Shown: positions 1 through 64,000 of the stretch, piece after piece | How positions within the stretch are numbered: position 1 is the stretch's first letter | Layout: each line of letters starts with the position of its first letter | DNA from: a virus | Reading direction: 5' to 3' (one strand) | IMG/VR virus record: IMGVR_UViG_3300025889_009691 | Location: 26,292-90,291 of that record | Length of the DNA stretch: 64,000 nt | Position numbers and translations under genes: made by a program | The notes under the pieces: generated by a model | Told to the model about the DNA's origin: nothing | The model's database searches: none | The model's input: the letters and a program-made list of their open reading frames with translations, nothing else

Positions 1-2
1 AG

Positions 3-3000
3 GCGTATAAGGCTGTTGAGAAGGCTGCGAATACTGAGGCTGGTCGCTTGTCTGATAATCCTCCTCGTACTCCTGAGCAGCGGAGTCGGCAGGATGGTAT
101 TCTTGGTTTCTTGAGAGAGTTGATTTTGCGTTTCTTGGGTCTTTGGAATGAAGACTTTGAGCGTGAGCGTGCTGGTCGTCGTGATCGGGATGTTGTTCCG
201 GGTGATGAGGGTGTGCCGGGTGGCCCTGGTGGTGGCGGTCCTCGTCGTCCTAGAGCGCCGGGTGTGCCGGGTGATGGTCCTGATAGTCGTGCTCCTGATG
301 GTCGTACTCCTGATGGCCGCACTCCTGATCCTGATGATATTCCAGAGGCGCTTCAGCCCAAACCTGTTGGGGAGATGACTGATGGAGAGCTAGTTAGAGA
401 ATTCTTCAGATTACGGCATGGTAGCCCGGGGCTTCTCATTCCGGGTCAGCGTGACGAAGAAATGGATAGACGTAGGCTTCGTGAAATCAACGCTGAGCTT
501 CGCCGTAGAAATATTGACCCGTATAATCCTCAGACAATAACTTATACCCCTGCTGATGATGCTGACGATCCTGAAAAAATAATGGACGAGTTTGCACGAA
601 TTCTTCAAGAGTTCCGTGAGCGGGCTGAAGAATACAGAGTTTCTGGTGGCGGCAGAACCCTAGATTTTGTTGAGTCACTAGATGATGACGATTTAGATAA
701 ATACATCAATGCGTTTGAAACTGCTGCTGAGGCTATGGCTGACAACCCACAGTTTGATGATATTCGTGCGGCTTTGGAGCGTTTACGGGCTGAAAGAGAT
801 CGCCGCAACAGAAGCCGTAGTCTTGTTAATGCTAACTTGCGAGATCGTTTTGATCTTGAAACTGAAGAGGGCATGGCGGAAGCAATTCAGCATTTTTATG
901 ATCTAGCTGAGGAATATAACGCTAGAGACGCTATGACTGTAGAATTCATTCAACTTCTTAATGACGACGAAGTCGCTTTCTTCCAAGACGTATTTGATCA
1001 AGCGATTATTCAGTTCCCTGAGGTAGCGCAGCGTGATAATGCGTTTATGAAGATTGCTGCCCGCTTAGCGGATGAACGAGATCGTCGTGACCGCCTAAAC
1101 AAGGTGCCTGCCTCAGAGATTAAACCTGAAGATTATCAACGGGTCCTTGCTGAGATGGAAGCGCATATGGAGCGTTACAGGGTTGCTGGCGGCGGCATGA
1201 CTCTTGACTTCTTTAATGCTATTTCTGATGATGATTTGATTAAGTATCGGCGTGCTGTCCGTGATGCTATAGATGCTAATGCGGTTCCGGCTGATGAAAT
1301 CGGAAACTTGCAAGAGTTGCTGAAGCGTATGGATAACGAGTTTGATCGTCGTTTCCAAGGCCCAGGTAAGCGTCCTCGTATTGAGTCGGAAGAAAACAAC
1401 ATTAAGGATAAGTTTGATCTAGACGAAAACGCTGATTTGTTTGCGGTTATTGCCGAGTTCGAGAAGCGGGCTGCAGACTTTAAGGTTTCTGGCGGCGGCA
1501 TGACTCAAAACATGTTAGAGACTTTGAGTGATGACGAACTTGACGTTTTCTTTAATGCTCATCTGCGGCTATCGGACCTTTACGCAGCTGAAGGCCGTGA
1601 GGGGTTAGAAGACCTTGAGGAACTTATTGGCCGTCTTGCGGCGGAGCGTGATCGTCGTAGACTGCAGCAGGCTGCTTTTGATCCGGGGTCCCGATCTGAC
1701 CCTGATAGCCGTTCGTTGCGGAATGTAAATAATAGGTTCCCACGTAATGGTTTGCCGGGTCGTGCTTATTGGCGTGATGATGATTATAACGGTACTGATG
1801 CTGCTGAGTTGGATAGGCGTTTTGGTGGTTACTATGATGCTGATGGCAATTTGAATGATCGTGGCCGTGAGGTTAATCGTCGTCTTCGTCCTAGTGATCC
1901 TACTGATCCTAATGCTGGTGCCGGTGGTGCGCCGGAGCCGCCTGATCCGAATGATCCTGATGTTCTTGATCGGTTTAGTGATGATGAGCTTAGGGCGTTG
2001 ATTGAGGCTGGCGATGATTTTCCTTTCAATCTTCAACGTATTTCTGATGATGACTTGGTTCGTCTGGATAATATTACCGGCGAGATGGCGAGAGAAAACA
2101 TAAACGCTGGCAATCTGCGCAACTGGCGAGCGATCAGAGCCGAGTATAATGCTCTTGAGGATGGTACAAGAGACCCGAATCGTTTAGGTGTGAATGTTCC
2201 TGGGTCTGCGTCTAACAGGCCGCAGCGTCTGCCGGAATACAGAAATGACCCAGGCTTTAATACTCAGGGCCGGAGAGACCCTGTAAACATGCCTGAGCTT
2301 GATAATCTGACTCCTGAGCAGATTGATAACGTGGCGGGTGCGGCTGTTCGTGAGCATCAAGAAGTTCTGCAATTGATTCTCAATGAGGTTGGTCCTCTTC
2401 AGGATGGTTGGAATGTTGCTGATCTTGAAGCGGCAGTTCGTAGGAGGATAGAGGAGGAGGACTTCCCTCAGGCCGGTGCTCGCCTACTTACGTTACGACT
2501 TCAAGCGTTCCGTGAGTTGAACCAAATGGTTGATGGTCTACGGTTTGTTCGTGAAGAAGAAAGTTTTGATGCAAATGATACTGCTGCTCGTGCGGCTCGT
2601 GATTTAGATGTTTTGAAAGAGTATCTGCCATATCTTGCCCTAAATCGCCGTGAAGGTATTATGAATTTGCGTGATAACCCAGATGCGGCTCTTTCTCGAA
2701 TTGATCCAGACTTTGAGTTCCTTGTTGATGGTGCCCCTTCAGCTAATCGGGTAGTTGACGAACCAGAGGTTGATATTATATTTAACCGGGTTGATCCTGA
2801 TTATGATGATGCGCTTAATAGGTATGACGCTGACCCAGATCGCTTCCTTTCTGATCTTGATTTGTATTCTGCTGGAGACTTGTTAGACATGTTTGACGCT
2901 AGAGTCGGCGCTGGCGAAGTCGTTGATCCTAGCTTAAGAGCAGCATTAAAAGCCAGATATGCTGATTTGTTAAATATTAACGACGGCGATGTGGATGATC

Positions 3001-6000
3001 TGGCACGACGCATGGCGAACATGGATGATGCGATGCTGGATGATATGAGTCCTCGTGATCGTGCACTCCGGCAAGCCCGTTTGCGTGCAGGCAATGCGGG
3101 CCGTCCTCCGTCTAGAGCGGCTGCAGAGCAGGCTGACCGGTTGCGTGCTGCTGATCAGCGTCGTGCTGATGCTGACAGAGGCGGCATTCCTTCAGGGGGT
3201 CCTTTCGAGTTTACGGAAGGAATGACTAGCCGTGAGCGGTTTGATGCTGTTATTGATGCAGCAGATGCTGATCCTGCGGGCGTGAGATTACAGGGGTACT
3301 TAGAAAATATGTCTCCTGAAGAGTTTGGGCGTTTCGAACGTGAGTATGGTTCGTTATTGGCTTTTGCGGCTCAGCGTGACGCTAATGGCCTTTCTGAAGA
3401 TGATGTTCAACGGTATTTTGACTACTTAAGTGACGCTATGGACCGTGAGCGTGCTAGGCGTGGAAACATTAACCGTTTCCAGTTGGACAGAGATTTGCAG
3501 GATCGTTCCGATGAAGCTTTGGAAGCACACATAGAGCACTTACAAAACAGCAAAGCTTGGGGTCTTGACACGCTGGGTAGAGATGTTGATGAATTAGATG
3601 CTTTGATTAATAGACTTCAGAGTGAGGTAGAAGCTAGAAGACTTAGGAACCTGGGTAGTGTTACTCCTGACCTTGTGGATCAGCCTCGGCAGGGCGATGC
3701 CGCTGTAAGGGTGAGACTTAGAGACGCAATGTTTGAAGATAATATGAATGCTGATAAGATACCCGGTGCGAAAGCTATGCTGAGAAACGAACTTATGCTG
3801 GCAGAAGCTTCAACTAATGAAATGTTGCGGTATAGAGAACGCATTCTAAACAGCACGAATCTTTCTGACAGTCAGAAAGATGATCTGATGCGATCTTGGA
3901 ACCGTGCAATGCGGATCAGAGGAGATAGAAGTTTTGAAAGAAACCTTCCTCTGAATGAAAGGTCAGTTGAGGCTATTGATCGTCATTTAGAGTATGTTCA
4001 AGAACGTCTTGACAACATGGACCCAAACATCATAGACGAAAATGGTCTTCTTACTTTACGTGAGGAGCTTCTTGATGGTCGTGCGGTTGCGTCGGCTCGG
4101 GCGAATCTTGGAGACGCTGTTGATAACAAGCCGCAGTTGTCTGATAGATGGCGTAAGGTGGGTAGATGGAACTTCCTCAAAGCTAGACGGCAGCGTCAGC
4201 AGAAGCGTGAGCAGAAGATTAAAGACATTGCTGAGCGTCGTTATGGTGATAGGGAAACGCAGCCGTGGGATATTGGCGGGCGTGATGGCCTGAGTGCGAT
4301 GACTGATGCGCAAGTTGAATCACGAATCAGAGATGCGTTCTTGTTGGATACGGATCAGCCGGTTCAGGTTGGGTCTGTAGAGATTAATGGTAAGACGTAC
4401 ACGAAGCAGATTATTCCCACGACTGATGGCCGTGGCGATGGTGTTTTCATTTCTCGTGACGGCCCTCGTGGAGATATTCTGCAGATTGATGTTCAGTCTA
4501 GTATGAAATTCCAACTATTAGATTCTGATGGTAATGTTGTTGCTGAAGAAACTTATTCCGAAAACGATGGAGGGTTCCGGCTAGGCAGAATGTCTCGTAC
4601 CATCACTTGGGATGCGCAAGGTGACGGTAAGGTTAAGCATAATTTGTTAGGTACGAGCCGTGTTATACAGTTTGAGGGACAAGACATTTCGTTTGCCGGT
4701 GGCGGTTTCACTGAAGAGATGTTTAACAACAACTTGTTGTTCTATAGAAATATGGGTGTTAGCAAAGTTAAGGTTGGTGCTGTTGATGATGGCCGGGTTG
4801 TTTGGCCTCGCATTGGGTTTAGAGATGATAATCCTAACCATATTAGGAACCTTAACGAGGGTATGGTTGAGGTTTTGAAAGATTACAATGGCTATAAAGA
4901 AGCGAAACGTACAGGTATTGAACCTACGTTGAAGCAGCGTGCCGCAAAGGCTCTTATTCAGGATGATGTGAGGGCTGAACGTATTGAGGCTATGGTTGAG
5001 CCTTTATTGAACGTTGATGACCCAGTACGGGTGCTGGCTTCCATGGATGCTAGAGAAATTAATGAACTGCCAGACATGCATGATTTCATGTTGGCGTTGG
5101 AAGGCGAGGGTATTAGAAACTCTGTTGCGTTCCAGATGTTTAGAGGCGGTGGAGTTTACATCGGTAGAAACGTCGGTGACGACCCCGCTAACAATATTGG
5201 TGCTTTAGATGGAGATATGGTTGATCAGTTGCTTGCTGATGACCCTGAGCTAGCAGGTTTGACGCTTCCCAACCCGTTTAGGGGCACCACGTTCAGTGAC
5301 GGTACTTGGGATATTACAGATATTTTGAGTGATGCTGACGGCGATCCACGTCAGGTAACACCTGATTTGATTGATCCTTATGATCGTCCTCCAGAGCCGT
5401 CGATTCCTTCGATTCCTTCGGTACCTTCAGGACCTACTCCTCCTCCTCGTCAGAGCGACGCCAGACCGAATCAGAAATTAGACCCGAACTTTGATAGGGG
5501 CGAGCAGCGTCCGCTTCCAGCGGTTCCTGTGGGGGCGAATGGTATTGAGTCTGTTGATCAAGGTGCTGAGTGGATGAGAGATGGTAATAATGATGTTTCT
5601 GGTGTTCCTGATGAGTTCCTTAATCCTGTGGTTCTGGCGGTGTCTGATATTGGAGAAGACCGTTTAGGTCAGTATTCAAATGAGATGCTTGAAGAGTTGG
5701 TTGAAGAGTCTTTGGATGATTTGCCTTTTGATGTTACTCGTTTGTCTGATAATGACTTACAGCGGCTTGTGGGAGTAGTTGATCGTTTGTACGGTCAGAA
5801 CGGTTCAGGGTATAGACATGGGCAAGCGATTCGTGATGAACAAAACCGTGTCTTGCGACGTGACGACCGTGAACCAAATGCAAGGTTTGAAATGTTGGTT
5901 CCTGGGATGGGCATGGATGACGGTGGGGGTGTCAATAACAGAGGTAATGCAATAAATGGTGCGCAGCTTATAGTAGATACTGCTACTGGTCAGATATTTA

Positions 6001-6872
6001 TGATTAAGTTTAATGATGGGCGTTCATATGGTCGTGACGAAGACGGTAACGAACTAGTTGGCCGTGCGTTGATGATTCGTCTGGGCTTTGTTCAAGGGCA
6101 GATGAGGTTAGATGGGCCTGCAAATCCAAACGCTGCTAACCGAGACCCGTGGGATGATCCTGCTATTAACCCCGCTCGTGGCTTGATGGGTGAGGCTTTG
6201 CAGAATTACCTTCCTGAAGGCGCTACCGATATTATGATAGGTAGACGGAACCCGGGACAGTATGATTTCTCTAATGAGAACACTCTAGACGATGCAACTC
6301 ACATGATGCTGGGTGACGCTTTGTTGTTTAACAGTGATAGGCATGGTAGCAACTGGCTTCAGTACACGGATCGTGACGGAAATGTTAGACTTGTTCCTAT
6401 TGACATGGGCCTGACTTTGGGTGGCCGTGACGGAGAAGATGGGACTGATAATGACTTCTTTGGGGTTGAGTACCGTGATCCACGGACGGGTGACCTCGTA
6501 AGACTTAGCCCTGAAGAACAATTTGCTGCTCGTGCCGCTAATAGCAGAGGTCCCCGTTTAAGTGGCGATCTTTATAGTCAACTTGCAGCTGCTTCAGCAT
6601 CTGATCGGGCCGCTGTTGCGGCATCGTTTGATCGTGCCCTTGAAAGATTGCGGGCGGCTCAGAGTGCGGAAGATATGGAAAAGGTAATTGGCGATATTGT
6701 TGGTGCGCACGGTAACCTTGATAGCGATGGGTGGAAGCGATCTCAGGAGATGTTCTTAGAACGGTACGGCTGGTTAATGGAAACAGATTATACCGGAGAA
6801 GAACTTATGGACCTAGTTTTGTTTGGCAATTACAGAGGTATGCCTCAACGCCAGAGTAACGTTGGACTTTAG
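3..6872 (+). CDS. Giant multidomain (polyvalent-type) protein, 5'-truncated; helical repeats, GNAT-like domain, C-terminal HipA/PI3K-PI4K-like kinase
   Basis: Frame is open from nt 3 (AYKAVEKAANTEAGRL), so the TTG at 48 is not the start. Kinase motifs MIKF, NELVG, DRHGSN, IDMG; GNAT-like segment GGGF..FNNNLLFY..MG...VGAVDDG.V.W.RIGF. Confidence 0.75.
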   Translation, partial: AYKAVEKAANTEAGRLSDNPPRTPEQRSRQDGILGFLRELILRFLGLWNEDFERERAGRRDRDVVPGDEGVPGGPGGGGPRRPRAPGVPGDGPDSRAPDGRTPDGRTPDPDDIPEALQPKPVGEMTDGELVREFFRLRHGSPGLLIPGQRDEEMDRRRLREINAELRRRNIDPYNPQTITYTPADDADDPEKIMDEFARILQEFRERAEEYRVSGGGRTLDFVESLDDDDLDKYINAFETAAEAMADNPQFDDIRAALERLRAERDRRNRSRSLVNANLRDRFDLETEEGMAEAIQHFYDLAEEYNARDAMTVEFIQLLNDDEVAFFQDVFDQAIIQFPEVAQRDNAFMKIAARLADERDRRDRLNKVPASEIKPEDYQRVLAEMEAHMERYRVAGGGMTLDFFNAISDDDLIKYRRAVRDAIDANAVPADEIGNLQELLKRMDNEFDRRFQGPGKRPRIESEENNIKDKFDLDENADLFAVIAEFEKRAADFKVSGGGMTQNMLETLSDDELDVFFNAHLRLSDLYAAEGREGLEDLEELIGRLAAERDRRRLQQAAFDPGSRSDPDSRSLRNVNNRFPRNGLPGRAYWRDDDYNGTDAAELDRRFGGYYDADGNLNDRGREVNRRLRPSDPTDPNAGAGGAPEPPDPNDPDVLDRFSDDELRALIEAGDDFPFNLQRISDDDLVRLDNITGEMARENINAGNLRNWRAIRAEYNALEDGTRDPNRLGVNVPGSASNRPQRLPEYRNDPGFNTQGRRDPVNMPELDNLTPEQIDNVAGAAVREHQEVLQLILNEVGPLQDGWNVADLEAAVRRRIEEEDFPQAGARLLTLRLQAFRELNQMVDGLRFVREEESFDANDTAARAARDLDVLKEYLPYLALNRREGIMNLRDNPDAALSRIDPDFEFLVDGAPSANRVVDEPEVDIIFNRVDPDYDDALNRYDADPDRFLSDLDLYSAGDLLDMFDARVGAGEVVDPSLRAALKARYADLLNINDGDVDDLARRMANMDDAMLDDMSPRDRALRQARLRAGNAGRPPSRAAAEQADRLRAADQRRADADRGGIPSGGPFEFTEGMTSRERFDAVIDAADADPAGVRLQGYLENMSPEEFGRFEREYGSLLAFAAQRDANGLSEDDVQRYFDYLSDAMDRERARRGNINRFQLDRDLQDRSDEALEAHIEHLQNSKAWGLDTLGRDVDELDALINRLQSEVEARRLRNLGSVTPDLVDQPRQGDAAVRVRLRDAMFEDNMNADKIPGAKAMLRNELMLAEASTNEMLRYRERILNSTNLSDSQKDDLMRSWNRAMRIRGDRSFERNLPLNERSVEAIDRHLEYVQERLDNMDPNIIDENGLLTLREELLDGRAVASARANLGDAVDNKPQLSDRWRKVGRWNFLKARRQRQQKREQKIKDIAERRYGDRETQPWDIGGRDGLSAMTDAQVESRIRDAFLLDTDQPVQVGSVEINGKTYTKQIIPTTDGRGDGVFISRDGPRGDILQIDVQSSMKFQLLDSDGNVVAEETYSENDGGFRLGRMSRTITWDAQGDGKVKHNLLGTSRVIQFEGQDISFAGGGFTEEMFNNNLLFYRNMGVSKVKVGAVDDGRVVWPRIGFRDDNPNHIRNLNEGMVEVLKDYNGYKEAKRTGIEPTLKQRAAKALIQDDVRAERIEAMVEPLLNVDDPVRVLASMDAREINELPDMHDFMLALEGEGIRNSVAFQMFRGGGVYIGRNVGDDPANNIGALDGDMVDQLLADDPELAGLTLPNPFRGTTFSDGTWDITDILSDADGDPRQVTPDLIDPYDRPPEPSIPSIPSVPSGPTPPPRQSDARPNQKLDPNFDRGEQRPLPAVPVGANGIESVDQGAEWMRDGNNDVSGVPDEFLNPVVLAVSDIGEDRLGQYSNEMLEELVEESLDDLPFDVTRLSDNDLQRLVGVVDRLYGQNGSGYRHGQAIRDEQNRVLRRDDREPNARFEMLVPGMGMDDGGGVNNRGNAINGAQLIVDTATGQIFMIKFNDGRSYGRDEDGNELVGRALMIRLGFVQGQMRLDGPANPNAANRDPWDDPAINPARGLMGEALQNYLPEGATDIMIGRRNPGQYDFSNENTLDDATHMMLGDALLFNSDRHGSNWLQYTDRDGNVRLVPIDMGLTLGGRDGEDGTDNDFFGVEYRDPRTGDLVRLSPEEQFAARAANSRGPRLSGDLYSQLAAASASDRAAVAASFDRALERLRAAQSAEDMEKVIGDIVGAHGNLDSDGWKRSQEMFLERYGWLMETDYTGEELMDLVLFGNYRGMPQRQSNVGL

Positions 6873-6928
6873 CGTTTGTTGAGTACAGAAGTTTTGCTAT
6901 TTTCAGAAGATTAAGGTAGACTAACAAC

Positions 6929-7165
6929 ATGAAAAAATTTGGATTTTATGACTTAGACAACACTCTTGAAGGGACTGTTACTGAAACACCTGACGGCCTT
7001 GTTGCGGAAAATGTAGATAACCCGAAGTTTAAAGAGTTTATAGATTTTTTAATTGAATCTGATGGCGGGCAAGCTAGGACTGTAAGACAACTCACACGAT
7101 CAGGGTTCTCATACACAAGTATTAGAGAAATTCGAGATAAGCCTAAAGGTGGTGCAGCAACATGA
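6929..7165 (+). CDS. Hypothetical protein (78 aa)
   Basis: ORF; -10 hexamer TAGACT lies 6 nt before the ATG (leaderless layout). Confidence 0.7.
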   Translation: MKKFGFYDLDNTLEGTVTETPDGLVAENVDNPKFKEFIDFLIESDGGQARTVRQLTRSGFSYTSIREIRDKPKGGAAT

Positions 7166-7779
7166 TTAAACACTACATTTTAACGAAAAACGCTACGATG
7201 CTGCTTACCGTTTCTAGTCTTAACTCTGTAGAGTTTTTTGTTAAGCGTGGCTTTGAAGAAGAGGCAGCCGAACTTGAACTAGAGATGAGTATTCGGGCTA
7301 CCCGTGAGCCTGATACTGACATGTATACGCCCACAAGAATTAAGCGACGTTTTCCAGATGCTATTGAAGTAGATTCAGCTAAGTTTGAAGATGCTCGCAA
7401 AAAAGTTGAGCAGTTTAACGCTGATTATGATGATAATGTTGCTGAGCTTGAAGCTATGTCTTTAGAAGACTTAAAAACTTATATCTCCACGGCTCCTGCT
7501 AGAATGCCGAAACTAGTGAACTATAAGCAACTTAACGAGTTGTGGCAGGTGTTGTATGCTAGTAGTGAATCAGGGTTTATGGCTATTGATGAAGAGGACA
7601 GAGAAGACGAAGAAGTTAGAGAAGATATTCATGCGTTGTATACGTTGTTGAAAGATGCTGAGATTACTAACGACAACTCTTCGATTAAAGAAGTTTTGAA
7701 ATTAGCGAAGTTTGTTTCTCCTGATGCTATAGGTGTTACTTTTGAGGCAATTGAGCCGGAGGCTGAGGCTGATGGCTAA
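7162..7779 (+). CDS. Acidic hypothetical protein (205 aa)
   Basis: ATGA overlap with the upstream ORF; GGTGG SD-like sequence. Confidence 0.75.
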   Translation: MIKHYILTKNATMLLTVSSLNSVEFFVKRGFEEEAAELELEMSIRATREPDTDMYTPTRIKRRFPDAIEVDSAKFEDARKKVEQFNADYDDNVAELEAMSLEDLKTYISTAPARMPKLVNYKQLNELWQVLYASSESGFMAIDEEDREDEEVREDIHALYTLLKDAEITNDNSSIKEVLKLAKFVSPDAIGVTFEAIEPEAEADG

Positions 7780-9286
7780 GGACCCTTTAGAAGGACAGAC
7801 AGTACCCACGAAAGAAATGGCGGAAAACCTATCCGACATTTTAGGCTGTACGGGTGCTCACAAAGTCGGTGATGACGCTTGGGGTCCTTGCGAGTCCGCT
7901 GAAGATTTGCAGCAGCTTATCAAGCTAGGTAATCCTGCTTTTCGTGAATGGAAAGAACGGCAGGGAAAGAAAACTGGCAGTAAAGAAATGCTGCGGTTGA
8001 AAGCCGCTAAAGGAAAGAGCGTGTTTTCTTCTCGGGCTGAAGCGGAGCAGGCTGCTGTCAAGTTAGGTTGTTTTGGGGCGCATCAAACTGCTCAAGGCAA
8101 GTGGGCACCTTGTGCTACACCTGAAGAGCGTAATGCTGCCCAAGGTAACGGCGGCAATGGGTCTGCGAGAGTTATTCGTGCTCAGCGGCCTGCCCGCAGA
8201 ACTGTAACTAATGAGCGTAGGTGGGAGAATCTGCGTGAGCGTGGCCCACGTGGTATTGAAACTCTTCCCGGTGGCGGGCTTGTTTCTGGCAAGGCAGGTG
8301 TTTCGGATTCTTTTAAGCCGACTGCTGGTATGGTGTCGGAGGCTAAGAAGGGTTTGGAGTGGCGTAAAGAGTTTGGTCGTGGCGGCACTATGGTTGGTGT
8401 TGCTCGTGCTCGTGATATTGCGAACGGGAAGAACTTGCCGTATCGTACTGTGAAGCGGGTTAAGGCTTATTTTGATCGTCATCAGAGCGATTCAAAAGCT
8501 GGGGGTTACCGTCCGGGCGAGAAGGGGTTTCCTTCTAATGGGCGCATTGCTTGGGCTTTGTGGGGTGGCGATGCCGGTTATACTTGGGCGAAGGCTATTG
8601 TTCGTCGTGTAGAGGGCGGCGAGAAGACGACGTTTGACACTATTGAGGAAAAGCGGTTCTATACGCAGAAGCGTCGGGAAGAGTACGCTAAGCGGGGTTG
8701 GGCGCTTCCTGACGGGTCGTATCCGATTAGAGATGTTGGTGATTTGCGGAACGCTATCCAAGCTTACGGTTTAGGTAAAGATAGAGAGGCCGCTAAGCGT
8801 CACATTATGAAACGTGCCCGTGCTTTGGGTAGGACTGAGTTGATTCCAGATAATTGGAAAGTTCGTGAGAAGGCTGCTAGAAAGTATGGGCCGAATGATC
8901 CGAAGACTCCTGCTAAACCGTCTGAACGTATTAGCGGTTCACGTCGAAACAAGCCGGGTACTGCTGCAAATACTCGTGGGGGGATTAAACTTTCGGCTGC
9001 GGTTGAAAAGTCTTTGAAAGAAAAGGTTAAGACTCACAACGAGAAGATGACGAAACGGAATAAAGATAGCCGTAAAGTTACGCTCGGCATGTTAAAAGCT
9101 GTGTGGCGAAGAGGCGCTGGAGCGTTTTCGCAGACTCATCGCCCGAAGATGGGGCGGCAGCAATGGGCTATGGGCCGTGTCAATGCGTTTCTTAAGTTAA
9201 CGTCTAGCGGAAAACCATCAAATCCGAAGTATACAACCGACAACGACTTGCTTCCTAAAGGTCATCCACGGTCTACTCGCAAGTAG
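7772..9286 (+). CDS. Basic modular head-associated protein (two GCxGAH..WxPC modules plus three conserved phage head-region modules)
   Basis: Start reassigned to ATG 7772. DUF3721-like LGCxGAH...WxPC x2; GRGGT..G.ARA...RH...IAWALWGG module; ALPDGSYPI..DL.NAI module; LKAVWRRGAGA..WAMGRVNAFL module; lies immediately upstream of the capsid gene. Confidence 0.65.
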   Translation: MAKDPLEGQTVPTKEMAENLSDILGCTGAHKVGDDAWGPCESAEDLQQLIKLGNPAFREWKERQGKKTGSKEMLRLKAAKGKSVFSSRAEAEQAAVKLGCFGAHQTAQGKWAPCATPEERNAAQGNGGNGSARVIRAQRPARRTVTNERRWENLRERGPRGIETLPGGGLVSGKAGVSDSFKPTAGMVSEAKKGLEWRKEFGRGGTMVGVARARDIANGKNLPYRTVKRVKAYFDRHQSDSKAGGYRPGEKGFPSNGRIAWALWGGDAGYTWAKAIVRRVEGGEKTTFDTIEEKRFYTQKRREEYAKRGWALPDGSYPIRDVGDLRNAIQAYGLGKDREAAKRHIMKRARALGRTELIPDNWKVREKAARKYGPNDPKTPAKPSERISGSRRNKPGTAANTRGGIKLSAAVEKSLKEKVKTHNEKMTKRNKDSRKVTLGMLKAVWRRGAGAFSQTHRPKMGRQQWAMGRVNAFLKLTSSGKPSNPKYTTDNDLLPKGHPRSTRK

Positions 9287-9381
9287 TATCGCTGGATTAA
9301 GGTTTGCGATATACATTAGAATAGTACTGTTGCTTGCCGCAAGAGAATCTTGGGAAAGTTCCCGTGAACCCCTTTACGTAG

Positions 9382-9401
9382 GTGATAGCATAATACTTGA
9401 C
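9382..9401 (+). promoter_or_regulatory. Putative late promoter/leader motif of the capsid gene
   Basis: GTGATAGCATAATACTTGAC, 17/20 identical to the motif upstream of the sheath gene (21406-21425). Confidence 0.55.
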
Positions 9402-9474
9402 TGGTGTCACCAGATTGTTGGGTCGCCTGTCATTAAAGTAAACATGTTAAACTCAAACCTTAAGGAGACTAAAC

Positions 9475-10761
9475 ATGAGTTTTGATGAAAGCCGACTCAA
9501 CGAGCTGAAGTCTGCTCTTACCCAAAAGATGGATGAGCAGAAGCAGATCGCTGATTCGATGCAATTTGAGGGCACAACCCTCATCGCTGATGACGAAAAG
9601 AAGTCAGCATTCCAGAATAACATGACCCAGATTCGTGAGATCAAGGGTCTTATTGAGGACATGAGCACTCTTCGTGACGTGTCCGCTTGGTCTTCAGAGG
9701 CCGAGTACAAGTCAGTTGCTGCTGAGGTTGCTGCTGGCGTTGAGTCAGAGGTTTCTCGTCACCGTTCAGTCGGTGATGCGTTCCTTAACTCAGAGGAGTT
9801 CAAGTCACTTCAGGGTGGCAAGGCTGGCGTAAACATGACCTCTCCGTTCATGGCCAAGTCGCTTCAGCAGAAGGACCTTTACTCAGGTCTTCCTACTGGC
9901 ACTCCTGACGCTTTCGGCGCTATTGAGCGTGACGGTATCGTCCCGATTGCTCAGCGTCGTAGCCGTGTGCGTGACCTTTTCCCGGCACGTACCACCAACT
10001 CAGCGGTTGTTGAGTACTTCCGTCAGACCGGCTTCACGAACAACGCTTCAGTTGTTCCTGAGTACTCGTCAGGCAACTTCGGTGCCAAGCCTCAGTCAAC
10101 GATGACCTTCGTTGGTGAGCAGGCTCCGGTGCGGACGATTGCTCACTGGGAAGCCGCTCACCGTAACGTTCTTGCCGATGAGCCGCAGCTGCGTTCAATC
10201 ATCGACAACGAGCTTCTTTACGGTCTTCGTCTGACCGAGGATGCCCAGATTCTTTCCGGTGCTGGCACTGGTGAGGACCTTACTGGTATTCTCAACACCA
10301 CTGACATCCAGACCTACGCATGGTCTGATGGCGCAACTTCACCTGTTGCTGACACCAAGGCCGATGCTCTCCGTCGTGCGGCTACTCTGGCATACCTTGC
10401 CTACTACGAGCCGACCGGCATCATCGTCCACCCGTCAGACTGGGAAGACATTGAGCTTACCAAGAACTCACAGGGCACGTACCTTCTTGCCATGTCAGTT
10501 GCTGGTGGCGCTGAGTCACGTGTCTGGCGTATCCCCGTCATTGACACTCCGGCCATCGCTGAGGGTACCGCTCTTGTCGGTGCGTTCGGTACTGGCGCTC
10601 AGCTGTACGACCGTGAGGCTGCTTCAATCCGTATTTCGGAACAGCACTCAGACTTCTTCGTCCGCAACGCCATCGTGGTGCTTGCTGAAGAGCGTCTTGC
10701 CCTCGCTGTCAAGCGTCCCGAGGCGTTTGTGAAGGTCACCTTCGACGCCGAACCGAGCTGA
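9475..10761 (+). CDS. Major capsid protein, HK97 fold with N-terminal coiled-coil (delta-like) domain
   Basis: TAAGGAG SD; motifs RVRDLF, GAKPQS, VRTIAHW, EDAQILSGAGTG, HSDFFVRN..AEERLALAVKRPEAFV; strong codon bias. Confidence 0.95.
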   Translation: MSFDESRLNELKSALTQKMDEQKQIADSMQFEGTTLIADDEKKSAFQNNMTQIREIKGLIEDMSTLRDVSAWSSEAEYKSVAAEVAAGVESEVSRHRSVGDAFLNSEEFKSLQGGKAGVNMTSPFMAKSLQQKDLYSGLPTGTPDAFGAIERDGIVPIAQRRSRVRDLFPARTTNSAVVEYFRQTGFTNNASVVPEYSSGNFGAKPQSTMTFVGEQAPVRTIAHWEAAHRNVLADEPQLRSIIDNELLYGLRLTEDAQILSGAGTGEDLTGILNTTDIQTYAWSDGATSPVADTKADALRRAATLAYLAYYEPTGIIVHPSDWEDIELTKNSQGTYLLAMSVAGGAESRVWRIPVIDTPAIAEGTALVGAFGTGAQLYDREAASIRISEQHSDFFVRNAIVVLAEERLALAVKRPEAFVKVTFDAEPS

Positions 10762-10806
10762 TCCTAGAGATCAACTTAAGAGTTGCTAAAACTTAGCGAC
10801 TAGTTC

Positions 10807-10838
10807 AAAGGCCCCCCGGCTTCGGTCGGGGGGCTTTT
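10807..10838 (+). terminator. Intrinsic terminator after the capsid gene
   Basis: GCCCCCCGGC-TTCG-GTCGGGGGGC-TTTT. Confidence 0.9.
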
Positions 10839-10851
10839 GCTATAATAGGGT

Positions 10852-11589
10852 ATGCCTATCTTTGAAGAAGATTCAGATTTGCCTATACCTACGTGGACTC
10901 GTGATGAAGTAGTGGTGCTTGAGTCTATTGATGAGTTTTATTCTGCTGGTATTATCAACATGCTTCAGTTTTTGGTTGCTGAAGAAGGCGCTGTTCTGGA
11001 TGAGACAATTGATTTGACTTTGGTCATGCACTCTGTTGTTAATGCTCACAATGATAAGTATTCGTTTGATCAGACAGATATTTTGTTGGCGTTGGCAAGC
11101 GAGTTTTGTTTGATTGATTCGGTTCATGACCGGCAGGTGCTGGCGGGTATTGAGTTGCTGGACAATGCTGTTCTGTACTTAGCGATGCACGACGAGCCTG
11201 ACTATGCGTTAGAGGCGGCTGTGTGTCTCAGTCAAAGCAGCAGATCAATTATGCAAGTGTCAGCGGTACTTCCGTCTTTGTCGTTGTTTGGGCATTGGGA
11301 AGAATTTGCTGCTGTAATCATTAGTTCTATATTGACGCAGCGTGCCACATGTAGTAGAATGTCTGTACTGTACTCTGCTATAGAAACTCTAAATGTAGGG
11401 GTTGACAGCAAAGTTGACTTTGTGGATTACATCCGAAAGTTGTGTGCTGTCAATTTGCTTTCTCTGGAGATGCCGAAGTCATCTCAAGGAGAAGCATCAG
11501 TTCATTTAAATACCCAGGCAGCTGGGTTGTTTTTGCTCTTCTCTAACAGAGTGGAGTTAGCGAAAGAACTAGCAAGCTTGTCAGTTTGA
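10852..11589 (+). CDS. Hypothetical protein (245 aa)
   Basis: Long ORF; TGcTATAAT extended -10 ends 5 nt before the ATG. Confidence 0.7.
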   Translation: MPIFEEDSDLPIPTWTRDEVVVLESIDEFYSAGIINMLQFLVAEEGAVLDETIDLTLVMHSVVNAHNDKYSFDQTDILLALASEFCLIDSVHDRQVLAGIELLDNAVLYLAMHDEPDYALEAAVCLSQSSRSIMQVSAVLPSLSLFGHWEEFAAVIISSILTQRATCSRMSVLYSAIETLNVGVDSKVDFVDYIRKLCAVNLLSLEMPKSSQGEASVHLNTQAAGLFLLFSNRVELAKELASLSV

Positions 11590-11733
11590 CATGCTGCCAC
11601 GTTCATGGTAGCATGATCTAGCAAGATTTTTGCAACTCTCACAATGACTTGACGATTGTAGTTCATTGTGGGTGGCTACAATAGTAAAACCATTATTTTT
11701 ATACACACGTTCACAGCCATAGGAGGACATAAG

Positions 11734-13689
11734 GTGAACCCTTTTTTCATTTCAGACGACCACGCTAACGACTACGCAGACAAGATGCCTCCTTGGGGTT
11801 TCAACGGTCTGGGGTATGTAACGTATAAGCGTACTTATGCCCGACCTATTTTTGAAGGCAACACTGACGTTATTGAACGCACTGAGGAATGGCATGAGAC
11901 TATTCAGCGAGTTGTTAACGGTGCACAGAACATTGGTGCCCAGTTGACACAGGATGAGGCTGAGCGTCTGTATGATTACTTGTTTAACTTGAAGGGTTCT
12001 GTTGCTGGTCGAATGCTTTGGCAGTTAGGTACTCCTAACAACCAGCGTTTGGGCGGCGACTCACTTGTGAACTGCTGGTTTGTTGACGTTCAGAAGCCTT
12101 CAGATTTTTCGTGGTCTGTTGAGCGCCTTATGCTTGGCGGCGGCGTAGGATTCTCATGCGATAAGCCTGAGCGTCTTGGTGTCGTCCGTAGTGCGTGGGT
12201 TTCCCATCAGGATGAGAACGATTCAGATTTCATTGTTCCTGATACTCGTGAGGGATGGGCTGAACTGATCCGTAAGGTGTTTGAATGCTACCTTGGCGAT
12301 GATGACAACCCTCGCTGGATGACATATGCAACTCATTTGATTCGTCCCGCTGGAGTTCCCATTAAGACGTTTGGTGGAACTGCTTCAGGACCTGAAATTC
12401 TTATCTCTGGTGTTGAAAAGATTTGCAAGGTGCTAGACGGTGCTGTTGGCCGCACGCTTACTTCCGTTGAGGTTCTTGACTGCATGAACATCATTGGCTC
12501 TATTGTTGTTGCCGGTAACGTTCGTCGCAGCGCTGAAATTGCGGTTGGCCGTCTTGACGATGAAGATTACCTGATGGCGAAGCGTTGGGACCTTGGCGAT
12601 ATTCCTATTGAGCGGGCCATGTCGAACAATACTGTTTTTGTTTCTCCTGAAGAAATGAAGGATATGCCTGATTTGATTTGGGAAGGGTACAAGGGCAACG
12701 GCGAACCTTACGGGTTCTTTAACCTAGAAGCTTCACGTCAGTTTGGCCGCATGGGCGAAGAGCGTCCTGATCCTTCAATTGTTGGCGTTAACCCTTGCGC
12801 TGAAATCCCTCTGGCTAACCGTGAGTCGTGCAATCTGTCTGAGATTTTCCTTCCCATGATTGATTCACCTGAGCAGCTTAAGGATGTTGCCAAGTTGCTG
12901 TACAAGGTCCAGAAGGCTACTGCCGCTTTGTCGTACCTTGATCCTGCGTCTGATAAGATCACTTCTCAGAACATGCGTTTGGGTCTTGGTATTACTGGTG
13001 TTGCTCAGGCTCTTGACAAGATTGATTGGCTAGATGAGACTTACACTGAACTGCGTGAGTTGGATGCTGCGTGGTCAGAGGAGCGTGGCTGGCCTGAGTC
13101 TGTTCGTCTTACCACGATTAAGCCTTCTGGTACGCTTAGCCTTCTTCCCGGTGTGACCCCCGGTGTTCACCCCGGCTTTAGCCAGTACTTCGTTAAGCGT
13201 ATGCGTATGTCTGCTACGGATGTGCTTGTAAACTACTGCAGGTCAAAGGGGTTCTATGTAGAGCCTCTGCGTAACTTTGATGGTTCAGAAGATCATCGGA
13301 CGGTGGTTGTAGAGTTCCCTTGTGCGTTCCCTGAGGGCACTGTGTTGGCTGAGGATATGACTGCTATTGAGCAGATGGACCTTGTTCGCCGTTTGCAGAA
13401 GGTTTGGGCAGACAACGCTATTTCGGTGACTGTCTACTACAAGAGCGAAGAGCTTGACGGTATCCGTGAGTACCTTGCGGAGCATTGGAGCGAGATGAAG
13501 TCTGTTTCGTTCTTGCTGCATAGCGAGCACGGGTTTGATCAGGCCCCTATGGGGGAGTTGACGAAGGACGAGTATGAAACCGTGCTTAAGACCACTTCGC
13601 CTCTTGGAGAGAAGCTTACTGGTTCAACTATCATGTCGGACGACGAGTTCGATGCGGAGTGCGCCACTGGAGCTTGCCCTATCCGATAA
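11734..13689 (+). CDS. nrdJ: Adenosylcobalamin-dependent (class II, RTPR-type) ribonucleotide reductase
   Basis: AGGAGG SD before GTG 11734; motifs YKRTYAR, GRMLWQLG, NCW, VAGNVRRSA, NPCAEI, TTIKPSGT, C-terminal ECATGACPIR. Confidence 0.93.
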   Translation: MNPFFISDDHANDYADKMPPWGFNGLGYVTYKRTYARPIFEGNTDVIERTEEWHETIQRVVNGAQNIGAQLTQDEAERLYDYLFNLKGSVAGRMLWQLGTPNNQRLGGDSLVNCWFVDVQKPSDFSWSVERLMLGGGVGFSCDKPERLGVVRSAWVSHQDENDSDFIVPDTREGWAELIRKVFECYLGDDDNPRWMTYATHLIRPAGVPIKTFGGTASGPEILISGVEKICKVLDGAVGRTLTSVEVLDCMNIIGSIVVAGNVRRSAEIAVGRLDDEDYLMAKRWDLGDIPIERAMSNNTVFVSPEEMKDMPDLIWEGYKGNGEPYGFFNLEASRQFGRMGEERPDPSIVGVNPCAEIPLANRESCNLSEIFLPMIDSPEQLKDVAKLLYKVQKATAALSYLDPASDKITSQNMRLGLGITGVAQALDKIDWLDETYTELRELDAAWSEERGWPESVRLTTIKPSGTLSLLPGVTPGVHPGFSQYFVKRMRMSATDVLVNYCRSKGFYVEPLRNFDGSEDHRTVVVEFPCAFPEGTVLAEDMTAIEQMDLVRRLQKVWADNAISVTVYYKSEELDGIREYLAEHWSEMKSVSFLLHSEHGFDQAPMGELTKDEYETVLKTTSPLGEKLTGSTIMSDDEFDAECATGACPIR

Positions 13690-13690
13690 T

Positions 13691-13719
13691 TTGACTTCCG
13701 CCAAAGGGGCGGGTATAAT
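13691..13719 (+). promoter_or_regulatory. Sigma70-type promoter of a leaderless ahpC transcript
   Basis: TTGACT-17 nt-TATAAT, with the ATG at 13726 six nt downstream. Confidence 0.8.
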
Positions 13720-13725
13720 ATGTTC

Positions 13726-14238
13726 ATGATTGGATTGAATGAACAGTTTCCCCCCTTTGGCGCAGTCGGTGTTACGGCGTCAAACGAATTTACTAATGTA
13801 AGCCTAGACGACTTTGATGGTCGTTGGAAGGTATTCTATTTTTACCCTAAGGACTTTACGTTTATCTGTCCTACTGAGATTAAGGAAATGGATCGTGTTC
13901 TTGATGAGGATGCGGTTGTTGTTGGTTTCAGTGGCGACAATGAGTTCTGCAAGTTGAATTGGAAGAAGTCCAACGACCTGATTAGAGACATCAGGCATAC
14001 TCTTGTGGCTGATACAGGTCTGTATTTGGCTGAGTACTTGGGTGTGGTTGATGACTCAGAAGGCGTCGCTTTGCGTGCCACGTTTATTGTTGACCCTATG
14101 AATGTCATCAGGTCAATTACTGTAAACGATGTGGACACTGGCCGTAACGTAGATGAGACTATTCGTACTCTAAACGCTATTCGTGCGGGCGGTCTTACTG
14201 GGTGTTCTTGGACTCCCGGCGACACGTTTGTTGGCTGA
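13726..14238 (+). CDS. ahpC: Peroxiredoxin (AhpC/Prx1)
   Basis: FYPKDFTFICPTE, RATFIVDP, GRNVDE, resolving Cys in LTGCSW; start moved to the second ATG because the first directly abuts the -10. Confidence 0.92.
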   Translation: MIGLNEQFPPFGAVGVTASNEFTNVSLDDFDGRWKVFYFYPKDFTFICPTEIKEMDRVLDEDAVVVGFSGDNEFCKLNWKKSNDLIRDIRHTLVADTGLYLAEYLGVVDDSEGVALRATFIVDPMNVIRSITVNDVDTGRNVDETIRTLNAIRAGGLTGCSWTPGDTFVG

Positions 14239-14299
14239 TTTTTTATTATAGTCAGTAAACTTGCACTGTTGTGCAACTTGGGGATATAGATTATTTCTT

Positions 14300-14420
14300 G
14301 TACCGGCAAGAATGACTAACCCCAAGGAGGTTGATTGTGGATATCGGTTAAGACGCCGGTAACCGATATGCGATCAAGTATCTGAGCGGGGTTCGGTCAT
14401 TGCACCGGACCCCGTTCTTG
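14300..14420 (+). ncRNA. Candidate structured small RNA, family unassigned
   Basis: Long hairpin TTGATTGT-GG-ATATCGGTTA/TAACCGATAT-GCGATCAA, a terminal hairpin, and an alternative long-range pairing; no sizeable ORF. Confidence 0.45.
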
Positions 14421-14435
14421 TTTTAGAATATTGTT

Positions 14436-14801
14436 ATGACTTCGCTTCAAGAACTGCACGAGCATAAGCTACACGTGGACTTAATGTATCTTGCTGATAT
14501 GGTGGAAGTTGCTGGAGTTTCTCAAACGGTTCCTGTCGATGCTGAGGGGGCCGTTTCTTTGTCTTATGCGATAGCCATGCTGTGTGGTGCGACTGCATAT
14601 CCGCATGTAGATGACTTTGCTCATTTGTTGGAGATTGTGCCTGCGGTTAATCGCCGCAGGTTTATTTATTGTTGGGATGCGTTAGAGTTTGAGTTTGGTA
14701 GCGATATTGTGTCTTGGTCTGAGCATGTTGGAACCGTAGCTACTGTTAAAGGTATTCGTCGTTTAGCAAAAGAAATTGAGCATTTCAAAGTTTCCCCTTG
14801 A
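14436..14801 (+). CDS. Hypothetical protein
   Basis: ORF; TAGAAT 6 nt before the ATG. Confidence 0.7.
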   Translation: MTSLQELHEHKLHVDLMYLADMVEVAGVSQTVPVDAEGAVSLSYAIAMLCGATAYPHVDDFAHLLEIVPAVNRRRFIYCWDALEFEFGSDIVSWSEHVGTVATVKGIRRLAKEIEHFKVSP

Positions 14802-14832
14802 CATGGTAGACGCTATTCACTAATATAGTTCT

Positions 14833-15222
14833 ATGAATCATGATATGAGATGGCGAAGGCACTATGAAGCCTTACTTCAATACAATGATCGTTTTGGAGA
14901 CGCACTAGTTCCGAGCGGCCACGTTGAGTTTTTAGACTCCGGGGAAGAACTGAATTTAGGGAACTGGGTAAGTTACATGCGGACACGGTATCGACAAAAC
15001 GCATTGCCAGCCCAACGAGTTGCTCTGCTAGAATCTATTCCTTCATGGGAGTGGGGGCCGGTGCGACCGGGACCAAAATCTAGAGATGTTGTATTAGTAA
15101 GAAATAACGAAATTATATCCAAGCACATGTCGGGCGGTGTGCCGTTGTCTACGTTAGCCCGAGAGTATGGTTTATCACGCCAAAGAATTCATCAAATAAT
15201 TAAGGAGAACACAAATGCGTAA
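14833..15222 (+). CDS. Helicase-associated (HA) domain plus C-terminal HTH protein
   Basis: W..HY.AL..Y...G...VP....LG.WV...R..Y....L...R...LE.I..W.W pattern, then LSTLAREYGLSRQRIHQI; promoter TTGACA-17-TAATAT. Confidence 0.75.
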   Translation: MNHDMRWRRHYEALLQYNDRFGDALVPSGHVEFLDSGEELNLGNWVSYMRTRYRQNALPAQRVALLESIPSWEWGPVRPGPKSRDVVLVRNNEIISKHMSGGVPLSTLAREYGLSRQRIHQIIKENTNA

Positions 15223-15514
15223 TTCAGAAGAATGGGAACGAGTACTAAATCAGATGACTGAAAACAGTCAGCCAAAACCTAAGGTTACCCTGGGTATCTT
15301 GATCTCTGCTTTAATTTCAGTAGCAGCGATTAGTGCTTTTGGCGGTATGGCTATCATGCTGCTAAATATGGTCGTAAACAGTGCGTGGCCCAACCTAGAC
15401 GTTTTGCGTCCCGGTATCGGCTATCGTCACGGAGCAGCTATTTTTGCTATCTGGTTTATCTGGTTTGGTTTTAAGACGCAGGTTGCAAACAACATTACTA
15501 AGGGAGAAGGCTAA
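15215..15514 (+). CDS. Small two-TM membrane protein
   Basis: AAGGAG SD; two hydrophobic stretches. Confidence 0.7.
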   Translation: MRNSEEWERVLNQMTENSQPKPKVTLGILISALISVAAISAFGGMAIMLLNMVVNSAWPNLDVLRPGIGYRHGAAIFAIWFIWFGFKTQVANNITKGEG

Positions 15515-16023
15515 TGTCTGTAGTTTCTGACGTAGCCACCTGGGATGCTGCGGCCAAAGAGCGACTTAAAGATGTATGGCTTTTTCATGCAGCCACGGTT
15601 TTCCAAGGTGAAGATTCATTAGAGCATATCCTTGTAAACTTGCGCAGCCATTTAGATGAGCTTATTGATACTTACTTTGGTACAAACGAAAGCCCTGAAA
15701 AGCATGAGTGGGTTATCACGGCAAAGTATGCCCTTTTGGCTGATAGTGGTCTGGCGGATGAGCCGGAGGATATGTGGCGGACTTTGTGCTCGAAACAGAA
15801 TGACTATGGTCCGAATAACATTGCAAGGTTTGGCTCGTCGGGGGTTTTGCTGCGCATGCATGACAAGGTTGCCCGGTTAGAGAACTTGATTGGGAATGGC
15901 CTGACTGTTGAGAACGAATCGTTGCACGATACGTATTTAGACCTTGTTGGTTATTCTGTGATTGGTATGATGTTAGACGACGGCAGTTTCTTTTACCCTA
16001 TGGGGGAGGACTGGCAGAAGTAA
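15514..16023 (+). CDS. DUF1599/Nmad1-like (MazG/dUTPase all-alpha superfamily) nucleotide-modification-associated protein
   Basis: KQNDYG..NI..FG..GVL.RM.DK.ARL.NL...ESL.DT.LDL.GY. Confidence 0.7.
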   Translation: MSVVSDVATWDAAAKERLKDVWLFHAATVFQGEDSLEHILVNLRSHLDELIDTYFGTNESPEKHEWVITAKYALLADSGLADEPEDMWRTLCSKQNDYGPNNIARFGSSGVLLRMHDKVARLENLIGNGLTVENESLHDTYLDLVGYSVIGMMLDDGSFFYPMGEDWQK

Positions 16024-16088
16024 TCGTGGGGTAGGGCTTAGGTACGGTATTATAGTAGTAATGTACGTTCCGATGGAGGAGAAAGCAT

Positions 16089-16229
16089 ATGCCCCCGACA
16101 ACTGATAAGCCAGACACTGAAACGCCTAGACCTAGAGGGCTTATTGAGCGAGTTCTAGACGCTATTGATGCAGGCCGACGTGATGGTCTGTTGCCCCCTA
16201 ATCCCAATAATAGACCGCAGGCCGGTTAA
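16089..16229 (+). CDS. Small Pro-rich protein (46 aa; not in the ORF track)
   Basis: GGAGGAG SD; MPPTTDKPDTETPRPRGLIERVLDAIDAGRRDGLLPPNPNNRPQAG. Confidence 0.6.
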   Translation: MPPTTDKPDTETPRPRGLIERVLDAIDAGRRDGLLPPNPNNRPQAG

Positions 16230-16287
16230 GCGGATTTTTAGTCGTCACTTAGCTATTTAGCTTTGTATTATTCTTGGCAGGTCGTGA

Positions 16288-16929
16288 ATGGCTCTTATTA
16301 CAGTTTCTGATATTACAACATATATGGACATTACGCTCAGTAATGTGCAAGAAGACGCTGCTGAGATTGTCATTGACGGCCTACAAGCAGAGTTAGAAGC
16401 ATACCTGCGCAGACCTATTGAGCAGCAGTCCTTTACTGAAACCTATCGAATCCCTGATGTAGGGCGTGGAGTAGTGAATCAGCAGTACTATTACAACTAC
16501 ACTACTGATCCTTCCACGACGCTTACGTCTCCGGGTATTATCTATACTCCGATGTATACGTTGTATTTGGATAATAGTCCGGTTATTTCGGTTTCTTCTG
16601 TTTCGATTACTCCTGCTTCTGCTTCTGCTACAGCGACTGATCAGGTGGCTGAGAGAGATTACATAACTCGTGATTATGGCATTGAGTTGTTTAATGCTTT
16701 TGCTAATGACCGTGTTACGATAACATACACGGCTGGCCTAGATGGTGCCAACATCAAAGTTTTTAAGTTGCTGTTGTTGAGAGCGGCTGCCCGTGAGATG
16801 CAGAACATGCATGACGATGTGGTTGGTTTGAAGGATTTGACGACAAGAAATGTTGCACCTTTGGAGACTGGGTTTTCTGAGCGTGAGCTTATGAGCATTA
16901 AAAAGTACCGTAGAGTTAGGGTGGCCTAA
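16288..16929 (+). CDS. Head-tail connector/adaptor protein
   Basis: MALITVSDI..Y, E.YL.RP, P.ISVSSV, V.ITYTAG, final KKYRR pattern; position in the cluster. Confidence 0.75.
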   Translation: MALITVSDITTYMDITLSNVQEDAAEIVIDGLQAELEAYLRRPIEQQSFTETYRIPDVGRGVVNQQYYYNYTTDPSTTLTSPGIIYTPMYTLYLDNSPVISVSSVSITPASASATATDQVAERDYITRDYGIELFNAFANDRVTITYTAGLDGANIKVFKLLLLRAAAREMQNMHDDVVGLKDLTTRNVAPLETGFSERELMSIKKYRRVRVA

Positions 16930-16930
16930 C

Positions 16931-17440
16931 ATGGCTGCTCAAGTACGTGTCAAAAAAGTCCGAACTGGACCTCTAAAGCGTCGATTTGCTACGATGGTGC
17001 GCAGGTCAAATAACTTTAAGCCTGTGTTTCGTTGGGCTATGCGTGAGCTTGCGAATGCCCACGAGCAGTTGTTTGCGACAGAGGGTGCGGCTGCTGGTGG
17101 GCGGTGGGAGCGCCTTAACGAAGAGTATGCCTCGTGGAAGTTAGAGAACTACGGGGCAAACGGTATTCTTGTTGCTGATGGCTCATTGCGCCGGTCTTTA
17201 ACTGCGATCAATTCAGGGCGTGGCGTTGTTCGTGATATTGGTGCTTCAAAAGCACAGTTTGGTACGTCAATTCCTTACGCTGACTACCACTTTACGGGAA
17301 CTCGCAAGATGCCTGAACGCAGACCACTTTTTGTTCCGAGAACGTTTTCTGACAGAACCGCATTTATAGTTGGCCGATATATTATGGACGGGCAAAAGGG
17401 TATTGATGCGGCGGCTGCTGCGGCAAAGGTGACGATCTAA
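16931..17440 (+). CDS. Virion morphogenesis/neck protein (Mu gpG-like)
   Basis: F.TEG...G.W..L, IL...G.LRRS, GT..PYA.YH..GT.KMP.RRPL. Confidence 0.8.
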   Translation: MAAQVRVKKVRTGPLKRRFATMVRRSNNFKPVFRWAMRELANAHEQLFATEGAAAGGRWERLNEEYASWKLENYGANGILVADGSLRRSLTAINSGRGVVRDIGASKAQFGTSIPYADYHFTGTRKMPERRPLFVPRTFSDRTAFIVGRYIMDGQKGIDAAAAAAKVTI

Positions 17441-17441
17441 A

Positions 17442-18314
17442 ATGATGTCAGGACCTAGATTAGCAAAATCATATGTGTCGAATTATCTCGTTAATGACAT
17501 TCCGGGTAGGCTGCTTACGTATCGGAATCATTGGGGATTGAGTTCTTCTCAGCTTCCTGAGCCACGTAAGTATTTGTCGTATGAGCCGTTTGCTTTGGAT
17601 GCTTGGCCGACGTTAATTACGTTGGCTATTAGTACCGGCAATATTGAGCGGACTGATTATGCTGTTGATGCTGATCCTATTTTTAGGGTGACGTATCAAA
17701 TGCGTACTTATGTTTGGGTGCGTGATAGCGGTGGTCAGATTGTGACTGATCAGCGAGATAATCTTGTTGCTGTTGTTCGTGAAGCGCTTATGGACGGACC
17801 TTCGTTGTCTGCGTATGACTCGTCTGTTCCGTGCTATCCGAAGATTGATGAGTCTTCAATTCGTGAAGAGTTTTCTGATTTGACTTTGATCAAGGGTGAG
17901 CGTTTGCTAGCTGGCGCTTTTGTAGGTTATGATCTGTCTTTGGAAGAACGTGTAGATCATGATCCTCTTGGTGTGATGCAGTCTACGCAGGTAACTGTAG
18001 AGAAGATGGCGATCACCGCTAATGCTCCCACGAATCTTATTGCGGTTGCTGGAGATACTGAAGTTACTTTGTCTTGGACAGATTCAACATGGAACGGCGG
18101 CGTGTACGATATTACTGGATATAACATTCAGCAGTCTTCAGATTCTGGTTCTACGTGGACGACTGTTGTGAGCGATACTGATTCTTTGGATACGGCTTAT
18201 ACTGTTACGGGTTTGACTAATGGCACGTCGTATCAGTTTAGGGTTGCTTCTGTTAATCAGGCTGGAGTGGGAGCGTATTCGGCTAGTAGCCTTGCTAAAA
18301 CACCGACTGCGTGA
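17442..18314 (+). CDS. Tail-completion/terminator-like protein with a C-terminal fibronectin type III domain
   Basis: Position; FN3 signature APTNL.A.AGD.EVTLSW...ITGY.IQ...YTVTGLTNGTSYQFRV.SVN..G.G.YS. Confidence 0.7.
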   Translation: MMSGPRLAKSYVSNYLVNDIPGRLLTYRNHWGLSSSQLPEPRKYLSYEPFALDAWPTLITLAISTGNIERTDYAVDADPIFRVTYQMRTYVWVRDSGGQIVTDQRDNLVAVVREALMDGPSLSAYDSSVPCYPKIDESSIREEFSDLTLIKGERLLAGAFVGYDLSLEERVDHDPLGVMQSTQVTVEKMAITANAPTNLIAVAGDTEVTLSWTDSTWNGGVYDITGYNIQQSSDSGSTWTTVVSDTDSLDTAYTVTGLTNGTSYQFRVASVNQAGVGAYSASSLAKTPTA

Positions 18315-18326
18315 TAGGATAATACT

Positions 18327-21194
18327 ATGGCTATTGGTAGTGGTAGATGGGGCGGGTTGCGTCAAGAGCCGTATAATCCTAACCCTAAAGATGCTGATAA
18401 TGACGGTATTGTTCAAGAAGGTACGCCGTTTGAGCGGCCTATTGGCACCCGGTATTTGAATGCTGCGGGCGAGGAAATTTCTAGTCTCTTAAACGGGTCT
18501 AATGTTTCTCAGTTGGACGGATTGCGCCTGGTTGATGCTAACGATAATCCTGTTGAGTATCGACAGTCGTGGCGGAGCGAAAATCTTGCGTTGGGTGAAC
18601 GTCAGGAGACTATTGGTCAGTCGTTGGGGACTGTTGGGCAAACGCTGGGGACTGTTGATGAAGTTCCTGCTACTGGTGATTATAGGATTGAGCATCGTCC
18701 GCCTGGAAGGGGAGAAGGTGCACCGTTGCATGCTTTGGATCAGATTTATCCACCGGATGTTTATTCTGCGGACGCTATGAGGCTGTATGGGTCTGGTGTG
18801 CGGGCGGATGCTGCTAAAGATCGTGAGATGGCTGAAGTTATTAGTCGTGTTCGTGGTAACCCTGACGCTGAAGTGATTATGTATCGTGCTGTACCTGTGG
18901 ATGGTGTGGATACTATTAACGCTGGTGATTGGGTTACCCCTTCTAGGTTGTATGCTGTTGAACATGGTGAGGGTCCGATGCGTGGCGAGTATCGTATCAT
19001 TGAGATGCGTGTGCGTGCCGGTGACTTACATACGGACGGTAACTATATTTACGAGTTTGGTTATGATCCGATGCCTACGGCAAAACCAATTGATGACCGT
19101 GACTTGAGTCCTGCAGCTAAAGAGTTGCATGACGATATCATTCCGTCGTGGAGGTCAGGTGATGAAGCATGGGCTGATTTCCCCGATCTAGAAGAACGTG
19201 GTATTGCTCTCATCGACGCTTACGAAAACGGCGAGATTGACGTTTATGACTATGAGTCTAGTTACATTGAAATAGTGACTGAAGGTTTAGAGCGTCGGTT
19301 GGAATCTATTAGACAAGTGTATGGTGCAGAAACTGGTGACGTGTTAGACGCTTGGGTGCGTGGCGACTACGGGGCGACCGAAAGTATCCGTGACGGCATC
19401 AGTGAGGGGCAGTATAGTGGCTTAATTGAATTAATTGATGATTCGCCGCCTCAAGAAACGCTGTGGCGTGGCATGATGATTGATGCTGAGACGCAGCAGC
19501 GTATGGAAGCTGCGGGGGTTATCTCTATGCCTTTAGGTGCCACGTCTTCAAATGAGAGAGCTGCTGGCGAGTATGCTGGCTTGTCGGTTACTGGCGGTGG
19601 GCCGTCATCTGTTATGATTAAGGTTGAGGGCGCTAATGCGTTTCCTGCGAGAACTATTTCGCCTGTAGAGTCTGATGATGAGTGGCTGGTTGCTGGCGAT
19701 TTTGAGATTGTTTCTGTTGATGAGTATGTTCAGCCGGGTGCGTTTGCTGACGCTACTCCGATTAAGCAGTGGACTGTTCGTCCTCGCCGTAAGTCTGATC
19801 CTGAAAGTCCGAGAGCTAATGTTCCGAAGGCTAAGGAGATGCGTCCCCAGGACAAAGGTGTGATGTTTTCTTCTTTGGATAAGGATGGTGTTAGATCGAC
19901 GGATGACAAGGTTGTTCACCCTAATGGCACGTTGTCAATTGAGGGTATGAATGCTGATGGGTCTTTTGTTGAGTTTAGTGAAGAGTTAGAAAAGAAACTT
20001 GATGCCCGTTTTGAAGAGTTGGGTATTAGCCGAGATGAACTTACTTTGAACTTGGCTCATTCCGCCATGATAGCAATGGGTTATGACCCTGTTACTGGTG
20101 AGTTTGATCCTGAAAAAGTTAAAGAGGGTTTAGAAAAGTCACGGTGGTATTCAGAGCAAGGTGATCGGCTTCGTGCTTTGGCTGATGCACAAGATGTGGA
20201 TTTGGAACGTGTAGTAGCGGCGGCCACGGTAATGTCTGCGGGTCGTCTATGGGATGGTCCTGCTAACGGCAATTATGAGAGTACTGAACGACTTATCAAC
20301 ATTTTGAAAGCTGATGAACCTATTGAGATTACTCCAGCTATGGCAGAGTTTCTGGCTTGGCGTAAGGGTAAAGCAACTAAGAAGACAAGCAGTTTGGGTT
20401 TTCACCAAGATTTAAAGCCGGGTCAGTCTATTCGTCCGTCTGAGTTAGACTCTGCACAGTTAGTTGAAGTTTTGTATGCCGCTAATAGCATGCGAGGCTA
20501 CACTTCGTTTAAGGATTGGAAGCGAGATTCTGATACTGGTACGAAAACCCCTAAAGGTTATACGGGTGTTGAGTCTCCGTATCCGTTGTTTACGTCTAAG
20601 GGTACACTGCAGGTTAAGCAAGCTGTTGCTGTTTTGCGTGGCGATGTGACAGTACGTGATGCTATTTCTGGGCCAAAGTATTCTAGTTTTTATTCCAATC
20701 TTTTGCGCCCTGATCTTGATTATAGTTCGACCAATGATACTTGGCATTACAGGGTAATGGCCGGTAATGCGGTATTGAATCCGCTTACGAATAAAAATAA
20801 GCTTGGTTCGGGTACCATGCGAGAACTAACACTAAAAACTGAGGCAAAGTTTGGGCATTGGGAAATTGATGAAGAAACAGGCGTAAGAACGTGGAAGGCT
20901 TACACGGCTACAGCACAGGATTTGTTCCAGAGTGGTTTATCTTCAAAACCAAATGGGCTTGGTTCTGGCGACTTAATGTTCCGTGATAGCACAAAAATTT
21001 CAAGAGGGGCATTAGCTTCGCTTAAAGCGGCTCACCCAGAAATTTTTGGAGATATGACATTACACGAAATGCAAGCATTAGTTTGGGTTCACTATGGCGG
21101 AGGCACTATGAGCGCTGATGAGGGCCTGGATATTTGGGGTGATGCTTTGAGTAAGTTGCCTGTTGACGGGGCCTGGATTGACCTGATAGACTAG
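18327..21194 (+). CDS. Multidomain effector-like protein: two ADP-ribosyltransferase-like domains and a C-terminal HhH-glycosylase-like domain
   Basis: YRAVP..IN.GDWVT..YA..HG..E.GY domain; LWRG..ATSS..DDEWL (R-S-E ART triad); WY..AA..S..GPK..F..DTWH..QA.VW domain. Confidence 0.6.
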   Translation: MAIGSGRWGGLRQEPYNPNPKDADNDGIVQEGTPFERPIGTRYLNAAGEEISSLLNGSNVSQLDGLRLVDANDNPVEYRQSWRSENLALGERQETIGQSLGTVGQTLGTVDEVPATGDYRIEHRPPGRGEGAPLHALDQIYPPDVYSADAMRLYGSGVRADAAKDREMAEVISRVRGNPDAEVIMYRAVPVDGVDTINAGDWVTPSRLYAVEHGEGPMRGEYRIIEMRVRAGDLHTDGNYIYEFGYDPMPTAKPIDDRDLSPAAKELHDDIIPSWRSGDEAWADFPDLEERGIALIDAYENGEIDVYDYESSYIEIVTEGLERRLESIRQVYGAETGDVLDAWVRGDYGATESIRDGISEGQYSGLIELIDDSPPQETLWRGMMIDAETQQRMEAAGVISMPLGATSSNERAAGEYAGLSVTGGGPSSVMIKVEGANAFPARTISPVESDDEWLVAGDFEIVSVDEYVQPGAFADATPIKQWTVRPRRKSDPESPRANVPKAKEMRPQDKGVMFSSLDKDGVRSTDDKVVHPNGTLSIEGMNADGSFVEFSEELEKKLDARFEELGISRDELTLNLAHSAMIAMGYDPVTGEFDPEKVKEGLEKSRWYSEQGDRLRALADAQDVDLERVVAAATVMSAGRLWDGPANGNYESTERLINILKADEPIEITPAMAEFLAWRKGKATKKTSSLGFHQDLKPGQSIRPSELDSAQLVEVLYAANSMRGYTSFKDWKRDSDTGTKTPKGYTGVESPYPLFTSKGTLQVKQAVAVLRGDVTVRDAISGPKYSSFYSNLLRPDLDYSSTNDTWHYRVMAGNAVLNPLTNKNKLGSGTMRELTLKTEAKFGHWEIDEETGVRTWKAYTATAQDLFQSGLSSKPNGLGSGDLMFRDSTKISRGALASLKAAHPEIFGDMTLHEMQALVWVHYGGGTMSADEGLDIWGDALSKLPVDGAWIDLID

Positions 21195-21198
21195 ATTT

Positions 21199-21375
21199 AT
21201 GAATCCTAATAATTCCCCCATGACAGATGACGGCAGTTTTGATTTTGACAGTCTGGAAGATGACGATGAGCGTTGGGAATATGCACAGTACATCGTAAAC
21301 ACTCCTGCTGAAGACCGGCCTGAAATTTCTGAAGAAGATGCTGCAGCCGCTTTAGAATGGTTACGTTATTCTTAG
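21199..21375 (+). CDS. Small highly acidic protein (58 aa; not in the ORF track)
   Basis: MNPNNSPMTDDGSFDFDSLEDDDERWEYAQYIVNTPAEDRPEISEEDAAAALEWLRYS; begins 4 nt after the upstream stop. Confidence 0.6.
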   Translation: MNPNNSPMTDDGSFDFDSLEDDDERWEYAQYIVNTPAEDRPEISEEDAAAALEWLRYS

Positions 21376-21387
21376 AGATTAGTTACA

Positions 21388-21425
21388 TTGACCACTAGAC
21401 GCTGCGTGGTAATATAATACTTGAC
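21388..21425 (+). promoter_or_regulatory. Promoter of the sheath/tube operon
   Basis: TTGACC...GTGGTAATATAATACTTGAC; motif shared with the capsid promoter. Confidence 0.6.
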
Positions 21426-21498
21426 AGAGCAGACGCTAAGTCTAGCCCTCAGGGCAAGTCAATACGGTATTGAACGACAACGAAATTGGAGGCTAAAG

Positions 21499-23007
21499 AT
21501 GCCGGGAGTTAACGTCACCACTGCAGTACGCACTGGTCCTGTGGGTACTACAGATGTCGTGGCAGGTCAAGTATTTATGGTCGGTGAGACTGAGCGGGGT
21601 CCTACAGATGAACCCACGCTTCTTCGATCTTTTAACGACTATACGACCTACTACGGAAATTATGAATCAGGATCACTTTACAGCCATGTCAAGACTTTCT
21701 TTGATGAGGGCGGTTCTCGGTGCTATGTGCAGCGTGTCCTAACCAATAGTACAGACACGCCTAGTGCGGCTGGTTCTATCACTCTTACCGATTCTTCCGG
21801 TTCGGCTACTATGGTTGCTACCGCAAAGAATGCTGGTGATTGGTCAGACAATCTAGATATTGAGATTGCTGCTGCTGACGTTTCGGGTTTCAAGGTTAAG
21901 GTGTATCTAGATGATGCTCTCCTCCTTTCAACTCGTGACCTTACGTCAGTTACAGACGCAATCAACGTGGTGAACAGTTCAGCAGTTTCGCATCTTGTTG
22001 AACTTACTGACGATGATACGTCGTCTTCTAACCCAGCTACTTCTGCGGCTACTGCTCTTTCTGGTGGTAGTGATGGTCTTGCGGTTGCGGATTCAGACTA
22101 TGTGACAGCAATTGCTGTAGCGACTACTAACATTACACCCAACCTTGGCACGGGCGCTATTTGTGCTCCGGGCCGTTATGGTTCTGATGTTTGGGATGCG
22201 CTTCGGGATCATGCGGCTGAGCATAATCGTGTAGCGCTCTTGGGGTTTGATGACGTTGCTGCCGCTTCAGCACGAAGCTCAGCAGCAGACTACTACGCTG
22301 ATGATAAAGCAAGCTACATGGCGTTCTACTGGCCACACATCAAGGTTCCGTCACCGAACGCTGCGGAGCTGGCTTCAGGTCAGTCATCGGTTGCTGGCGC
22401 AACGGTCACGATTTCACCTGAGGCGTTTGCTGCAGGTGCTCGTGCTAGAGCAATTCAGCAGAGCGGTGGCCCGTGGCGTGCAGGTGCTGGACAGATTTCT
22501 CAGGCTCGAACTGTTAGTGCCCTGTCAAAGGATGTTACTGCTGCGACCGGCGAAACAATGGATGCGGCCCGAGTTAACGTGATTCGCAAAATTGGTAACG
22601 GAATCCGTGTTTACGGTGCCCGCTCAGTATCAAACGATGAGGCTAACTGGCGCTACATTACGATGCGTGACACCATGAACTACATTGTGACTGGTGTTGA
22701 GGCCCGTATGGAAGAGTACGTGTTTGAGACGGTAGACGCCCGAGGCAACTTGTTCGGTCGTATCCGTGGCTCAATCAAGGCTTTCTTGGAGCCGATCCGT
22801 GCTGCTGGTGGCCTTTACGAAGCGTTTGATGATGATGGCGTGATGATTGACCCCGGCTTCAATGTCGTGGTTGACAGCACTCTTAATCCAGCGACGCAAC
22901 TTGCCAACGGTCTTGTTAAGGCCCAGGTTGGGGTCCGGGTTTCCGGGGTTGCGGATTTAATTGATATAGTAATCACTAAGAGCAATCTTTCGGCTCCCGT
23001 AATCTAA
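21499..23007 (+). CDS. Contractile tail sheath protein
   Basis: GGAGG SD; MPGVNV, G.TERGP...P, FFDEGGSRCYV.RV, YWP, VN.IR, VYGAR. Confidence 0.92.
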   Translation: MPGVNVTTAVRTGPVGTTDVVAGQVFMVGETERGPTDEPTLLRSFNDYTTYYGNYESGSLYSHVKTFFDEGGSRCYVQRVLTNSTDTPSAAGSITLTDSSGSATMVATAKNAGDWSDNLDIEIAAADVSGFKVKVYLDDALLLSTRDLTSVTDAINVVNSSAVSHLVELTDDDTSSSNPATSAATALSGGSDGLAVADSDYVTAIAVATTNITPNLGTGAICAPGRYGSDVWDALRDHAAEHNRVALLGFDDVAAASARSSAADYYADDKASYMAFYWPHIKVPSPNAAELASGQSSVAGATVTISPEAFAAGARARAIQQSGGPWRAGAGQISQARTVSALSKDVTAATGETMDAARVNVIRKIGNGIRVYGARSVSNDEANWRYITMRDTMNYIVTGVEARMEEYVFETVDARGNLFGRIRGSIKAFLEPIRAAGGLYEAFDDDGVMIDPGFNVVVDSTLNPATQLANGLVKAQVGVRVSGVADLIDIVITKSNLSAPVI

Positions 23008-23017
23008 GGAGATATAA

Positions 23018-23467
23018 ATGGCTAAAGCAACTCAGAGGCAGATTGTCGCAGAGATTTCAGCGGTTAGAGATGTTCCCGGCCATATTCCGGGTCCGTCTTT
23101 CGCCACGTACTTTGCTACAGTCAGCGGCGGCGAAATCAGCGCTGCAGTAGAGAAGGTGTATGACGGGGGATCGACGTTCCCTGAGGTTCTTTGTGCTCCT
23201 TCAGAAATTGGTGACATCACTCTCAGCAGGTTCTATAATCCTGATGACGATGCTGATAGATTGAACAACCTTCGTCAGTTGGTCGGTTCAACCTATTATG
23301 ATGTCAAGATTTACACGCTTAATTGTGATCTGGCTGAGCCTGGGTCTGAGCGTGTGTATCCGAAGTGCTTGCTTGTTGGGCTTACTGAGCCTGATGGTGA
23401 TGCTTCTTCAGGTGCTCCTGCTTCTTTCTCGCTCACGTTCTCAGTGAGCCGGGTAAGCGCTATCTGA
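23018..23467 (+). CDS. Tail tube protein
   Basis: Follows the sheath gene; 149 aa; F..VSGG...V..GG...ITLSR pattern. Confidence 0.8.
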   Translation: MAKATQRQIVAEISAVRDVPGHIPGPSFATYFATVSGGEISAAVEKVYDGGSTFPEVLCAPSEIGDITLSRFYNPDDDADRLNNLRQLVGSTYYDVKIYTLNCDLAEPGSERVYPKCLLVGLTEPDGDASSGAPASFSLTFSVSRVSAI

Positions 23468-23497
23468 TCCTCGCATAAACATAATTGAATAAAGATT

Positions 23498-23529
23498 GGG
23501 CGCTGCTTCGGTAGCGCCTTTTCTTTTTT
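23498..23529 (+). terminator. Intrinsic terminator after the tube gene
   Basis: GGGCGCTGC-TTCG-GTAGCGCCT-TTTCTTTTT. Confidence 0.9.
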
Positions 23530-23599
23530 ACATTGCTTGCGTGGGAGTGTAGATTTTTATATGCTATTGTTGATATGTATTGTCTACATGAGGTTAATC

Positions 23600-24337
23600 A
23601 TGAGTATTCCAACAGTTAGTAGTCGGGTCAATGTTAAAGACCTGCACCCTAAGTTTAAGGCCCGTCTGGAAGCGTTCTTTGCTGATCCACGTATTGCGGG
23701 CAAGGTTGCTGTTGTGTCTGGTGTTCGCACCTACCAGCAGCAGAAGTACCTGTATGATGGCTATAAGAGCCGTAAGCCCGGTTTCAATCTGGCAGCTAAC
23801 CCGGACCGTGTAAACAGCGCCGGGTTTCAGGGTTCGTATCATATGAGCCAGCCGAAGTTTGATGGTTACGGTTATGCGGTTGACTTCCGTATCATCAAGC
23901 GGGGTTCTATCTCTACCACGCAGGTGAATAAGATTGCTGAAGAGTATGGTATTCGTAAGACCGTGGCTTCGGAGTGGTGGCATCATCAGCCGTGTCGTGT
24001 GAGCGGTTCGAAGATGGATTGGTTCCCTGTTAAGGGCGATATCAAGGTTCCGAAGGCTGCGTCGGTTAAGTCTGAGCAGGCTCAGGCGCTTGAGTTTATT
24101 GCGGCGTGTTTTAAGACTGTTGTGCGTCGTGGCGATAAGGGGCCGGTTGTTGAGTTCCTTCAGAAGCTTCTGGATAAGAACGGTTACAAGCTGACTTCTC
24201 GTCCTCGTAAGAATTCTGGCGTTGACGGCGACTTCGGTGCTAAGACGTTGAAGGCTGTGAAGCAGTTCCAGCGTGATGAGGGTCTTGCTGCGGACGGTGT
24301 TGTTGGTCCCAAGACTTGGGCAGCGCTTGCTGACTAA
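23600..24337 (+). CDS. Endolysin-like M15 family peptidase with a C-terminal PG_binding_1 domain
   Basis: LHP.F, SG.RT..QQ..LY, S.H...G.AVD, EWWH; GD.G..V..LQ..L...VDG.FG..T..AV..FQ...GL..DG.VGP.TW. Confidence 0.85.
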   Translation: MSIPTVSSRVNVKDLHPKFKARLEAFFADPRIAGKVAVVSGVRTYQQQKYLYDGYKSRKPGFNLAANPDRVNSAGFQGSYHMSQPKFDGYGYAVDFRIIKRGSISTTQVNKIAEEYGIRKTVASEWWHHQPCRVSGSKMDWFPVKGDIKVPKAASVKSEQAQALEFIAACFKTVVRRGDKGPVVEFLQKLLDKNGYKLTSRPRKNSGVDGDFGAKTLKAVKQFQRDEGLAADGVVGPKTWAALAD

Positions 24338-24385
24338 TGTGTCTTGCTAGTTGACTTGATTCTAGGAAAGGAATAGTATATAAAC

Positions 24386-24898
24386 ATGAGCACAGAAAAT
24401 GAAATTATTGAGGTTGCAGGTTCCGCACCTGCTGCCGCACAGAAAAAGGCCAGCAAGGTTACTTTGCTGGATCAGTTGAAGACGGAGATTGCTAAAGAAG
24501 TTACCCGTCCTGAGATTGAGATTCCTATTCCTGAGCGTAAGGGCGTTACTGTCCGTTACTCTCCTAACATTACAAACGACCAGTTGAAGGCTTGGCGTCG
24601 CAACTCTACTAACCGCAAGACTGAAGAACTTGACTCAATTAAGTTCTCTTGTTATGTGGTTGGGCAGACTGTGACTGGCATTTTCTTCAACAACGAGCTT
24701 GTTCTGGATGATGACGGGAATGCGATTACGTTTGCATCGCCGGTCGTTATGGAGATGACGGACACTGATCGTCCTTTGCCTGATGCTATCAGGGCGTTCT
24801 TTGCTGTTGATCCACACCTTGAGAGCACCGCTCTTAAGATTCTTGACCATGCTGGTTATGGTGACGACGTGGACATGGAGGACCCTACGAAGGGCTAG
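24386..24898 (+). CDS. Tail assembly chaperone (G-like)
   Basis: Upstream of the tape measure gene; promoter TTGACT-17-TAGTAT; ends EDPTKG. Confidence 0.7.
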   Translation: MSTENEIIEVAGSAPAAAQKKASKVTLLDQLKTEIAKEVTRPEIEIPIPERKGVTVRYSPNITNDQLKAWRRNSTNRKTEELDSIKFSCYVVGQTVTGIFFNNELVLDDDGNAITFASPVVMEMTDTDRPLPDAIRAFFAVDPHLESTALKILDHAGYGDDVDMEDPTKG

Positions 24899-25089
24899 TT
24901 GATAGCCTTTCGGAAGATGTCCGAATCAAATCAGCGGCCCGTCTAGGTGAAACGTTCCACGTTGACCCTATCCAGTTATTAGATTCCACGAATGATGAGT
25001 GGTTGATTCGTATGGCTTGTGCGCAGGCATTGGCTAGGGATCAGGCGGAAAGAGAAAGACAAAGAAAGGCCATGCAAGGTGGCTACTAA
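24895..25089 (+). CDS. Tail assembly chaperone T-like segment, probably reached by a -1 frameshift
   Basis: -1 frame open from 24865 to 25089 with no SD-linked start codon; LVDSLSEDVRIKSAARLGETFHVDPIQLL...GGY. Confidence 0.6.
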   Translation, partial: LVDSLSEDVRIKSAARLGETFHVDPIQLLDSTNDEWLIRMACAQALARDQAERERQRKAMQGGY

Positions 25090-25092
25090 GCA

Positions 25093-25140
25093 CCGGGGAT
25101 TTCTGTAGAATATCTATAGGAATTCCCGGTTCTTCTTTTT
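25093..25140 (+). terminator. Long hairpin with T-tract before the tape measure gene
   Basis: ACCGGGGATTTCTGTAGA-ATA-TCTATAGGAATTCCCGGT followed by TCTTCTTTTT. Confidence 0.6.
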
Positions 25141-25150
25141 AGGGGCAGTT

Positions 25151-28100
25151 ATGGCTGAAGCTAGAGAACGTGTTGTAATTGAGGTTGAGATCGATGCTGA
25201 TATTAGCGGCGATCTTGCTGCTATTGAGCGTAGGTTGAAGGCGTTAGAGGATCGTCAGAACGCTTTGGGTCGTGCGACTCGTGGCGCTGCTAACGCTAAC
25301 CGAGATTTTGATCGCACAAACCGTCGTCTAAATAAAACAGCTGATTCAAATACACGCAAGTTTGACCGGTTCCGTAAGGTAATGGACGGGTTTAAGAACG
25401 GCCTTATGAAGGTTACCGGAGTCTTAAAGAAATTTTTGATGACTTTTTCTAAGTTGTCGTTTATTGCGATTGCTGCTGAAATTGCTATTTTTTCGGCTGC
25501 GTTGTTAGCTGTTAAAGGCTTGTTAGTTAGTGGTAGGGTTGCTGTTAAAGGTTACCAGATAGCCCTTAAAGGTTTGTCAGCGGCGGCTGCTGGTGTTGCT
25601 ACTGGTTTGGCGGTGGCGGCTGCGGCTATTAGAGAATTTCAGGAAGTGCAGCTTACGCCGTTCTTTGGTGGTGGTCAGCAAGGTGCTCGTGGTGCCCGTC
25701 AGTTAAGTCGTAGTTTTACTTCGCAGACTCGTTCGTTGTTGGGTGAGTCTACTGGGGCTGTTGCTGGTTCGTTTGCGCAGGCGGGCATTCGCCGTGGTAA
25801 TGTTTTGGCTAACCAGTTGTTTAACTTGTCTGGCGGTGATGCTAAGGCGGTGCAGTCGTTGGCTGCGGCTTTTGCGTCTGCACAGAAGTCTGGCGATACG
25901 GCTGGCCTTATTACGGCGTTGCAGGGTGCTAGGGGTTTTCGTGCTGAGTCTATTGCTGAGGGTGCGTCTTTAAGTAGTATTATTGGTACTGTTTCTAGAG
26001 GTGGTGCCACGGCTGATGCGTTCCAGGGTTTGGGTGATGCTTTTGCGGGGACGTTTATTGGTACGTTGAAGGCTGAAGCCGAGTCGTTTAAAAGTATTTT
26101 TGCAAACATTGGTGAGCCGTTACTGAAGCCGTTCCGTGATTCGTTTTTGCAGATTAGTCAGATTATTAAAAACGATGTGTTGGGTATTGCTCAGATTATG
26201 CGGGAGTTTGGCCCGGATTCGATGGCTCCTGCGTTGGTTGGTTTTACGGATGCGGTAAGTGAGTTTATTCGTTCTAACATTGTGCAGAATGTTAGCGATA
26301 TTGCGGGTGCTGCTGATAAGTTTATTAACTTCTTTAGGTCTGTTGGTGATTTCTTTACTGGTTTTGGTGATTGGCTTCGTAGTTATGAGGGTGCTGCTGA
26401 TGTTGTTATGGACATGCTTAGGGCAATGTTTAGTAGTTCTGAGGGTGGGCTGTTTCGGTCTTTCTCAAATTTGCTTGAAGAGAACAGAGAGGCGTTTATT
26501 GCCTTTGGTGATGCCTTAGGTAATGTGATAAATGCATTTAAGCAGGGCTTTGCGCAAGGAAATAGTGGTTTCTTTAATGCTCTTCCGAGGCTGGTTGATA
26601 CGTTGAATGTGGTGGCTACGAGTGTGTTGCCTAACTTGTTTGAAGTGTTTGGTGCTATGACGCCGCTGTTTGAGCGGTTCCCTGAGATTATTCGTGATAT
26701 TACTGAAACGCTTGGGCCTATGTTGGTGCGTATTTTTGAGGCGATGGAACCTATTTTTGATAAGTTACCTGATGCGTTCAAGGGATTGTTGAAGGTGTTG
26801 TCTGCTCTTGAGCCTCTTATCATGTTGTTGATTAAGGCTGTTGATTTGTTGGCTTCTGCTCTTCTCGCTATTCCGGGTGGGGATATGGTGTTGGGTCTTG
26901 GCGGCTTGTATGCGTTTGGTAAGGGCAAGTCTGCCCTGAATGCTAGAAAAAATCCTGCCGCTGCAGCCCGTCGTGCCAATCGTGGTCCTAGCTTTTTCTC
27001 TCGTGGAGTTAGTGCCTTAGATGACACTATGTATAACAGAACTGGGCCTGTCGCTAACCGTTATCTAAATATGCGCACAAATCCTAATGGCATGTTTTCT
27101 GCGGGTACAAGCAAAGCTGCGTTTGCTTCAAAATTGTTAACTCCACTCGCTGGCGCTTTAGGTGCTAAAAACTTTTATGACGCATATCAGGCGGGTGTGG
27201 CAGAAGGGGGCGGAGGACGAAGCTCTAACGCCTTCGGCCTTGATCGTGGTCTTAGCATGGATGGTCTGAGGGGTATTTCTAATTACATGGAGAATGATCC
27301 TATTGGTGCTGGTTTTTCTGCTGCTGGTATGGCTGCCACTGCGGCTTTGTTTGGCGCAAATCCGGCTTTGGCTGCAGTGATAGGCGGCGGTGTGACTACT
27401 TATGGTGCCGGTAAGCAAGCCCTGAGTCAAGGTTCGTCTATGGGAAACACACTTACAGGCATTGCAGGGTCCACGGTTATGGGTGCCGGTTTAGGGCAAA
27501 TGCTGATTCCGATTCCCGGTGTAGGCGCATTAATAGGTGCGGGTGCGGGTGCTATTGCTGGCACTATTGCGTTTGGCGGCACGCATGTGCTTCAATCGAT
27601 GGGCTTCTTGGGCGGCACAAAAGGTGATAGGCAAAGACAACGAAACGAAGATTTCGCAGCAGGCATGTCAACAAACCTGTCATCGATTGCGGCTAACGGC
27701 GGAACCGACGCACAGTTCATGGAAGCACAATCGTTGTTACAAAGCGCTGAAGCAGCCATGATGGCAGGCATGACCGCAGAAGGTTTCACTGAAGGCGACA
27801 CGAACGCTATGAGAACGTTCCTTATGCAAGCTCAAAGTTCTGGGCTGTTAGCGGGCACAGAGTTCGCTAATATGGACTTTACGCAAATGCATTTAGATGA
27901 CTTTATTCAGAATGAACTTGGTGGCGTAATGGATTCGTTAACAAAGACGATTGAATCTGAAACTGCTCGTCGCCAACGTGAGGAAGAAGAAAGACTCCGC
28001 AAGATCAATATTGCTGTTGGTGACTTGTCTGAAACGTTAGAGGTTTCTCGTGGCGAAATTGAACGGTTTGTTTCAGAGTTTGGTATTGCGTTGGATACAG

Positions 28101-28990
28101 CAAACTTGGCGGGTGTTGAAACTCTCTTTGAGTTGTATAACGCTCCTATGATTGATTTGGCTCAAGGTTTCTTGCCTGACCTTACCACGACTACTGCTTA
28201 TGGTATGGAAGCGAAAGCTAGTGCAAACGCTGCGTTAAATGCGTTGGCTGATGCAGATAAACTAGGCCAGTATAACACTGCTGATTTGCAGCAGTTTATC
28301 AGTGACTATACTTCTACGGAGGTTGCGTTTGGTGGTAACGCTGCTGTTTCTGGTTTGTCTGCGATTATGGAGTTGAAGCGTCAGGTAGAAACTGGCGGTT
28401 TGAGTGAAGAGTTTGCCTCCATGTTTAACCTTGATGAGTTGTTGGCTAGTACTGCCCTAGAGATGGCCACGACGTTTGGTGTTCCGGTTGAGAACATAAT
28501 GGCTGCGATTGAAACGGGTAATGTTGATAACGTGACGGCTTACCTTGAGGAGACTGATAGGACGAGAGAGATTGCTCGTGCGGGCGTGTTTGGTACGGGA
28601 ACTTATGGTCAGCAGCAGGCGTATCTTGATGAGAACGCTGCTTCTTTGGTTCAGGATTCTAGGTTCCGTGAGATTTTGATGAATTCGTATGATATGTTCT
28701 CTGGTATGGAGGACGCTGATATCGCTATGATGCAGCGGGGCGGTCTTGATTATGAGCAGATTTTGCGGAGCGCAGCTGAGGAAGGTAGTTTGCCTGCGAT
28801 TATGCAGCAGTACCTTTCAGAGGTGGGCAACGATAATGATGCGAGCCTTGCAGCGCTGCAGGCGATTGAGACTGCAATTGAGGGGGTTGCTCCGATGGTT
28901 TCATTGAATGGTGAACCTGCAACACGAGTTTCTCAGAATGGTTCAGAGTACTCTTTCACTATAAACGTCGCACCAGTTTCAACTGAGTAA
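25151..28990 (+). CDS. Tape measure protein
   Basis: 1279 aa, Ala/Gly-rich helical sequence, hydrophobic GxxxG segments, follows the chaperone genes. Confidence 0.88.
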   Translation: MAEARERVVIEVEIDADISGDLAAIERRLKALEDRQNALGRATRGAANANRDFDRTNRRLNKTADSNTRKFDRFRKVMDGFKNGLMKVTGVLKKFLMTFSKLSFIAIAAEIAIFSAALLAVKGLLVSGRVAVKGYQIALKGLSAAAAGVATGLAVAAAAIREFQEVQLTPFFGGGQQGARGARQLSRSFTSQTRSLLGESTGAVAGSFAQAGIRRGNVLANQLFNLSGGDAKAVQSLAAAFASAQKSGDTAGLITALQGARGFRAESIAEGASLSSIIGTVSRGGATADAFQGLGDAFAGTFIGTLKAEAESFKSIFANIGEPLLKPFRDSFLQISQIIKNDVLGIAQIMREFGPDSMAPALVGFTDAVSEFIRSNIVQNVSDIAGAADKFINFFRSVGDFFTGFGDWLRSYEGAADVVMDMLRAMFSSSEGGLFRSFSNLLEENREAFIAFGDALGNVINAFKQGFAQGNSGFFNALPRLVDTLNVVATSVLPNLFEVFGAMTPLFERFPEIIRDITETLGPMLVRIFEAMEPIFDKLPDAFKGLLKVLSALEPLIMLLIKAVDLLASALLAIPGGDMVLGLGGLYAFGKGKSALNARKNPAAAARRANRGPSFFSRGVSALDDTMYNRTGPVANRYLNMRTNPNGMFSAGTSKAAFASKLLTPLAGALGAKNFYDAYQAGVAEGGGGRSSNAFGLDRGLSMDGLRGISNYMENDPIGAGFSAAGMAATAALFGANPALAAVIGGGVTTYGAGKQALSQGSSMGNTLTGIAGSTVMGAGLGQMLIPIPGVGALIGAGAGAIAGTIAFGGTHVLQSMGFLGGTKGDRQRQRNEDFAAGMSTNLSSIAANGGTDAQFMEAQSLLQSAEAAMMAGMTAEGFTEGDTNAMRTFLMQAQSSGLLAGTEFANMDFTQMHLDDFIQNELGGVMDSLTKTIESETARRQREEEERLRKINIAVGDLSETLEVSRGEIERFVSEFGIALDTANLAGVETLFELYNAPMIDLAQGFLPDLTTTTAYGMEAKASANAALNALADADKLGQYNTADLQQFISDYTSTEVAFGGNAAVSGLSAIMELKRQVETGGLSEEFASMFNLDELLASTALEMATTFGVPVENIMAAIETGNVDNVTAYLEETDRTREIARAGVFGTGTYGQQQAYLDENAASLVQDSRFREILMNSYDMFSGMEDADIAMMQRGGLDYEQILRSAAEEGSLPAIMQQYLSEVGNDNDASLAALQAIETAIEGVAPMVSLNGEPATRVSQNGSEYSFTINVAPVSTE

Positions 28991-29007
28991 AGTAAAGGGT
29001 AAAGATT

Positions 29008-29880
29008 ATGGCAGCAAGTACAATTATAGCTTTATCGGGAAACCCGATTGCGTTTCCTGAGTGGACTACGGTTGATGTTAAGCGTGCGATTTTGCGTGCA
29101 AGTACCTCAAGGGGGCCGAGCGGTACACCGCCGGACCCGGAGCCGCTACTGGCCCGTGCGGTATCAGCACCACGAGACCGTCTTTCGGCTCCGTTCGAAA
29201 CGCTTGACGCTGAAGAAGCTCCTGCAGAGGAACCGCTGCCAGAGTTCTTGGAAGTAGTGTTTCCGTTTGGTCCACAAAACTTACAGCACCAAAACTATGG
29301 CGGAACTTACCAGCAAATTCAGCGACCCTACCTTAAACCGTTAAACGTCTATTCAACTCCACAGTTGCGTACTGTCACGTTTAATGCGGTCATTGCTCAC
29401 CGCCCAAGCGGCGGCATGTCGGTTGGACCTCTGAACGAAGACGGCGATTCGGTACAGGGTGTTGTTGACACGTTAGAGCAAATTGCTAGTTCTGGTTTTC
29501 CATGTGAGTTTATTTACGGTACGCAGGCTTTGCCGTTTTTGTCGTTCTTGACACAATTTTCGTATACGGTTAAGTATCGTAATAAAGATGGTGAGCCTTT
29601 ACGTATTGAGGCTAGTATTCAGTTGACTGAGCGGGTGGAGTATAGGCCGTTGACGGAGGAGTTGCCGTTGATTGAAAGACCTCCTAAAGCGGTGGGGGTT
29701 GGATCACCTCCTCCTGCTGACCCGTTAAATTATGCTGATCTTGCTGTAAAATACGGTCAAGATGCGGCGGAGATGGAGGCATTTTTAATAGATGTTTCCG
29801 TAACAGCCACCACACAATACGGTTTAAGCGATACAGAGGCTTACGAAACACTCGCTAGCATTGGCGAACTAGCGTTTTAA
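29008..29880 (+). CDS. Tail tube initiator/baseplate-proximal protein
   Basis: Position after the TMP gene; FPF.P..L..., I.RP...PL, LRTVTF, G.P.R..ASIQLTE pattern. Confidence 0.6.
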   Translation: MAASTIIALSGNPIAFPEWTTVDVKRAILRASTSRGPSGTPPDPEPLLARAVSAPRDRLSAPFETLDAEEAPAEEPLPEFLEVVFPFGPQNLQHQNYGGTYQQIQRPYLKPLNVYSTPQLRTVTFNAVIAHRPSGGMSVGPLNEDGDSVQGVVDTLEQIASSGFPCEFIYGTQALPFLSFLTQFSYTVKYRNKDGEPLRIEASIQLTERVEYRPLTEELPLIERPPKAVGVGSPPPADPLNYADLAVKYGQDAAEMEAFLIDVSVTATTQYGLSDTEAYETLASIGELAF

Positions 29881-29888
29881 GGTTAAAT

Positions 29889-31352
29889 ATGAACTTTTTA
29901 CCTCTAGACAGTCTACTCATCGGTGAACTTGACGAAACCGAACTGAAAGAAATCAAAGAAGGCATCATGAACCTATCTATTGATCTCACAAGCAAAATGG
30001 TAAGCGAGCTAAAGTTCACAGTCTACGACAACAACTTTAACATGTTTACCAACAACTACTTTATCATTGGGCGAAGAGTTACTTTCCTTAATGAAGAGTA
30101 CGAAATTGCTGAAGCGTCGCTAAACTTCAATGCCCGCAACCGCAACATTACAGTTCGTGCAAGGTCACGAGCAACAGAACAGATGCGGAAAGATAAAGGC
30201 GCAAAGTCGTTTGGTAACATTTCGCCTTCAATTTTTGCTGCCAACATGGCTGAAAAGTTTGGGTTGCAAATTTTTGCTGAAGATAGTCCACGGAAAGCGA
30301 TCAAACGAGAAGCTTCGGAGAATAAAGAAGAGTCTACGTGGGATGTTCTTGTTCGGTTGGCTAGAGAGTTAGAGTTTATGTGTTTTGAGGCTAGAGGGGT
30401 GTTGTTCTTTGCGTCTCAGGATTTTATTGCGGATCATGCTCCTGAGGTTACTATTTCGACTCCTCCGTTTCAAATTAACACATATGGTGAGTTGGATTAT
30501 TCTAGGATTTCGGGTGAGAATCCGTTGGAGGCTACTTCGCTTGATTTTAAAGCTTCGCAGGATGAGGAGAAGCCTTATAATGGTTCTTTGTCGTTGTTGA
30601 CGAATGCTACTAGTAGGTCTTTTTATCCGGGTGTGGTTGTTAAGCTTCCAGATTTGACTGCAAAGTATGGTAATCCTCGTTTGATGGTTGAGCGTGTGAG
30701 TGTGGAGGCTGGTGTTGATAAGTTGGTGAGGATTACTTGTTCGTCTGTTGATTCGTTAGAGGAGCTTGAGTGTAAGTTGAAAACATTTGAGAGGGGTGCG
30801 TCTGGTGATTGTGTTAAGCGTATTCAGCGTGCTGTTAAAACTCAGGTTGATGGGAAGTTTGGTCCGGCTACGGAGGCGGCGGTGAAGCGGTTCCAGGCGT
30901 ATGTTGGTTTGCCTGAGACTGGTGTTGTGGATGCTGCGACGTGGGATAAGATTGAGAGCACTACGGTTGATTTCCCGTTGCAGACGAGTAGTGGCATTAC
31001 GAGTCGCTCAGCTAGTACGTCTACTACGGATGATGGTGGGGTTTCAGAAGCGGAACGGCTGGCAGCTGCTAGAAGGCGGCAAACTGAATTGGAAGATCGT
31101 GAGAGGAGATTACGTTCGCCGGGTATTACAGCAACTAAAAAAGTATTGTCTCCTACGGACGCTGAAATTGAAGCGGGTGTTCTTAGAGTAAAGAAGGCTG
31201 CTAGTGCGATTGTGGACAATTTCTTGGAGATTGTGTCCCCGCCTCGAACGAATCCTACGGTACCGAATGAGGTATTAACTGACTTTTGGAATAGTCCACA
31301 GGGTATCGCTTTGGCTGAACACCACAAAGAAAAAGGGAACATACTACCTTAG
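29889..31352 (+). CDS. Baseplate hub protein (gp27/gpD-like) with a peptidoglycan-binding domain
   Basis: Position; ESTWD.L.RLA.E..F..FE..G.LFF; G.SG..VK.IQ..V....DG.FGP.T..AVK.FQ...GL..TG.VD..TW. Confidence 0.72.
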   Translation: MNFLPLDSLLIGELDETELKEIKEGIMNLSIDLTSKMVSELKFTVYDNNFNMFTNNYFIIGRRVTFLNEEYEIAEASLNFNARNRNITVRARSRATEQMRKDKGAKSFGNISPSIFAANMAEKFGLQIFAEDSPRKAIKREASENKEESTWDVLVRLARELEFMCFEARGVLFFASQDFIADHAPEVTISTPPFQINTYGELDYSRISGENPLEATSLDFKASQDEEKPYNGSLSLLTNATSRSFYPGVVVKLPDLTAKYGNPRLMVERVSVEAGVDKLVRITCSSVDSLEELECKLKTFERGASGDCVKRIQRAVKTQVDGKFGPATEAAVKRFQAYVGLPETGVVDAATWDKIESTTVDFPLQTSSGITSRSASTSTTDDGGVSEAERLAAARRRQTELEDRERRLRSPGITATKKVLSPTDAEIEAGVLRVKKAASAIVDNFLEIVSPPRTNPTVPNEVLTDFWNSPQGIALAEHHKEKGNILP

Positions 31353-31365
31353 GATAGATTGAATT

Positions 31366-34300
31366 ATGGTTTCTAGAGCAATAAACACAGCATACTCTAC
31401 AGGCGGCGGCGCTAACGGTCTTTGGCGTGCCATCGTACAAGCAGTAAACGACAACTCTCTTAACGTTACTATTCCACGTTTGGGTCAAAACAACGTGTAC
31501 GAAAACGTGCCGTATATTGGTTTCACTCCGCAGGTTGGTGACCGTATTTGGGTTGGGTTTATTGAGGGTCGTTCTTTTGAGCCTGTGGCGTTTGTTGGCG
31601 CTAATAACACTTCTGGTGATCCCGCAGAGGCTGATATAACAGAGGTGATCGCTGGGCTTGGTTTAAGCGGCGGAGGCGATACTGGTTCGGTTACGATTGA
31701 CTTTGAACCAAGCGAACTCACAACCGTGACATTAGCATACGACGACAAAGTAGTCATCAGTGATGACAGCGATAGCGGCGAACCTAAGCTCGTTCCTATC
31801 TCTGAAGTGATCACAACCGCTAATGGTGACGGCGGCGAGCCTATCGGTCATGAAGACAAATCCGAGAGCGTTATCTCTTTTGATTATTCCACGAGAACTT
31901 TTACGATTGCCCCCGTAAGCGACAGTTATGTGGTTTGGTGTGCCGGTCAGAAGTTTGTTAAGACAGATTCTGAGAGCGTAGTTATCGGTAGTTCTTCGGA
32001 TTTGTACTACATTTCGTTTGACGCTGAAGGCGTGTTGCAGGCTACTACGACATTTTACCAGTGGGATTCGGAAACCCCTACTGCTTACATTCATTACAAC
32101 TCTGGTGAGCCTGCTAAGTACATGCTGTTTGATGAGCGGCACGGTATTGTTTTGGATTGGCAGACGCATGAGTATTTGCATCGAACCCGTGGAGCGGCGA
32201 TTGCTAATGGCTTTGATGCGTCTAATTTTGATGTTTCTACACAGAATGGTAGCACTGACGATCAGGCGTATATTGATATTGCTGATGGTACGTTCTTTGA
32301 TGAGGACTTGCAGGTAGATATTGTTCATTCTAATACTCCCACGGCGAATACGTGGGAGCAAGATTTGCAGGGGCCTGCTCAGATTCCTGTGTTTTATCAG
32401 AGCGGCACGACTGGGTGGACTTATGATGCTCCAACTAACTTCCCTTTGAAGTATGGTGGTACTCCTAGTCCGACTTATAATTTGAATTCTGGTGGCACGT
32501 GGAGCACTCCTGAGATCACTTCAAACAATTATGGTATCAGTTGGATCGTGGCAACTAACCAGTTGAATTATCCTGTGATTGCGATTATGGGTCAGGATTA
32601 TTACACGAATGTGGGTGATGCTGAGGCGGTGACTTGGGATTCAATGAATCTTGACGATTTGCCTGTGGTTGAGTTGCGGGTATTGTATAAGGTTATTTAT
32701 CGTGCTTCTGGGTCGAACACTCCGGGCGCTTATTTTGTTGAGGTTGATGATTATCGTAGGGCGTTGTCGTCTGCTACGAGTACTGCTGCGGCTGTGGTGG
32801 ATCATGGTAATTTGACTGGTTTGGGTGATGATGATCATACGCAGTATTTGTTGGTTGATGGTTCTCGTGATGCTGTTGAGTTGACGGTTACTGGTGATCT
32901 TGTGGTTGATACGGACACGTTGCATGTGGATGCAACGAATGATCGTGTTGGTATCGGCACTACGTCTCCTGCTGCGGCTCTTGATGTGGCAGCGACTGGG
33001 GCGGATGCTGTTCACCTTCATGGTCAGGTTCGTATTGATGGCGCTGACCCTAGCCGTTTGACTATTGGTGCGAAGGATTCAAGCAACCTCTGGAATCTGG
33101 ACAACAACAACGGGACGCTTCGGATTTTCCGTGAAAACTGGGCTGCTTCGGGCACTGGCTCAAGCGGTAGCACCAAAATCACCATAACCGATGACGGTGA
33201 TGTGGCGTTTGATACGGACACGTTGTTTGTGGATGCAACGAATGATCGTGTGGGTATCAACACTACCTCTGTGACTGCTGGTCATGTTTTGGAGACAAGA
33301 GGAGCAGTCCTCATCTCGTCTACGGCTGGCGTTGGCAACACGCACTTCCCGTTCACCGACGGACGGTTCTATTACACCGCCGACCCGGAGACGGGCGGCA
33401 CAGGTGACCATGTGTTCCGTCATTACAGTGGTGGTTCGTATGTAGAGCAGATGCGGATTTTGGAGGGTGGCAAGGTCGGCATCGGCACTAATTCGCCTGT
33501 TGCCGGGTTGGATATTGCTACGACTGCTGGCGACACATGGACGACTAACGGTTGGGATTCGGGCCTGATTCTCAACGCAGCTTCGGCGCTGCGTTGGCGG
33601 ACCGCCAACGGTGTCGATTGGGGAATCGGCAACTCCGGCTCGACCCTCTACTTCATGTCGTCTACGAGTTCTACTACGGGTGCGGCTGCTGATTATCGGA
33701 TGGTCATAAACGGAAGCGGTCAGGTGGGCATTGGCACCACGGCGCCTACTGCGGGTTATGAGTTGGACGTTATCGGAGATGGCCGGTTCAGCAGCAGTGT
33801 CTACGCACAGCTCCACAACTCAAACAGCAACCAATCACGAGACAAGCTGCGGGTGTGGGATAGCTCTCCGTTTACCATTGGTATGAAGACCGGCTACTCG
33901 TTCGGATACCTCGGCGGTGTGACCACCGGCACCGATTACGCCATGTCGTTCCAGATGAGTAACAACGCTAACCGTGGCTGGTGGTGGGGCGATACTGGTC
34001 ACACCGACGCTCAAGGTGCGATGTCGCTGACGACGCAAGGACAGCTCTACGTTGCCACTCGTATTCATGTCGGTGGTGGCGAGTCAAGGACCGATCCGCT
34101 GACGACGTACAACTTCGTCAACAGTGGCACGTCGTACCTGTACGGCAATGTTTCAGCACCCGGCATTTACAATCTCACGACAGTAGCGACCACGCCATAC
34201 ATCCATTTGAGTTCAGGCACCTACGCCTACAAGCTTTACCGCTCAACCTCGACGCTTGCGTCCAAGCGGAACATCGAAGAGTTGAGCGACACTTACGCCG

Positions 34301-34608
34301 ACCTCATGCTTCAGTCTCGGCCTGTTTGGTATCAGTCGGCTGTTGAGACTGACGACCCTGGCTGGTCATGGCTCGGCTTGATCGCTGAAGAACAAGCCGC
34401 TCTTGATCCTCACCTTGCCAACTGGCAGGTGCGGGAAGATTGGGAAGGCGAGGAGTTTGAGCACCTGTCGATGTACCCAGCCGAAGCACTTGAAGTTTCA
34501 GGTGTTCCCTACGAAAGATTGTCGGTGCCTTTGTTGTTGCTGTGCCAGCGTCAGCAGCGAGAGATTGACGACCTTCAAGCACGACTAGCTGCGCTAGAGG
34601 CACAGTAA
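31366..34608 (+). CDS. Baseplate spike (gp5/gpV OB-fold N-terminus) fused to a long fibre with a C-terminal S74-type intramolecular chaperone
   Basis: N-terminal V.IP.L...P.VGD..WV.F..G....PV; VGIGTT.P repeats; C-terminal S....KRNI...PV.Y...GLIAEE...YERL...L.ARL..LE. Confidence 0.78.
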   Translation: MVSRAINTAYSTGGGANGLWRAIVQAVNDNSLNVTIPRLGQNNVYENVPYIGFTPQVGDRIWVGFIEGRSFEPVAFVGANNTSGDPAEADITEVIAGLGLSGGGDTGSVTIDFEPSELTTVTLAYDDKVVISDDSDSGEPKLVPISEVITTANGDGGEPIGHEDKSESVISFDYSTRTFTIAPVSDSYVVWCAGQKFVKTDSESVVIGSSSDLYYISFDAEGVLQATTTFYQWDSETPTAYIHYNSGEPAKYMLFDERHGIVLDWQTHEYLHRTRGAAIANGFDASNFDVSTQNGSTDDQAYIDIADGTFFDEDLQVDIVHSNTPTANTWEQDLQGPAQIPVFYQSGTTGWTYDAPTNFPLKYGGTPSPTYNLNSGGTWSTPEITSNNYGISWIVATNQLNYPVIAIMGQDYYTNVGDAEAVTWDSMNLDDLPVVELRVLYKVIYRASGSNTPGAYFVEVDDYRRALSSATSTAAAVVDHGNLTGLGDDDHTQYLLVDGSRDAVELTVTGDLVVDTDTLHVDATNDRVGIGTTSPAAALDVAATGADAVHLHGQVRIDGADPSRLTIGAKDSSNLWNLDNNNGTLRIFRENWAASGTGSSGSTKITITDDGDVAFDTDTLFVDATNDRVGINTTSVTAGHVLETRGAVLISSTAGVGNTHFPFTDGRFYYTADPETGGTGDHVFRHYSGGSYVEQMRILEGGKVGIGTNSPVAGLDIATTAGDTWTTNGWDSGLILNAASALRWRTANGVDWGIGNSGSTLYFMSSTSSTTGAAADYRMVINGSGQVGIGTTAPTAGYELDVIGDGRFSSSVYAQLHNSNSNQSRDKLRVWDSSPFTIGMKTGYSFGYLGGVTTGTDYAMSFQMSNNANRGWWWGDTGHTDAQGAMSLTTQGQLYVATRIHVGGGESRTDPLTTYNFVNSGTSYLYGNVSAPGIYNLTTVATTPYIHLSSGTYAYKLYRSTSTLASKRNIEELSDTYADLMLQSRPVWYQSAVETDDPGWSWLGLIAEEQAALDPHLANWQVREDWEGEEFEHLSMYPAEALEVSGVPYERLSVPLLLLCQRQQREIDDLQARLAALEAQ
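32906..33258 (+). repeat. 50-bp direct repeat pair (32906-32955 and 33209-33258), 47/50 identical, 303 bp apart in frame
   Basis: TTGATACGGACACGTTG(CA/TT)TGTGGATGCAACGAATGATCGTGT(T/G)GGTATC. Confidence 0.85.
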
Positions 34609-34685
34609 CGCCACGTTTATGGAAACAGGGTTGCTTCTTTAACCCGTATCCACTATACTATTGGAAGCAACCAATGGAGTAGAAC

Positions 34686-35420
34686 ATGTTTCCCAAAACG
34701 TTTACGCAACTGTTTGCGTCTTTAACCGCAGCCTTCTTGCTTATAGGCTGTGCTGCTGATGATCCGCTAGACATCAACGACCCTGAGCCTAACCCTGAGC
34801 CTGTTGTGGAAGAAGTAGAAGAACCTGTTTCTACTCCACGGCGAGTAGAAGACTATTCGTCTGTAGCGCCTGCCAATTTGAGCGCTCTAGAACCTGTTAT
34901 TGACGTTCTACTAGACGAATATACGTGGGGCCGTGGAGACAACGTAGAAGCCTTACAGAGAGTCTTGGGCGTCACAGCAGACGGCCAGTATGGCCCTAAA
35001 ACCAAAGCAGCCCATATCGAACTGTTAGAAGGCATGGGGTGGAGTACAGACAACGTTCCAGGGTCTCCTGTGGTAAGTTCAACGGCGTCTAACACGAACC
35101 CTACTCCGCTGTGTACTGAATGGTGGGATGTGGCTCGTTCTGCGGGGTGGGCTGAAGAAGATTTGCCTAAACTTGGGCAGATCATGTTTGAGGAGTCCAC
35201 GTGCAGGCCCGGAGCTATTAGTCCTACGAGAGATTATGGTTTGACTCAGATTAACTGGGCGGCACACGGAGGTAGGCTGACAGGTCTTGGTTTGACTCGT
35301 GAAGATTTGCTTGATCCGTACACTAATTTGGTGCAAGCCAAGTACATTGCGGATTCGGCTGCTAGTTGGGCTGGCTGCAAGTGGCAGCCTTGGTATATGA
35401 GCGGCAGTTGGTGCGGCTAA
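34686..35420 (+). CDS. Lipoprotein with PG-binding and lytic transglycosylase (SLT/lysozyme-like) domains
   Basis: Lipobox LLIGC; V.ALQ..LGV.ADG.YGP.T; EES.C.P.A...DYGL.QIN...L.DP..N...A...W.PW. Confidence 0.75.
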   Translation: MFPKTFTQLFASLTAAFLLIGCAADDPLDINDPEPNPEPVVEEVEEPVSTPRRVEDYSSVAPANLSALEPVIDVLLDEYTWGRGDNVEALQRVLGVTADGQYGPKTKAAHIELLEGMGWSTDNVPGSPVVSSTASNTNPTPLCTEWWDVARSAGWAEEDLPKLGQIMFEESTCRPGAISPTRDYGLTQINWAAHGGRLTGLGLTREDLLDPYTNLVQAKYIADSAASWAGCKWQPWYMSGSWCG

Positions 35421-35459
35421 TGTGGTATACTAGGTGTGTAACCTATTTTGGAGTTTGTT

Positions 35460-35744
35460 ATGGCTAGAAAGAAAGCTGTTAAAAAGACTGTTAAAAAGAC
35501 TGTTAAAAAGACTGTTCAGTCTCAGCCCGCAGTTGAAGAGTACATTGCGCCAGAGTATCTAGGCGTTTTACGTAACGGGTCTAGAGATGCATCTGTAAAT
35601 CACGTGCAAGAAAAGCTAGGAATTACGGGAGACGGATGGTACGGGCGAGAAACCACTCGTGCTGTCCGAAAGTACCAGCAAAACAACAAACTCTATAATG
35701 ACGGTATTGTTGGCCCTAAAACATGGAAGCACATGTTCGGATAG
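35460..35744 (+). CDS. Small PG-binding protein with a Lys-rich N-terminus
   Basis: GGAG SD; KKTV x3; LR.GS....V..VQ.KLG...DG.YG..T..AV..YQ....L..DG.VGP.TW. Confidence 0.8.
   Translation: MARKKAVKKTVKKTVKKTVQSQPAVEEYIAPEYLGVLRNGSRDASVNHVQEKLGITGDGWYGRETTRAVRKYQQNNKLYNDGIVGPKTWKHMFG
35476..35516 (+). repeat. 12-bp tandem repeat (CTGTTAAAAAGA) x3.4
   Basis: Direct reading; encodes KKTV repeats. Confidence 0.9.
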
Positions 35745-35788
35745 CCATAGGCTTGACAGACTAACCTGCTTTGGGGTAGACTACCTCT

Positions 35789-36304
35789 ATGGATAAAAAG
35801 ATTGTCAGAGAAGCCGTAGCACCCGCTGCGATCCCGACTTTAGCGGAGAATACGCATCGGGCTATTGAGCTACTGATTGCAAAAGACGGCGTGTTCCGAA
35901 CCGACGAGTCTTGGGTGTACACTGCTCTGCAGCCGCTAATTAAAAGCGGCCACGTTGACGTTGACGGAACTACCATTTCAATCGGTAAGGACTTTGAACC
36001 GTTCCTGCTAAACATGGCTGACCGTTCTGCAATTTACAACACAACTCTAAAGAACTACAGACAGTTGGTTGCGTCTAATGCTGAAAAGTATGATGTAACC
36101 AATTTTGACGTTATGGACAAAGTTGCTTCAATACATAACACTGATGAGAAAATTGTTTACCTCACAAGTGTTTTGGCTGAAACTTTCGGCAAGCTAGAAG
36201 AAGCTTTGAATCGAACTTCTTATTTGGAAAACCTTTGTAAAGAGATGGATATTTCGTTATCTGTCATGGAGTCTATGACTTTTGATGAGAGTTCTGACAG
36301 TTAA
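35789..36304 (+). CDS. Hypothetical protein
   Basis: ORF; TTGACA-18-TAGACT-6-ATG. Confidence 0.7.
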   Translation: MDKKIVREAVAPAAIPTLAENTHRAIELLIAKDGVFRTDESWVYTALQPLIKSGHVDVDGTTISIGKDFEPFLLNMADRSAIYNTTLKNYRQLVASNAEKYDVTNFDVMDKVASIHNTDEKIVYLTSVLAETFGKLEEALNRTSYLENLCKEMDISLSVMESMTFDESSDS

Positions 36305-36548
36305 TGCACGAGTTCTGCTCGCCGTGCTGGAGCATCCTGATATGACTCAGAAGCAAATAGCTGACGAGTTGGGGATGCGCTACCAGCATGTTTGGCGGGC
36401 GTTAGACCGACTAGTAAAGGAAGGAATACTGCGGAAGGAACGTCAAAATAGACGGACCTACTTTTTTGCAGATGAAGGGTTTTACAGCCTTGATGACATT
36501 CAACGCTTACAGGCTTGCATGTCGCTGCAACATGTGGTAAACTCATAG
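36285..36548 (+). CDS. Winged HTH (MarR-like) DNA-binding protein
   Basis: VL..V...P.MTQKQIADELGM....V.RAL..L.KEG.L.KER..RR..Y. Confidence 0.8.
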   Translation: MRVLTVNARVLLAVLEHPDMTQKQIADELGMRYQHVWRALDRLVKEGILRKERQNRRTYFFADEGFYSLDDIQRLQACMSLQHVVNS

Positions 36549-36551
36549 ATT

Positions 36552-37313
36552 ATGGCTAAGATACTGTATTACGATATAGAGACGGCACCGAACCTAAGTA
36601 TGGTTTGGGGCCACTACGAGCAGAATGTGATTACACATGAGCGAGAGTGGTATATGCTTTGTGTCTCTTACCGTTGGGAGCACGAGAAGAAGTCTCATGT
36701 GACTTCGCTGGTTGACTTCCCTGCGGACTATAAGAAAGACCCTGAGAACGACTTCCACGTGGTTAAGAAGCTGTGGGAGTTGTTTGATGAGGCTGACATT
36801 GTGATTGCTCACAACGGTGACAAGTTTGATATGCGTAAGGCTAACGCTCGTTTCGTGGCCCACGGTTTAGGTCCTGCGTCGCCTGTTAAGTCAATAGACA
36901 CGTTGAAGGTTGCCCGTAAGTACTTTATGTTCAACAGCAACAAGCTAGATCATCTGGGCGATCATTTGGGCGTTGGCCGTAAGGTTTCTACCGGAGGGTT
37001 TGAAACCTGGGCCGGTTGTATGCGTGGCGATATGAAGTATTGGAAGTTGATGATTAAGTATGCTAAGCAGGATGTTGATTTGCTTCGAAAAGTTTATCTT
37101 CAGTTGCGTCCTTGGATGACGAATCATCCTAACCTTAACATCTTTGATGGTACGAATGCGTGTCCTACGTGTGGGTCTAAGCGCTTGCAGAAGCGGGGTA
37201 CTAAACGTACACAGGTGTCGGTTTACCAGCAGTATCAATGTAACGACTGTGGGTCTTATTCTCGTCAGCGAGTCGCTGATGCTGACGCTATCAAGCCTGA
37301 GATTGTTCCCTGA
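36552..37313 (+). CDS. DEDD/RNase H-like 3'-5' exonuclease with a C-terminal zinc ribbon
   Basis: YYDIET, AHNGDKFD, IDTL, Y.KQDV, CPTCGS...C.DCG. Confidence 0.85.
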   Translation: MAKILYYDIETAPNLSMVWGHYEQNVITHEREWYMLCVSYRWEHEKKSHVTSLVDFPADYKKDPENDFHVVKKLWELFDEADIVIAHNGDKFDMRKANARFVAHGLGPASPVKSIDTLKVARKYFMFNSNKLDHLGDHLGVGRKVSTGGFETWAGCMRGDMKYWKLMIKYAKQDVDLLRKVYLQLRPWMTNHPNLNIFDGTNACPTCGSKRLQKRGTKRTQVSVYQQYQCNDCGSYSRQRVADADAIKPEIVP

Positions 37314-37324
37314 TTTAGATTGTT

Positions 37325-37558
37325 ATGTTTACATCAGACGATCTGTATGGAATGGCTCCAGACAAGTTACTAGTTTCTGACGACTTTACTGTCTGGTACG
37401 CCTTTTATGACGATGAACTATCCGTGCTGTCCAATGCTGAGGGCACGCTTGAAGCTTACAGTTACGACAATAAGTCGGAGTATCGTGAAGTTCGTCGGTT
37501 TATTAAAGAGCAGTATCCTGTGAAAGAGACAAATGCGTACACCTACGATGAAGATTAG
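37325..37558 (+). CDS. Hypothetical protein
   Basis: ORF filling the gap between recognised genes. Confidence 0.6.
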   Translation: MFTSDDLYGMAPDKLLVSDDFTVWYAFYDDELSVLSNAEGTLEAYSYDNKSEYREVRRFIKEQYPVKETNAYTYDED

Positions 37559-38582
37559 ACCCAAAGCTTACACGTTTGATGATGTGCTAATTGTTCCGAA
37601 GTATTCGGAAGTGCGAAGTCGAACAGATGTAGACTTGTCCGTAAAACTAGGCAAGCATCATTTAACGATGCCGTTGATCGCCGCCAACATGGACACAGTA
37701 TGTGGTCCTATCATGGCTAGCGAAATGGATCGTTTGGGTAGCTTTGGGGTCATGCACCGAAACATGCCTCTTACTTCCAGTGGTGACCCGTTGACAAGTA
37801 CACGGTTTGGTTCCGTTGCTGGACGAACTATTAGGTCAGCAGTTGCTTTTGGAGTTAACGAAGACCTAGACCTTGTTGTGAGTGAAGCAAACAGTTGGCG
37901 TACCCAAATTCTGGTACTAGATATTGCTCACGGTCACAGCAAGCACGCTTTGAATGCCCTGCAGTACGTCATGTCAGGGATTGAACATGAAGCCACGTTT
38001 ATTGGCGGAAATGTTGCTACTCGTTCAGCTGTTGAAGATTTTGCTAAGATTGGTGCAGATGTAGTGAAGGTCGGCATTGGTCCTGGCAGCGTGTGCTCTA
38101 CACGGGTGGTTGCAGGCGTTGGTGTTCCGCAGTTGACGGCTATTGCAGATTGCTCTATAGTAGCAGATGCGGTAGGCATTCAGGTTATTGCTGACGGCGG
38201 AATCAAGACGCCTGGAGATGCTGCTAAGGCTATTGCTGCAGGTGCTGATGCTGTCATGATCGGCGGCATGTTTGCTGGAACTGACGAAGCCCCCGGAAAG
38301 AAGTTTACTCTGGAAGACGGCACTGTGGTCAAAGAGCACCGTGGCATGGCGTCTGCTGAGGCAGGCTCTGCTTTCCCTGAGGGTGTTTCAGGGGTTGTGG
38401 CATCAAAGGGGCCGGTTGCGGATGTAGTGGAGTCGATTAACCGAGGTATCCGCTCTGCTTGTAGTTATGTTGGTGCTAGCTCACTGGCGGAGTTGCAGTC
38501 TAATGCAGAGTTTGTTGAAATATCTCCGGCTGGTTTGCGAGAATCCGCTCCGCATGATATAATCAACGCTAACTTATGGTAA
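37548..38582 (+). CDS. IMPDH/GMP reductase family enzyme without a CBS domain
   Basis: [53 protein letters not shown]; alternative start at 37533. Confidence 0.9.
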
Positions 38583-40510
38583 ACGAAGACTCTATTACAC
38601 TTTTTGATGACTGGCTACATGCGACCGCACACGGCGACAACGCTTTAGGAGAAGTCGTTCTGGTTCGTTCAGACGACGCCTTTAGTGATTTTCGTGACTG
38701 GTTGCTTGAGCGGCAGCGCCCTTTGGCCTACGACATTGAAGCGAGCGGCCTTGATACGTATTCGCCTGAATGGGTAATTAAGAGTATTCAGTGGGGCGAC
38801 CAAGACAAGGCGTTTGTTTTTATCTGGAACGAACCGTGGTTTCAGAAGTCCATTGATCTGGTTATGAGCGAGACAGACTATAGGCTTCTCGCACACAATG
38901 CCACATTCGATGCGCTAGGTCTAGATCGTCACAACCACGTTGATGCTATAGAGCTTCTGGCTCGCACATATGACACGAAGATTTTGGCGCATTTGGCTGA
39001 TCCTCGCAGCCGTCAAGAAGGCGGCGTGGGACACGGCTTGAAGAACTTGGCTGCCCATCATGTAGATAAGTCTGCACCTGACTCTGACTCTGCTTTGAAA
39101 GAAGTGTTTCAACAAAACAAATGGTCAGTTCAGCAGGGTTGGAAAAACATCCCTGCGACTCACCCTACTCTTGTGCAGTATGCAGGTATGGATGTTATTT
39201 TGACTGCGAGACTTTTTCCTAAGTTGCGTCAGGAGATTAAGCGTCAAACGATGGATCATCTTGTGAAGTATGAGCATCAAATTCTTATGCTTGTTGCTGG
39301 TATGGAACGACGTGGTATGCGTATTGATATTGAATACGCTAAGCGTTTGGTAGAAGACATGACTAAGGAAGAGCATCGCAATATTGATATTGTGAAGAGC
39401 TTTGGTGTTGCTAATCACAACGCCACGAAAGATGTGGCGGCTGGGTTGCAGGCGTTAGGCGTGAAGCTACTTGAGACTACGAATTCAGGCGCTTTGAAGG
39501 TTGATAAGACTATCTTAAACGCTATTTGCGATGATGAGGATGCGGGCGATGCTAGAGTTCTTGCTCAGGCTGTTATGGCCGCAAAGAACAATGCAAAGTG
39601 GCGTGATTCTTATGTAACTGCGTCTCTGGCGTCTATGGATTCTAACGGCAGAGTTCACCCTAAAATTAACAGTTTGCAGGCGAGAACTGGTAGAATGTCT
39701 ATCAACAATCCTCCTTTGCAGCAGTTGCCTTCAGGAGGCGATGCTATACGTCGAATGTTCTTAGCAGAAGAGGGTTGCCGAATGGCTTCAATTGACTTTT
39801 CTGGTGTAGAGTTGCGTGTATTAGCGGCCCTATCTCAAGACCCTGTTATGCTAAAAGTCTTTAAGGAGGGCGCTGACCTTCACCAGACTACGGCGGACAA
39901 CACGGGCGTGACTCGTAAAGTAGCCAAGACTGTTAACTTTGGTAAGGTTTACGGGGCAGGACCTAAAACTTTGGCTCGTCAATCAGGTCTAACTGTTGAA
40001 GAAGCCCAGAAGGTTTGTGACTTGTTTGACAGCACATATCAAGGTGTAACCAAGTTTTCGCACCAGTTAGCGTTTCCTGTTAAGAAAGGTCAGCGTAGTT
40101 ACGTTGTGACCCACACTGGACGTAAACTGCCGGTAGACGAAGAGCGCCCCTATGCCGCCCTGAACTACTGTATTCAGTCCACGGCTAGAGATGTGCTTGG
40201 TAGAGCGATGCTGAAGGTGCATGATGCGGGCCTGTGGGATTACGCTGTTCTTCCCATCCACGATGAAATTTTGTTTAGTTTCCCTGAAGACAAGGCTGAA
40301 GAGCTTTGCCGTGAAGCAGGTGTAGTTATGGAGATGATTCTGAAAGATGTCCACATTTCAACAGAGCCTGACTTGGGTGGAAGTTCTTGGGGAACGTTAT
40401 ATACAGAAGGCGAACACGACGTGATTGAGTTGAACGATGAGGACCGCAGAACGTATGGCGACGAGCATCTCATTAAGCACCTGTTTGAGTCGCAAACGTT
40501 CGAGTTTTAG
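38576..40510 (+). CDS. polA: DNA polymerase family A with 3'-5' exonuclease domain
   Basis: YDIE, HNATFD, YA.MD, TGRMS..NP.LQQ, DFSGVELRVLA, RKVAKTVNFGKVYG, NY.IQ.TA.D, IHDE. Confidence 0.95.
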   Translation: MVNEDSITLFDDWLHATAHGDNALGEVVLVRSDDAFSDFRDWLLERQRPLAYDIEASGLDTYSPEWVIKSIQWGDQDKAFVFIWNEPWFQKSIDLVMSETDYRLLAHNATFDALGLDRHNHVDAIELLARTYDTKILAHLADPRSRQEGGVGHGLKNLAAHHVDKSAPDSDSALKEVFQQNKWSVQQGWKNIPATHPTLVQYAGMDVILTARLFPKLRQEIKRQTMDHLVKYEHQILMLVAGMERRGMRIDIEYAKRLVEDMTKEEHRNIDIVKSFGVANHNATKDVAAGLQALGVKLLETTNSGALKVDKTILNAICDDEDAGDARVLAQAVMAAKNNAKWRDSYVTASLASMDSNGRVHPKINSLQARTGRMSINNPPLQQLPSGGDAIRRMFLAEEGCRMASIDFSGVELRVLAALSQDPVMLKVFKEGADLHQTTADNTGVTRKVAKTVNFGKVYGAGPKTLARQSGLTVEEAQKVCDLFDSTYQGVTKFSHQLAFPVKKGQRSYVVTHTGRKLPVDEERPYAALNYCIQSTARDVLGRAMLKVHDAGLWDYAVLPIHDEILFSFPEDKAEELCREAGVVMEMILKDVHISTEPDLGGSSWGTLYTEGEHDVIELNDEDRRTYGDEHLIKHLFESQTFEF

Positions 40511-40583
40511 GTCTTCATTAGAAACAAAACTGTGGTGTTACTAACAAAGCTAGTCATTTACCCGCAAAAGTTACTGGTCGGGC

Positions 40584-40612
40584 TTGACTGTACTACTGAT
40601 TTGGTGTAAAAT
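40584..40612 (+). promoter_or_regulatory. Sigma70-type promoter of the sigma gene
   Basis: TTGACT-17-TAAAAT. Confidence 0.75.
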
Positions 40613-40696
40613 CGGACCCGACTAGTGTCCAAACACAGTCAAATACCTACCATCGTCATATATACGGCCACTTTGGCCAAAGAAAGGAGTACGTTA

Positions 40697-41620
40697 ATGT
40701 CAGGATACAAGAGGAGTTCAAAGCACAAAATTCTTACCAGAGAAGAAGAAGTTGTGTTAGGGCGTACAGTCATTGAAGGGCAGGAGGCCGCTAAAGCATT
40801 GAATGATGCGCATATCGAAGGTATCAACTTAGATTTTAGTGAGCGCCGCAAGCTGCAAGTGGCTGTTCGTGAAGGTAAACGGGCCAAGGACACATTTGTG
40901 GAGCACAACCTTAGGCTAGCCATGGATACGGCTGCAAAGTACGCTAGGTCCCAGTCTCGTCTTGAGTACGAAGATTTGATCCAAGAAGCCACTATTGGTC
41001 TTATGCGGGCAGTAGATAAGTTTGACCCTGAGCGTGGATTCAAGTTCTCTACATATGCCACGTGGTGGTGTCGTCAGGCTTGTCAGCGGGCAATTGCCAA
41101 TTATGGCCGTGCTATACGTCTACCTATGCATGTTGAGGCTGATGTGCGTAAGTTGGCTGCTGTTGTTGATGAGTTTTCTACTTATCAAGATACTGTGTCT
41201 CGGCATGAGGTAGCAGAGTTTTTGGGCTGGGAGTTTGACTATTTGGAAGACATTTGGGAACACATGGACAACTCCAAGCTTGAATCTTTAGATAATCCTT
41301 TGTCTGAAGAGAGCGGTATCACGTATGCCGACACTCTTGTAGACAGCGATCAAACTCCCGTGGAAGATGTCGGAACTGAGTCTTCGTTCGCTAATGACAT
41401 TCTGAAGGCTTTGTCAATTCTTCCTGAACGTGAGTACAACGTGCTTGTCATGCACCACGGCCTTGCTGGCTTGCAGGAGCCTATGACTCTACAAGACATT
41501 GGCAACCATATGGGGCTGACTCGTGAGCGTGTGCGACAGTTGGAAGCTAAAGCTATTGCACGGTTGAGGCATCCCTCGTCTGGTGTTGCTTGGGCATTTA
41601 CGCAGAGCGAAGAAAACTAA
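40697..41620 (+). CDS. RNA polymerase sigma70 factor (group 1/2-like, regions 1.2-4)
   Basis: AAGGAG SD; LT.EEE..L, NLRL, DLIQE..IGL.RAV.KFD..RGFKFSTYATWW.RQ, IRLP.H, TL..IG...GLTRERVRQLE.KA. Confidence 0.95.
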   Translation: MSGYKRSSKHKILTREEEVVLGRTVIEGQEAAKALNDAHIEGINLDFSERRKLQVAVREGKRAKDTFVEHNLRLAMDTAAKYARSQSRLEYEDLIQEATIGLMRAVDKFDPERGFKFSTYATWWCRQACQRAIANYGRAIRLPMHVEADVRKLAAVVDEFSTYQDTVSRHEVAEFLGWEFDYLEDIWEHMDNSKLESLDNPLSEESGITYADTLVDSDQTPVEDVGTESSFANDILKALSILPEREYNVLVMHHGLAGLQEPMTLQDIGNHMGLTRERVRQLEAKAIARLRHPSSGVAWAFTQSEEN

Positions 41621-41662
41621 TATTTGCATGACTGCCTGACTAGTGCTATACTTATAGCCCTA

Positions 41663-41745
41663 GCCCCCGTGGCGGAATTGGCATACGCAGCGGACTTAAA
41701 ATCCGTCACCTTTATGGTTTGTGGGTTCGAGTCCCACCGGGGGTA
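41663..41745 (+). tRNA. tRNA-Leu(TAA), CCA not encoded
   Basis: GCCCCCG/CGGGGGT acceptor, CTTAAAA anticodon loop, long variable arm, GGTTCGAGTCC. Confidence 0.93.
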
Positions 41746-41764
41746 CTACTATTGAAAGGAAAAC

Positions 41765-42307
41765 ATGAACATATTTGTAGTAGACCAAGACCCTGTTGTA
41801 GCAGCTAACTCGTTGTGCGACAAGCATGTACCTAAGATGATTGTGGAAACCACGCAGATGCTTGTGTCTGCTTTGCGTCGCCATGGTGCATCAGATGACG
41901 ATGTTCCTTTAACAAAGTCAGGTACCCCTCACAAGGGCGGTTACCCTAATCATCCTGCGACCCGATGGGTGGGTGACTCTCGCACTAATGCTGCGTGGTT
42001 GTTAGAGCACGGCTTTGGCTTGTGTTCGCAGTTTGAACTTCGCTTCAATAAAGAGCATGCGTGTTTTACGCAACTTGAAACAGTGATGGACACTCTAGAC
42101 TTCATTCCTGACCACGGTTTAACTGATGTGGCGTTGTGTGTTGGTGAAGAACTTCAGAATGGCCGCACCCATGCCCCTATTGATGATGCTGTGCATGTTT
42201 ATAGAAATTTCTATAGAATAGACAAGGCTGAGTTTGCTAAGTGGGACAAGGGTGTAGATGCCCCTGTCTGGTGGCAGGCGAACCAACTAGTTGACACGAC
42301 GATTTGA
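41765..42307 (+). CDS. Pyrimidine-dimer DNA glycosylase/endonuclease V-like family protein
   Basis: MNIFV.D.DP..AA..LCDKHV.KM.VE..QML, NHP...W, YR.FY...K...A.W....P.WW. Confidence 0.75.
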   Translation: MNIFVVDQDPVVAANSLCDKHVPKMIVETTQMLVSALRRHGASDDDVPLTKSGTPHKGGYPNHPATRWVGDSRTNAAWLLEHGFGLCSQFELRFNKEHACFTQLETVMDTLDFIPDHGLTDVALCVGEELQNGRTHAPIDDAVHVYRNFYRIDKAEFAKWDKGVDAPVWWQANQLVDTTI

Positions 42308-42325
42308 GAAAGATAACATATACAC

Positions 42326-42490
42326 ATGAGTGACATAAATATTGACCCAAACCTAGTAATTGCTGACCTACTTGACCAGATTAAGAAGCTGTCGGGTGAT
42401 AACGCTGTGCTTCGTAGTGCGCTTACGCAACTTCAAAACAGCATGGCAGAAGATACTTCAGCGATTGTGTCTAAGTCCGACGAAGACTGA
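42326..42490 (+). CDS. Small coiled-coil protein (54 aa; not in the ORF track)
   Basis: TTGACA-17-TAACAT-6-ATG; MSDINIDPNLVIADLLDQIKKLSGDNAVLRSALTQLQ... Confidence 0.65.
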   Translation: MSDINIDPNLVIADLLDQIKKLSGDNAVLRSALTQLQNSMAEDTSAIVSKSDED

Positions 42491-42527
42491 TAATTTCTTC
42501 AGTATACTATAACTGAGGAGGTTTGTT

Positions 42528-42872
42528 ATGTCTGCCGGTTCTTACAATTTTACCTGCGAGCAGGGCGCTACGTTTAGTAGAACTTTAACTGTCAAAGATA
42601 GTAATGGTGACGCACGTGATCTGAGTGATTACACTGCACGGATGCAAGTGCGGCGGCGTTTAACCGATACGTCAACCCTGATTGAGTTGACTACTGAGAA
42701 TGGTCGAATTTCGTTAAACAGCGAGGGTGAAGTCAGTCTGAGTATTGGTGCTACAGCAACAGCAGCGTTGTCTGATGGCGGCGTCTACGATTTAGAGCTT
42801 ATTGCGTCTGATGGCACTGTTGAGCGAGTTATTGAAGGCAACTTTGTTCTGTCTCTAGAGGTGACAAGATAA
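42528..42872 (+). CDS. Virion structural protein (BppU-N/Ig-like), paralogue of 51942
   Basis: GAGGAGG SD; AG.Y....EQGATF, DL..YTARMQVR, LTT.NGRI, YDLEL, R.IEG.F. Confidence 0.7.
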   Translation: MSAGSYNFTCEQGATFSRTLTVKDSNGDARDLSDYTARMQVRRRLTDTSTLIELTTENGRISLNSEGEVSLSIGATATAALSDGGVYDLELIASDGTVERVIEGNFVLSLEVTR

Positions 42873-43093
42873 TGTTTACTTATGACCACGGCATGTTAGC
42901 TGATGTAGCGTGGAGTGAATATATTGCTGTCAAGAAAGAAAACCTTGATTTGCGCTGCCAGTTAGAAACAGCCAAGCAGACTGTTGAGGCTTTGCGTACA
43001 CAGATTGATTCGTTAGCCTCCATGGTTGAAGCGCTGCAGGCTGATGCAGATGAAAGTGCTGATTGGGATGCAGAGTCTAAACTGGAACGTTGA
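42872..43093 (+). CDS. Hypothetical coiled-coil protein
   Basis: TAATG overlap; GAGG SD. Confidence 0.6.
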   Translation: MFTYDHGMLADVAWSEYIAVKKENLDLRCQLETAKQTVEALRTQIDSLASMVEALQADADESADWDAESKLER

Positions 43094-43400
43094 CGGGCAC
43101 AGACTCGTTTTAAACATAACGAAAAGCAATGTTGATATTGCCCCCGGTATCTGCCCTCATGGGGCAGTGCAGGGGGCACCTTGCTATCATGCAGGGGTTG
43201 ATGGTTGTGTCGTTAACTACTTTATTAATGTGTTTGGTTTAGAGACCAACACTGGCACTGTTCCTGCTTCGCCTTCTATTGAGATTGCTTGGTGCTCGGA
43301 GGGTAGCGAATGGGACGTTGATTTAGTTGAGTTTCTTATGATTCCGGTAGAGGACCCTCACTTTAAAGATTGGTTTGATTCTCAGCAGAGTAGTGCTTGA
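43068..43400 (+). CDS. Hypothetical Cys-containing protein
   Basis: ORF; start reassigned to ATG 43068. Confidence 0.55.
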   Translation: MQSLNWNVDGHRLVLNITKSNVDIAPGICPHGAVQGAPCYHAGVDGCVVNYFINVFGLETNTGTVPASPSIEIAWCSEGSEWDVDLVEFLMIPVEDPHFKDWFDSQQSSA

Positions 43401-43455
43401 GAAAGCCCCCAAGTTTTCGGTAGAATCATAGTAGAAGTTTTATTGGAGGAGTACC

Positions 43456-43761
43456 GTGGCACACGTAGGGCTTTCGTACCCGTTTAGGGTAGATAATGAC
43501 AATCGACGTTTTGGTACCGTTGCTAGCGATACGGACACATACAAGGCTGAGCAGATTCAGAGTTTTATTCGCACGCACAGAAACGAGCGTCTGATGTTCC
43601 CGGCGTTTGGTATTGTTGATCCCACGTTTGATAAGTTTGATGCAAGCACGTTTACAGAAGGCTTCAGCAACTTTTATAAGAGTAATGATATAAAGATCAC
43701 TAATGTTAGTACGGCGTCTTATCAGGGTGCTGTTACTGATGTTCTAATTGATTTCGAGTGA
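43456..43761 (+). CDS. Baseplate wedge protein, gp25/gpW-like
   Basis: GGGAGGAG SD; LSYPFR, T...ER.M.P.FG; precedes the J-like gene. Confidence 0.8.
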   Translation: MAHVGLSYPFRVDNDNRRFGTVASDTDTYKAEQIQSFIRTHRNERLMFPAFGIVDPTFDKFDASTFTEGFSNFYKSNDIKITNVSTASYQGAVTDVLIDFE

Positions 43762-43768
43762 GGGTAAG

Positions 43769-45388
43769 ATGGCTGATTCACCTGATGTTAGAGAGTATAT
43801 AGACTTAACAATTTTTGACGAAAACCCTGTCACGATTTTGAATGATATTCTGACAACTGGCCGTGGTTTGCTTCCAGAATGGCAGCCGCAGGTTGGTCAG
43901 ATTGAAGTGGTGTTGGCGGAGGCGTTTGCTGTCAGGTCGGCTGAAGTTGTGAACGCAATCAATCGTATCCCTGCTGCCACGACTGAAGTGTTACTGCAGT
44001 TGTTTGGGCTTACTCGTTCTGATGGTGTTAAGGCTACCGCTACTCTTAGTTTGACTTTTACTGAGACAGCGACGTTGCCTGCTGGTACAGAGTTTTTGTA
44101 CGTTAACGCAGTTTCTGGCGTGTCGTACATTTTTACGCTAGATGAAGATGCTTCTTTGACGGTAACTGCTCCGGCTGAGACAGCTACTGGCACGTTTGCG
44201 GTCACGGCTCAGACTGTAGGTACTGCGTATAATTTCTCCGCTGACGGTAACTCGCTTGCGTTGCTGGCTCGTACCGCTACCTTCTTAGAGTCAGCGTCGT
44301 TTTCGGTAAGCCCCTCTGGTGGCAAGAACGCTGAGACCGATACTGAGTACTTTAGTCGTGGTGTGACTCTTTTAGCAAGTTACACTTCTGCGGCTACTAC
44401 TGCTAACCAAATTAAGTATTATACTTCAGGCAATAAAACGTATGCGAACCGTGTGGGTGTGTTTAATCGCCGCAGGTACCGTGATCGTGACACTACGGCT
44501 GATTCTTATGGTTTCCACGATGGTTCGGTTTTGGTTGCTGTGGGTCAAACTGTGTCTAATGCGGCTTCAGCTACGCAAGAGCTTACTGTATCTGCAAGTA
44601 ACCTGAATGATCTTTATGAGTCGTTGGATGAGCGCACTCCTTCTGGGTTGACGATTGATGTGATGTCTGCTGAGCTTGCTGAGATTGATGTTACGGCTAC
44701 GGTTCAGAAGAAAACTGGTTTCACGGCTAGCACGGTTCAGACTGCTATTACGAATGCGCTTAAGGCTTATATTGAGCCTAACACTTGGGATTTTGATCAT
44801 TCTACTGTTCGACGTAATGAGATCATTGCGTTGATTGATGGTGTTGAAGGTGTGGATTATGTTTCGTCTTTGACTATGAACGGAAAGTCTTTGGTTGGGT
44901 CGGATAATGTGGGGTATTTTGCGGATGCTGGTGGTTCAAAGGCTTCGTTTACTATTGACGTAAACTCTGACGCAGCGTCTAAGACTTATATTGCGGGCGC
45001 TGCAGCTATTTTCTACGTTGATTCTACTAGTTCATCAGAAACTCCAGTTGTTTACTTGTACACAAATGAGGAATTCACAACGGACGGATCGGGTAATGCA
45101 ACCGGTGTGGCTTACACTGCTGTGGCTAACGGCCTTCTGTACAATGATGAAACCCGTGGTGGCTCTATTCCAGATGGCACCACTTCGTTTACTGCGGTTG
45201 CTGGCGATTGGGAGGATGCAACTACAGTCACGTTTGCTAGCACATCCACGATTAGCGGCGGTAGCGCTGACTCGTCTACGTTTACCCCGCTAGACTCCGA
45301 CACAGACCCCGCAGTCTCTACAGACATTGCGTTACGAAATCTGGGTACGCTTGTAATTTATGGTGACCTTTCCATAACAGTGGTGTAA
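43769..45388 (+). CDS. Baseplate J-like protein
   Basis: LPEW.P..G, G..R..G..A, LPAGT, A...G..YN, GG.NAET..EY. Confidence 0.85.
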   Translation: MADSPDVREYIDLTIFDENPVTILNDILTTGRGLLPEWQPQVGQIEVVLAEAFAVRSAEVVNAINRIPAATTEVLLQLFGLTRSDGVKATATLSLTFTETATLPAGTEFLYVNAVSGVSYIFTLDEDASLTVTAPAETATGTFAVTAQTVGTAYNFSADGNSLALLARTATFLESASFSVSPSGGKNAETDTEYFSRGVTLLASYTSAATTANQIKYYTSGNKTYANRVGVFNRRRYRDRDTTADSYGFHDGSVLVAVGQTVSNAASATQELTVSASNLNDLYESLDERTPSGLTIDVMSAELAEIDVTATVQKKTGFTASTVQTAITNALKAYIEPNTWDFDHSTVRRNEIIALIDGVEGVDYVSSLTMNGKSLVGSDNVGYFADAGGSKASFTIDVNSDAASKTYIAGAAAIFYVDSTSSSETPVVYLYTNEEFTTDGSGNATGVAYTAVANGLLYNDETRGGSIPDGTTSFTAVAGDWEDATTVTFASTSTISGGSADSSTFTPLDSDTDPAVSTDIALRNLGTLVIYGDLSITVV

Positions 45389-45397
45389 GGCGGAACT

Positions 45398-48300
45398 ATG
45401 TCCCATAGAGTTATCAACGCCTTTTCTAGAACAAATCGAGATTTTGACAACACCGGCAACTTCGCTACAAGCTTTGCTTCGTTTACGATAGATGTTGATA
45501 CAGACTTAAGTTCTGAGACAACTTTTGCTGCAGGCGACGCTAGTATTTCATTCACAGATTCCGGCACCGGTATCGTCTACTATTACGATAACGAAGAATT
45601 CACGACAGACGCTTCAGGGGATGCAGTAGGTGTGCAGTTTACGGCCACAGTTGCGGGCGCTACAGAAAACGACACCAACTACGGTGGTTACGTTACAGCA
45701 GGAACAACTAGTTGGGACAGAGTTTCAGGAGATTGGTCTGGTGTAACATCGTCCACGTTCTCAAACATTTCAGCCATTTCTGGTGGCTCCACTGCAAATG
45801 GTGAGTGGAAGATGTTGAAGGGTGACCGTGATAATCGATTAAAGGTTATTGACTTTCCCCTGTACCCTACATACATTCCGAATGAAGCAGCACCATATAG
45901 ACTTAACTCTTTAGTGGTGCGTGCAGGCGTTCAAGACCCTGTAAGCGATATTGTTATTGTTTCGCCGTATGTGGCTGTTGAGGCGGAGAAAGATTTTAAT
46001 GCGGGCATTGCTGCCGTGGCGGTTATTGGAGGATTTGATTTTACACTAGATGTTGAGTTTGCAGCTAACACTTCTGGATCGGCTGAAGACATTATTGCTC
46101 ATACAACTACGACTAGTGCGACTGAAGCCGCAGAAAGCAAGGCTTTTCCGCTGTTTGGTTACTTCAAGTCGCCGGTTGGTGCGCAGTATGCACGGTTGAA
46201 GGTTACGGTCAGCGGCATTGACACGGCGGCAATTTCTCGTAACGACATGTTTGCGTTGTTTGATCCGTTCATGACTTCTATCGGTATAGAAGAAATGGGG
46301 GATGTCTCAGCTAGTATTTACAACTCTCTACCGTCTTTCATGTTGTTAGACGACTTAAACATTAACGATCTTGTGTCTTCATCAGCCGGTTTTCAAGCTA
46401 ACCAGCCGCTACGACGCTACTTAGAAACTCTGGCTACTAAAGTAGACGAAGTTTATACAGAGTTAAAAGAATTTCGGTATGATCGTGCCATCGCAGGAAC
46501 AGAACACAAATCTAAACTAACTGATCCTGATACTGCCCTGTCAGCGTATCTATTCTGGCTTGCGTCGGTTACCGGCTCCACGTTGCTCATTAATTCGAGT
46601 GGGTTCTCACCGTGGGCTGCCCTGGAAGAGTATGAAGGTGCACCTGTATCTGGCGACCCTGGCGAATGGGAAGACTTAGAAAGTCTAGATGACTGGCTAG
46701 CTCTGCAAGACGTTGACCCAGACTTCTTTGATACCACACAAAGTTTCCGAGATCAGTTGCGTACAGGCTTTACCGGCTTAAACGGTGGCCGTCCAGACAC
46801 TATTGAAACTTTTGTGCGGACAATGCTTCAATCAGCTACAGCATCAACAGACGCTGTTGTTGTTAGAAACGAAGATATGGACAACCCCTTCAGGGTTGAA
46901 GTTTTGATTGACCCTAACTCTGATCCTGATCCTACTGGGTCGCTGGTTGCGGATGCGGTAAATAATGGGTTGTCGGCTGGAACGTTTGGTACAAAAACTA
47001 CTCAGGTAATGCAGTCGGGCCGTGGCACATATGATTTCTCTGAAGTAGTGTATCCCAATACGGAATCCGATGAGAATGCAGCAGGGTCGGTTATCTACGG
47101 GCAGCCTCTAATATCTGACTACGACAACCACATACGGCACATTGTGCTGAACACTACGTCAGCTTCTGCTTCAATTCCTGAGCTTGGCGGCGGCGTTGCA
47201 GACAGCCACTATGCTGCCGAGTCTGCTTACTTCTATGGTGATGTAAGTTCGTCCACACCTGGGTCGCTTACCACGGCTTCAAGCAGCCTTGCTGACTTGA
47301 GTGCCGCAACTTCCTACGACATTATTGCTGTCTTAACTGATGTAACTCCTCCGACGGCGGCAGTTTACTCAGGCACAGGTACCGGTACTCCTGACCCGTA
47401 TCTGTTTAGAGAGAAGCGGCTCATTGTTGCGGGGACCGACTCGTCAGGGTCAGACAATGACTGGGCGTTGTACATGGTGTCCGGGTTAACTCCTTCTGCT
47501 GACAACTCCGCACGGTTGTTGTTTGTCGATGGGTTCCAAACCGAAAACTCTACTAACTACGCTTACTCTGATCCGATTGACGGAACGATCTTTAGCCAGC
47601 ACAAAGACATTTGTGTTCGGTTCACGAAAGACGCTTCAAACAACTACACGTTTGCGATTCAGAATACTCTGTATGACGATTGGTCAGACAACACTATTGG
47701 TACGGGTTCGTTCACTCCTGTTTCGGCTTCAGGTGGTGCAGATTCAGGCGTGCAGGTTTTGGGTGAGTTAGACAACAGTTTGTGGTCTGACGCTAGCCCG
47801 CTGTCTTGCGCCGTGAAGCGGGTTATGTTGTTTAATTCAGAAATTGTGTTTACGGGAGAAAGCGATACTTCGTCTGCTGACCATGCTGTTGTGAACGGCG
47901 ATTCTGTTGATGACTACGGGTTGTTCTCGTACACTCCAACTATTGACATTGATCTTAGTGCCGTAACGAAATATGCGTCAACGTTCAATGCGACTTCTTA
48001 CGACTCAGGCACTACAGGCTCCTTGGCCGTTACCGTAAACACAGCGTCTTCAAACGACATTGATATTTTGGCAATGCGTAAGCACTCGACTTACGGATCG
48101 TTGTGGCATTTCGGCAACACTTACGGGTCAGGCAACGGCGACGATTTAGTGGTTTCAGGGTTGACTTCTGGTACATACGACTGGACGGTTTTCAAGATTA
48201 CTCCAAGCACGGGCGCTATTGATAGCTCCAGCACAGGTACTACAGGTGCAGGCGTTACATCTATTACGTTCAGCGCTGATGACTATAGTGGAAACACTGT

Positions 48301-49015
48301 GCTGTCTATTGAAGTTGTTGCGACCGGAGACGCTTTTGGTACAGGTACTGCTGCTGGCGGTAACGCTGTAGCATTCTTTGAGCCTGACACTATCGACACA
48401 ATTGATAGCGCTACAGAGTCTAGCGGTACTGACGATCAGGGAGCTACTTGGACTTTGACACGTGGCTGGCCTACAGGCGGCACATACTCTCCCAGTCAGC
48501 CTATTGACAAAGACATGATTCATATGTATGAATCGTCACCTAAAATTGCTAACGCTCCTTCCCTTGAGCATTGGTCTCCGTTCTCTGTAGTGATGCACGT
48601 GCGTAGGTTCTGGACTGGTACTGAAGGCGTTGATACGTTTGATGTTTTAAAAATTCAAAATGCTGATGGCCACGGCCTGCACATCTACTACGACGGGCCT
48701 AAACTTAAAGCAGACTATACTGATGGTACGGAGACTGAATCTGTAGAGTGGACTGAATCCCCTGATTACGGTTCTTGGCATCGGGTTGTTGTGCGTCGAA
48801 ACAAAACAAATCTAAGTTTGGTGGTTGATGGCACTAGTATTGATACGGCTTCTGTTGCTTTAACTTCGCCGTTCTCAGCAGAAACTAGTCTGGCATTTTT
48901 GAGCGAAGGAGCGTTGAGTTCTTGGGTTCCTCGTTTCGGTTTGGCCCATTTTGGTTTCTTCTCTAGGTACCTTGAAGATAATGAAATAACGCTTCTTGAG
49001 AGCGAAATTTCATAG
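45398..49015 (+). CDS. Large baseplate wedge/tail protein (P2 gpI-like core, C-terminal LamG-like domain)
   Basis: Follows the J-like gene; LP.F...D...PL..YL, DP.TA....L.WLA...G; C-terminal W..V...R......L.VDG. Confidence 0.6.
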   Translation: MSHRVINAFSRTNRDFDNTGNFATSFASFTIDVDTDLSSETTFAAGDASISFTDSGTGIVYYYDNEEFTTDASGDAVGVQFTATVAGATENDTNYGGYVTAGTTSWDRVSGDWSGVTSSTFSNISAISGGSTANGEWKMLKGDRDNRLKVIDFPLYPTYIPNEAAPYRLNSLVVRAGVQDPVSDIVIVSPYVAVEAEKDFNAGIAAVAVIGGFDFTLDVEFAANTSGSAEDIIAHTTTTSATEAAESKAFPLFGYFKSPVGAQYARLKVTVSGIDTAAISRNDMFALFDPFMTSIGIEEMGDVSASIYNSLPSFMLLDDLNINDLVSSSAGFQANQPLRRYLETLATKVDEVYTELKEFRYDRAIAGTEHKSKLTDPDTALSAYLFWLASVTGSTLLINSSGFSPWAALEEYEGAPVSGDPGEWEDLESLDDWLALQDVDPDFFDTTQSFRDQLRTGFTGLNGGRPDTIETFVRTMLQSATASTDAVVVRNEDMDNPFRVEVLIDPNSDPDPTGSLVADAVNNGLSAGTFGTKTTQVMQSGRGTYDFSEVVYPNTESDENAAGSVIYGQPLISDYDNHIRHIVLNTTSASASIPELGGGVADSHYAAESAYFYGDVSSSTPGSLTTASSSLADLSAATSYDIIAVLTDVTPPTAAVYSGTGTGTPDPYLFREKRLIVAGTDSSGSDNDWALYMVSGLTPSADNSARLLFVDGFQTENSTNYAYSDPIDGTIFSQHKDICVRFTKDASNNYTFAIQNTLYDDWSDNTIGTGSFTPVSASGGADSGVQVLGELDNSLWSDASPLSCAVKRVMLFNSEIVFTGESDTSSADHAVVNGDSVDDYGLFSYTPTIDIDLSAVTKYASTFNATSYDSGTTGSLAVTVNTASSNDIDILAMRKHSTYGSLWHFGNTYGSGNGDDLVVSGLTSGTYDWTVFKITPSTGAIDSSSTGTTGAGVTSITFSADDYSGNTVLSIEVVATGDAFGTGTAAGGNAVAFFEPDTIDTIDSATESSGTDDQGATWTLTRGWPTGGTYSPSQPIDKDMIHMYESSPKIANAPSLEHWSPFSVVMHVRRFWTGTEGVDTFDVLKIQNADGHGLHIYYDGPKLKADYTDGTETESVEWTESPDYGSWHRVVVRRNKTNLSLVVDGTSIDTASVALTSPFSAETSLAFLSEGALSSWVPRFGLAHFGFFSRYLEDNEITLLESEIS

Positions 49016-49044
49016 TAGAATACTTGTAGGAAAGGACTATTCTC

Positions 49045-50484
49045 ATGGCTGTTACGCAAACAACTCGCTTCCAACTATATCGCTGGAGTTCTGGTGCTGA
49101 CCAGTTTACCCGTGCACAGATGACCGAATCTCATGATAACCTTGAGGCGGAAGGTGCAGGTTATTCTCAGGCAGGGTCACGTCCTGCTGCGGCTGCAGAG
49201 TACGAAGGCTTCTTCCATTATGACTCTACAGACAGTTCTGTAGGCACGTTGTCGTACTGTAACGGTACGGCTTGGTTTGATGTGGGCGCTCCAGGGTCTG
49301 TTACTTCTCTGGATGGTGCCACGAGTGATGGTACGTCTAACTTTTTTGCACGTGCGGATCATACCCACGCTTTGGATGACAGTATTGTCACTACAGCTAA
49401 GCTTAATGATTTAGCGGTTACGACTGGTAAGCTAAATGATCTGGCTGTCACGACTGGCAAGATCGCTGCTTCTGCTGTTACTAACGCCAAGCTTGGTTCC
49501 GATTTGGATGCTTCTAAGTTGACGGCTGGTACATTACCGGCTGCCCGTATTGGTTCTGCCGCTATCACGAACGATAAGTTGGCTTCTGATTTGGATGCCA
49601 CGAAGTTATCTACTGGCGAGTTGTCTATGGATCGTATTGCGACTAGCGCAATTACTCATGAGAAAATTGAGGATTCTGTTGGTTTGTCGGTGGTGGGTCG
49701 TTCAGCTAACTCTACGGGTGTTGTAGCAGATATTACGGCGGCTTCTGATAATCAGGTGCTTCGACGTAGCGGTACTTCTATCGGGTTTGGTACGGTAGCT
49801 ACTGATGGTATTGCTGCTAATGCTGTGACTGTTGATAAGGTGGAGCAGGTTGCTGGGCATGGTATTTTGGCTCGTGTGGCTGGTACGACTGGTAATTTGT
49901 CTGAGTTGACTGCTGGCACGAACACTGTTTTGAATCGTGGTGCTTCTGGCAATCTGCAGTTTACTTCTGTTACGAACGATATGCTTGCTGGTAGTATTAC
50001 TAGTGATAAGATAACTTCTCTTGATGCGACTAAGTTGACTGGTACTATTGATTCTGCTCGTCTTCCTGCAGACGTTGAGTTGGGTACGAACACTACAGGT
50101 AATTATGCTGCGGCAGTTGCTGTGTCAGGGTCTGGTCTTGACATTTCTGGAACAGCCGGTGAAGGCACAATCTTTACCCTTTCACACGCTGATACTTCTA
50201 CAATTGCAGGAAATCAGGGTGGACTTACTGACAGTGGTATTGTTATTGAAGATATTACTGTTGACGGTTTTGGTCATGTTACTGCGGTAGATACCGTTAA
50301 CCTTAACAACATCTACTATACAAGAGAACTCGCAGAGAGTTTGTTCACAGACACCGCCAGAAAATCGTATGGCGGCTCCACGACCACTTCTCGAAACTCA
50401 AACGCTTACCACAACATTTTCGTTACCGGGTCCACACCGTCTACGTCTGGTGCGAAGGCTGGCGATATTTGGTTTGAGACATAA
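49045..50484 (+). CDS. Tail fibre protein
   Basis: AVTT.KL repeats, ARADHTH, VDGFGHVT, C-terminal GDIWF. Confidence 0.7.
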   Translation: MAVTQTTRFQLYRWSSGADQFTRAQMTESHDNLEAEGAGYSQAGSRPAAAAEYEGFFHYDSTDSSVGTLSYCNGTAWFDVGAPGSVTSLDGATSDGTSNFFARADHTHALDDSIVTTAKLNDLAVTTGKLNDLAVTTGKIAASAVTNAKLGSDLDASKLTAGTLPAARIGSAAITNDKLASDLDATKLSTGELSMDRIATSAITHEKIEDSVGLSVVGRSANSTGVVADITAASDNQVLRRSGTSIGFGTVATDGIAANAVTVDKVEQVAGHGILARVAGTTGNLSELTAGTNTVLNRGASGNLQFTSVTNDMLAGSITSDKITSLDATKLTGTIDSARLPADVELGTNTTGNYAAAVAVSGSGLDISGTAGEGTIFTLSHADTSTIAGNQGGLTDSGIVIEDITVDGFGHVTAVDTVNLNNIYYTRELAESLFTDTARKSYGGSTTTSRNSNAYHNIFVTGSTPSTSGAKAGDIWFET

Positions 50485-50495
50485 GGAGCACTAGT

Positions 50496-51278
50496 ATGGG
50501 TATTCACTATATGCCTACTGATGGTGGTTCTTGGACTGAAATTCCTGCTGGCGACGCTAAATACTATGATTCTTCAAGCGGCACGTGGAAAGTAATTAAA
50601 AAGGGCTATTATATGCCGACTGATGGCGGTTCGTGGACACAGTTCTACACTGGTTCTGATCCGATCACGATAACGATGCGTCCAAATGGTTTCAGTTCGT
50701 ATCCGACACGATTTGCTCGTGGTTCAAGTTGGGGCACCACTTCTAACGGTCCTGCAGGCGGTACTGAGGGCGTTAGAACAATTGCTTGCGGCAGGTACTT
50801 TACTGGGGCAAACACGCAGAGATACTACGGCGTGATGAACTTTGCGTTCACGAGCAACGCCACGTTTCTGCAGGATGAGCTTGATGAACGCCCGGTTGTA
50901 TCATCCGCTACGCTTCGACTTACACGAGACACTGTGACGCATGGAAAGTCCATTCCGGGCAGTAGTACTATTTACATTTCGCCTTATAACGGAAACACGA
51001 CGACTTCTTCGCCTAACACTTCCGATGTTGACTTGTCAAAAAGAGTGTCAGCTTCGTCAACCGGGTTAACTAGAGGCTCTGATATTACAATCGATTTGAA
51101 TCAAACGATTATTGACGAGTTGGCTTCAACTGGGAATCTTGCTATCACAAACGTCAGCTCTGGTTTAGCTGACTACGGGGCAAGTTTAGATGAAAACTAT
51201 TTGTGGTTCTTTGGCATCAACAACACGTCAGATGCAAACAAGCAGCCGCTTATCACAATGACATTAGACTACACCTAA
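50496..51278 (+). CDS. Fibre-associated/adhesin-like protein
   Basis: AAGGAG SD; duplicated YMPTDGGSWT motif; C-terminal beta-sandwich-like VSSATLRL...P.I...Y. Confidence 0.55.
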   Translation: MGIHYMPTDGGSWTEIPAGDAKYYDSSSGTWKVIKKGYYMPTDGGSWTQFYTGSDPITITMRPNGFSSYPTRFARGSSWGTTSNGPAGGTEGVRTIACGRYFTGANTQRYYGVMNFAFTSNATFLQDELDERPVVSSATLRLTRDTVTHGKSIPGSSTIYISPYNGNTTTSSPNTSDVDLSKRVSASSTGLTRGSDITIDLNQTIIDELASTGNLAITNVSSGLADYGASLDENYLWFFGINNTSDANKQPLITMTLDYT

Positions 51279-51323
51279 CAGCCTCCAAGGAGGTAAGGTT
51301 ACAACAAACAAAGGAGGGCTGAC

Positions 51324-51623
51324 ATGTGGTCAGAATTTATGAACATGACTATACCTGCCCTCGTAGGCTCAGGCGTCACTTTCACCGGCCTTATACTTTC
51401 AAGCAGACTAAAAAGCAAAAAACTAAACATGGAAGTAGACGCTGCACAAGACTTTGTGTGGCTAGATTTAGTCAAGCAAAGTCGTATAGAATACGCTTTA
51501 CAGCGAAAAGAAAACAACAGGCTGCGGTACATTGTTCATCATTTGCAAGAAGAAATTTCAGACCTTGAACGCAAAAACGCAGACCTAACTCAGCAAATAG
51601 TTGATCTAAAATCCCAAACATAG
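51324..51623 (+). CDS. Single-TM plus coiled-coil protein (holin-like or lysis-associated, unconfirmed)
   Basis: AAGGAGG SD; N-terminal hydrophobic helix, heptad C-terminus. Confidence 0.5.
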   Translation: MWSEFMNMTIPALVGSGVTFTGLILSSRLKSKKLNMEVDAAQDFVWLDLVKQSRIEYALQRKENNRLRYIVHHLQEEISDLERKNADLTQQIVDLKSQT

Positions 51624-51636
51624 TCAGGAACATAAC

Positions 51637-51945
51637 ATGAGCGAGCCAGTACCATTCAACGAAAGAGACGACGAAGACTCTGTAGACGATTTGCTGGCTA
51701 TGCTAGCAGATGCAGTTACAGACACTGACAGTCCTCAAGATATGGTCCACGAACTAGTCAACAACGTCTTTGAATCTACTGACCAGATCGCTGTGCTAGG
51801 TAACTTTGTTTTTATCGGTGAAATTGTCGATGAAGAAGGTTTATCACGTTTGATGGTTGTAACGTCTGACAATTTACCGGAGTGGATTGCTCGTGGCATG
51901 ATGTCTACGGCTGAAGACTATATTATGGGTGGGCCGTTAGAATGA
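51637..51945 (+). CDS. Acidic hypothetical protein
   Basis: ORF with AGGA SD. Confidence 0.65.
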   Translation: MSEPVPFNERDDEDSVDDLLAMLADAVTDTDSPQDMVHELVNNVFESTDQIAVLGNFVFIGEIVDEEGLSRLMVVTSDNLPEWIARGMMSTAEDYIMGGPLE

Positions 51946-52283
51946 CAGCCGGTAGATACGACATTGACTGTGTGAAAGGTTCTCCGTTATCTAAAACATT
52001 AACGATCAAGAATCCAGACAACCAAAACGCTGATTTGAATATTTGGGCTTCCCGTATGCAGTTGCGGAAAACTTCTGCGTCTCCCACGGCAACTTTAGAG
52101 CTTACAACTTCTAATGGTAGACTAGAGCATGATGTGGATGCTGCTACAATAAGTATAAGCCTATCGTCCGACGAAACAGATGAGTTGGCTGTGGGTAGTT
52201 ACGTTTATGATTTGGAGTTATACACAACTGAGGGGTCTCCTACAGTCCTTCGGTTGGTTCAAGGGTTCTTTACGGTGAGTTAA
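51942..52283 (+). CDS. Virion structural protein, paralogue of 42528
   Basis: AG.YD....G, RMQ.R, ELTT.NGR, YVYDLEL, RLVQG.F.V. Confidence 0.7.
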   Translation: MTAGRYDIDCVKGSPLSKTLTIKNPDNQNADLNIWASRMQLRKTSASPTATLELTTSNGRLEHDVDAATISISLSSDETDELAVGSYVYDLELYTTEGSPTVLRLVQGFFTVS

Positions 52284-52793
52284 ATGTCAGATTACACGGT
52301 GAGTATTGTAGAAGCTGAATCCAATACCATTTCGGTTGAAGAGCAAGCGTCTGCTAACGTTACAATTCAAGATATTCTTAACTCGGTTACGGTGTCCGAA
52401 ACTGACGCTAATAGCGTTACTGTCGTGGCGTCTACGTTTGTTAACTCTGAAGGTTCTGCGTCTAGCCTTTATTATTCGACAGGCGACCCTTCTGATGCTT
52501 TGGGGTCTGAAGGTGATTTTTATATTGATACGTCAATTGGTAAACTGTGGGGACCGAGGAGTGAATCTTCTTGGGCGTCTGACCCGTTGCCGCTTATTCC
52601 TAAACGACACACTCATACGCAATCGGTTGCTTCTAGCAGTTGGACTATTTCGCATGCTTTGGACGGTTATCCGTCGGTAACTGTTGTTGATTCTGCAGGG
52701 ACAGTTGTTGTCGGTAAGGTATCATATAATAGTACCAGTAGTGTCACGGTTGACTTTCAAGGGTCTTTTACTGGTTTGGCTTATTTAACTTAA
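52284..52793 (+). CDS. Virion structural/fibre-associated protein
   Basis: G.P....G..GDFYID, HTQ..ASS.W.I.H.L..YPSV.VVD...F...F.G.AYL. Confidence 0.6.
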   Translation: MSDYTVSIVEAESNTISVEEQASANVTIQDILNSVTVSETDANSVTVVASTFVNSEGSASSLYYSTGDPSDALGSEGDFYIDTSIGKLWGPRSESSWASDPLPLIPKRHTHTQSVASSSWTISHALDGYPSVTVVDSAGTVVVGKVSYNSTSSVTVDFQGSFTGLAYLT

Positions 52794-52803
52794 TGGAGGA
52801 AAA

Positions 52804-54474
52804 GTGGCCCAAAAATTCTTAACTAATCTTGATTTGAATAAAAATGAGCTGCAGAATGCTAAGGTTCAGAACCTGGCTACGGCTCCTTCAAGTCCTGCTA
52901 CTGGTCAAATCTACTTTGACACGGTAGATGGTGAGCTTTATGTTTATGACGGTTCTTCGTGGGTTGGCCTGCAGGAGCAGGGTGACATCACGGCTGTTAC
53001 TGCTGGCACTAACCTTAACGGCGGCGGCACGACAGGTGCTGTCACTGTAAACCTAGATACTACGATCACTGGGCTTACTTCTGTAACGTCAACCGGCTTT
53101 ACTGGTGCTCTTACGGGTAATGCTGACACGGCTACTGCTCTTGAGACTGCCCGTACCATTGGTGGCGTTTCGTTTGATGGTTCTGCAAACATTGACCTTC
53201 CGGGCGTAAACACTTCAGGCACTCAGGACACGAGCGGTAATGCTGCGACGGCCACGGCCCTGGAAACAGCTAGAACGATCGCTGGCACCTCCTTTGACGG
53301 AACCGCAAATATCGACATTGACGCAAATAACCTGACAGGGAACACTCTTAACTCTGGCGTTACTGCTTCTTCTCTGACAAGCGTCGGCACGCTTACAGGC
53401 TTGACTGTATCCGGTCTTATTACCGCTAACGGTGGCCTAACGATTCAAGCCACGGATACGTTTACGTTTGATAGCGTGGCGTTGACCACGGTCCAGACAA
53501 GCGGCGAGTCTTTTGCTGATAACGATACGTCGTTGATGACTTCAGCAGCGATCAACGACTTGGTTGGTTCGAGCGGCGTCACGAGCCTTACTGGTACCGC
53601 AGGCGAGGTTGAAGTAGATACTACTACCGGCGATATTACGATTGGGTTGCCGGACAACGTTACTATCTCGGGCAACCTTACGGTAAATGGTGATACTACC
53701 ACGGTAAACACAGCTACTCTTTCTGTTGAAGACCCGCTGATTGTTCTTGCTAACGGAAACAACGCTACCGACTCGGTAGACATTGGTTTCTACGGCCTGT
53801 ATGACACTTCTGGTTCGCAGGACCTTTACGCTGGCCTTTTCCGTGACGCTAACGACAGCGGCAAGTTCAAGCTGTTCGCTGATCTCCAGGCTGAGCCTAC
53901 CACTACGGTTGATACTGGTGGTGCGGGTTACACGGCGGCTACGCTGGTCGTGGGCACGCTGGAAGGTGCTGTCACTGGTAACGTGACTGGTGATGTTACG
54001 GGTAACGCTGATACTGCTACGGCTCTTGAGACTGCACGCACGATCAACGGCACGTCGTTCGACGGTACAGCTAACATCGTAGTTACCGCAGCAGCAGACA
54101 CTCTTACTGAAACTGAACTAAACTCGTCGGTTGTTACTTCGTCGTTGACGGCTGTGGGCACAATCGCTACGGGCGTGTGGCAAGCAACTGATGTTGGAGT
54201 TGCCCACGGTGGTACAGGCGCTTCGACCGCTGCCGGTGCAAAAACTAACCTCGGCTTCGTTGGTCGGCACGCTGAAACGATCGGTGATAACGCCGCTACG
54301 TCTATTGCTGTCACACATAACTTCGGGACCGATGATGTTGTCGTAGAGGTCTACGATGCTTCCACGAAGGAAACTGTCATTTGTGACGTTGATCGAACAA
54401 GCACGAATGCGGTCACGTTGACGTTCTCTACAGCCCCTGACACTGACTCTCTCCGAGTGGTTGTTATTGGCTGA
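52804..54474 (+). CDS. Fibre-like structural protein with three GNA.TATALETARTI.G.SFDG.ANI repeats
   Basis: GGAGG SD with GTG start; DL..NELQNA..QNL N-terminus; Thr/Gly-rich repeats. Confidence 0.7.
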   Translation: MAQKFLTNLDLNKNELQNAKVQNLATAPSSPATGQIYFDTVDGELYVYDGSSWVGLQEQGDITAVTAGTNLNGGGTTGAVTVNLDTTITGLTSVTSTGFTGALTGNADTATALETARTIGGVSFDGSANIDLPGVNTSGTQDTSGNAATATALETARTIAGTSFDGTANIDIDANNLTGNTLNSGVTASSLTSVGTLTGLTVSGLITANGGLTIQATDTFTFDSVALTTVQTSGESFADNDTSLMTSAAINDLVGSSGVTSLTGTAGEVEVDTTTGDITIGLPDNVTISGNLTVNGDTTTVNTATLSVEDPLIVLANGNNATDSVDIGFYGLYDTSGSQDLYAGLFRDANDSGKFKLFADLQAEPTTTVDTGGAGYTAATLVVGTLEGAVTGNVTGDVTGNADTATALETARTINGTSFDGTANIVVTAAADTLTETELNSSVVTSSLTAVGTIATGVWQATDVGVAHGGTGASTAAGAKTNLGFVGRHAETIGDNAATSIAVTHNFGTDDVVVEVYDASTKETVICDVDRTSTNAVTLTFSTAPDTDSLRVVVIG

Positions 54475-54480
54475 TAAGAT

Positions 54481-54609
54481 GTCACGGGGAAATACTCGTG
54501 GCGCTACTGCGGGTCCAGACGACAGTTGGGATCAGTAGTTACTCCGCCGTGCAGGCAGGAAATACCCGACAGGGGGCGGAACTGGTTGTAGAACTGGTTC
54601 CGCCTCTTG
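54481..54609 (+). ncRNA. Candidate structured RNA ending in an 18-bp terminator-like hairpin
   Basis: Hairpins at 54481-54502, 54503-54539, 54546-54556 and 54570-54609; GGAAATAC occurs twice. Confidence 0.4.
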
Positions 54610-54664
54610 TGTTATAATAGAGTTGTGAGCTTTATGACTGTGATGTGGAAGGGCGGTTGGTGCC

Positions 54665-55696
54665 GTGGCTAAAAGTTTTAAGACTGGTCTTACTGCTGAC
54701 GGTACAGTTTCAGCAACGGCTTTAGAAGTTACTGGCGAGTTTACGCTTCCCACTGCTGACGGTTCTTTAGATCAGGTTTTGGTAACGAATGGTTCTGGTA
54801 CGGTTACGTGGCAGGATCAGTCTGGCGGTGGTGGTGGCACAACTATTCCTGCGGGTACTGTAGTCATGTATGGTGGCGGTACGGCACCTTCGGGTTGGTT
54901 GGTGTGTGACGGCTCTGCTGTTTCTCGAACAACCTATTCTAGCTTGTTTACGGCGATCAGTACCCGTTATGGTACGGGTGATGGCTCTACCACGTTTAAT
55001 CTTCCTGGGACTTCGGCGCTTGTTCCTGTTGGTATTGCTGCGAGCGGTAATGCTGATGGTACTACGGTTAGTGGTTCGTCTACGTTGAACGCTTTGGCTT
55101 TGGGGGATCAGTCAGCGGATCATGCTCATACGATTACTTCTAACGCAGGTGATCAGTCTGCTGACCACTCTCATACGATTACTGTAGCTAACGCTAACGC
55201 CAACCATTCGCATACGATCACGGTTGCTAACGCTAACGCTAACCACTCGCATACGATTACGGTTGCTAACGCTAATGCTAATCATAGCCATTCTTGGTCG
55301 AAGAACTTTAACACGACAAACCAGAACGCTTCTCATACGCACGGTTATTTTAAGACTAACAACAGCAACGTTGATGCCAACACAAATAACCAGAATGCTT
55401 CGCACTCTCACAACTTCAACTCTGGTACTGTGAACACGAACGCTGCGAACGCTGGCCACTCCCACAACGCTAACTCAGCCGCTGCTAACGCTGGACACTC
55501 TCACGATGCTAACTCAGCCGCCGCTAACGCCAATCATAGCCATAACGCCAGCTCAGGCAACAATTCCGCTAACCATAACCATACGATTACGTCAAACGCT
55601 GGTAACCAGTCTGCCAACCACAATCACGCATTGACATCTTCAACAGTTTCAACTACTATAAACGTAGAACCGTTCCTGTTTATTATTAAGACCTGA
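54665..55696 (+). CDS. Tail-collar-domain fibre with 12 HxH motifs
   Basis: PAGTV.MY.G..AP.GWL.CDG.AVSRT.Y..LF.AI...YG.GDG.TTFNLP; HxH repeats; C-terminal FIIKT. Confidence 0.85.
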   Translation: MAKSFKTGLTADGTVSATALEVTGEFTLPTADGSLDQVLVTNGSGTVTWQDQSGGGGGTTIPAGTVVMYGGGTAPSGWLVCDGSAVSRTTYSSLFTAISTRYGTGDGSTTFNLPGTSALVPVGIAASGNADGTTVSGSSTLNALALGDQSADHAHTITSNAGDQSADHSHTITVANANANHSHTITVANANANHSHTITVANANANHSHSWSKNFNTTNQNASHTHGYFKTNNSNVDANTNNQNASHSHNFNSGTVNTNAANAGHSHNANSAAANAGHSHDANSAAANANHSHNASSGNNSANHNHTITSNAGNQSANHNHALTSSTVSTTINVEPFLFIIKT

Positions 55697-55711
55697 TGGA
55701 GAAAAATTGTA

Positions 55712-56467
55712 ATGCCGTTTTCAGAACACCCTGAACATCTGGGCGGGGTAGGTTACTTCAACAAGCTACCCGCTAGAACTGTTACACAAGACGGATCAAC
55801 GTGGACCATTGACAATACAAAAGGACTTTTTGCATTTACGCAGCTAGTTCCAGACATTCCTGTAGAAGCAGCAGTCGATGGTGACGGGCAAGCTATTGAG
55901 CGTTGCGACGCTGGCCGTAATCAGCACGGGCCGATTGCGTTTCACACTTGGGACGAAACTGCTCAAGAGTGCAGTTGCGGTGCAGACACTGCGGCTGATC
56001 CTTTGACTGGTAATCATTTCATCCTTTTCCACGAAATTACTTTTGTTGGTTCTGTGTTTGGTAGTGCTGCTATTGGCGGTCAGGTTATTTATCTTGAGTC
56101 TTCAGATGCTGACGCTGAGGTACTTACGGTTGCTAATCGCCACTCTGCCTCGGCACGTACTATTCAAGAGCTGCTTCGGTTGATGATGGAGTGGGAGATT
56201 GCTGGCACCGATTTTGGTTCTACGGAAGCCATGGTTGGTGTTGCTACGGAAATGCTGTCAGGTCTAAACATGCCGGATGATGTTAGAGACTGGATTTGGA
56301 CGAACGTTCCTCCCAACAAGGTGCAGAAGTATCTAGAAGGGCGTGAGGATGCTCAGGTTGCTGACCCGCCACCTGACATCACCGGAACAATTGTTGAAGA
56401 TTGGCTTGTGCCTCTCATTACTGAATCGCCACAGATTGGCTTCATGCCAACGGGGAGTGGATCGTGA
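55712..56467 (+). CDS. Hypothetical protein (possibly fibre-associated)
   Basis: GGAG SD; long ORF. Confidence 0.65.
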   Translation: MPFSEHPEHLGGVGYFNKLPARTVTQDGSTWTIDNTKGLFAFTQLVPDIPVEAAVDGDGQAIERCDAGRNQHGPIAFHTWDETAQECSCGADTAADPLTGNHFILFHEITFVGSVFGSAAIGGQVIYLESSDADAEVLTVANRHSASARTIQELLRLMMEWEIAGTDFGSTEAMVGVATEMLSGLNMPDDVRDWIWTNVPPNKVQKYLEGREDAQVADPPPDITGTIVEDWLVPLITESPQIGFMPTGSGS

Positions 56468-57207
56468 ATATAGAGTTTCCGTTAGGAAAGTGGTCAGGCA
56501 TCGGGATTTACGACGATGTTGTAGACAAGGCCGCATGTCAGAACATTATTGATCTAGTTGAACGTCATTGGAACCGGCTAGAAGAAATGCAAGTTCTGAA
56601 CCCCGGTAAAATGGTCGGTGGTGTGGACCAATCTATCAAAAACTCAACCGACATGAACATCTCTGCCGCCATGGGAGACGAACTGTACTCCATGGGTGGA
56701 GGCTGGTCCGAGCAAGACATTCACGCCGGACTAGTAAAGTGCGTTAACCACTACGTCAACCAGTACCCTGGGCTAAGCCAGCAGTGCTTCCCCCTGCAAG
56801 ACATGGGTTACCAGTTCCAAAAGTACGATGTTGGCTACGGCAAGTACGACGAACATATCGACGGTGGACCTTTCGGCAGTTCATTTGACAGAATGCTGGC
56901 TGTCATTGTTTACCTTAACGACGTTGACGAAGGTGGAGAAACTACCTTCACCCGTCAGGAGCTTTCCGTTAAGCCCGTAGCAGGCAGAGTGCTTATTTTC
57001 CCGTGCCACTGGCTGTACCCGCACCGTGGTGAGATTTCGTTTGATAAAGACAAGTACATTATTACTACGTTTATTATGCAGGAAGACATGAATCATTTGA
57101 TTCAGCGTCCTGATGAGATGCAAGGTCATTTCCACGATCATTTCAATGAAGAGGACCTTCCTAACTATCACGGTCCTGATCACGACCACGATCACGTTCA
57201 TGAGTGA
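56464..57207 (+). CDS. 2OG-Fe(II) oxygenase (prolyl-4-hydroxylase-like) with a His-rich tail
   Basis: QKY..G.G.Y..HID, R.LA..VYLNDV.EGGET.F, P..GR..IFP..W.YPH.G, KYI. Confidence 0.88.
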   Translation: MNIEFPLGKWSGIGIYDDVVDKAACQNIIDLVERHWNRLEEMQVLNPGKMVGGVDQSIKNSTDMNISAAMGDELYSMGGGWSEQDIHAGLVKCVNHYVNQYPGLSQQCFPLQDMGYQFQKYDVGYGKYDEHIDGGPFGSSFDRMLAVIVYLNDVDEGGETTFTRQELSVKPVAGRVLIFPCHWLYPHRGEISFDKDKYIITTFIMQEDMNHLIQRPDEMQGHFHDHFNEEDLPNYHGPDHDHDHVHE

Positions 57208-57751
57208 AAAAGATTTTAAGTTTCTACAATGGGCAGATCAGGGAGCCAAGCTTTTCTCTACCTGTTCTAAAAGCCAGTACATGGCTATCATTGTTGACTC
57301 TGAAGGTTTTGTTCTTGGTGTAGGCTACAACGGTTCTCCTCGTGGCGCTGCTCACTGCAACGAAGGTGCATGTCCTCGTGCTCTTGCAGGAAGCGATCAT
57401 AAGTCATCTGACTACAGTGACTGCATCGCTGTTCACGCTGAAGCTAATGCGTTGCTCCACAGCGACTTTAACGCCCGTGCCCGCATGGGCGGTGTTGCGA
57501 TGTATGTTAACGGTGAGCCTTGCCTTGAGTGCGCTAAGCTTATTGCGAACAGCGGCGTCAGGATTGTGTATGGTATTAGAGAAAACCGTCCGGCGCTTTC
57601 TAAGGTAGAGGAAGTGTTTGTTGCGTCTAGCATTGATTTGATTCTGTATGATAGGGATGAAGTTATGCCGGTACCGAAGCCTGAGATGAAGTATGCTGAT
57701 TCTCATTCGTTTACTCGGTGGAAAGAATGGTCTAGGCCGGGTAAAAGTTGA
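57200..57751 (+). CDS. dCMP deaminase
   Basis: STC, GYNG.P.G..HC...C.R, C.AVHAEANA, PCLECAK.I..SG; start at ATG 57200. Confidence 0.88.
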   Translation: MSEKDFKFLQWADQGAKLFSTCSKSQYMAIIVDSEGFVLGVGYNGSPRGAAHCNEGACPRALAGSDHKSSDYSDCIAVHAEANALLHSDFNARARMGGVAMYVNGEPCLECAKLIANSGVRIVYGIRENRPALSKVEEVFVASSIDLILYDRDEVMPVPKPEMKYADSHSFTRWKEWSRPGKS

Positions 57752-57787
57752 CTTGCCTAGTAAGAGGCTAAGTGATAGGATATAAAC

Positions 57788-58174
57788 ATGCGAAGAAATG
57801 AAGAACCATCAAAAAGAGTAGTACTGGCTGAAGGGTACGCTGTACCTGTAGACGAGAAACAGTTTGAAAACATTATTTCAACATCTGCTAAGCCTGTGCT
57901 CGTAGACTTTTGGGCTGACTGGTGCGGCCCTTGCAAAGCGCAAGCACCCGTGCTTGACGAGTTTGCTGCAAAGTATGCAGACGAAATGCAAGTCATCAAA
58001 GTTGAGGCTGACCAAGCTCCTCTACTCATGGAGCGCTTTAACATCTCCAGCATTCCCACGCTGATGGTGTTTATTGACGGTAAAGCAGATCACAGTATGG
58101 TAGGTGCACGCCCACTAGACTTGCTAGAAAAAGAACTCGGCTCATACATCGACATTGAGACCAAGGAAGCCTAA
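57788..58174 (+). CDS. trxA: Thioredoxin
   Basis: PVLVDFWADWCGPCK, SIPTL. Confidence 0.93.
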   Translation: MRRNEEPSKRVVLAEGYAVPVDEKQFENIISTSAKPVLVDFWADWCGPCKAQAPVLDEFAAKYADEMQVIKVEADQAPLLMERFNISSIPTLMVFIDGKADHSMVGARPLDLLEKELGSYIDIETKEA

Positions 58175-58341
58175 TGCCTGACTTGTGGGATGATATTCCA
58201 ACAGAAATGCTTGGAGATCGTCCCCCGGTTGAGCACTTGTCTAAACAAGTAAAGCCTCCGGCTGAGGTAACAAAAAAAGAGCGAGGCCAGAATGTGGAAA
58301 AGAATCTGCGGAAAGTTTTTGGATCACCCGAAGTCAAATAA
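58174..58341 (+). CDS. Small hypothetical protein (55 aa; not in the ORF track)
   Basis: TAATG coupling to trxA; AAGGA SD; MPDLWDDIPTEMLGDRPP... Confidence 0.45.
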   Translation: MPDLWDDIPTEMLGDRPPVEHLSKQVKPPAEVTKKERGQNVEKNLRKVFGSPEVK

Positions 58342-58501
58342 CATGACGTATGGTGACCATCTGATGTTTGCTGGTGGCCTTGCTGTAGAATTTGTTGTCA
58401 TTGGTTTCATGTTGCTAATCCATGCCGTGTTTCCGTTCTGGTTTAAGAACGATGCCTCAGAATTTGCTGAATACGCTAACGAGGTATTGAACGAGCACTA
58501 A
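58292..58501 (+). CDS. Small membrane protein (DUF6356-like)
   Basis: F..HP....MTY..H..FA..........L.HA.FP..F...AS. Confidence 0.65.
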   Translation: MWKRICGKFLDHPKSNNMTYGDHLMFAGGLAVEFVVIGFMLLIHAVFPFWFKNDASEFAEYANEVLNEH

Positions 58502-58529
58502 TACTGTGCTATAATGCTGCTTACTGCAT

Positions 58530-58601
58530 GGGAGTGTAGCCAAGCGGTAAGGCAGCGGACTTTTAATCCGAAGAGCGTGGGTTCGATCCCCACCACTCCC
58601 A
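58530..58601 (+). tRNA. tRNA-Lys(TTT), CCA not encoded
   Basis: GGGAGTG/CACTCCC acceptor, CTTTTAA anticodon loop, GGTTCGATCCC; TGcTATAAT promoter upstream. Confidence 0.92.
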
Positions 58602-58606
58602 CTACT

Positions 58607-58981
58607 ATGAGTACTACAGCGATGACATTAGCGGTCTCTATGGCCGAACAATCTAGCCACGCCAAGTGGAAGCTTGGTTCTGTCGTTTGGCGTGGTGGTT
58701 CTGTTTTAGGTAAGGGTTTTAACCGTTATAGGAATAACCCTTCTGTTGTAGAGCACGAGAAGTACTTTCATTGTTCAGTTCACGCAGAGGTTGACGCTAT
58801 CCGCAACGCTGGTGATACTGAAGGTGCTAAGTTGTTTGTTGCCCGTATTACTCGGGGCGGCAATTTGGCGCTTGCTAAGCCTTGTTCCCGGTGCATGGAA
58901 GTCATTAGGGAACATGGAATCAAGAAGGTTTACTATACTGATGAGAACGGTGAGTGGACTTTCTTTAGAGTCTGGCCTTGA
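58607..58981 (+). CDS. Second cytidine-deaminase-fold (zinc) protein, substrate unknown
   Basis: G.N, SVHAEVDAI, LFVARI, AKPCSRC, GIKKVYY; start at ATG 58607 directly after tRNA-Lys. Confidence 0.85.
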   Translation: MSTTAMTLAVSMAEQSSHAKWKLGSVVWRGGSVLGKGFNRYRNNPSVVEHEKYFHCSVHAEVDAIRNAGDTEGAKLFVARITRGGNLALAKPCSRCMEVIREHGIKKVYYTDENGEWTFFRVWP

Positions 58982-59006
58982 CACACTGCGCCGAGGCTAG
59001 TATACT
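58978..59006 (+). promoter_or_regulatory. Near-consensus sigma70-type promoter
   Basis: TTGACA-17-TATACT. Confidence 0.8.
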
Positions 59007-59037
59007 ACCCACAAGTCAACGACAAACAAAGGAGATT

Positions 59038-59325
59038 ATGTTGATTACGAAGAAGGCAATTATTGCGGCTGCGACTGAGGTTGCTGAGCGTGCCCCCACG
59101 GCCCGTAACCGTTCCTCAAAGATGGTGACGTACCGTCATCCTCGTGGCCTAATCGGCAATGCCCTGCACACTGCAGGTCTTTCGCCTCGTGAGATTCGTT
59201 CGCTTCAGGGCAACCGGAAGTATGATCGTTTCCTGAACCCTGCGGCTACCGCTTGGGTTCGTGAGGCTAACAGCCGTGCCAACAAGGGCATGGCTTGGGG
59301 TGAGGTAGTTTCTACTACCCGATGA
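59038..59325 (+). CDS. Small basic hypothetical protein (95 aa)
   Basis: AAGGAG SD before ATG 59038; biased codon usage. Confidence 0.75.
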   Translation: MLITKKAIIAAATEVAERAPTARNRSSKMVTYRHPRGLIGNALHTAGLSPREIRSLQGNRKYDRFLNPAATAWVREANSRANKGMAWGEVVSTTR

Positions 59326-59409
59326 CCCTAGCGTCACTTCGGTGACGTAACATATAAGGAGGGGAAGGGCTATCCGTTGAAATTCTAGCGGGTAGCCCTT
59401 ACCCATCTT

Positions 59410-59497
59410 GGAGAGGTGCCAGAGCGGACGAATGGGTCGGTCTTGAAAACCGTTGAGGTGCAAGCCTCCGTGGGTTCGAATCCCACCCTCTCCGCCA
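59410..59497 (+). tRNA. tRNA-Ser(TGA) with CCA
   Basis: GGAGAGG/CCTCTCC acceptor, CTTGAAA anticodon loop, long variable arm. Confidence 0.93.
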
Positions 59498-59513
59498 ATA
59501 ACAGAAAGGTAAG

Positions 59514-60086
59514 ATGATGAATGATTTGTCCCCACTTGAGGATGATCCCCGGCCCGATGAGCTACGTAGTGTGAAAAGCCTCGTGGTGTTGAATACGGGC
59601 GATGGCCGTGGCAAGTCGTCGTCTGCTTTCGGAATTATGCTTCGTGCCAAGGCTAGAGATTGGCCTGTGGCTGTTGTGCAGTTCTTGAAGAGTCCTGATT
59701 GGGTTACTGGTGAGCAGAAGATGGCTGAACCTTTGGGCGTTGATTTCTGGTCGCTTGGTGACGGTTTCACTTGGGATAGTGAAGATTTGTCGCAGTCTGA
59801 GGCTGAAGCCCAGGAAGCTTGGCGTCATGGCAAGGCTCTTATTGAGAGCGGCGATTATCGCCTTATTGTGTTTGATGAGATCACCTACCCTATCAACTGG
59901 GGATGGATTGACGCTGAGGAGGTTCGTACAGCCATTGAGAGCCGCCCTGAGGGCACCTCGCTTGTTCTGACGGGCCGTGACGCCCCTGAGTGGCTTGTAG
60001 AGGTCTCTGACACTGTGACGGTCATGGAGAACCGTAAGCACGCTTATGAGCGTGGTATTGCCGCTAAGAAAGGTATTGACTACTAA
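59514..60086 (+). CDS. cobO: Cob(I)yrinic acid a,c-diamide/cob(I)alamin adenosyltransferase (CobA/CobO/BtuR)
   Basis: NTGDGRGKSSSAFG...RA, VQF.K, GE, G.GFTW, DEI, TGR.AP, D.VT, KH.Y..G..A.KGID. Confidence 0.93.
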   Translation: MMNDLSPLEDDPRPDELRSVKSLVVLNTGDGRGKSSSAFGIMLRAKARDWPVAVVQFLKSPDWVTGEQKMAEPLGVDFWSLGDGFTWDSEDLSQSEAEAQEAWRHGKALIESGDYRLIVFDEITYPINWGWIDAEEVRTAIESRPEGTSLVLTGRDAPEWLVEVSDTVTVMENRKHAYERGIAAKKGIDY

Positions 60087-60092
60087 CCACGT

Positions 60093-60169
60093 GCCCTCGT
60101 AGCTCAATTGGATAGAGTATCGGGTTTCTACCCCGCCGGTTGCAGGTTCGAGTCCTGCCGAGGGTGCCA
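60093..60169 (+). tRNA. tRNA-Arg(TCT) with CCA
   Basis: GCCCTCG/CGAGGGT acceptor; CGGG-TTTCTAC-CCCG anticodon arm. Confidence 0.85.
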
Positions 60170-60170
60170 T

Positions 60171-60246
60171 GCCTCTGTAGCTCAGTTGGTAGAGCAGCTG
60201 TCTTGTAAACAGCAGGTCGCAGGTTCGATCCCTGTCGGAGGCTCCA
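60171..60246 (+). tRNA. tRNA-Thr(TGT) with CCA
   Basis: GCCTCTG/CGGAGGC acceptor; GCTGT-CTTGTAA-ACAGC anticodon arm. Confidence 0.93.
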
Positions 60247-60345
60247 AGTTTGACTCCCACGTTGTAAATGGGTATAATAAGTGTAGAGGATGCCGTTTGG
60301 GTCCTTGTAAACATATAAACATAACTTTGCTTTTAGGAGGTTATT

Positions 60346-60768
60346 ATGGGCACAGAATTAAGTGTCTTGCACCGGCTTCGGCCATTTAGTATCGGATTTG
60401 ATTCTTTGTTTGATCATTTGGAATCAGTCCTTCAGTATGAGGAGTCATATAAGTCTTGGCCCCCGTACAATATTGTAAAGACAGACGATACGCATTTTGT
60501 TGTTGAGATTGCGGTCGCTGGCTTTTCAAAGGAAGATGTTAGCGTTGTGGTAGACGACGGTAAGTTGATTGTGTCTACTGAGAGCGATACTCGTGATGAT
60601 CGCAAGATCGTTCATCGTGGTATTGCAAGGCGGCATTTCAAGAAGGCATTTACACTTGCAGACAACGTGGAAGTTGTTTCTGCTTCAATGGCTGATGGTC
60701 TGTTGAGCATTACTGTGGAGAAGGTTATTCCTGAGTCTCAGCAGCCTCTGGAGATTGAGATAGTGTAA
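60346..60768 (+). CDS. Small heat shock protein (Hsp20/IbpA-like)
   Basis: AGGAGG SD; IGFD.LF, PPYNI.K, EIAVAGF, HRGIA.R.F...F.L, A...DGLL.I. Confidence 0.93.
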   Translation: MGTELSVLHRLRPFSIGFDSLFDHLESVLQYEESYKSWPPYNIVKTDDTHFVVEIAVAGFSKEDVSVVVDDGKLIVSTESDTRDDRKIVHRGIARRHFKKAFTLADNVEVVSASMADGLLSITVEKVIPESQQPLEIEIV

Positions 60769-61130
60769 TGACGACCTCGGACTCGTATACGCCTCACGGG
60801 GTTCTTCGCACGCTGTCGATGGCGGAAGAAGTTCTGCGTAGCCAGAATCATGCTTTTGATGCTAATATTATGGCGTCAGCGTATGAAACTATTGTAGCGT
60901 TGCTGAATCATGGCGACGCTATGGCTCAGGCTGCACGCTGGAGCGAAGACCCTGTTATTAACGACGCTGTAGAAGGTTATGTTGATTACCGGAATCGTGG
61001 GGTTTCCCGTGAGGAAGGTGGGTCTGAAGAAGCTCCGTGGGCGTATACGAAGTCTGATGACCCTAGCAGCCCTAATCATTACTATTATCATGGTGATTTT
61101 TGGCGAGATGATGCAAGAGATATACAATGA
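60768..61130 (+). CDS. Hypothetical protein
   Basis: TAATG coupling. Confidence 0.6.
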   Translation: MTTSDSYTPHGVLRTLSMAEEVLRSQNHAFDANIMASAYETIVALLNHGDAMAQAARWSEDPVINDAVEGYVDYRNRGVSREEGGSEEAPWAYTKSDDPSSPNHYYYHGDFWRDDARDIQ

Positions 61131-61193
61131 AAGCGTTCCGTAGGTTAAGACATTGGGTACGGTACGGTAAACCAACTTACGAGATATACATTT

Positions 61194-61385
61194 ATGGAAG
61201 AAAGCGAGAACTACCTGATGACCGAAACCGAGATTACGAAGACTCAAATAGAAGCGATGATTCAGCAAATTGAATCAATGTTGAAAGATGTTTCCCACAA
61301 GAACATTGTGGAGGCATCAGAAGTCCAAGATGGGCTTCTTGACCTGCTGAATATGGCTAATTCGCTGGAAGGGGAAGAGCAGTGA
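61194..61385 (+). CDS. Hypothetical acidic protein
   Basis: ORF. Confidence 0.6.
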   Translation: MEESENYLMTETEITKTQIEAMIQQIESMLKDVSHKNIVEASEVQDGLLDLLNMANSLEGEEQ

Positions 61386-61388
61386 CAT

Positions 61389-61646
61389 ATGAGACGATTC
61401 TTAAAGTATTGCTATCGTTGGCAATTTTACACGCCTGCGCTAGCGTTGTGTATTGCTGTCATCCCCGGTGGGGCGCTGTTGCAAGCGGCTTTGACAAACG
61501 TTCTGGTGGCAGCTTTTTTCTATCACGCAGACACAAAGGTGTTCAAACACAACAGTCAGATGAATAAGCGTGTGATCGCTAATCATGAGTTTATTCCGTA
61601 TAGTTTCGTGACAACAGCTAAAAACAAGCTGAAGTTTTGGAAGTGA
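61389..61646 (+). CDS. Small membrane protein
   Basis: Y..RWQ..TP.LA....N...A.FF...D..VF two-TM pattern; preferred over the overlapping 61382 frame. Confidence 0.55.
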   Translation: MRRFLKYCYRWQFYTPALALCIAVIPGGALLQAALTNVLVAAFFYHADTKVFKHNSQMNKRVIANHEFIPYSFVTTAKNKLKFWK

Positions 61647-61658
61647 GGTTACTACCAG

Positions 61659-62132
61659 ATGACCGAAAGCGCTTATAAGCAATTCGACCAGCAGCTACAT
61701 GACACCTATGATGTAGAGGGCCGGGAGATCGTTAAACACTACATCCACGCTACTTACCCCCACCTGAAAGCAGTAGACAACCCTGACCAGTATGCGGTAG
61801 ACTTATGTATCTACCGGGAAGATACGCTGGTAGGGTACGCTGAGGTAGAGGTTAGGACTAACTGGAAGTCAGAAGCTTTCCCTTTCAGGACGCTGCATGT
61901 GCCTGAAAGAAAGACAAAACTCCTCAACAATACTTTACCTACACTATTCTTTTCTATTAACGAACACATGACACACATGTTTTACTGTAAAGCACAGACC
62001 GTACTAGACTCACCTCTCGTCAACGTGCCTAACAAATACGTGTCAAACAACGAACATTTCTACGACGTACCAGTCAAAAACCTACACAAAACACCCACAA
62101 ACTGGGTACAAGGGTGGGGCGGAGATGCCTAA
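61659..62132 (+). CDS. PD-(D/E)XK-like nuclease-fold protein
   Basis: Y.VDL....GYAEVEVR..W...FP...H.P.RK.K. Confidence 0.6.
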   Translation: MTESAYKQFDQQLHDTYDVEGREIVKHYIHATYPHLKAVDNPDQYAVDLCIYREDTLVGYAEVEVRTNWKSEAFPFRTLHVPERKTKLLNNTLPTLFFSINEHMTHMFYCKAQTVLDSPLVNVPNKYVSNNEHFYDVPVKNLHKTPTNWVQGWGGDA

Positions 62133-62310
62133 CAAACAACAAACCGGCACTGCAATGGTCACCGAAAAGACCCCTGCAAGAGCTAAAAGAGACAACAAAA
62201 AGTATCGAACACAAGAAGAACAGTGGGCTTCCCGATCCGGGCCAATCACCATAACCTACATGTGTATCTGCCCACGCCCTGAATGCAAAGCAGAAACCCA
62301 CAATGAGTAA
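62125..62310 (+). CDS. Small hypothetical protein with a C-terminal CxC...C motif
   Basis: ORF overlapping both neighbours. Confidence 0.5.
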   Translation: MPNKQQTGTAMVTEKTPARAKRDNKKYRTQEEQWASRSGPITITYMCICPRPECKAETHNE

Positions 62311-62581
62311 TGACCAGTACTGCTGCGTAAGTAGATGCAACAACTCAGCACAATACCACGTTCAATTCACCGATGACGTTGACAAACAAACATACATATC
62401 TCGTTCATACCCGTACTGTAGTGAACACACCCAAATCGGTTGGTATGTGCCACCCAAAAGCAAGAAAGAAAAAGGCAAATGGGTAGGCGGCTGGGTGCCC
62501 AAACGCATCTACAGCATTCACGACAACTACGGCGATAGCTTAAACGTGAAGGCAGTACGAGCAGCTACCAGACGTTTCTAA
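62303..62581 (+). CDS. Hypothetical zinc-binding-like protein
   Basis: C...RC...A...YC.EH. Confidence 0.55.
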   Translation: MSNDQYCCVSRCNNSAQYHVQFTDDVDKQTYISRSYPYCSEHTQIGWYVPPKSKKEKGKWVGGWVPKRIYSIHDNYGDSLNVKAVRAATRRF

Positions 62582-62626
62582 ATAGTAACCAACAAACCCC
62601 AAAAACAGTAAGGAGTTAACCCCAAA

Positions 62627-62746
62627 ATGGCAACAATTCGAAAGTATCTACAGGAAGCAAAAGCCGTCTGGATCATGCTCGCAAGCATCCGATACGGCAT
62701 AAACCTCAAGCCCGAAACCGACAAAAACGAACTCCCTAATGACTAA
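62627..62746 (+). CDS. Small protein (39 aa; not in the ORF track)
   Basis: TAAGGAG SD; MATIRKYLQEAKAVWIMLASIRYGINLKPETDKNELPND. Confidence 0.5.
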   Translation: MATIRKYLQEAKAVWIMLASIRYGINLKPETDKNELPND

Positions 62747-62849
62747 AACCGCAATTTTCGTTACAGTAATCTGGGCAGCCGGATACGCTGCCATACGAAA
62801 ACTCACCCAAATAGTTACCGAAGCAGAACCCGGAACACACCCCCAATAG
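62739..62849 (+). CDS. Small single-TM protein (36 aa; not in the ORF track)
   Basis: Overlaps the upstream stop; MTKTAIFVTVIWAAGYAAIRKL... Confidence 0.4.
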   Translation: MTKTAIFVTVIWAAGYAAIRKLTQIVTEAEPGTHPQ

Positions 62850-62890
62850 ACGGCGGCTAACCCTGCCACGATCACAAAAGGAGCAAACCC

Positions 62891-63190
62891 ATGCATGAAC
62901 CACACGAACTACCCTTCGAATACGAACACGATAACCCCATAGTAACCATCAGCCTAAGCCGGGAACAGATGGAAAAGTTTGCTAAAACCGAACTCAAAAG
63001 GAACAGTCCAGACTCCGCCACCTACCGCTGGCTACTCACCGAAGCCACCCCAGAAGACCGAGAAAAGGTCGAAAAACTCGTACAAGACGAGATATGGACC
63101 CTCCTCACCGAAGGACTACACGACTTAGACGACCTCCTCTGCGGACTCTACGAAGCCTACGTCCAAGCCCACCTAGCCTCAAAAAAGTAA
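62891..63190 (+). CDS. Hypothetical protein
   Basis: AAGGAG SD. Confidence 0.7.
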   Translation: MHEPHELPFEYEHDNPIVTISLSREQMEKFAKTELKRNSPDSATYRWLLTEATPEDREKVEKLVQDEIWTLLTEGLHDLDDLLCGLYEAYVQAHLASKK

Positions 63191-63205
63191 AAGAAACTAC
63201 CCCCA

Positions 63206-63556
63206 ATGATCTACGAATTCACTGCCGAAGACAACTACTGGTACATAGATACCGACCGCAAATACGTCAAAATTACAGACAAAAACGACGGAACGGTCAT
63301 CAAAGAAACCGACCAGCTAAGCCTGCTAATCCAGATTAAGGAAGACAGAATAGCTGCCTACGATGACACACCCTACCCGATCAGCATCTCAGCCCCCATC
63401 GCAGACAACCACTTCTTCCTAGAAGACCTCAGCCACCGACCCGATTCGGACCACTCCATCATCTGGGCAGAAGACTACCGAGCCATCTGCCTCTTCTTCG
63501 ACGGATTCACCCAACTTGTCCGAGCCTACTCATCACCCCCAACAAACGACCGCTAA
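63206..63556 (+). CDS. Hypothetical protein
   Basis: ORF with consistent C-ending codons. Confidence 0.6.
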   Translation: MIYEFTAEDNYWYIDTDRKYVKITDKNDGTVIKETDQLSLLIQIKEDRIAAYDDTPYPISISAPIADNHFFLEDLSHRPDSDHSIIWAEDYRAICLFFDGFTQLVRAYSSPPTNDR

Positions 63557-63896
63557 TCCTGCCACGTTACCAAAAGCACCCAAACACCCATATAGCACTA
63601 TACAGAAACACTCACTATGGACCCTGTAGTAAAAGCATACACACTCGTTCTAGGAGTAATACTCCTCATGATGTTCATAGACCTGTTCCTACGAGACCAA
63701 TAACACATGTCATACCTCATACCACTCCTCATCACCTGCACCCTCATGACAGCAATATACCTATGGTAGACCTCCTCATCCCCCTCGCCTTCGGTGGAGG
63801 ATTCACCCTCCTCTGCTTCTACTGGGACCGAACCGAACAACAATATCAGGCACGCAAACGCCAAAAGAAACGAAACAAACACTAACCACCCACCCC

Positions 63897-63926
63897 TTGA
63901 CACCACCCCCAAACATGCAATAAAAT
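63897..63926 (+). promoter_or_regulatory. Sigma70-type promoter for a gene starting near 63991 (runs off the window)
   Basis: TTGACA-18-TAAAAT; AAAGG SD then ATG 63991. Confidence 0.6.
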
Positions 63927-64000
63927 AACACACATAAGGGAGCCTACTAGTAGCTACACTACCCGTAAACACTAGAAAAGGCAAAACCCAATGAACAGAC

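Follow-up and report, generated by a model that had tools for sequence, protein, structure and literature searches.

Ugi, p56 and SAUGI are small acidic phage inhibitors of uracil-DNA glycosylase (UDG) that target the host family-1 enzyme and, to our knowledge, are not encoded beside their target. Phages and conjugative elements also encode polyvalent proteins (Iyer, Burroughs, Anand, de Souza and Aravind 2017, PMC5512222), and Alt of phage T4 is a head-packaged ADP-ribosyltransferase (ART) with an R-S-E triad (PMC9503650). The marine phage locus analyzed here resembles each of these in part. The overall explanation that we favor, at slightly better than even probability, is that two polyvalent-type genes lie in the late module and that o58, a small acidic protein, is the dedicated partner of a glycosylase-like domain in one of them.

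Two large modular genes within a head-neck-tail module

The first 21 kb of the window, the whole 64,000-nt stretch of DNA that was analyzed, correspond to the head-neck-tail module of a marine myovirus that has not been cultured and whose host is probably an actinobacterium. The contig has the look of a lytic-type marine phage, and the genomes of complete relatives measure ~137 kb. Terminase, portal, MuF-like protein and S78 protease genes make up the upstream part of this myovirus-type morphogenesis module, which also contains the head, adaptor, neck, sheath and tube genes; a ribonucleotide reductase (RNR) gene is located within the same late/virion cluster. With ORFs present at 3-6872, 6929-7165, 7162-7779, 18327-21194 and 21199-21375, two large multi-enzyme genes are indeed found amid virion genes, as the original prediction had proposed (Table 1). 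Several enzyme-type domains per large gene inside the cluster, as in polyvalent or Alt-like proteins, are supported, and both genes would be polyvalent-protein-type modular genes expressed with the late genes.

Table 1. Positions, in window coordinates, of the genes, domains and sites discussed in the text.
Feature	Position	Strand	Remarks
Giant	1..6872	+	last 2289 codons of 3051-aa head-module protein; window edge cuts gene
GNAT-like region	4362..5363	+	giant aa about 2216-2549; invariant GGG/F..YR..G and W..GF pattern
Atypical protein-kinase-like domain	5886..6833	+	giant aa about 2724-3039; motifs, fold, Pfam below cut-off
o78	6929..7165	+	78-aa conserved protein, pI 5.0; stop overlaps o205 start (ATGA)
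o205	7162..7779	+	205-aa acidic conserved protein, pI 4.45
Major head protein	9475-10761		morphogenesis module
o955 N-terminal module	18327..18656	+	mostly low-confidence or disordered
o955 domain 1	18669..19076	+	aa 115-250; motifs YRAVP, GDWVT, YA..HGE, E.G
o955 domain 2, R-S-E ART	19116..19799	+	aa 264-491; fold and conserved triad
o955 domain 3, HhH-GPD/QNG1-like glycosylase fold	19902..21164	+	aa 526-946; fold, invariant residues
Promoter-like TTGACG-18-TAGACT	21163..21192	+	inside o955 end, 6 nt before o58 ATG
o58	21199..21375	+	58 aa, pI 4.05, very acidic; conserved partner of domain 3
Sheath gene	21421-23007		morphogenesis module

The first large gene, encoding the giant, starts 2283 nt before the window (whole gene, L001:10008-19163) and sits between the prohead protease and capsid genes. 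Relatives carry the giant at full length and conserved end to end, best in the N-terminal 800 aa; its middle is long, acidic and helical, and its C-terminus holds the GNAT-like and kinase-like domains. The GNAT-like region gave no match in a Pfam search and matched acetyltransferase folds (KKT23, Z 5.9; PA3270-CoA, Z 5.6; HAT1; NatD). In the kinase-like domain, the motif residues Lys2764, Glu2779, DRHxxN (2874-2879) and Asp2896 of IDMG are invariant across 5 sequences with identity down to 31%. Its fold matches are PI4KIIalpha (Z 6.5), CotH (6.0), HipA (5.9) and actin-fragmin kinase (5.6), and Pfam PI3_PI4_kinase covers the catalytic loop at E 0.028, below the cut-off. Both domains had been predicted. 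The agreement of the fold matches together with the invariant kinase motifs weakly suggests that the giant ends in a GNAT-like domain and an atypical PI3/4-kinase/HipA/CotH-like domain in which all catalytic motifs are present; confidence in the model is low (pLDDT 55), the leading Z scores are 5.9-6.5 and every fold match stays below 7.

The second large gene, between the neck and sheath genes, encodes o955 (955 aa; structure model pLDDT 80), which would consist of a widespread N-terminal module, a ubiquitous viral domain, an Alt/VIP2-type R-S-E ART and a DUF7178-related, HhH-GPD/QNG1-like N-glycosylase domain. The N-terminal module, with the motif DADNDG-(I/V)VQEGT-FERP, heads many modular phage proteins, is shared with DEDDh-exonuclease and NUDIX/GNAT polyvalent proteins, and in other phages occurs in proteins encoded next to primase or thymidylate synthase. 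Domain 1 is very widespread in viruses, and cluster-E-type mycobacteriophages encode it as a small right-arm gene. In other phages, non-structural regions contain homologues of the N-terminal module and of domains 1 and 3.

Two ART-like domains had been proposed for o955. One of them, domain 2, is confirmed as an R-S-E ART by its fold and its triad (Arg381, the GATSS serine/threonine motif at 404-408, and Asp450-x-Glu452), which is conserved across 13 sequences. It matches HopU1 (Z 10.3) and Tre1 (Z 9.6) as well as Vis, SpvB, VIP2 and C3, and among viral models Alt-like ARTs, including T4-like 'RNA polymerase-ADP-ribosyltransferase' models, and ART fusions with MuF, portal or minor capsid proteins. 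The other, domain 1, had no ART match: Pfam ART-PolyVal (PF18760) was absent even at E 10, a comparison with the sequences of solved structures gave no match, and neither did a fold search, the match list of which was filled by the other o955 domains.

The predicted glycosylase-like domain was borne out, since domain 3 has an HhH-GPD/QNG1-type fold, an invariant Lys and Asp, and a relationship to DUF7178. Its best fold match is QNG1 (7ugk, Z 9.0 over 233 residues), followed by Tm1821 OGG (Z 8.3), with EndoIII, MagIII, AGOG and MutY also among the matches. Homologues of domain 3 match DUF7178 above the Pfam cut-off, whereas o955 itself stays below it (16.7 vs 27 bits). Sequence-profile similarity to QNG1/HhH-GPD glycosylases was not detectable, and hhalign against E. 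coli EndoIII found nothing. However, QNG1 and HhH glycosylases share only two invariant residues with each other (PMC9881137), a pair that is paralleled by Lys784 of GPK and Asp804 of STND(T)W, 20 residues apart and invariant in domain 3. At one locus (L092) an intein is inserted exactly at this Asp motif.

The C-terminal part of o955 behaves as an exchangeable cassette: in one relative both the third domain and the small ORF behind it are of another kind, and in another the o955 homologue stops after domain 1, with no small ORF following.

Small genes following the large genes

The short ORFs noted after the large genes, o78, o205 and o58, are all conserved proteins in relatives, and the acidity ascribed to them holds (pI values in Table 1). 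An acidic ORF of 54-68 aa with shared motifs follows domain 3 at all six loci, from five lineages, and starts overlapping or nearly abutting it. At four of the six, domain 3 is a stand-alone gene with coupled starts beside nucleotide-metabolism and terminase genes; the neighbors of the stand-alone pair are dNMP-kinase-like, RNR and terminase genes. In relatives, o58 is replaced or absent where domain 3 is, indicating that the pairing is tied to the domain and not to virion delivery.

The co-occurrence expected of a cognate pair in related phages is thus seen for o58, and gene context and sequence conservation support its being a genuine partner of the glycosylase-like domain, including in unrelated phages. 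The proposed silencing of effectors during assembly fared differently, as the pairing also occurs in non-virion contexts and is not explained by it. We propose that o58 is translationally coupled to the glycosylase-like domain everywhere, whether fused or stand-alone, and would bind it. Its most likely role would be that of a small acidic inhibitor, which might mimic DNA or a nucleotide and would prevent the N-glycosylase from acting on the DNA or nucleotides of the phage itself.

The small ORFs after the giant had also been credited with a −10 of their own. TAGACT sites do exist, one near o58 (Table 1) and a conserved one 7 nt before the o78 ATG, but the region holds 24 promoter-like sites compared to 19.4 +/- 4.2 in shuffled sequences, and TANNNT is found at about −12 in roughly a third of 21 genes checked, among them o955, o121, o129 and o170; for the sheath gene and o245 the position is −11. 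Thus, not being above chance and being common to other genes, the sites are not special to the small ORFs.

As expected from the predicted co-occurrence, o78 and o205 are co-conserved with the giant as well as translationally coupled; this is confined to this phage clade, with o205 at 70% and 28% identity in two relatives, and both evolve as fast as the giant's C-terminus. Neither has an independent context, and they may be kinase partners, such as inhibitors, or head-assembly proteins. It is a serious possibility, somewhat short of even, that o78, o205 and the basic o517 are scaffold/core-type head-assembly or internal head proteins unrelated to the kinase, next to the giant because all prohead-core genes cluster between the protease and capsid genes. 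All three map between the protease and major head protein genes, o78 and o205 are translationally coupled to o517, a DUF3721 motif is common to o517, the protease C-terminus and a 608-aa protein, and o205 is acidic and fast-evolving like scaffolds, with o78 and o205 lacking context beyond the clade. However, o205 shows no obvious long coiled coil, neither it nor o78 has a PHROG, Pfam or Atlas match to scaffold families, and a putative delta domain within the 428-aa capsid protein may make a separate scaffold unnecessary.

Possible roles in nucleotide metabolism and virion delivery

The intein and the nucleotide-metabolism neighbors are no less suited to a housekeeping phage enzyme and its subunit than to a toxin and its inhibitor. 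Domain 3 and o58 could be the two subunits of a phage enzyme in nucleotide or DNA-base metabolism. Such an enzyme might, like QNG1, remove or salvage bases from nucleotides, or it might process modified DNA; o58 would be an activating or specificity subunit instead of an inhibitor, the ART fusion would be incidental and no injection would be involved. Stand-alone pairs adjoin dNMP-kinase-like and RNR genes, the phage's own late cluster contains RNR, the best fold match of domain 3 is a nucleotide glycosylase, and inteins at active-site motifs are typical of essential replication and nucleotide enzymes. We nevertheless regard this as unlikely: domain 3 is part of a fusion with an ART and with a module common to DEDDh-exonuclease and NUDIX/GNAT polyvalent proteins, and it is dispensable in close relatives (replaced in one, missing in one), so that an accessory conflict function fits better than core metabolism.

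By analogy, virion delivery of either large protein is plausible. That both are packaged and injected, with all downstream small ORFs acting as cognate inhibitors or chaperones to silence them while virions assemble, is improbable: the late-cluster position kept in relatives, the fusion of ART homologues to MuF, portal or minor capsid proteins, the co-variation of o58 with domain 3 and the precedents of T4 Alt (PMC9503650), MuF toxins with immunity genes (PMC5576092) and polyvalent proteins (PMC5512222) speak for it, but neither large protein has a MuF or portal fusion, o58 pairing occurs without any virion context, and the ART, GNAT and domain 1 have no visible partner. As a separate observation, the RNR gene in the cluster was counted against virion incorporation of the large proteins.

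Comparison with known systems

Set beside the polyvalent proteins surveyed earlier (PMC5512222), the locus is alike in combining several conflict-type enzymatic domains (ART, GNAT, kinase, nucleases) per polypeptide, in its virion-gene neighbors, in the shuffling of domains between relatives, and in placing GNAT beside ART, here in homologue P0012. In contrast, its ART is R-S-E (Alt/VIP2) where theirs is the H-Y-D ART-PolyVal, and its kinase is PI3/4K/HipA/CotH-like where theirs belongs to a truncated Ser/Thr-kinase clade; no HhH-GPD/DUF7178 glycosylase domain accompanied by a small partner of its own was found in the portions of that survey considered here. MuF polymorphic toxins (Jamet et al. 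2017, PMC5576092) likewise have a conserved N-terminal part and a variable C-terminal enzymatic domain with which a small downstream gene changes, whereas o955 and the giant are devoid of a MuF domain. With T4 Alt, domain 2 shares ART clade fold, triad and a gene position among late genes, but in this phage it belongs to a protein of four parts encoded between the neck and sheath genes.

Domain 3 has the two-lobe helical fold of QNG1/DUF2419 and HhH-GPD glycosylases (Z 6-9), and its GPK...ND(T)W, with invariant Lys and Asp about 20 apart, resembles GRK...VDTH of EndoIII; in contrast to these enzymes it spans about 420 residues with large insertions. As in HipA/HipB and related kinase toxin-antitoxin pairs, small genes adjoin an atypical kinase whose catalytic loop reads D.H..N, but here the kinase forms the C-terminal end of a head-module protein of 3051 aa, and the small genes lie downstream and have no detected HTH family. 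Finally, o58 is non-homologous to Ugi, p56 and SAUGI and its inhibitory function is a prediction, but like them it is a very short and strongly acidic protein encoded by a phage and functionally linked to an enzyme of glycosylase fold.

Layout of the morphogenesis module

Positions 1–23500 form a myovirus-type morphogenesis module (see table) on a viral source contig of 90.3 kb, of which the window covers bases 26292–90291 and for which CheckV gives a completeness of 61%; complete relatives are about 137 kb long. Among GenBank phages, megablast with the 21 kb as query detected no nucleotide-level relative, and tblastn no match to either terminus of the 3051-aa protein described below (the giant protein) or to the third domain of the 955-aa protein o955. 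NCBIfam gave zero matches on eight proteins of this phage, including the giant protein. In two relatives, too, the gene for ribonucleotide reductase (RNR) lies between those for the capsid and the head-tail connectors, so non-structural genes do occur inside the structural cluster.

All five ORFs of the original prediction were found at their positions, the first as part of a longer gene, which starts with an ATG 2283 nt upstream of the window and encodes 3051 aa. The small ORFs are acidic as described, with pI values of 5.0 for o78, 4.45 for o205 and 4.05 for o58, the latter with 29% Asp and Glu. As an observation, the original prediction of two enzyme-bearing ORFs, each followed by small acidic ORFs, largely holds with three corrections, which concern the gene length, domain 1 of o955 and promoters that are not specific. 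Its interpretation as injected effectors with cognate inhibitors or chaperones is partly supported.

Features of the module and of homologous loci (coordinates without prefix refer to the window unless a relative is named; L001 is the stretch including its upstream flank)
Feature	Position	Remarks
Large terminase	upstream of window	minus strand
Portal	upstream of window	
MuF-like head-morphogenesis ORF	upstream of window	
S78 prohead protease	L001:6398-7957	upstream of window; 520 aa
608-aa protein	L001:7991-9814	upstream of window
RCPPG motif, first copy	L001:10740-10810	giant protein aa 245-268
RCPPG motif, second copy	L001:11844-11915	giant protein aa 613-636
Giant protein	1-6872	last 2289 codons
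o78	6929-7165	
o205	7162-7779	
o517	7733-9286	gene after o205
Major head protein	9475-10761	
Ribonucleotide reductase	11668-13689	phrog_367, E 2e-131
Head-tail adaptor, neck, Ig-like tail proteins	inside window	
o955	18327-21194	955 aa
DADNDG-type motif	18369-18450	o955 aa 15-41
Domain 1 of o955	18669-19076	aa 115-250
o58	21199-21375	58 aa
Tail sheath	21421-23007	tube also inside window
TANNNT hexamers	6917-6922, 14424-14429, 14821-14826, 18315-18320, 21187-21192, 24374-24379	
o955 homologue of relative G001	L003:4001-7096	
119-aa ORF of relative G001	7106-7465	
Stand-alone domain-3 gene with intein	L092:2860-5235	
Stand-alone domain-3 gene	L095:2713-4257	
Small ORF downstream of terminase	L095:6728-7042	

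The ORFs o78 and o205 had been proposed to have their own −10. Such sites are present, with TTGACG-18-TAGACT immediately 5′ of o58 and a conserved TAGACT 7 nt 5′ of the o78 ATG, but they are unspecific: 24 promoter-like sites were observed vs 19.4 ± 4.2 in shuffled sequences, which is no enrichment, and a leaderless-type TANNNT lies at about −12 in about one third of the 21 module genes checked, including o955 (at −11 for the sheath gene). The hexamer ends about 6–7 nt before the start codon and no Shine-Dalgarno sequence is found there, while other module genes have a clear AAGGAG. This suggests that the module mixes leaderless and Shine-Dalgarno-led genes; TANNNT is a property of the phage and not of the small ORFs.

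The Cys/His motif of Pfam DUF3721 (LGC.G.H....YMPC..H) occurs in the C-terminal extension of the prohead protease, in the 608-aa protein and twice in the basic product of o517; it could represent a zinc knuckle that head-core proteins share.

The giant protein and the two ORFs behind it

Full-length homologues of the giant protein are encoded by relatives (3015 aa at 71% identity, 2796–2802 aa at 53%, and 2347 aa); a further homologue of 2140 aa, P0017, is possibly incomplete. The N-terminal 800 aa are most conserved, with 70–93% of columns invariant among three sequences, and the C-terminal third diverges fast. A single small PHROG match was found at the N-terminus. Two copies of a (F/Y)RCPPG...GG.F.....(S/N)CG motif lie within the conserved N-terminal part, both following Arg/Gly-rich basic stretches.

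The C-terminal domains had been described as GNAT-like plus kinase. This description holds for the invariant kinase motif residues; the fold matches of both domains lie below the level that stands alone. Residues about 2580–3040 are probably an atypical kinase, because the motif, the Pfam region and the fold lists agree. The hallmarks Lys2764, Glu2779, Asp2874-Arg-His-x-x-Asn2879 and Asp2896-x-Gly are invariant in five aligned sequences down to 31% identity; their order and spacing are canonical for the β3 Lys, the αC Glu, the D.H..N catalytic loop and the DFG-like Asp, and the predicted order of secondary-structure elements fits a kinase. Pfam PI3_PI4_kinase matches over the catalytic-loop part (E 0.028), at 14.8 bits vs a cut-off of 27.1. 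The AlphaFold model of residues 2200–3051, built from five sequences, is poor (pLDDT 55). In an unbiased structure search with this model, with every Z value below the level that stands alone, residues about 2580–3040 matched only atypical kinases (PI4KIIα, Z 6.5 and 6.3; CotH, 6.0; HipA, 5.9; actin-fragmin kinase, 5.6; also CtkA, Vps34, SMG1 and ATM), and residues about 2200–2550 only acetyltransferases (KKT23, CoA-bound PA3270, NatD, p300 and Elp3, Z 5.0–5.9; also FeeM). Foldseek added HAT1 (E 0.05) and Rv0998 for the latter region, which has no Pfam match and carries an invariant GGG and W..GF (residues about 2216–2549); on balance we favor a GNAT-like domain here. The kinase domain as a query found no stand-alone homologue (candidates of 248–791 aa), no match in a scan of viral contigs and none in GenBank phages.

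Directly behind the giant gene, the stop of o78 overlaps the start of o205, which in turn overlaps o517, and this coupling is kept in two relatives. Both ORFs are conserved in two relatives with a giant gene, at identities of 53% and 35% for o78 and of 70% and 28% for o205. This divergence is comparable to that of the giant C-terminus (41% and 29%), whereas the capsid protein diverges much more slowly (96% and 89%). In viral contigs, a profile scan detected o205 in this clade only, and an Atlas search with it gave no usable match, so that no independent context ties it to the kinase. The neighbours of o78 and o205 all resemble prohead-core components, and the DUF3721 motif is common to three of them (o517, the 608-aa protein and, at its C-terminus, the protease), which makes a role in head assembly as good an explanation for the two ORFs as that of partners of the kinase. 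An (L/M)S.(D/E)(D/E)L motif common to o205 and the repeats of the giant protein was dismissed as a common helix-capping pattern.

The 955-aa protein and the acidic partner of its third domain

A deep search with o955 found 3130 relatives at E ≤ 0.001, and its model is good (pLDDT 80) and falls into four parts: an N-module (1–110) and domains 1 (115–250), 2 (264–491) and 3 (526–946). The N-module, mostly modelled at low confidence, carries DADNDG-(I/V)VQEGT-FERP. Relatives of it are encoded on 109 viral stretches, mostly matching the motif region alone, and its carriers bear other cargo, such as a DEDDh exonuclease, DUF3626 or a canonical DUF7178. At loci L011–L086 the motif reads (N/D)P.(A/D).D.D(G/N)DG(I/V)VQEGT.(F/W)ERP. 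In most cases it is placed close to the N-terminus of a long modular protein, in some at the C-terminal end of an ORF of 78–100 aa; it looks like a loop of the calcium-binding type. As a marker of virion proteins the module was ruled out, since carriers elsewhere adjoin primase, thymidylate synthase and PAPS-reductase genes.

Two ART-like domains had been proposed for o955, and the second of these is well supported. Based on the model, residues 264–491 are predicted to be an R-S-E (Alt/VIP2/C3-type) ADP-ribosyltransferase: residues 251–491 match HopU1 (Z 10.3, 154 aligned, rmsd 4.6), Tre1 (9.6), Vis (8.9), SpvB (8.0) and VIP2 (7.7), as well as XopAI, C2-I and C3, and Foldseek gives probabilities of 0.96–1.0 to CDTa, C3larvin, Vis and Certhrax. 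The three motifs L(W/Y/F)RGM, GA(T/S)S and (D/E)xE(W/F/H)LV occur in order and are conserved in 13 aligned sequences, the third being DDE in this phage vs ENE, EEE or EDE in relatives. Among the viral models matching domain 2 are the T4-type 'RNA polymerase-ADP-ribosyltransferase' and fusions in which an ART is joined to a portal, minor-capsid or head-morphogenesis protein. Pfam ADPrib_exo_Tox (PF03496) has no match on o955 at E ≤ 0.1. The homologue P0012 barely passes its cut-off (23.6 vs 23.4 bits), and the BLAST match of P0012 to o955 covers residues 117–360, that is, domain 1 and the start of domain 2, overlapping the start of the PF03496 region alone.

Domain 1 has neither an ART-PolyVal nor a solved-structure match, and its 'ART-like' label is a motif-based guess. 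Its ~135 aa are highly conserved, with invariant YRA.P, GDW., YA..HGE and E.G, and most of the best 150 of 2138 relatives (E ≤ 1e-10) are about 50% identical. It has no Pfam model, does not match ART-PolyVal (PF18760) even at E 10, and its profile found nothing among solved-structure sequences; Atlas leads at the 0.78 level point to ART-PolyVal and PARP clusters, and R187, T204-S206 and E243 could be read as an ART motif. It is found alone or as part of giant polyvalent-type proteins that also have GNAT and NUDIX domains. Homologues in isolated phages come almost only from Mycobacterium, Gordonia and Rhodococcus phages, in keeping with an actinobacterial host. About 160 mycobacteriophage genomes have it as a stand-alone gene of ~118 aa in their right, non-structural arm (gene 127 in Mycobacterium phage Cjw1), and another is Rhodococcus phage E3 gp206. 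The PHROG label of the family is 'ParB C-terminal domain', and the stand-alone genes are annotated only with this name or as hypothetical.

The glycosylase-like assignment of domain 3 is supported by fold matches and by homologues that pass DUF7178. Its best match is the queuosine-5′-phosphate glycosylase QNG1/DUF2419 (7ugk, Z 9.0, 233 aligned; 7u07, Z 8.4), followed by the 8-oxoguanine glycosylase (OGG) 3n0u (Z 8.3, 183 of 209 residues) and by EndoIII, MagIII, AGOG, MutY and NTHL1 (Z 5.9–7.1); these values are moderate for a helical domain, and the match list is family-consistent. Judged from the model, domain 3 has a two-lobe HhH-GPD-type fold. Pfam DUF7178 (PF23802) scores 16.7 bits on o955 itself, below the cut-off of 27, which is passed by the homologues P0010 (35 bits) and P0034 (81.5 bits); eight of the 52 alignment members match. 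The literature searched has zero mentions of DUF7178.

Lys784 (in GPK) and Asp804 (in STND-T-W-H-Y-R), 20 residues apart, are invariant in eight sequences. According to the QNG1 structure paper (PMC9881137), just two residues are shared without exception by QNG1 and DNA glycosylases, namely a Lys and an Asp in the HhH motif. In E. coli EndoIII (Nth), the stretch GRK...VDTHIFRV has a Lys-Asp spacing of 18 vs 20 in domain 3. Because hhalign found no similarity between domain 3 and this enzyme, the motif is a by-eye resemblance, and we only infer that Lys784 and Asp804 are equivalent to the HhH Lys and the catalytic Asp. The domain 3 profile had no match among solved-structure sequences, where the protein P0007 gave chance-level matches only, and a search of genome contigs for domain 3 found none.

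A profile search of viral and metagenome contigs with domain 3 yielded six loci (L092–L097), each with an acidic ORF of 54–68 aa directly 3′ of the domain-3 gene; the start of this ORF overlaps the stop by 1–4 nt or sits 4 nt beyond it. The six products align, with SP.T.D, (D/E)E.W and (I/L)S.E(E/D)A in common and 31–35% identity to o58. Of these loci, L093 and L094 are closely related to the window. In the other four, domain 3 forms a stand-alone gene (514–791 aa) whose N-terminus differs. Three of the four have a dNMP-kinase-like P-loop gene upstream, and downstream lies the gene for RNR (L092) or for the large terminase (L095, L096); this is not a neck/sheath context. The homologue in the relative G001 has the same N-module, domain 1 and ART as o955; its third domain is an unrelated one of 530 aa, found in its own contig only and with no family or structure match, and is followed by a 119-aa ORF unrelated to o58, so that the two may form a second cassette/partner pair. 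In a second relative, G002, the protein ends after domain 1, with only 123 nt to the sheath gene. Since all six loci are paired, G001 has another domain with another ORF, and G002 has neither, gene order and sequence tie o58 to domain 3 and neither to the ARTs nor to a position among virion genes. The proposed co-occurrence of small ORFs with the upstream enzymes is thus seen for o58 with domain 3, while o78 and o205 were seen in this clade alone.

The stand-alone domain-3 proteins (L092, L095, L096 and P0008–P0010) start with a conserved (E)FACHSAACRPP.SGGTGGS, which also heads a small ORF downstream of the terminase gene in L095; it may be a common targeting or processing signal.

Ugi and p56 are small acidic glycosylase inhibitors. 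By analogy with these and with toxin/immunity cassettes, o58 could be an inhibitor of domain 3, and this reading is slightly ahead because domain 3 is fused to conflict-type domains as an accessory module that can be exchanged. Slightly behind, o58 could instead be an obligate subunit of an enzyme acting on nucleotides or DNA bases, as favored by the neighbouring genes and by an intein in L092, which is inserted exactly between Asp and Thr of STND|TW (extein junction ...SSTND / C...GQ / TWHYR...) and marks STND|TWHYR as functionally critical. A more far-reaching scenario, which we consider unlikely, is that the 54–68-aa acidic proteins are a new inhibitor family, perhaps DNA or nucleotide mimics, of new phage HhH-GPD-fold N-glycosylases (DUF7178-related); the enzyme, together with the Alt-like ART on a virion-delivered carrier, would attack host DNA or nucleotides on entry, and the inhibitor would keep the producing cell as well as the phage genome safe. 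In that case the family would be the first of its kind, since the HhH-GPD superfamily is not known to have a dedicated protein inhibitor.

Virion packaging and relation to known systems

Gene positions are kept in relatives, with o955 between neck and sheath genes (G001, G002, L093 and L094) and the giant gene between protease and capsid genes. Such positions agree with late expression and would allow for packaging. Against packaging, an RNR gene lies in the cluster, neither protein has a detectable MuF (PF04233) or portal domain, and every o955 module is found in non-structural neighbourhoods elsewhere. We give the giant protein an even chance of being in the virion and regard packaging of o955 as rather doubtful. 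Strong precedents for injected enzymes are T4 Alt, MuF-fused ARTs and polyvalent proteins (PMC5512222, PMC9503650, PMC5576092).

Phage takeover enzymes are a source of new biochemistry and tools, and domain 3 with its acidic partner, found across diverged uncultured phages, is a directly testable enzyme/partner pair. The phage is also a specific example on which to examine whether infecting marine actinophages bring along chemistry for ADP-ribosylation, phosphorylation and base excision, and it shows that virion-cluster position is weak evidence of packaging in this phage group.

Polyvalent proteins and toxin/immunity systems are known themes; the only solid novelty is that a glycosylase-fold domain related to DUF7178 has a dedicated partner, a tiny acidic protein. 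Like the polyvalent proteins of Iyer et al. (2017), the proteins of this phage combine at least two effector-type domains per polypeptide and are encoded with virion genes, and o955-related homologues carry DEDDh, GNAT, NUDIX and DUF3626 domains. In contrast to MuF toxin/immunity systems, o955 and the giant protein lack the N-terminal MuF, which is present in one of 52 homologues, but o955 likewise has a variable C-terminal domain and a co-varying small downstream gene.
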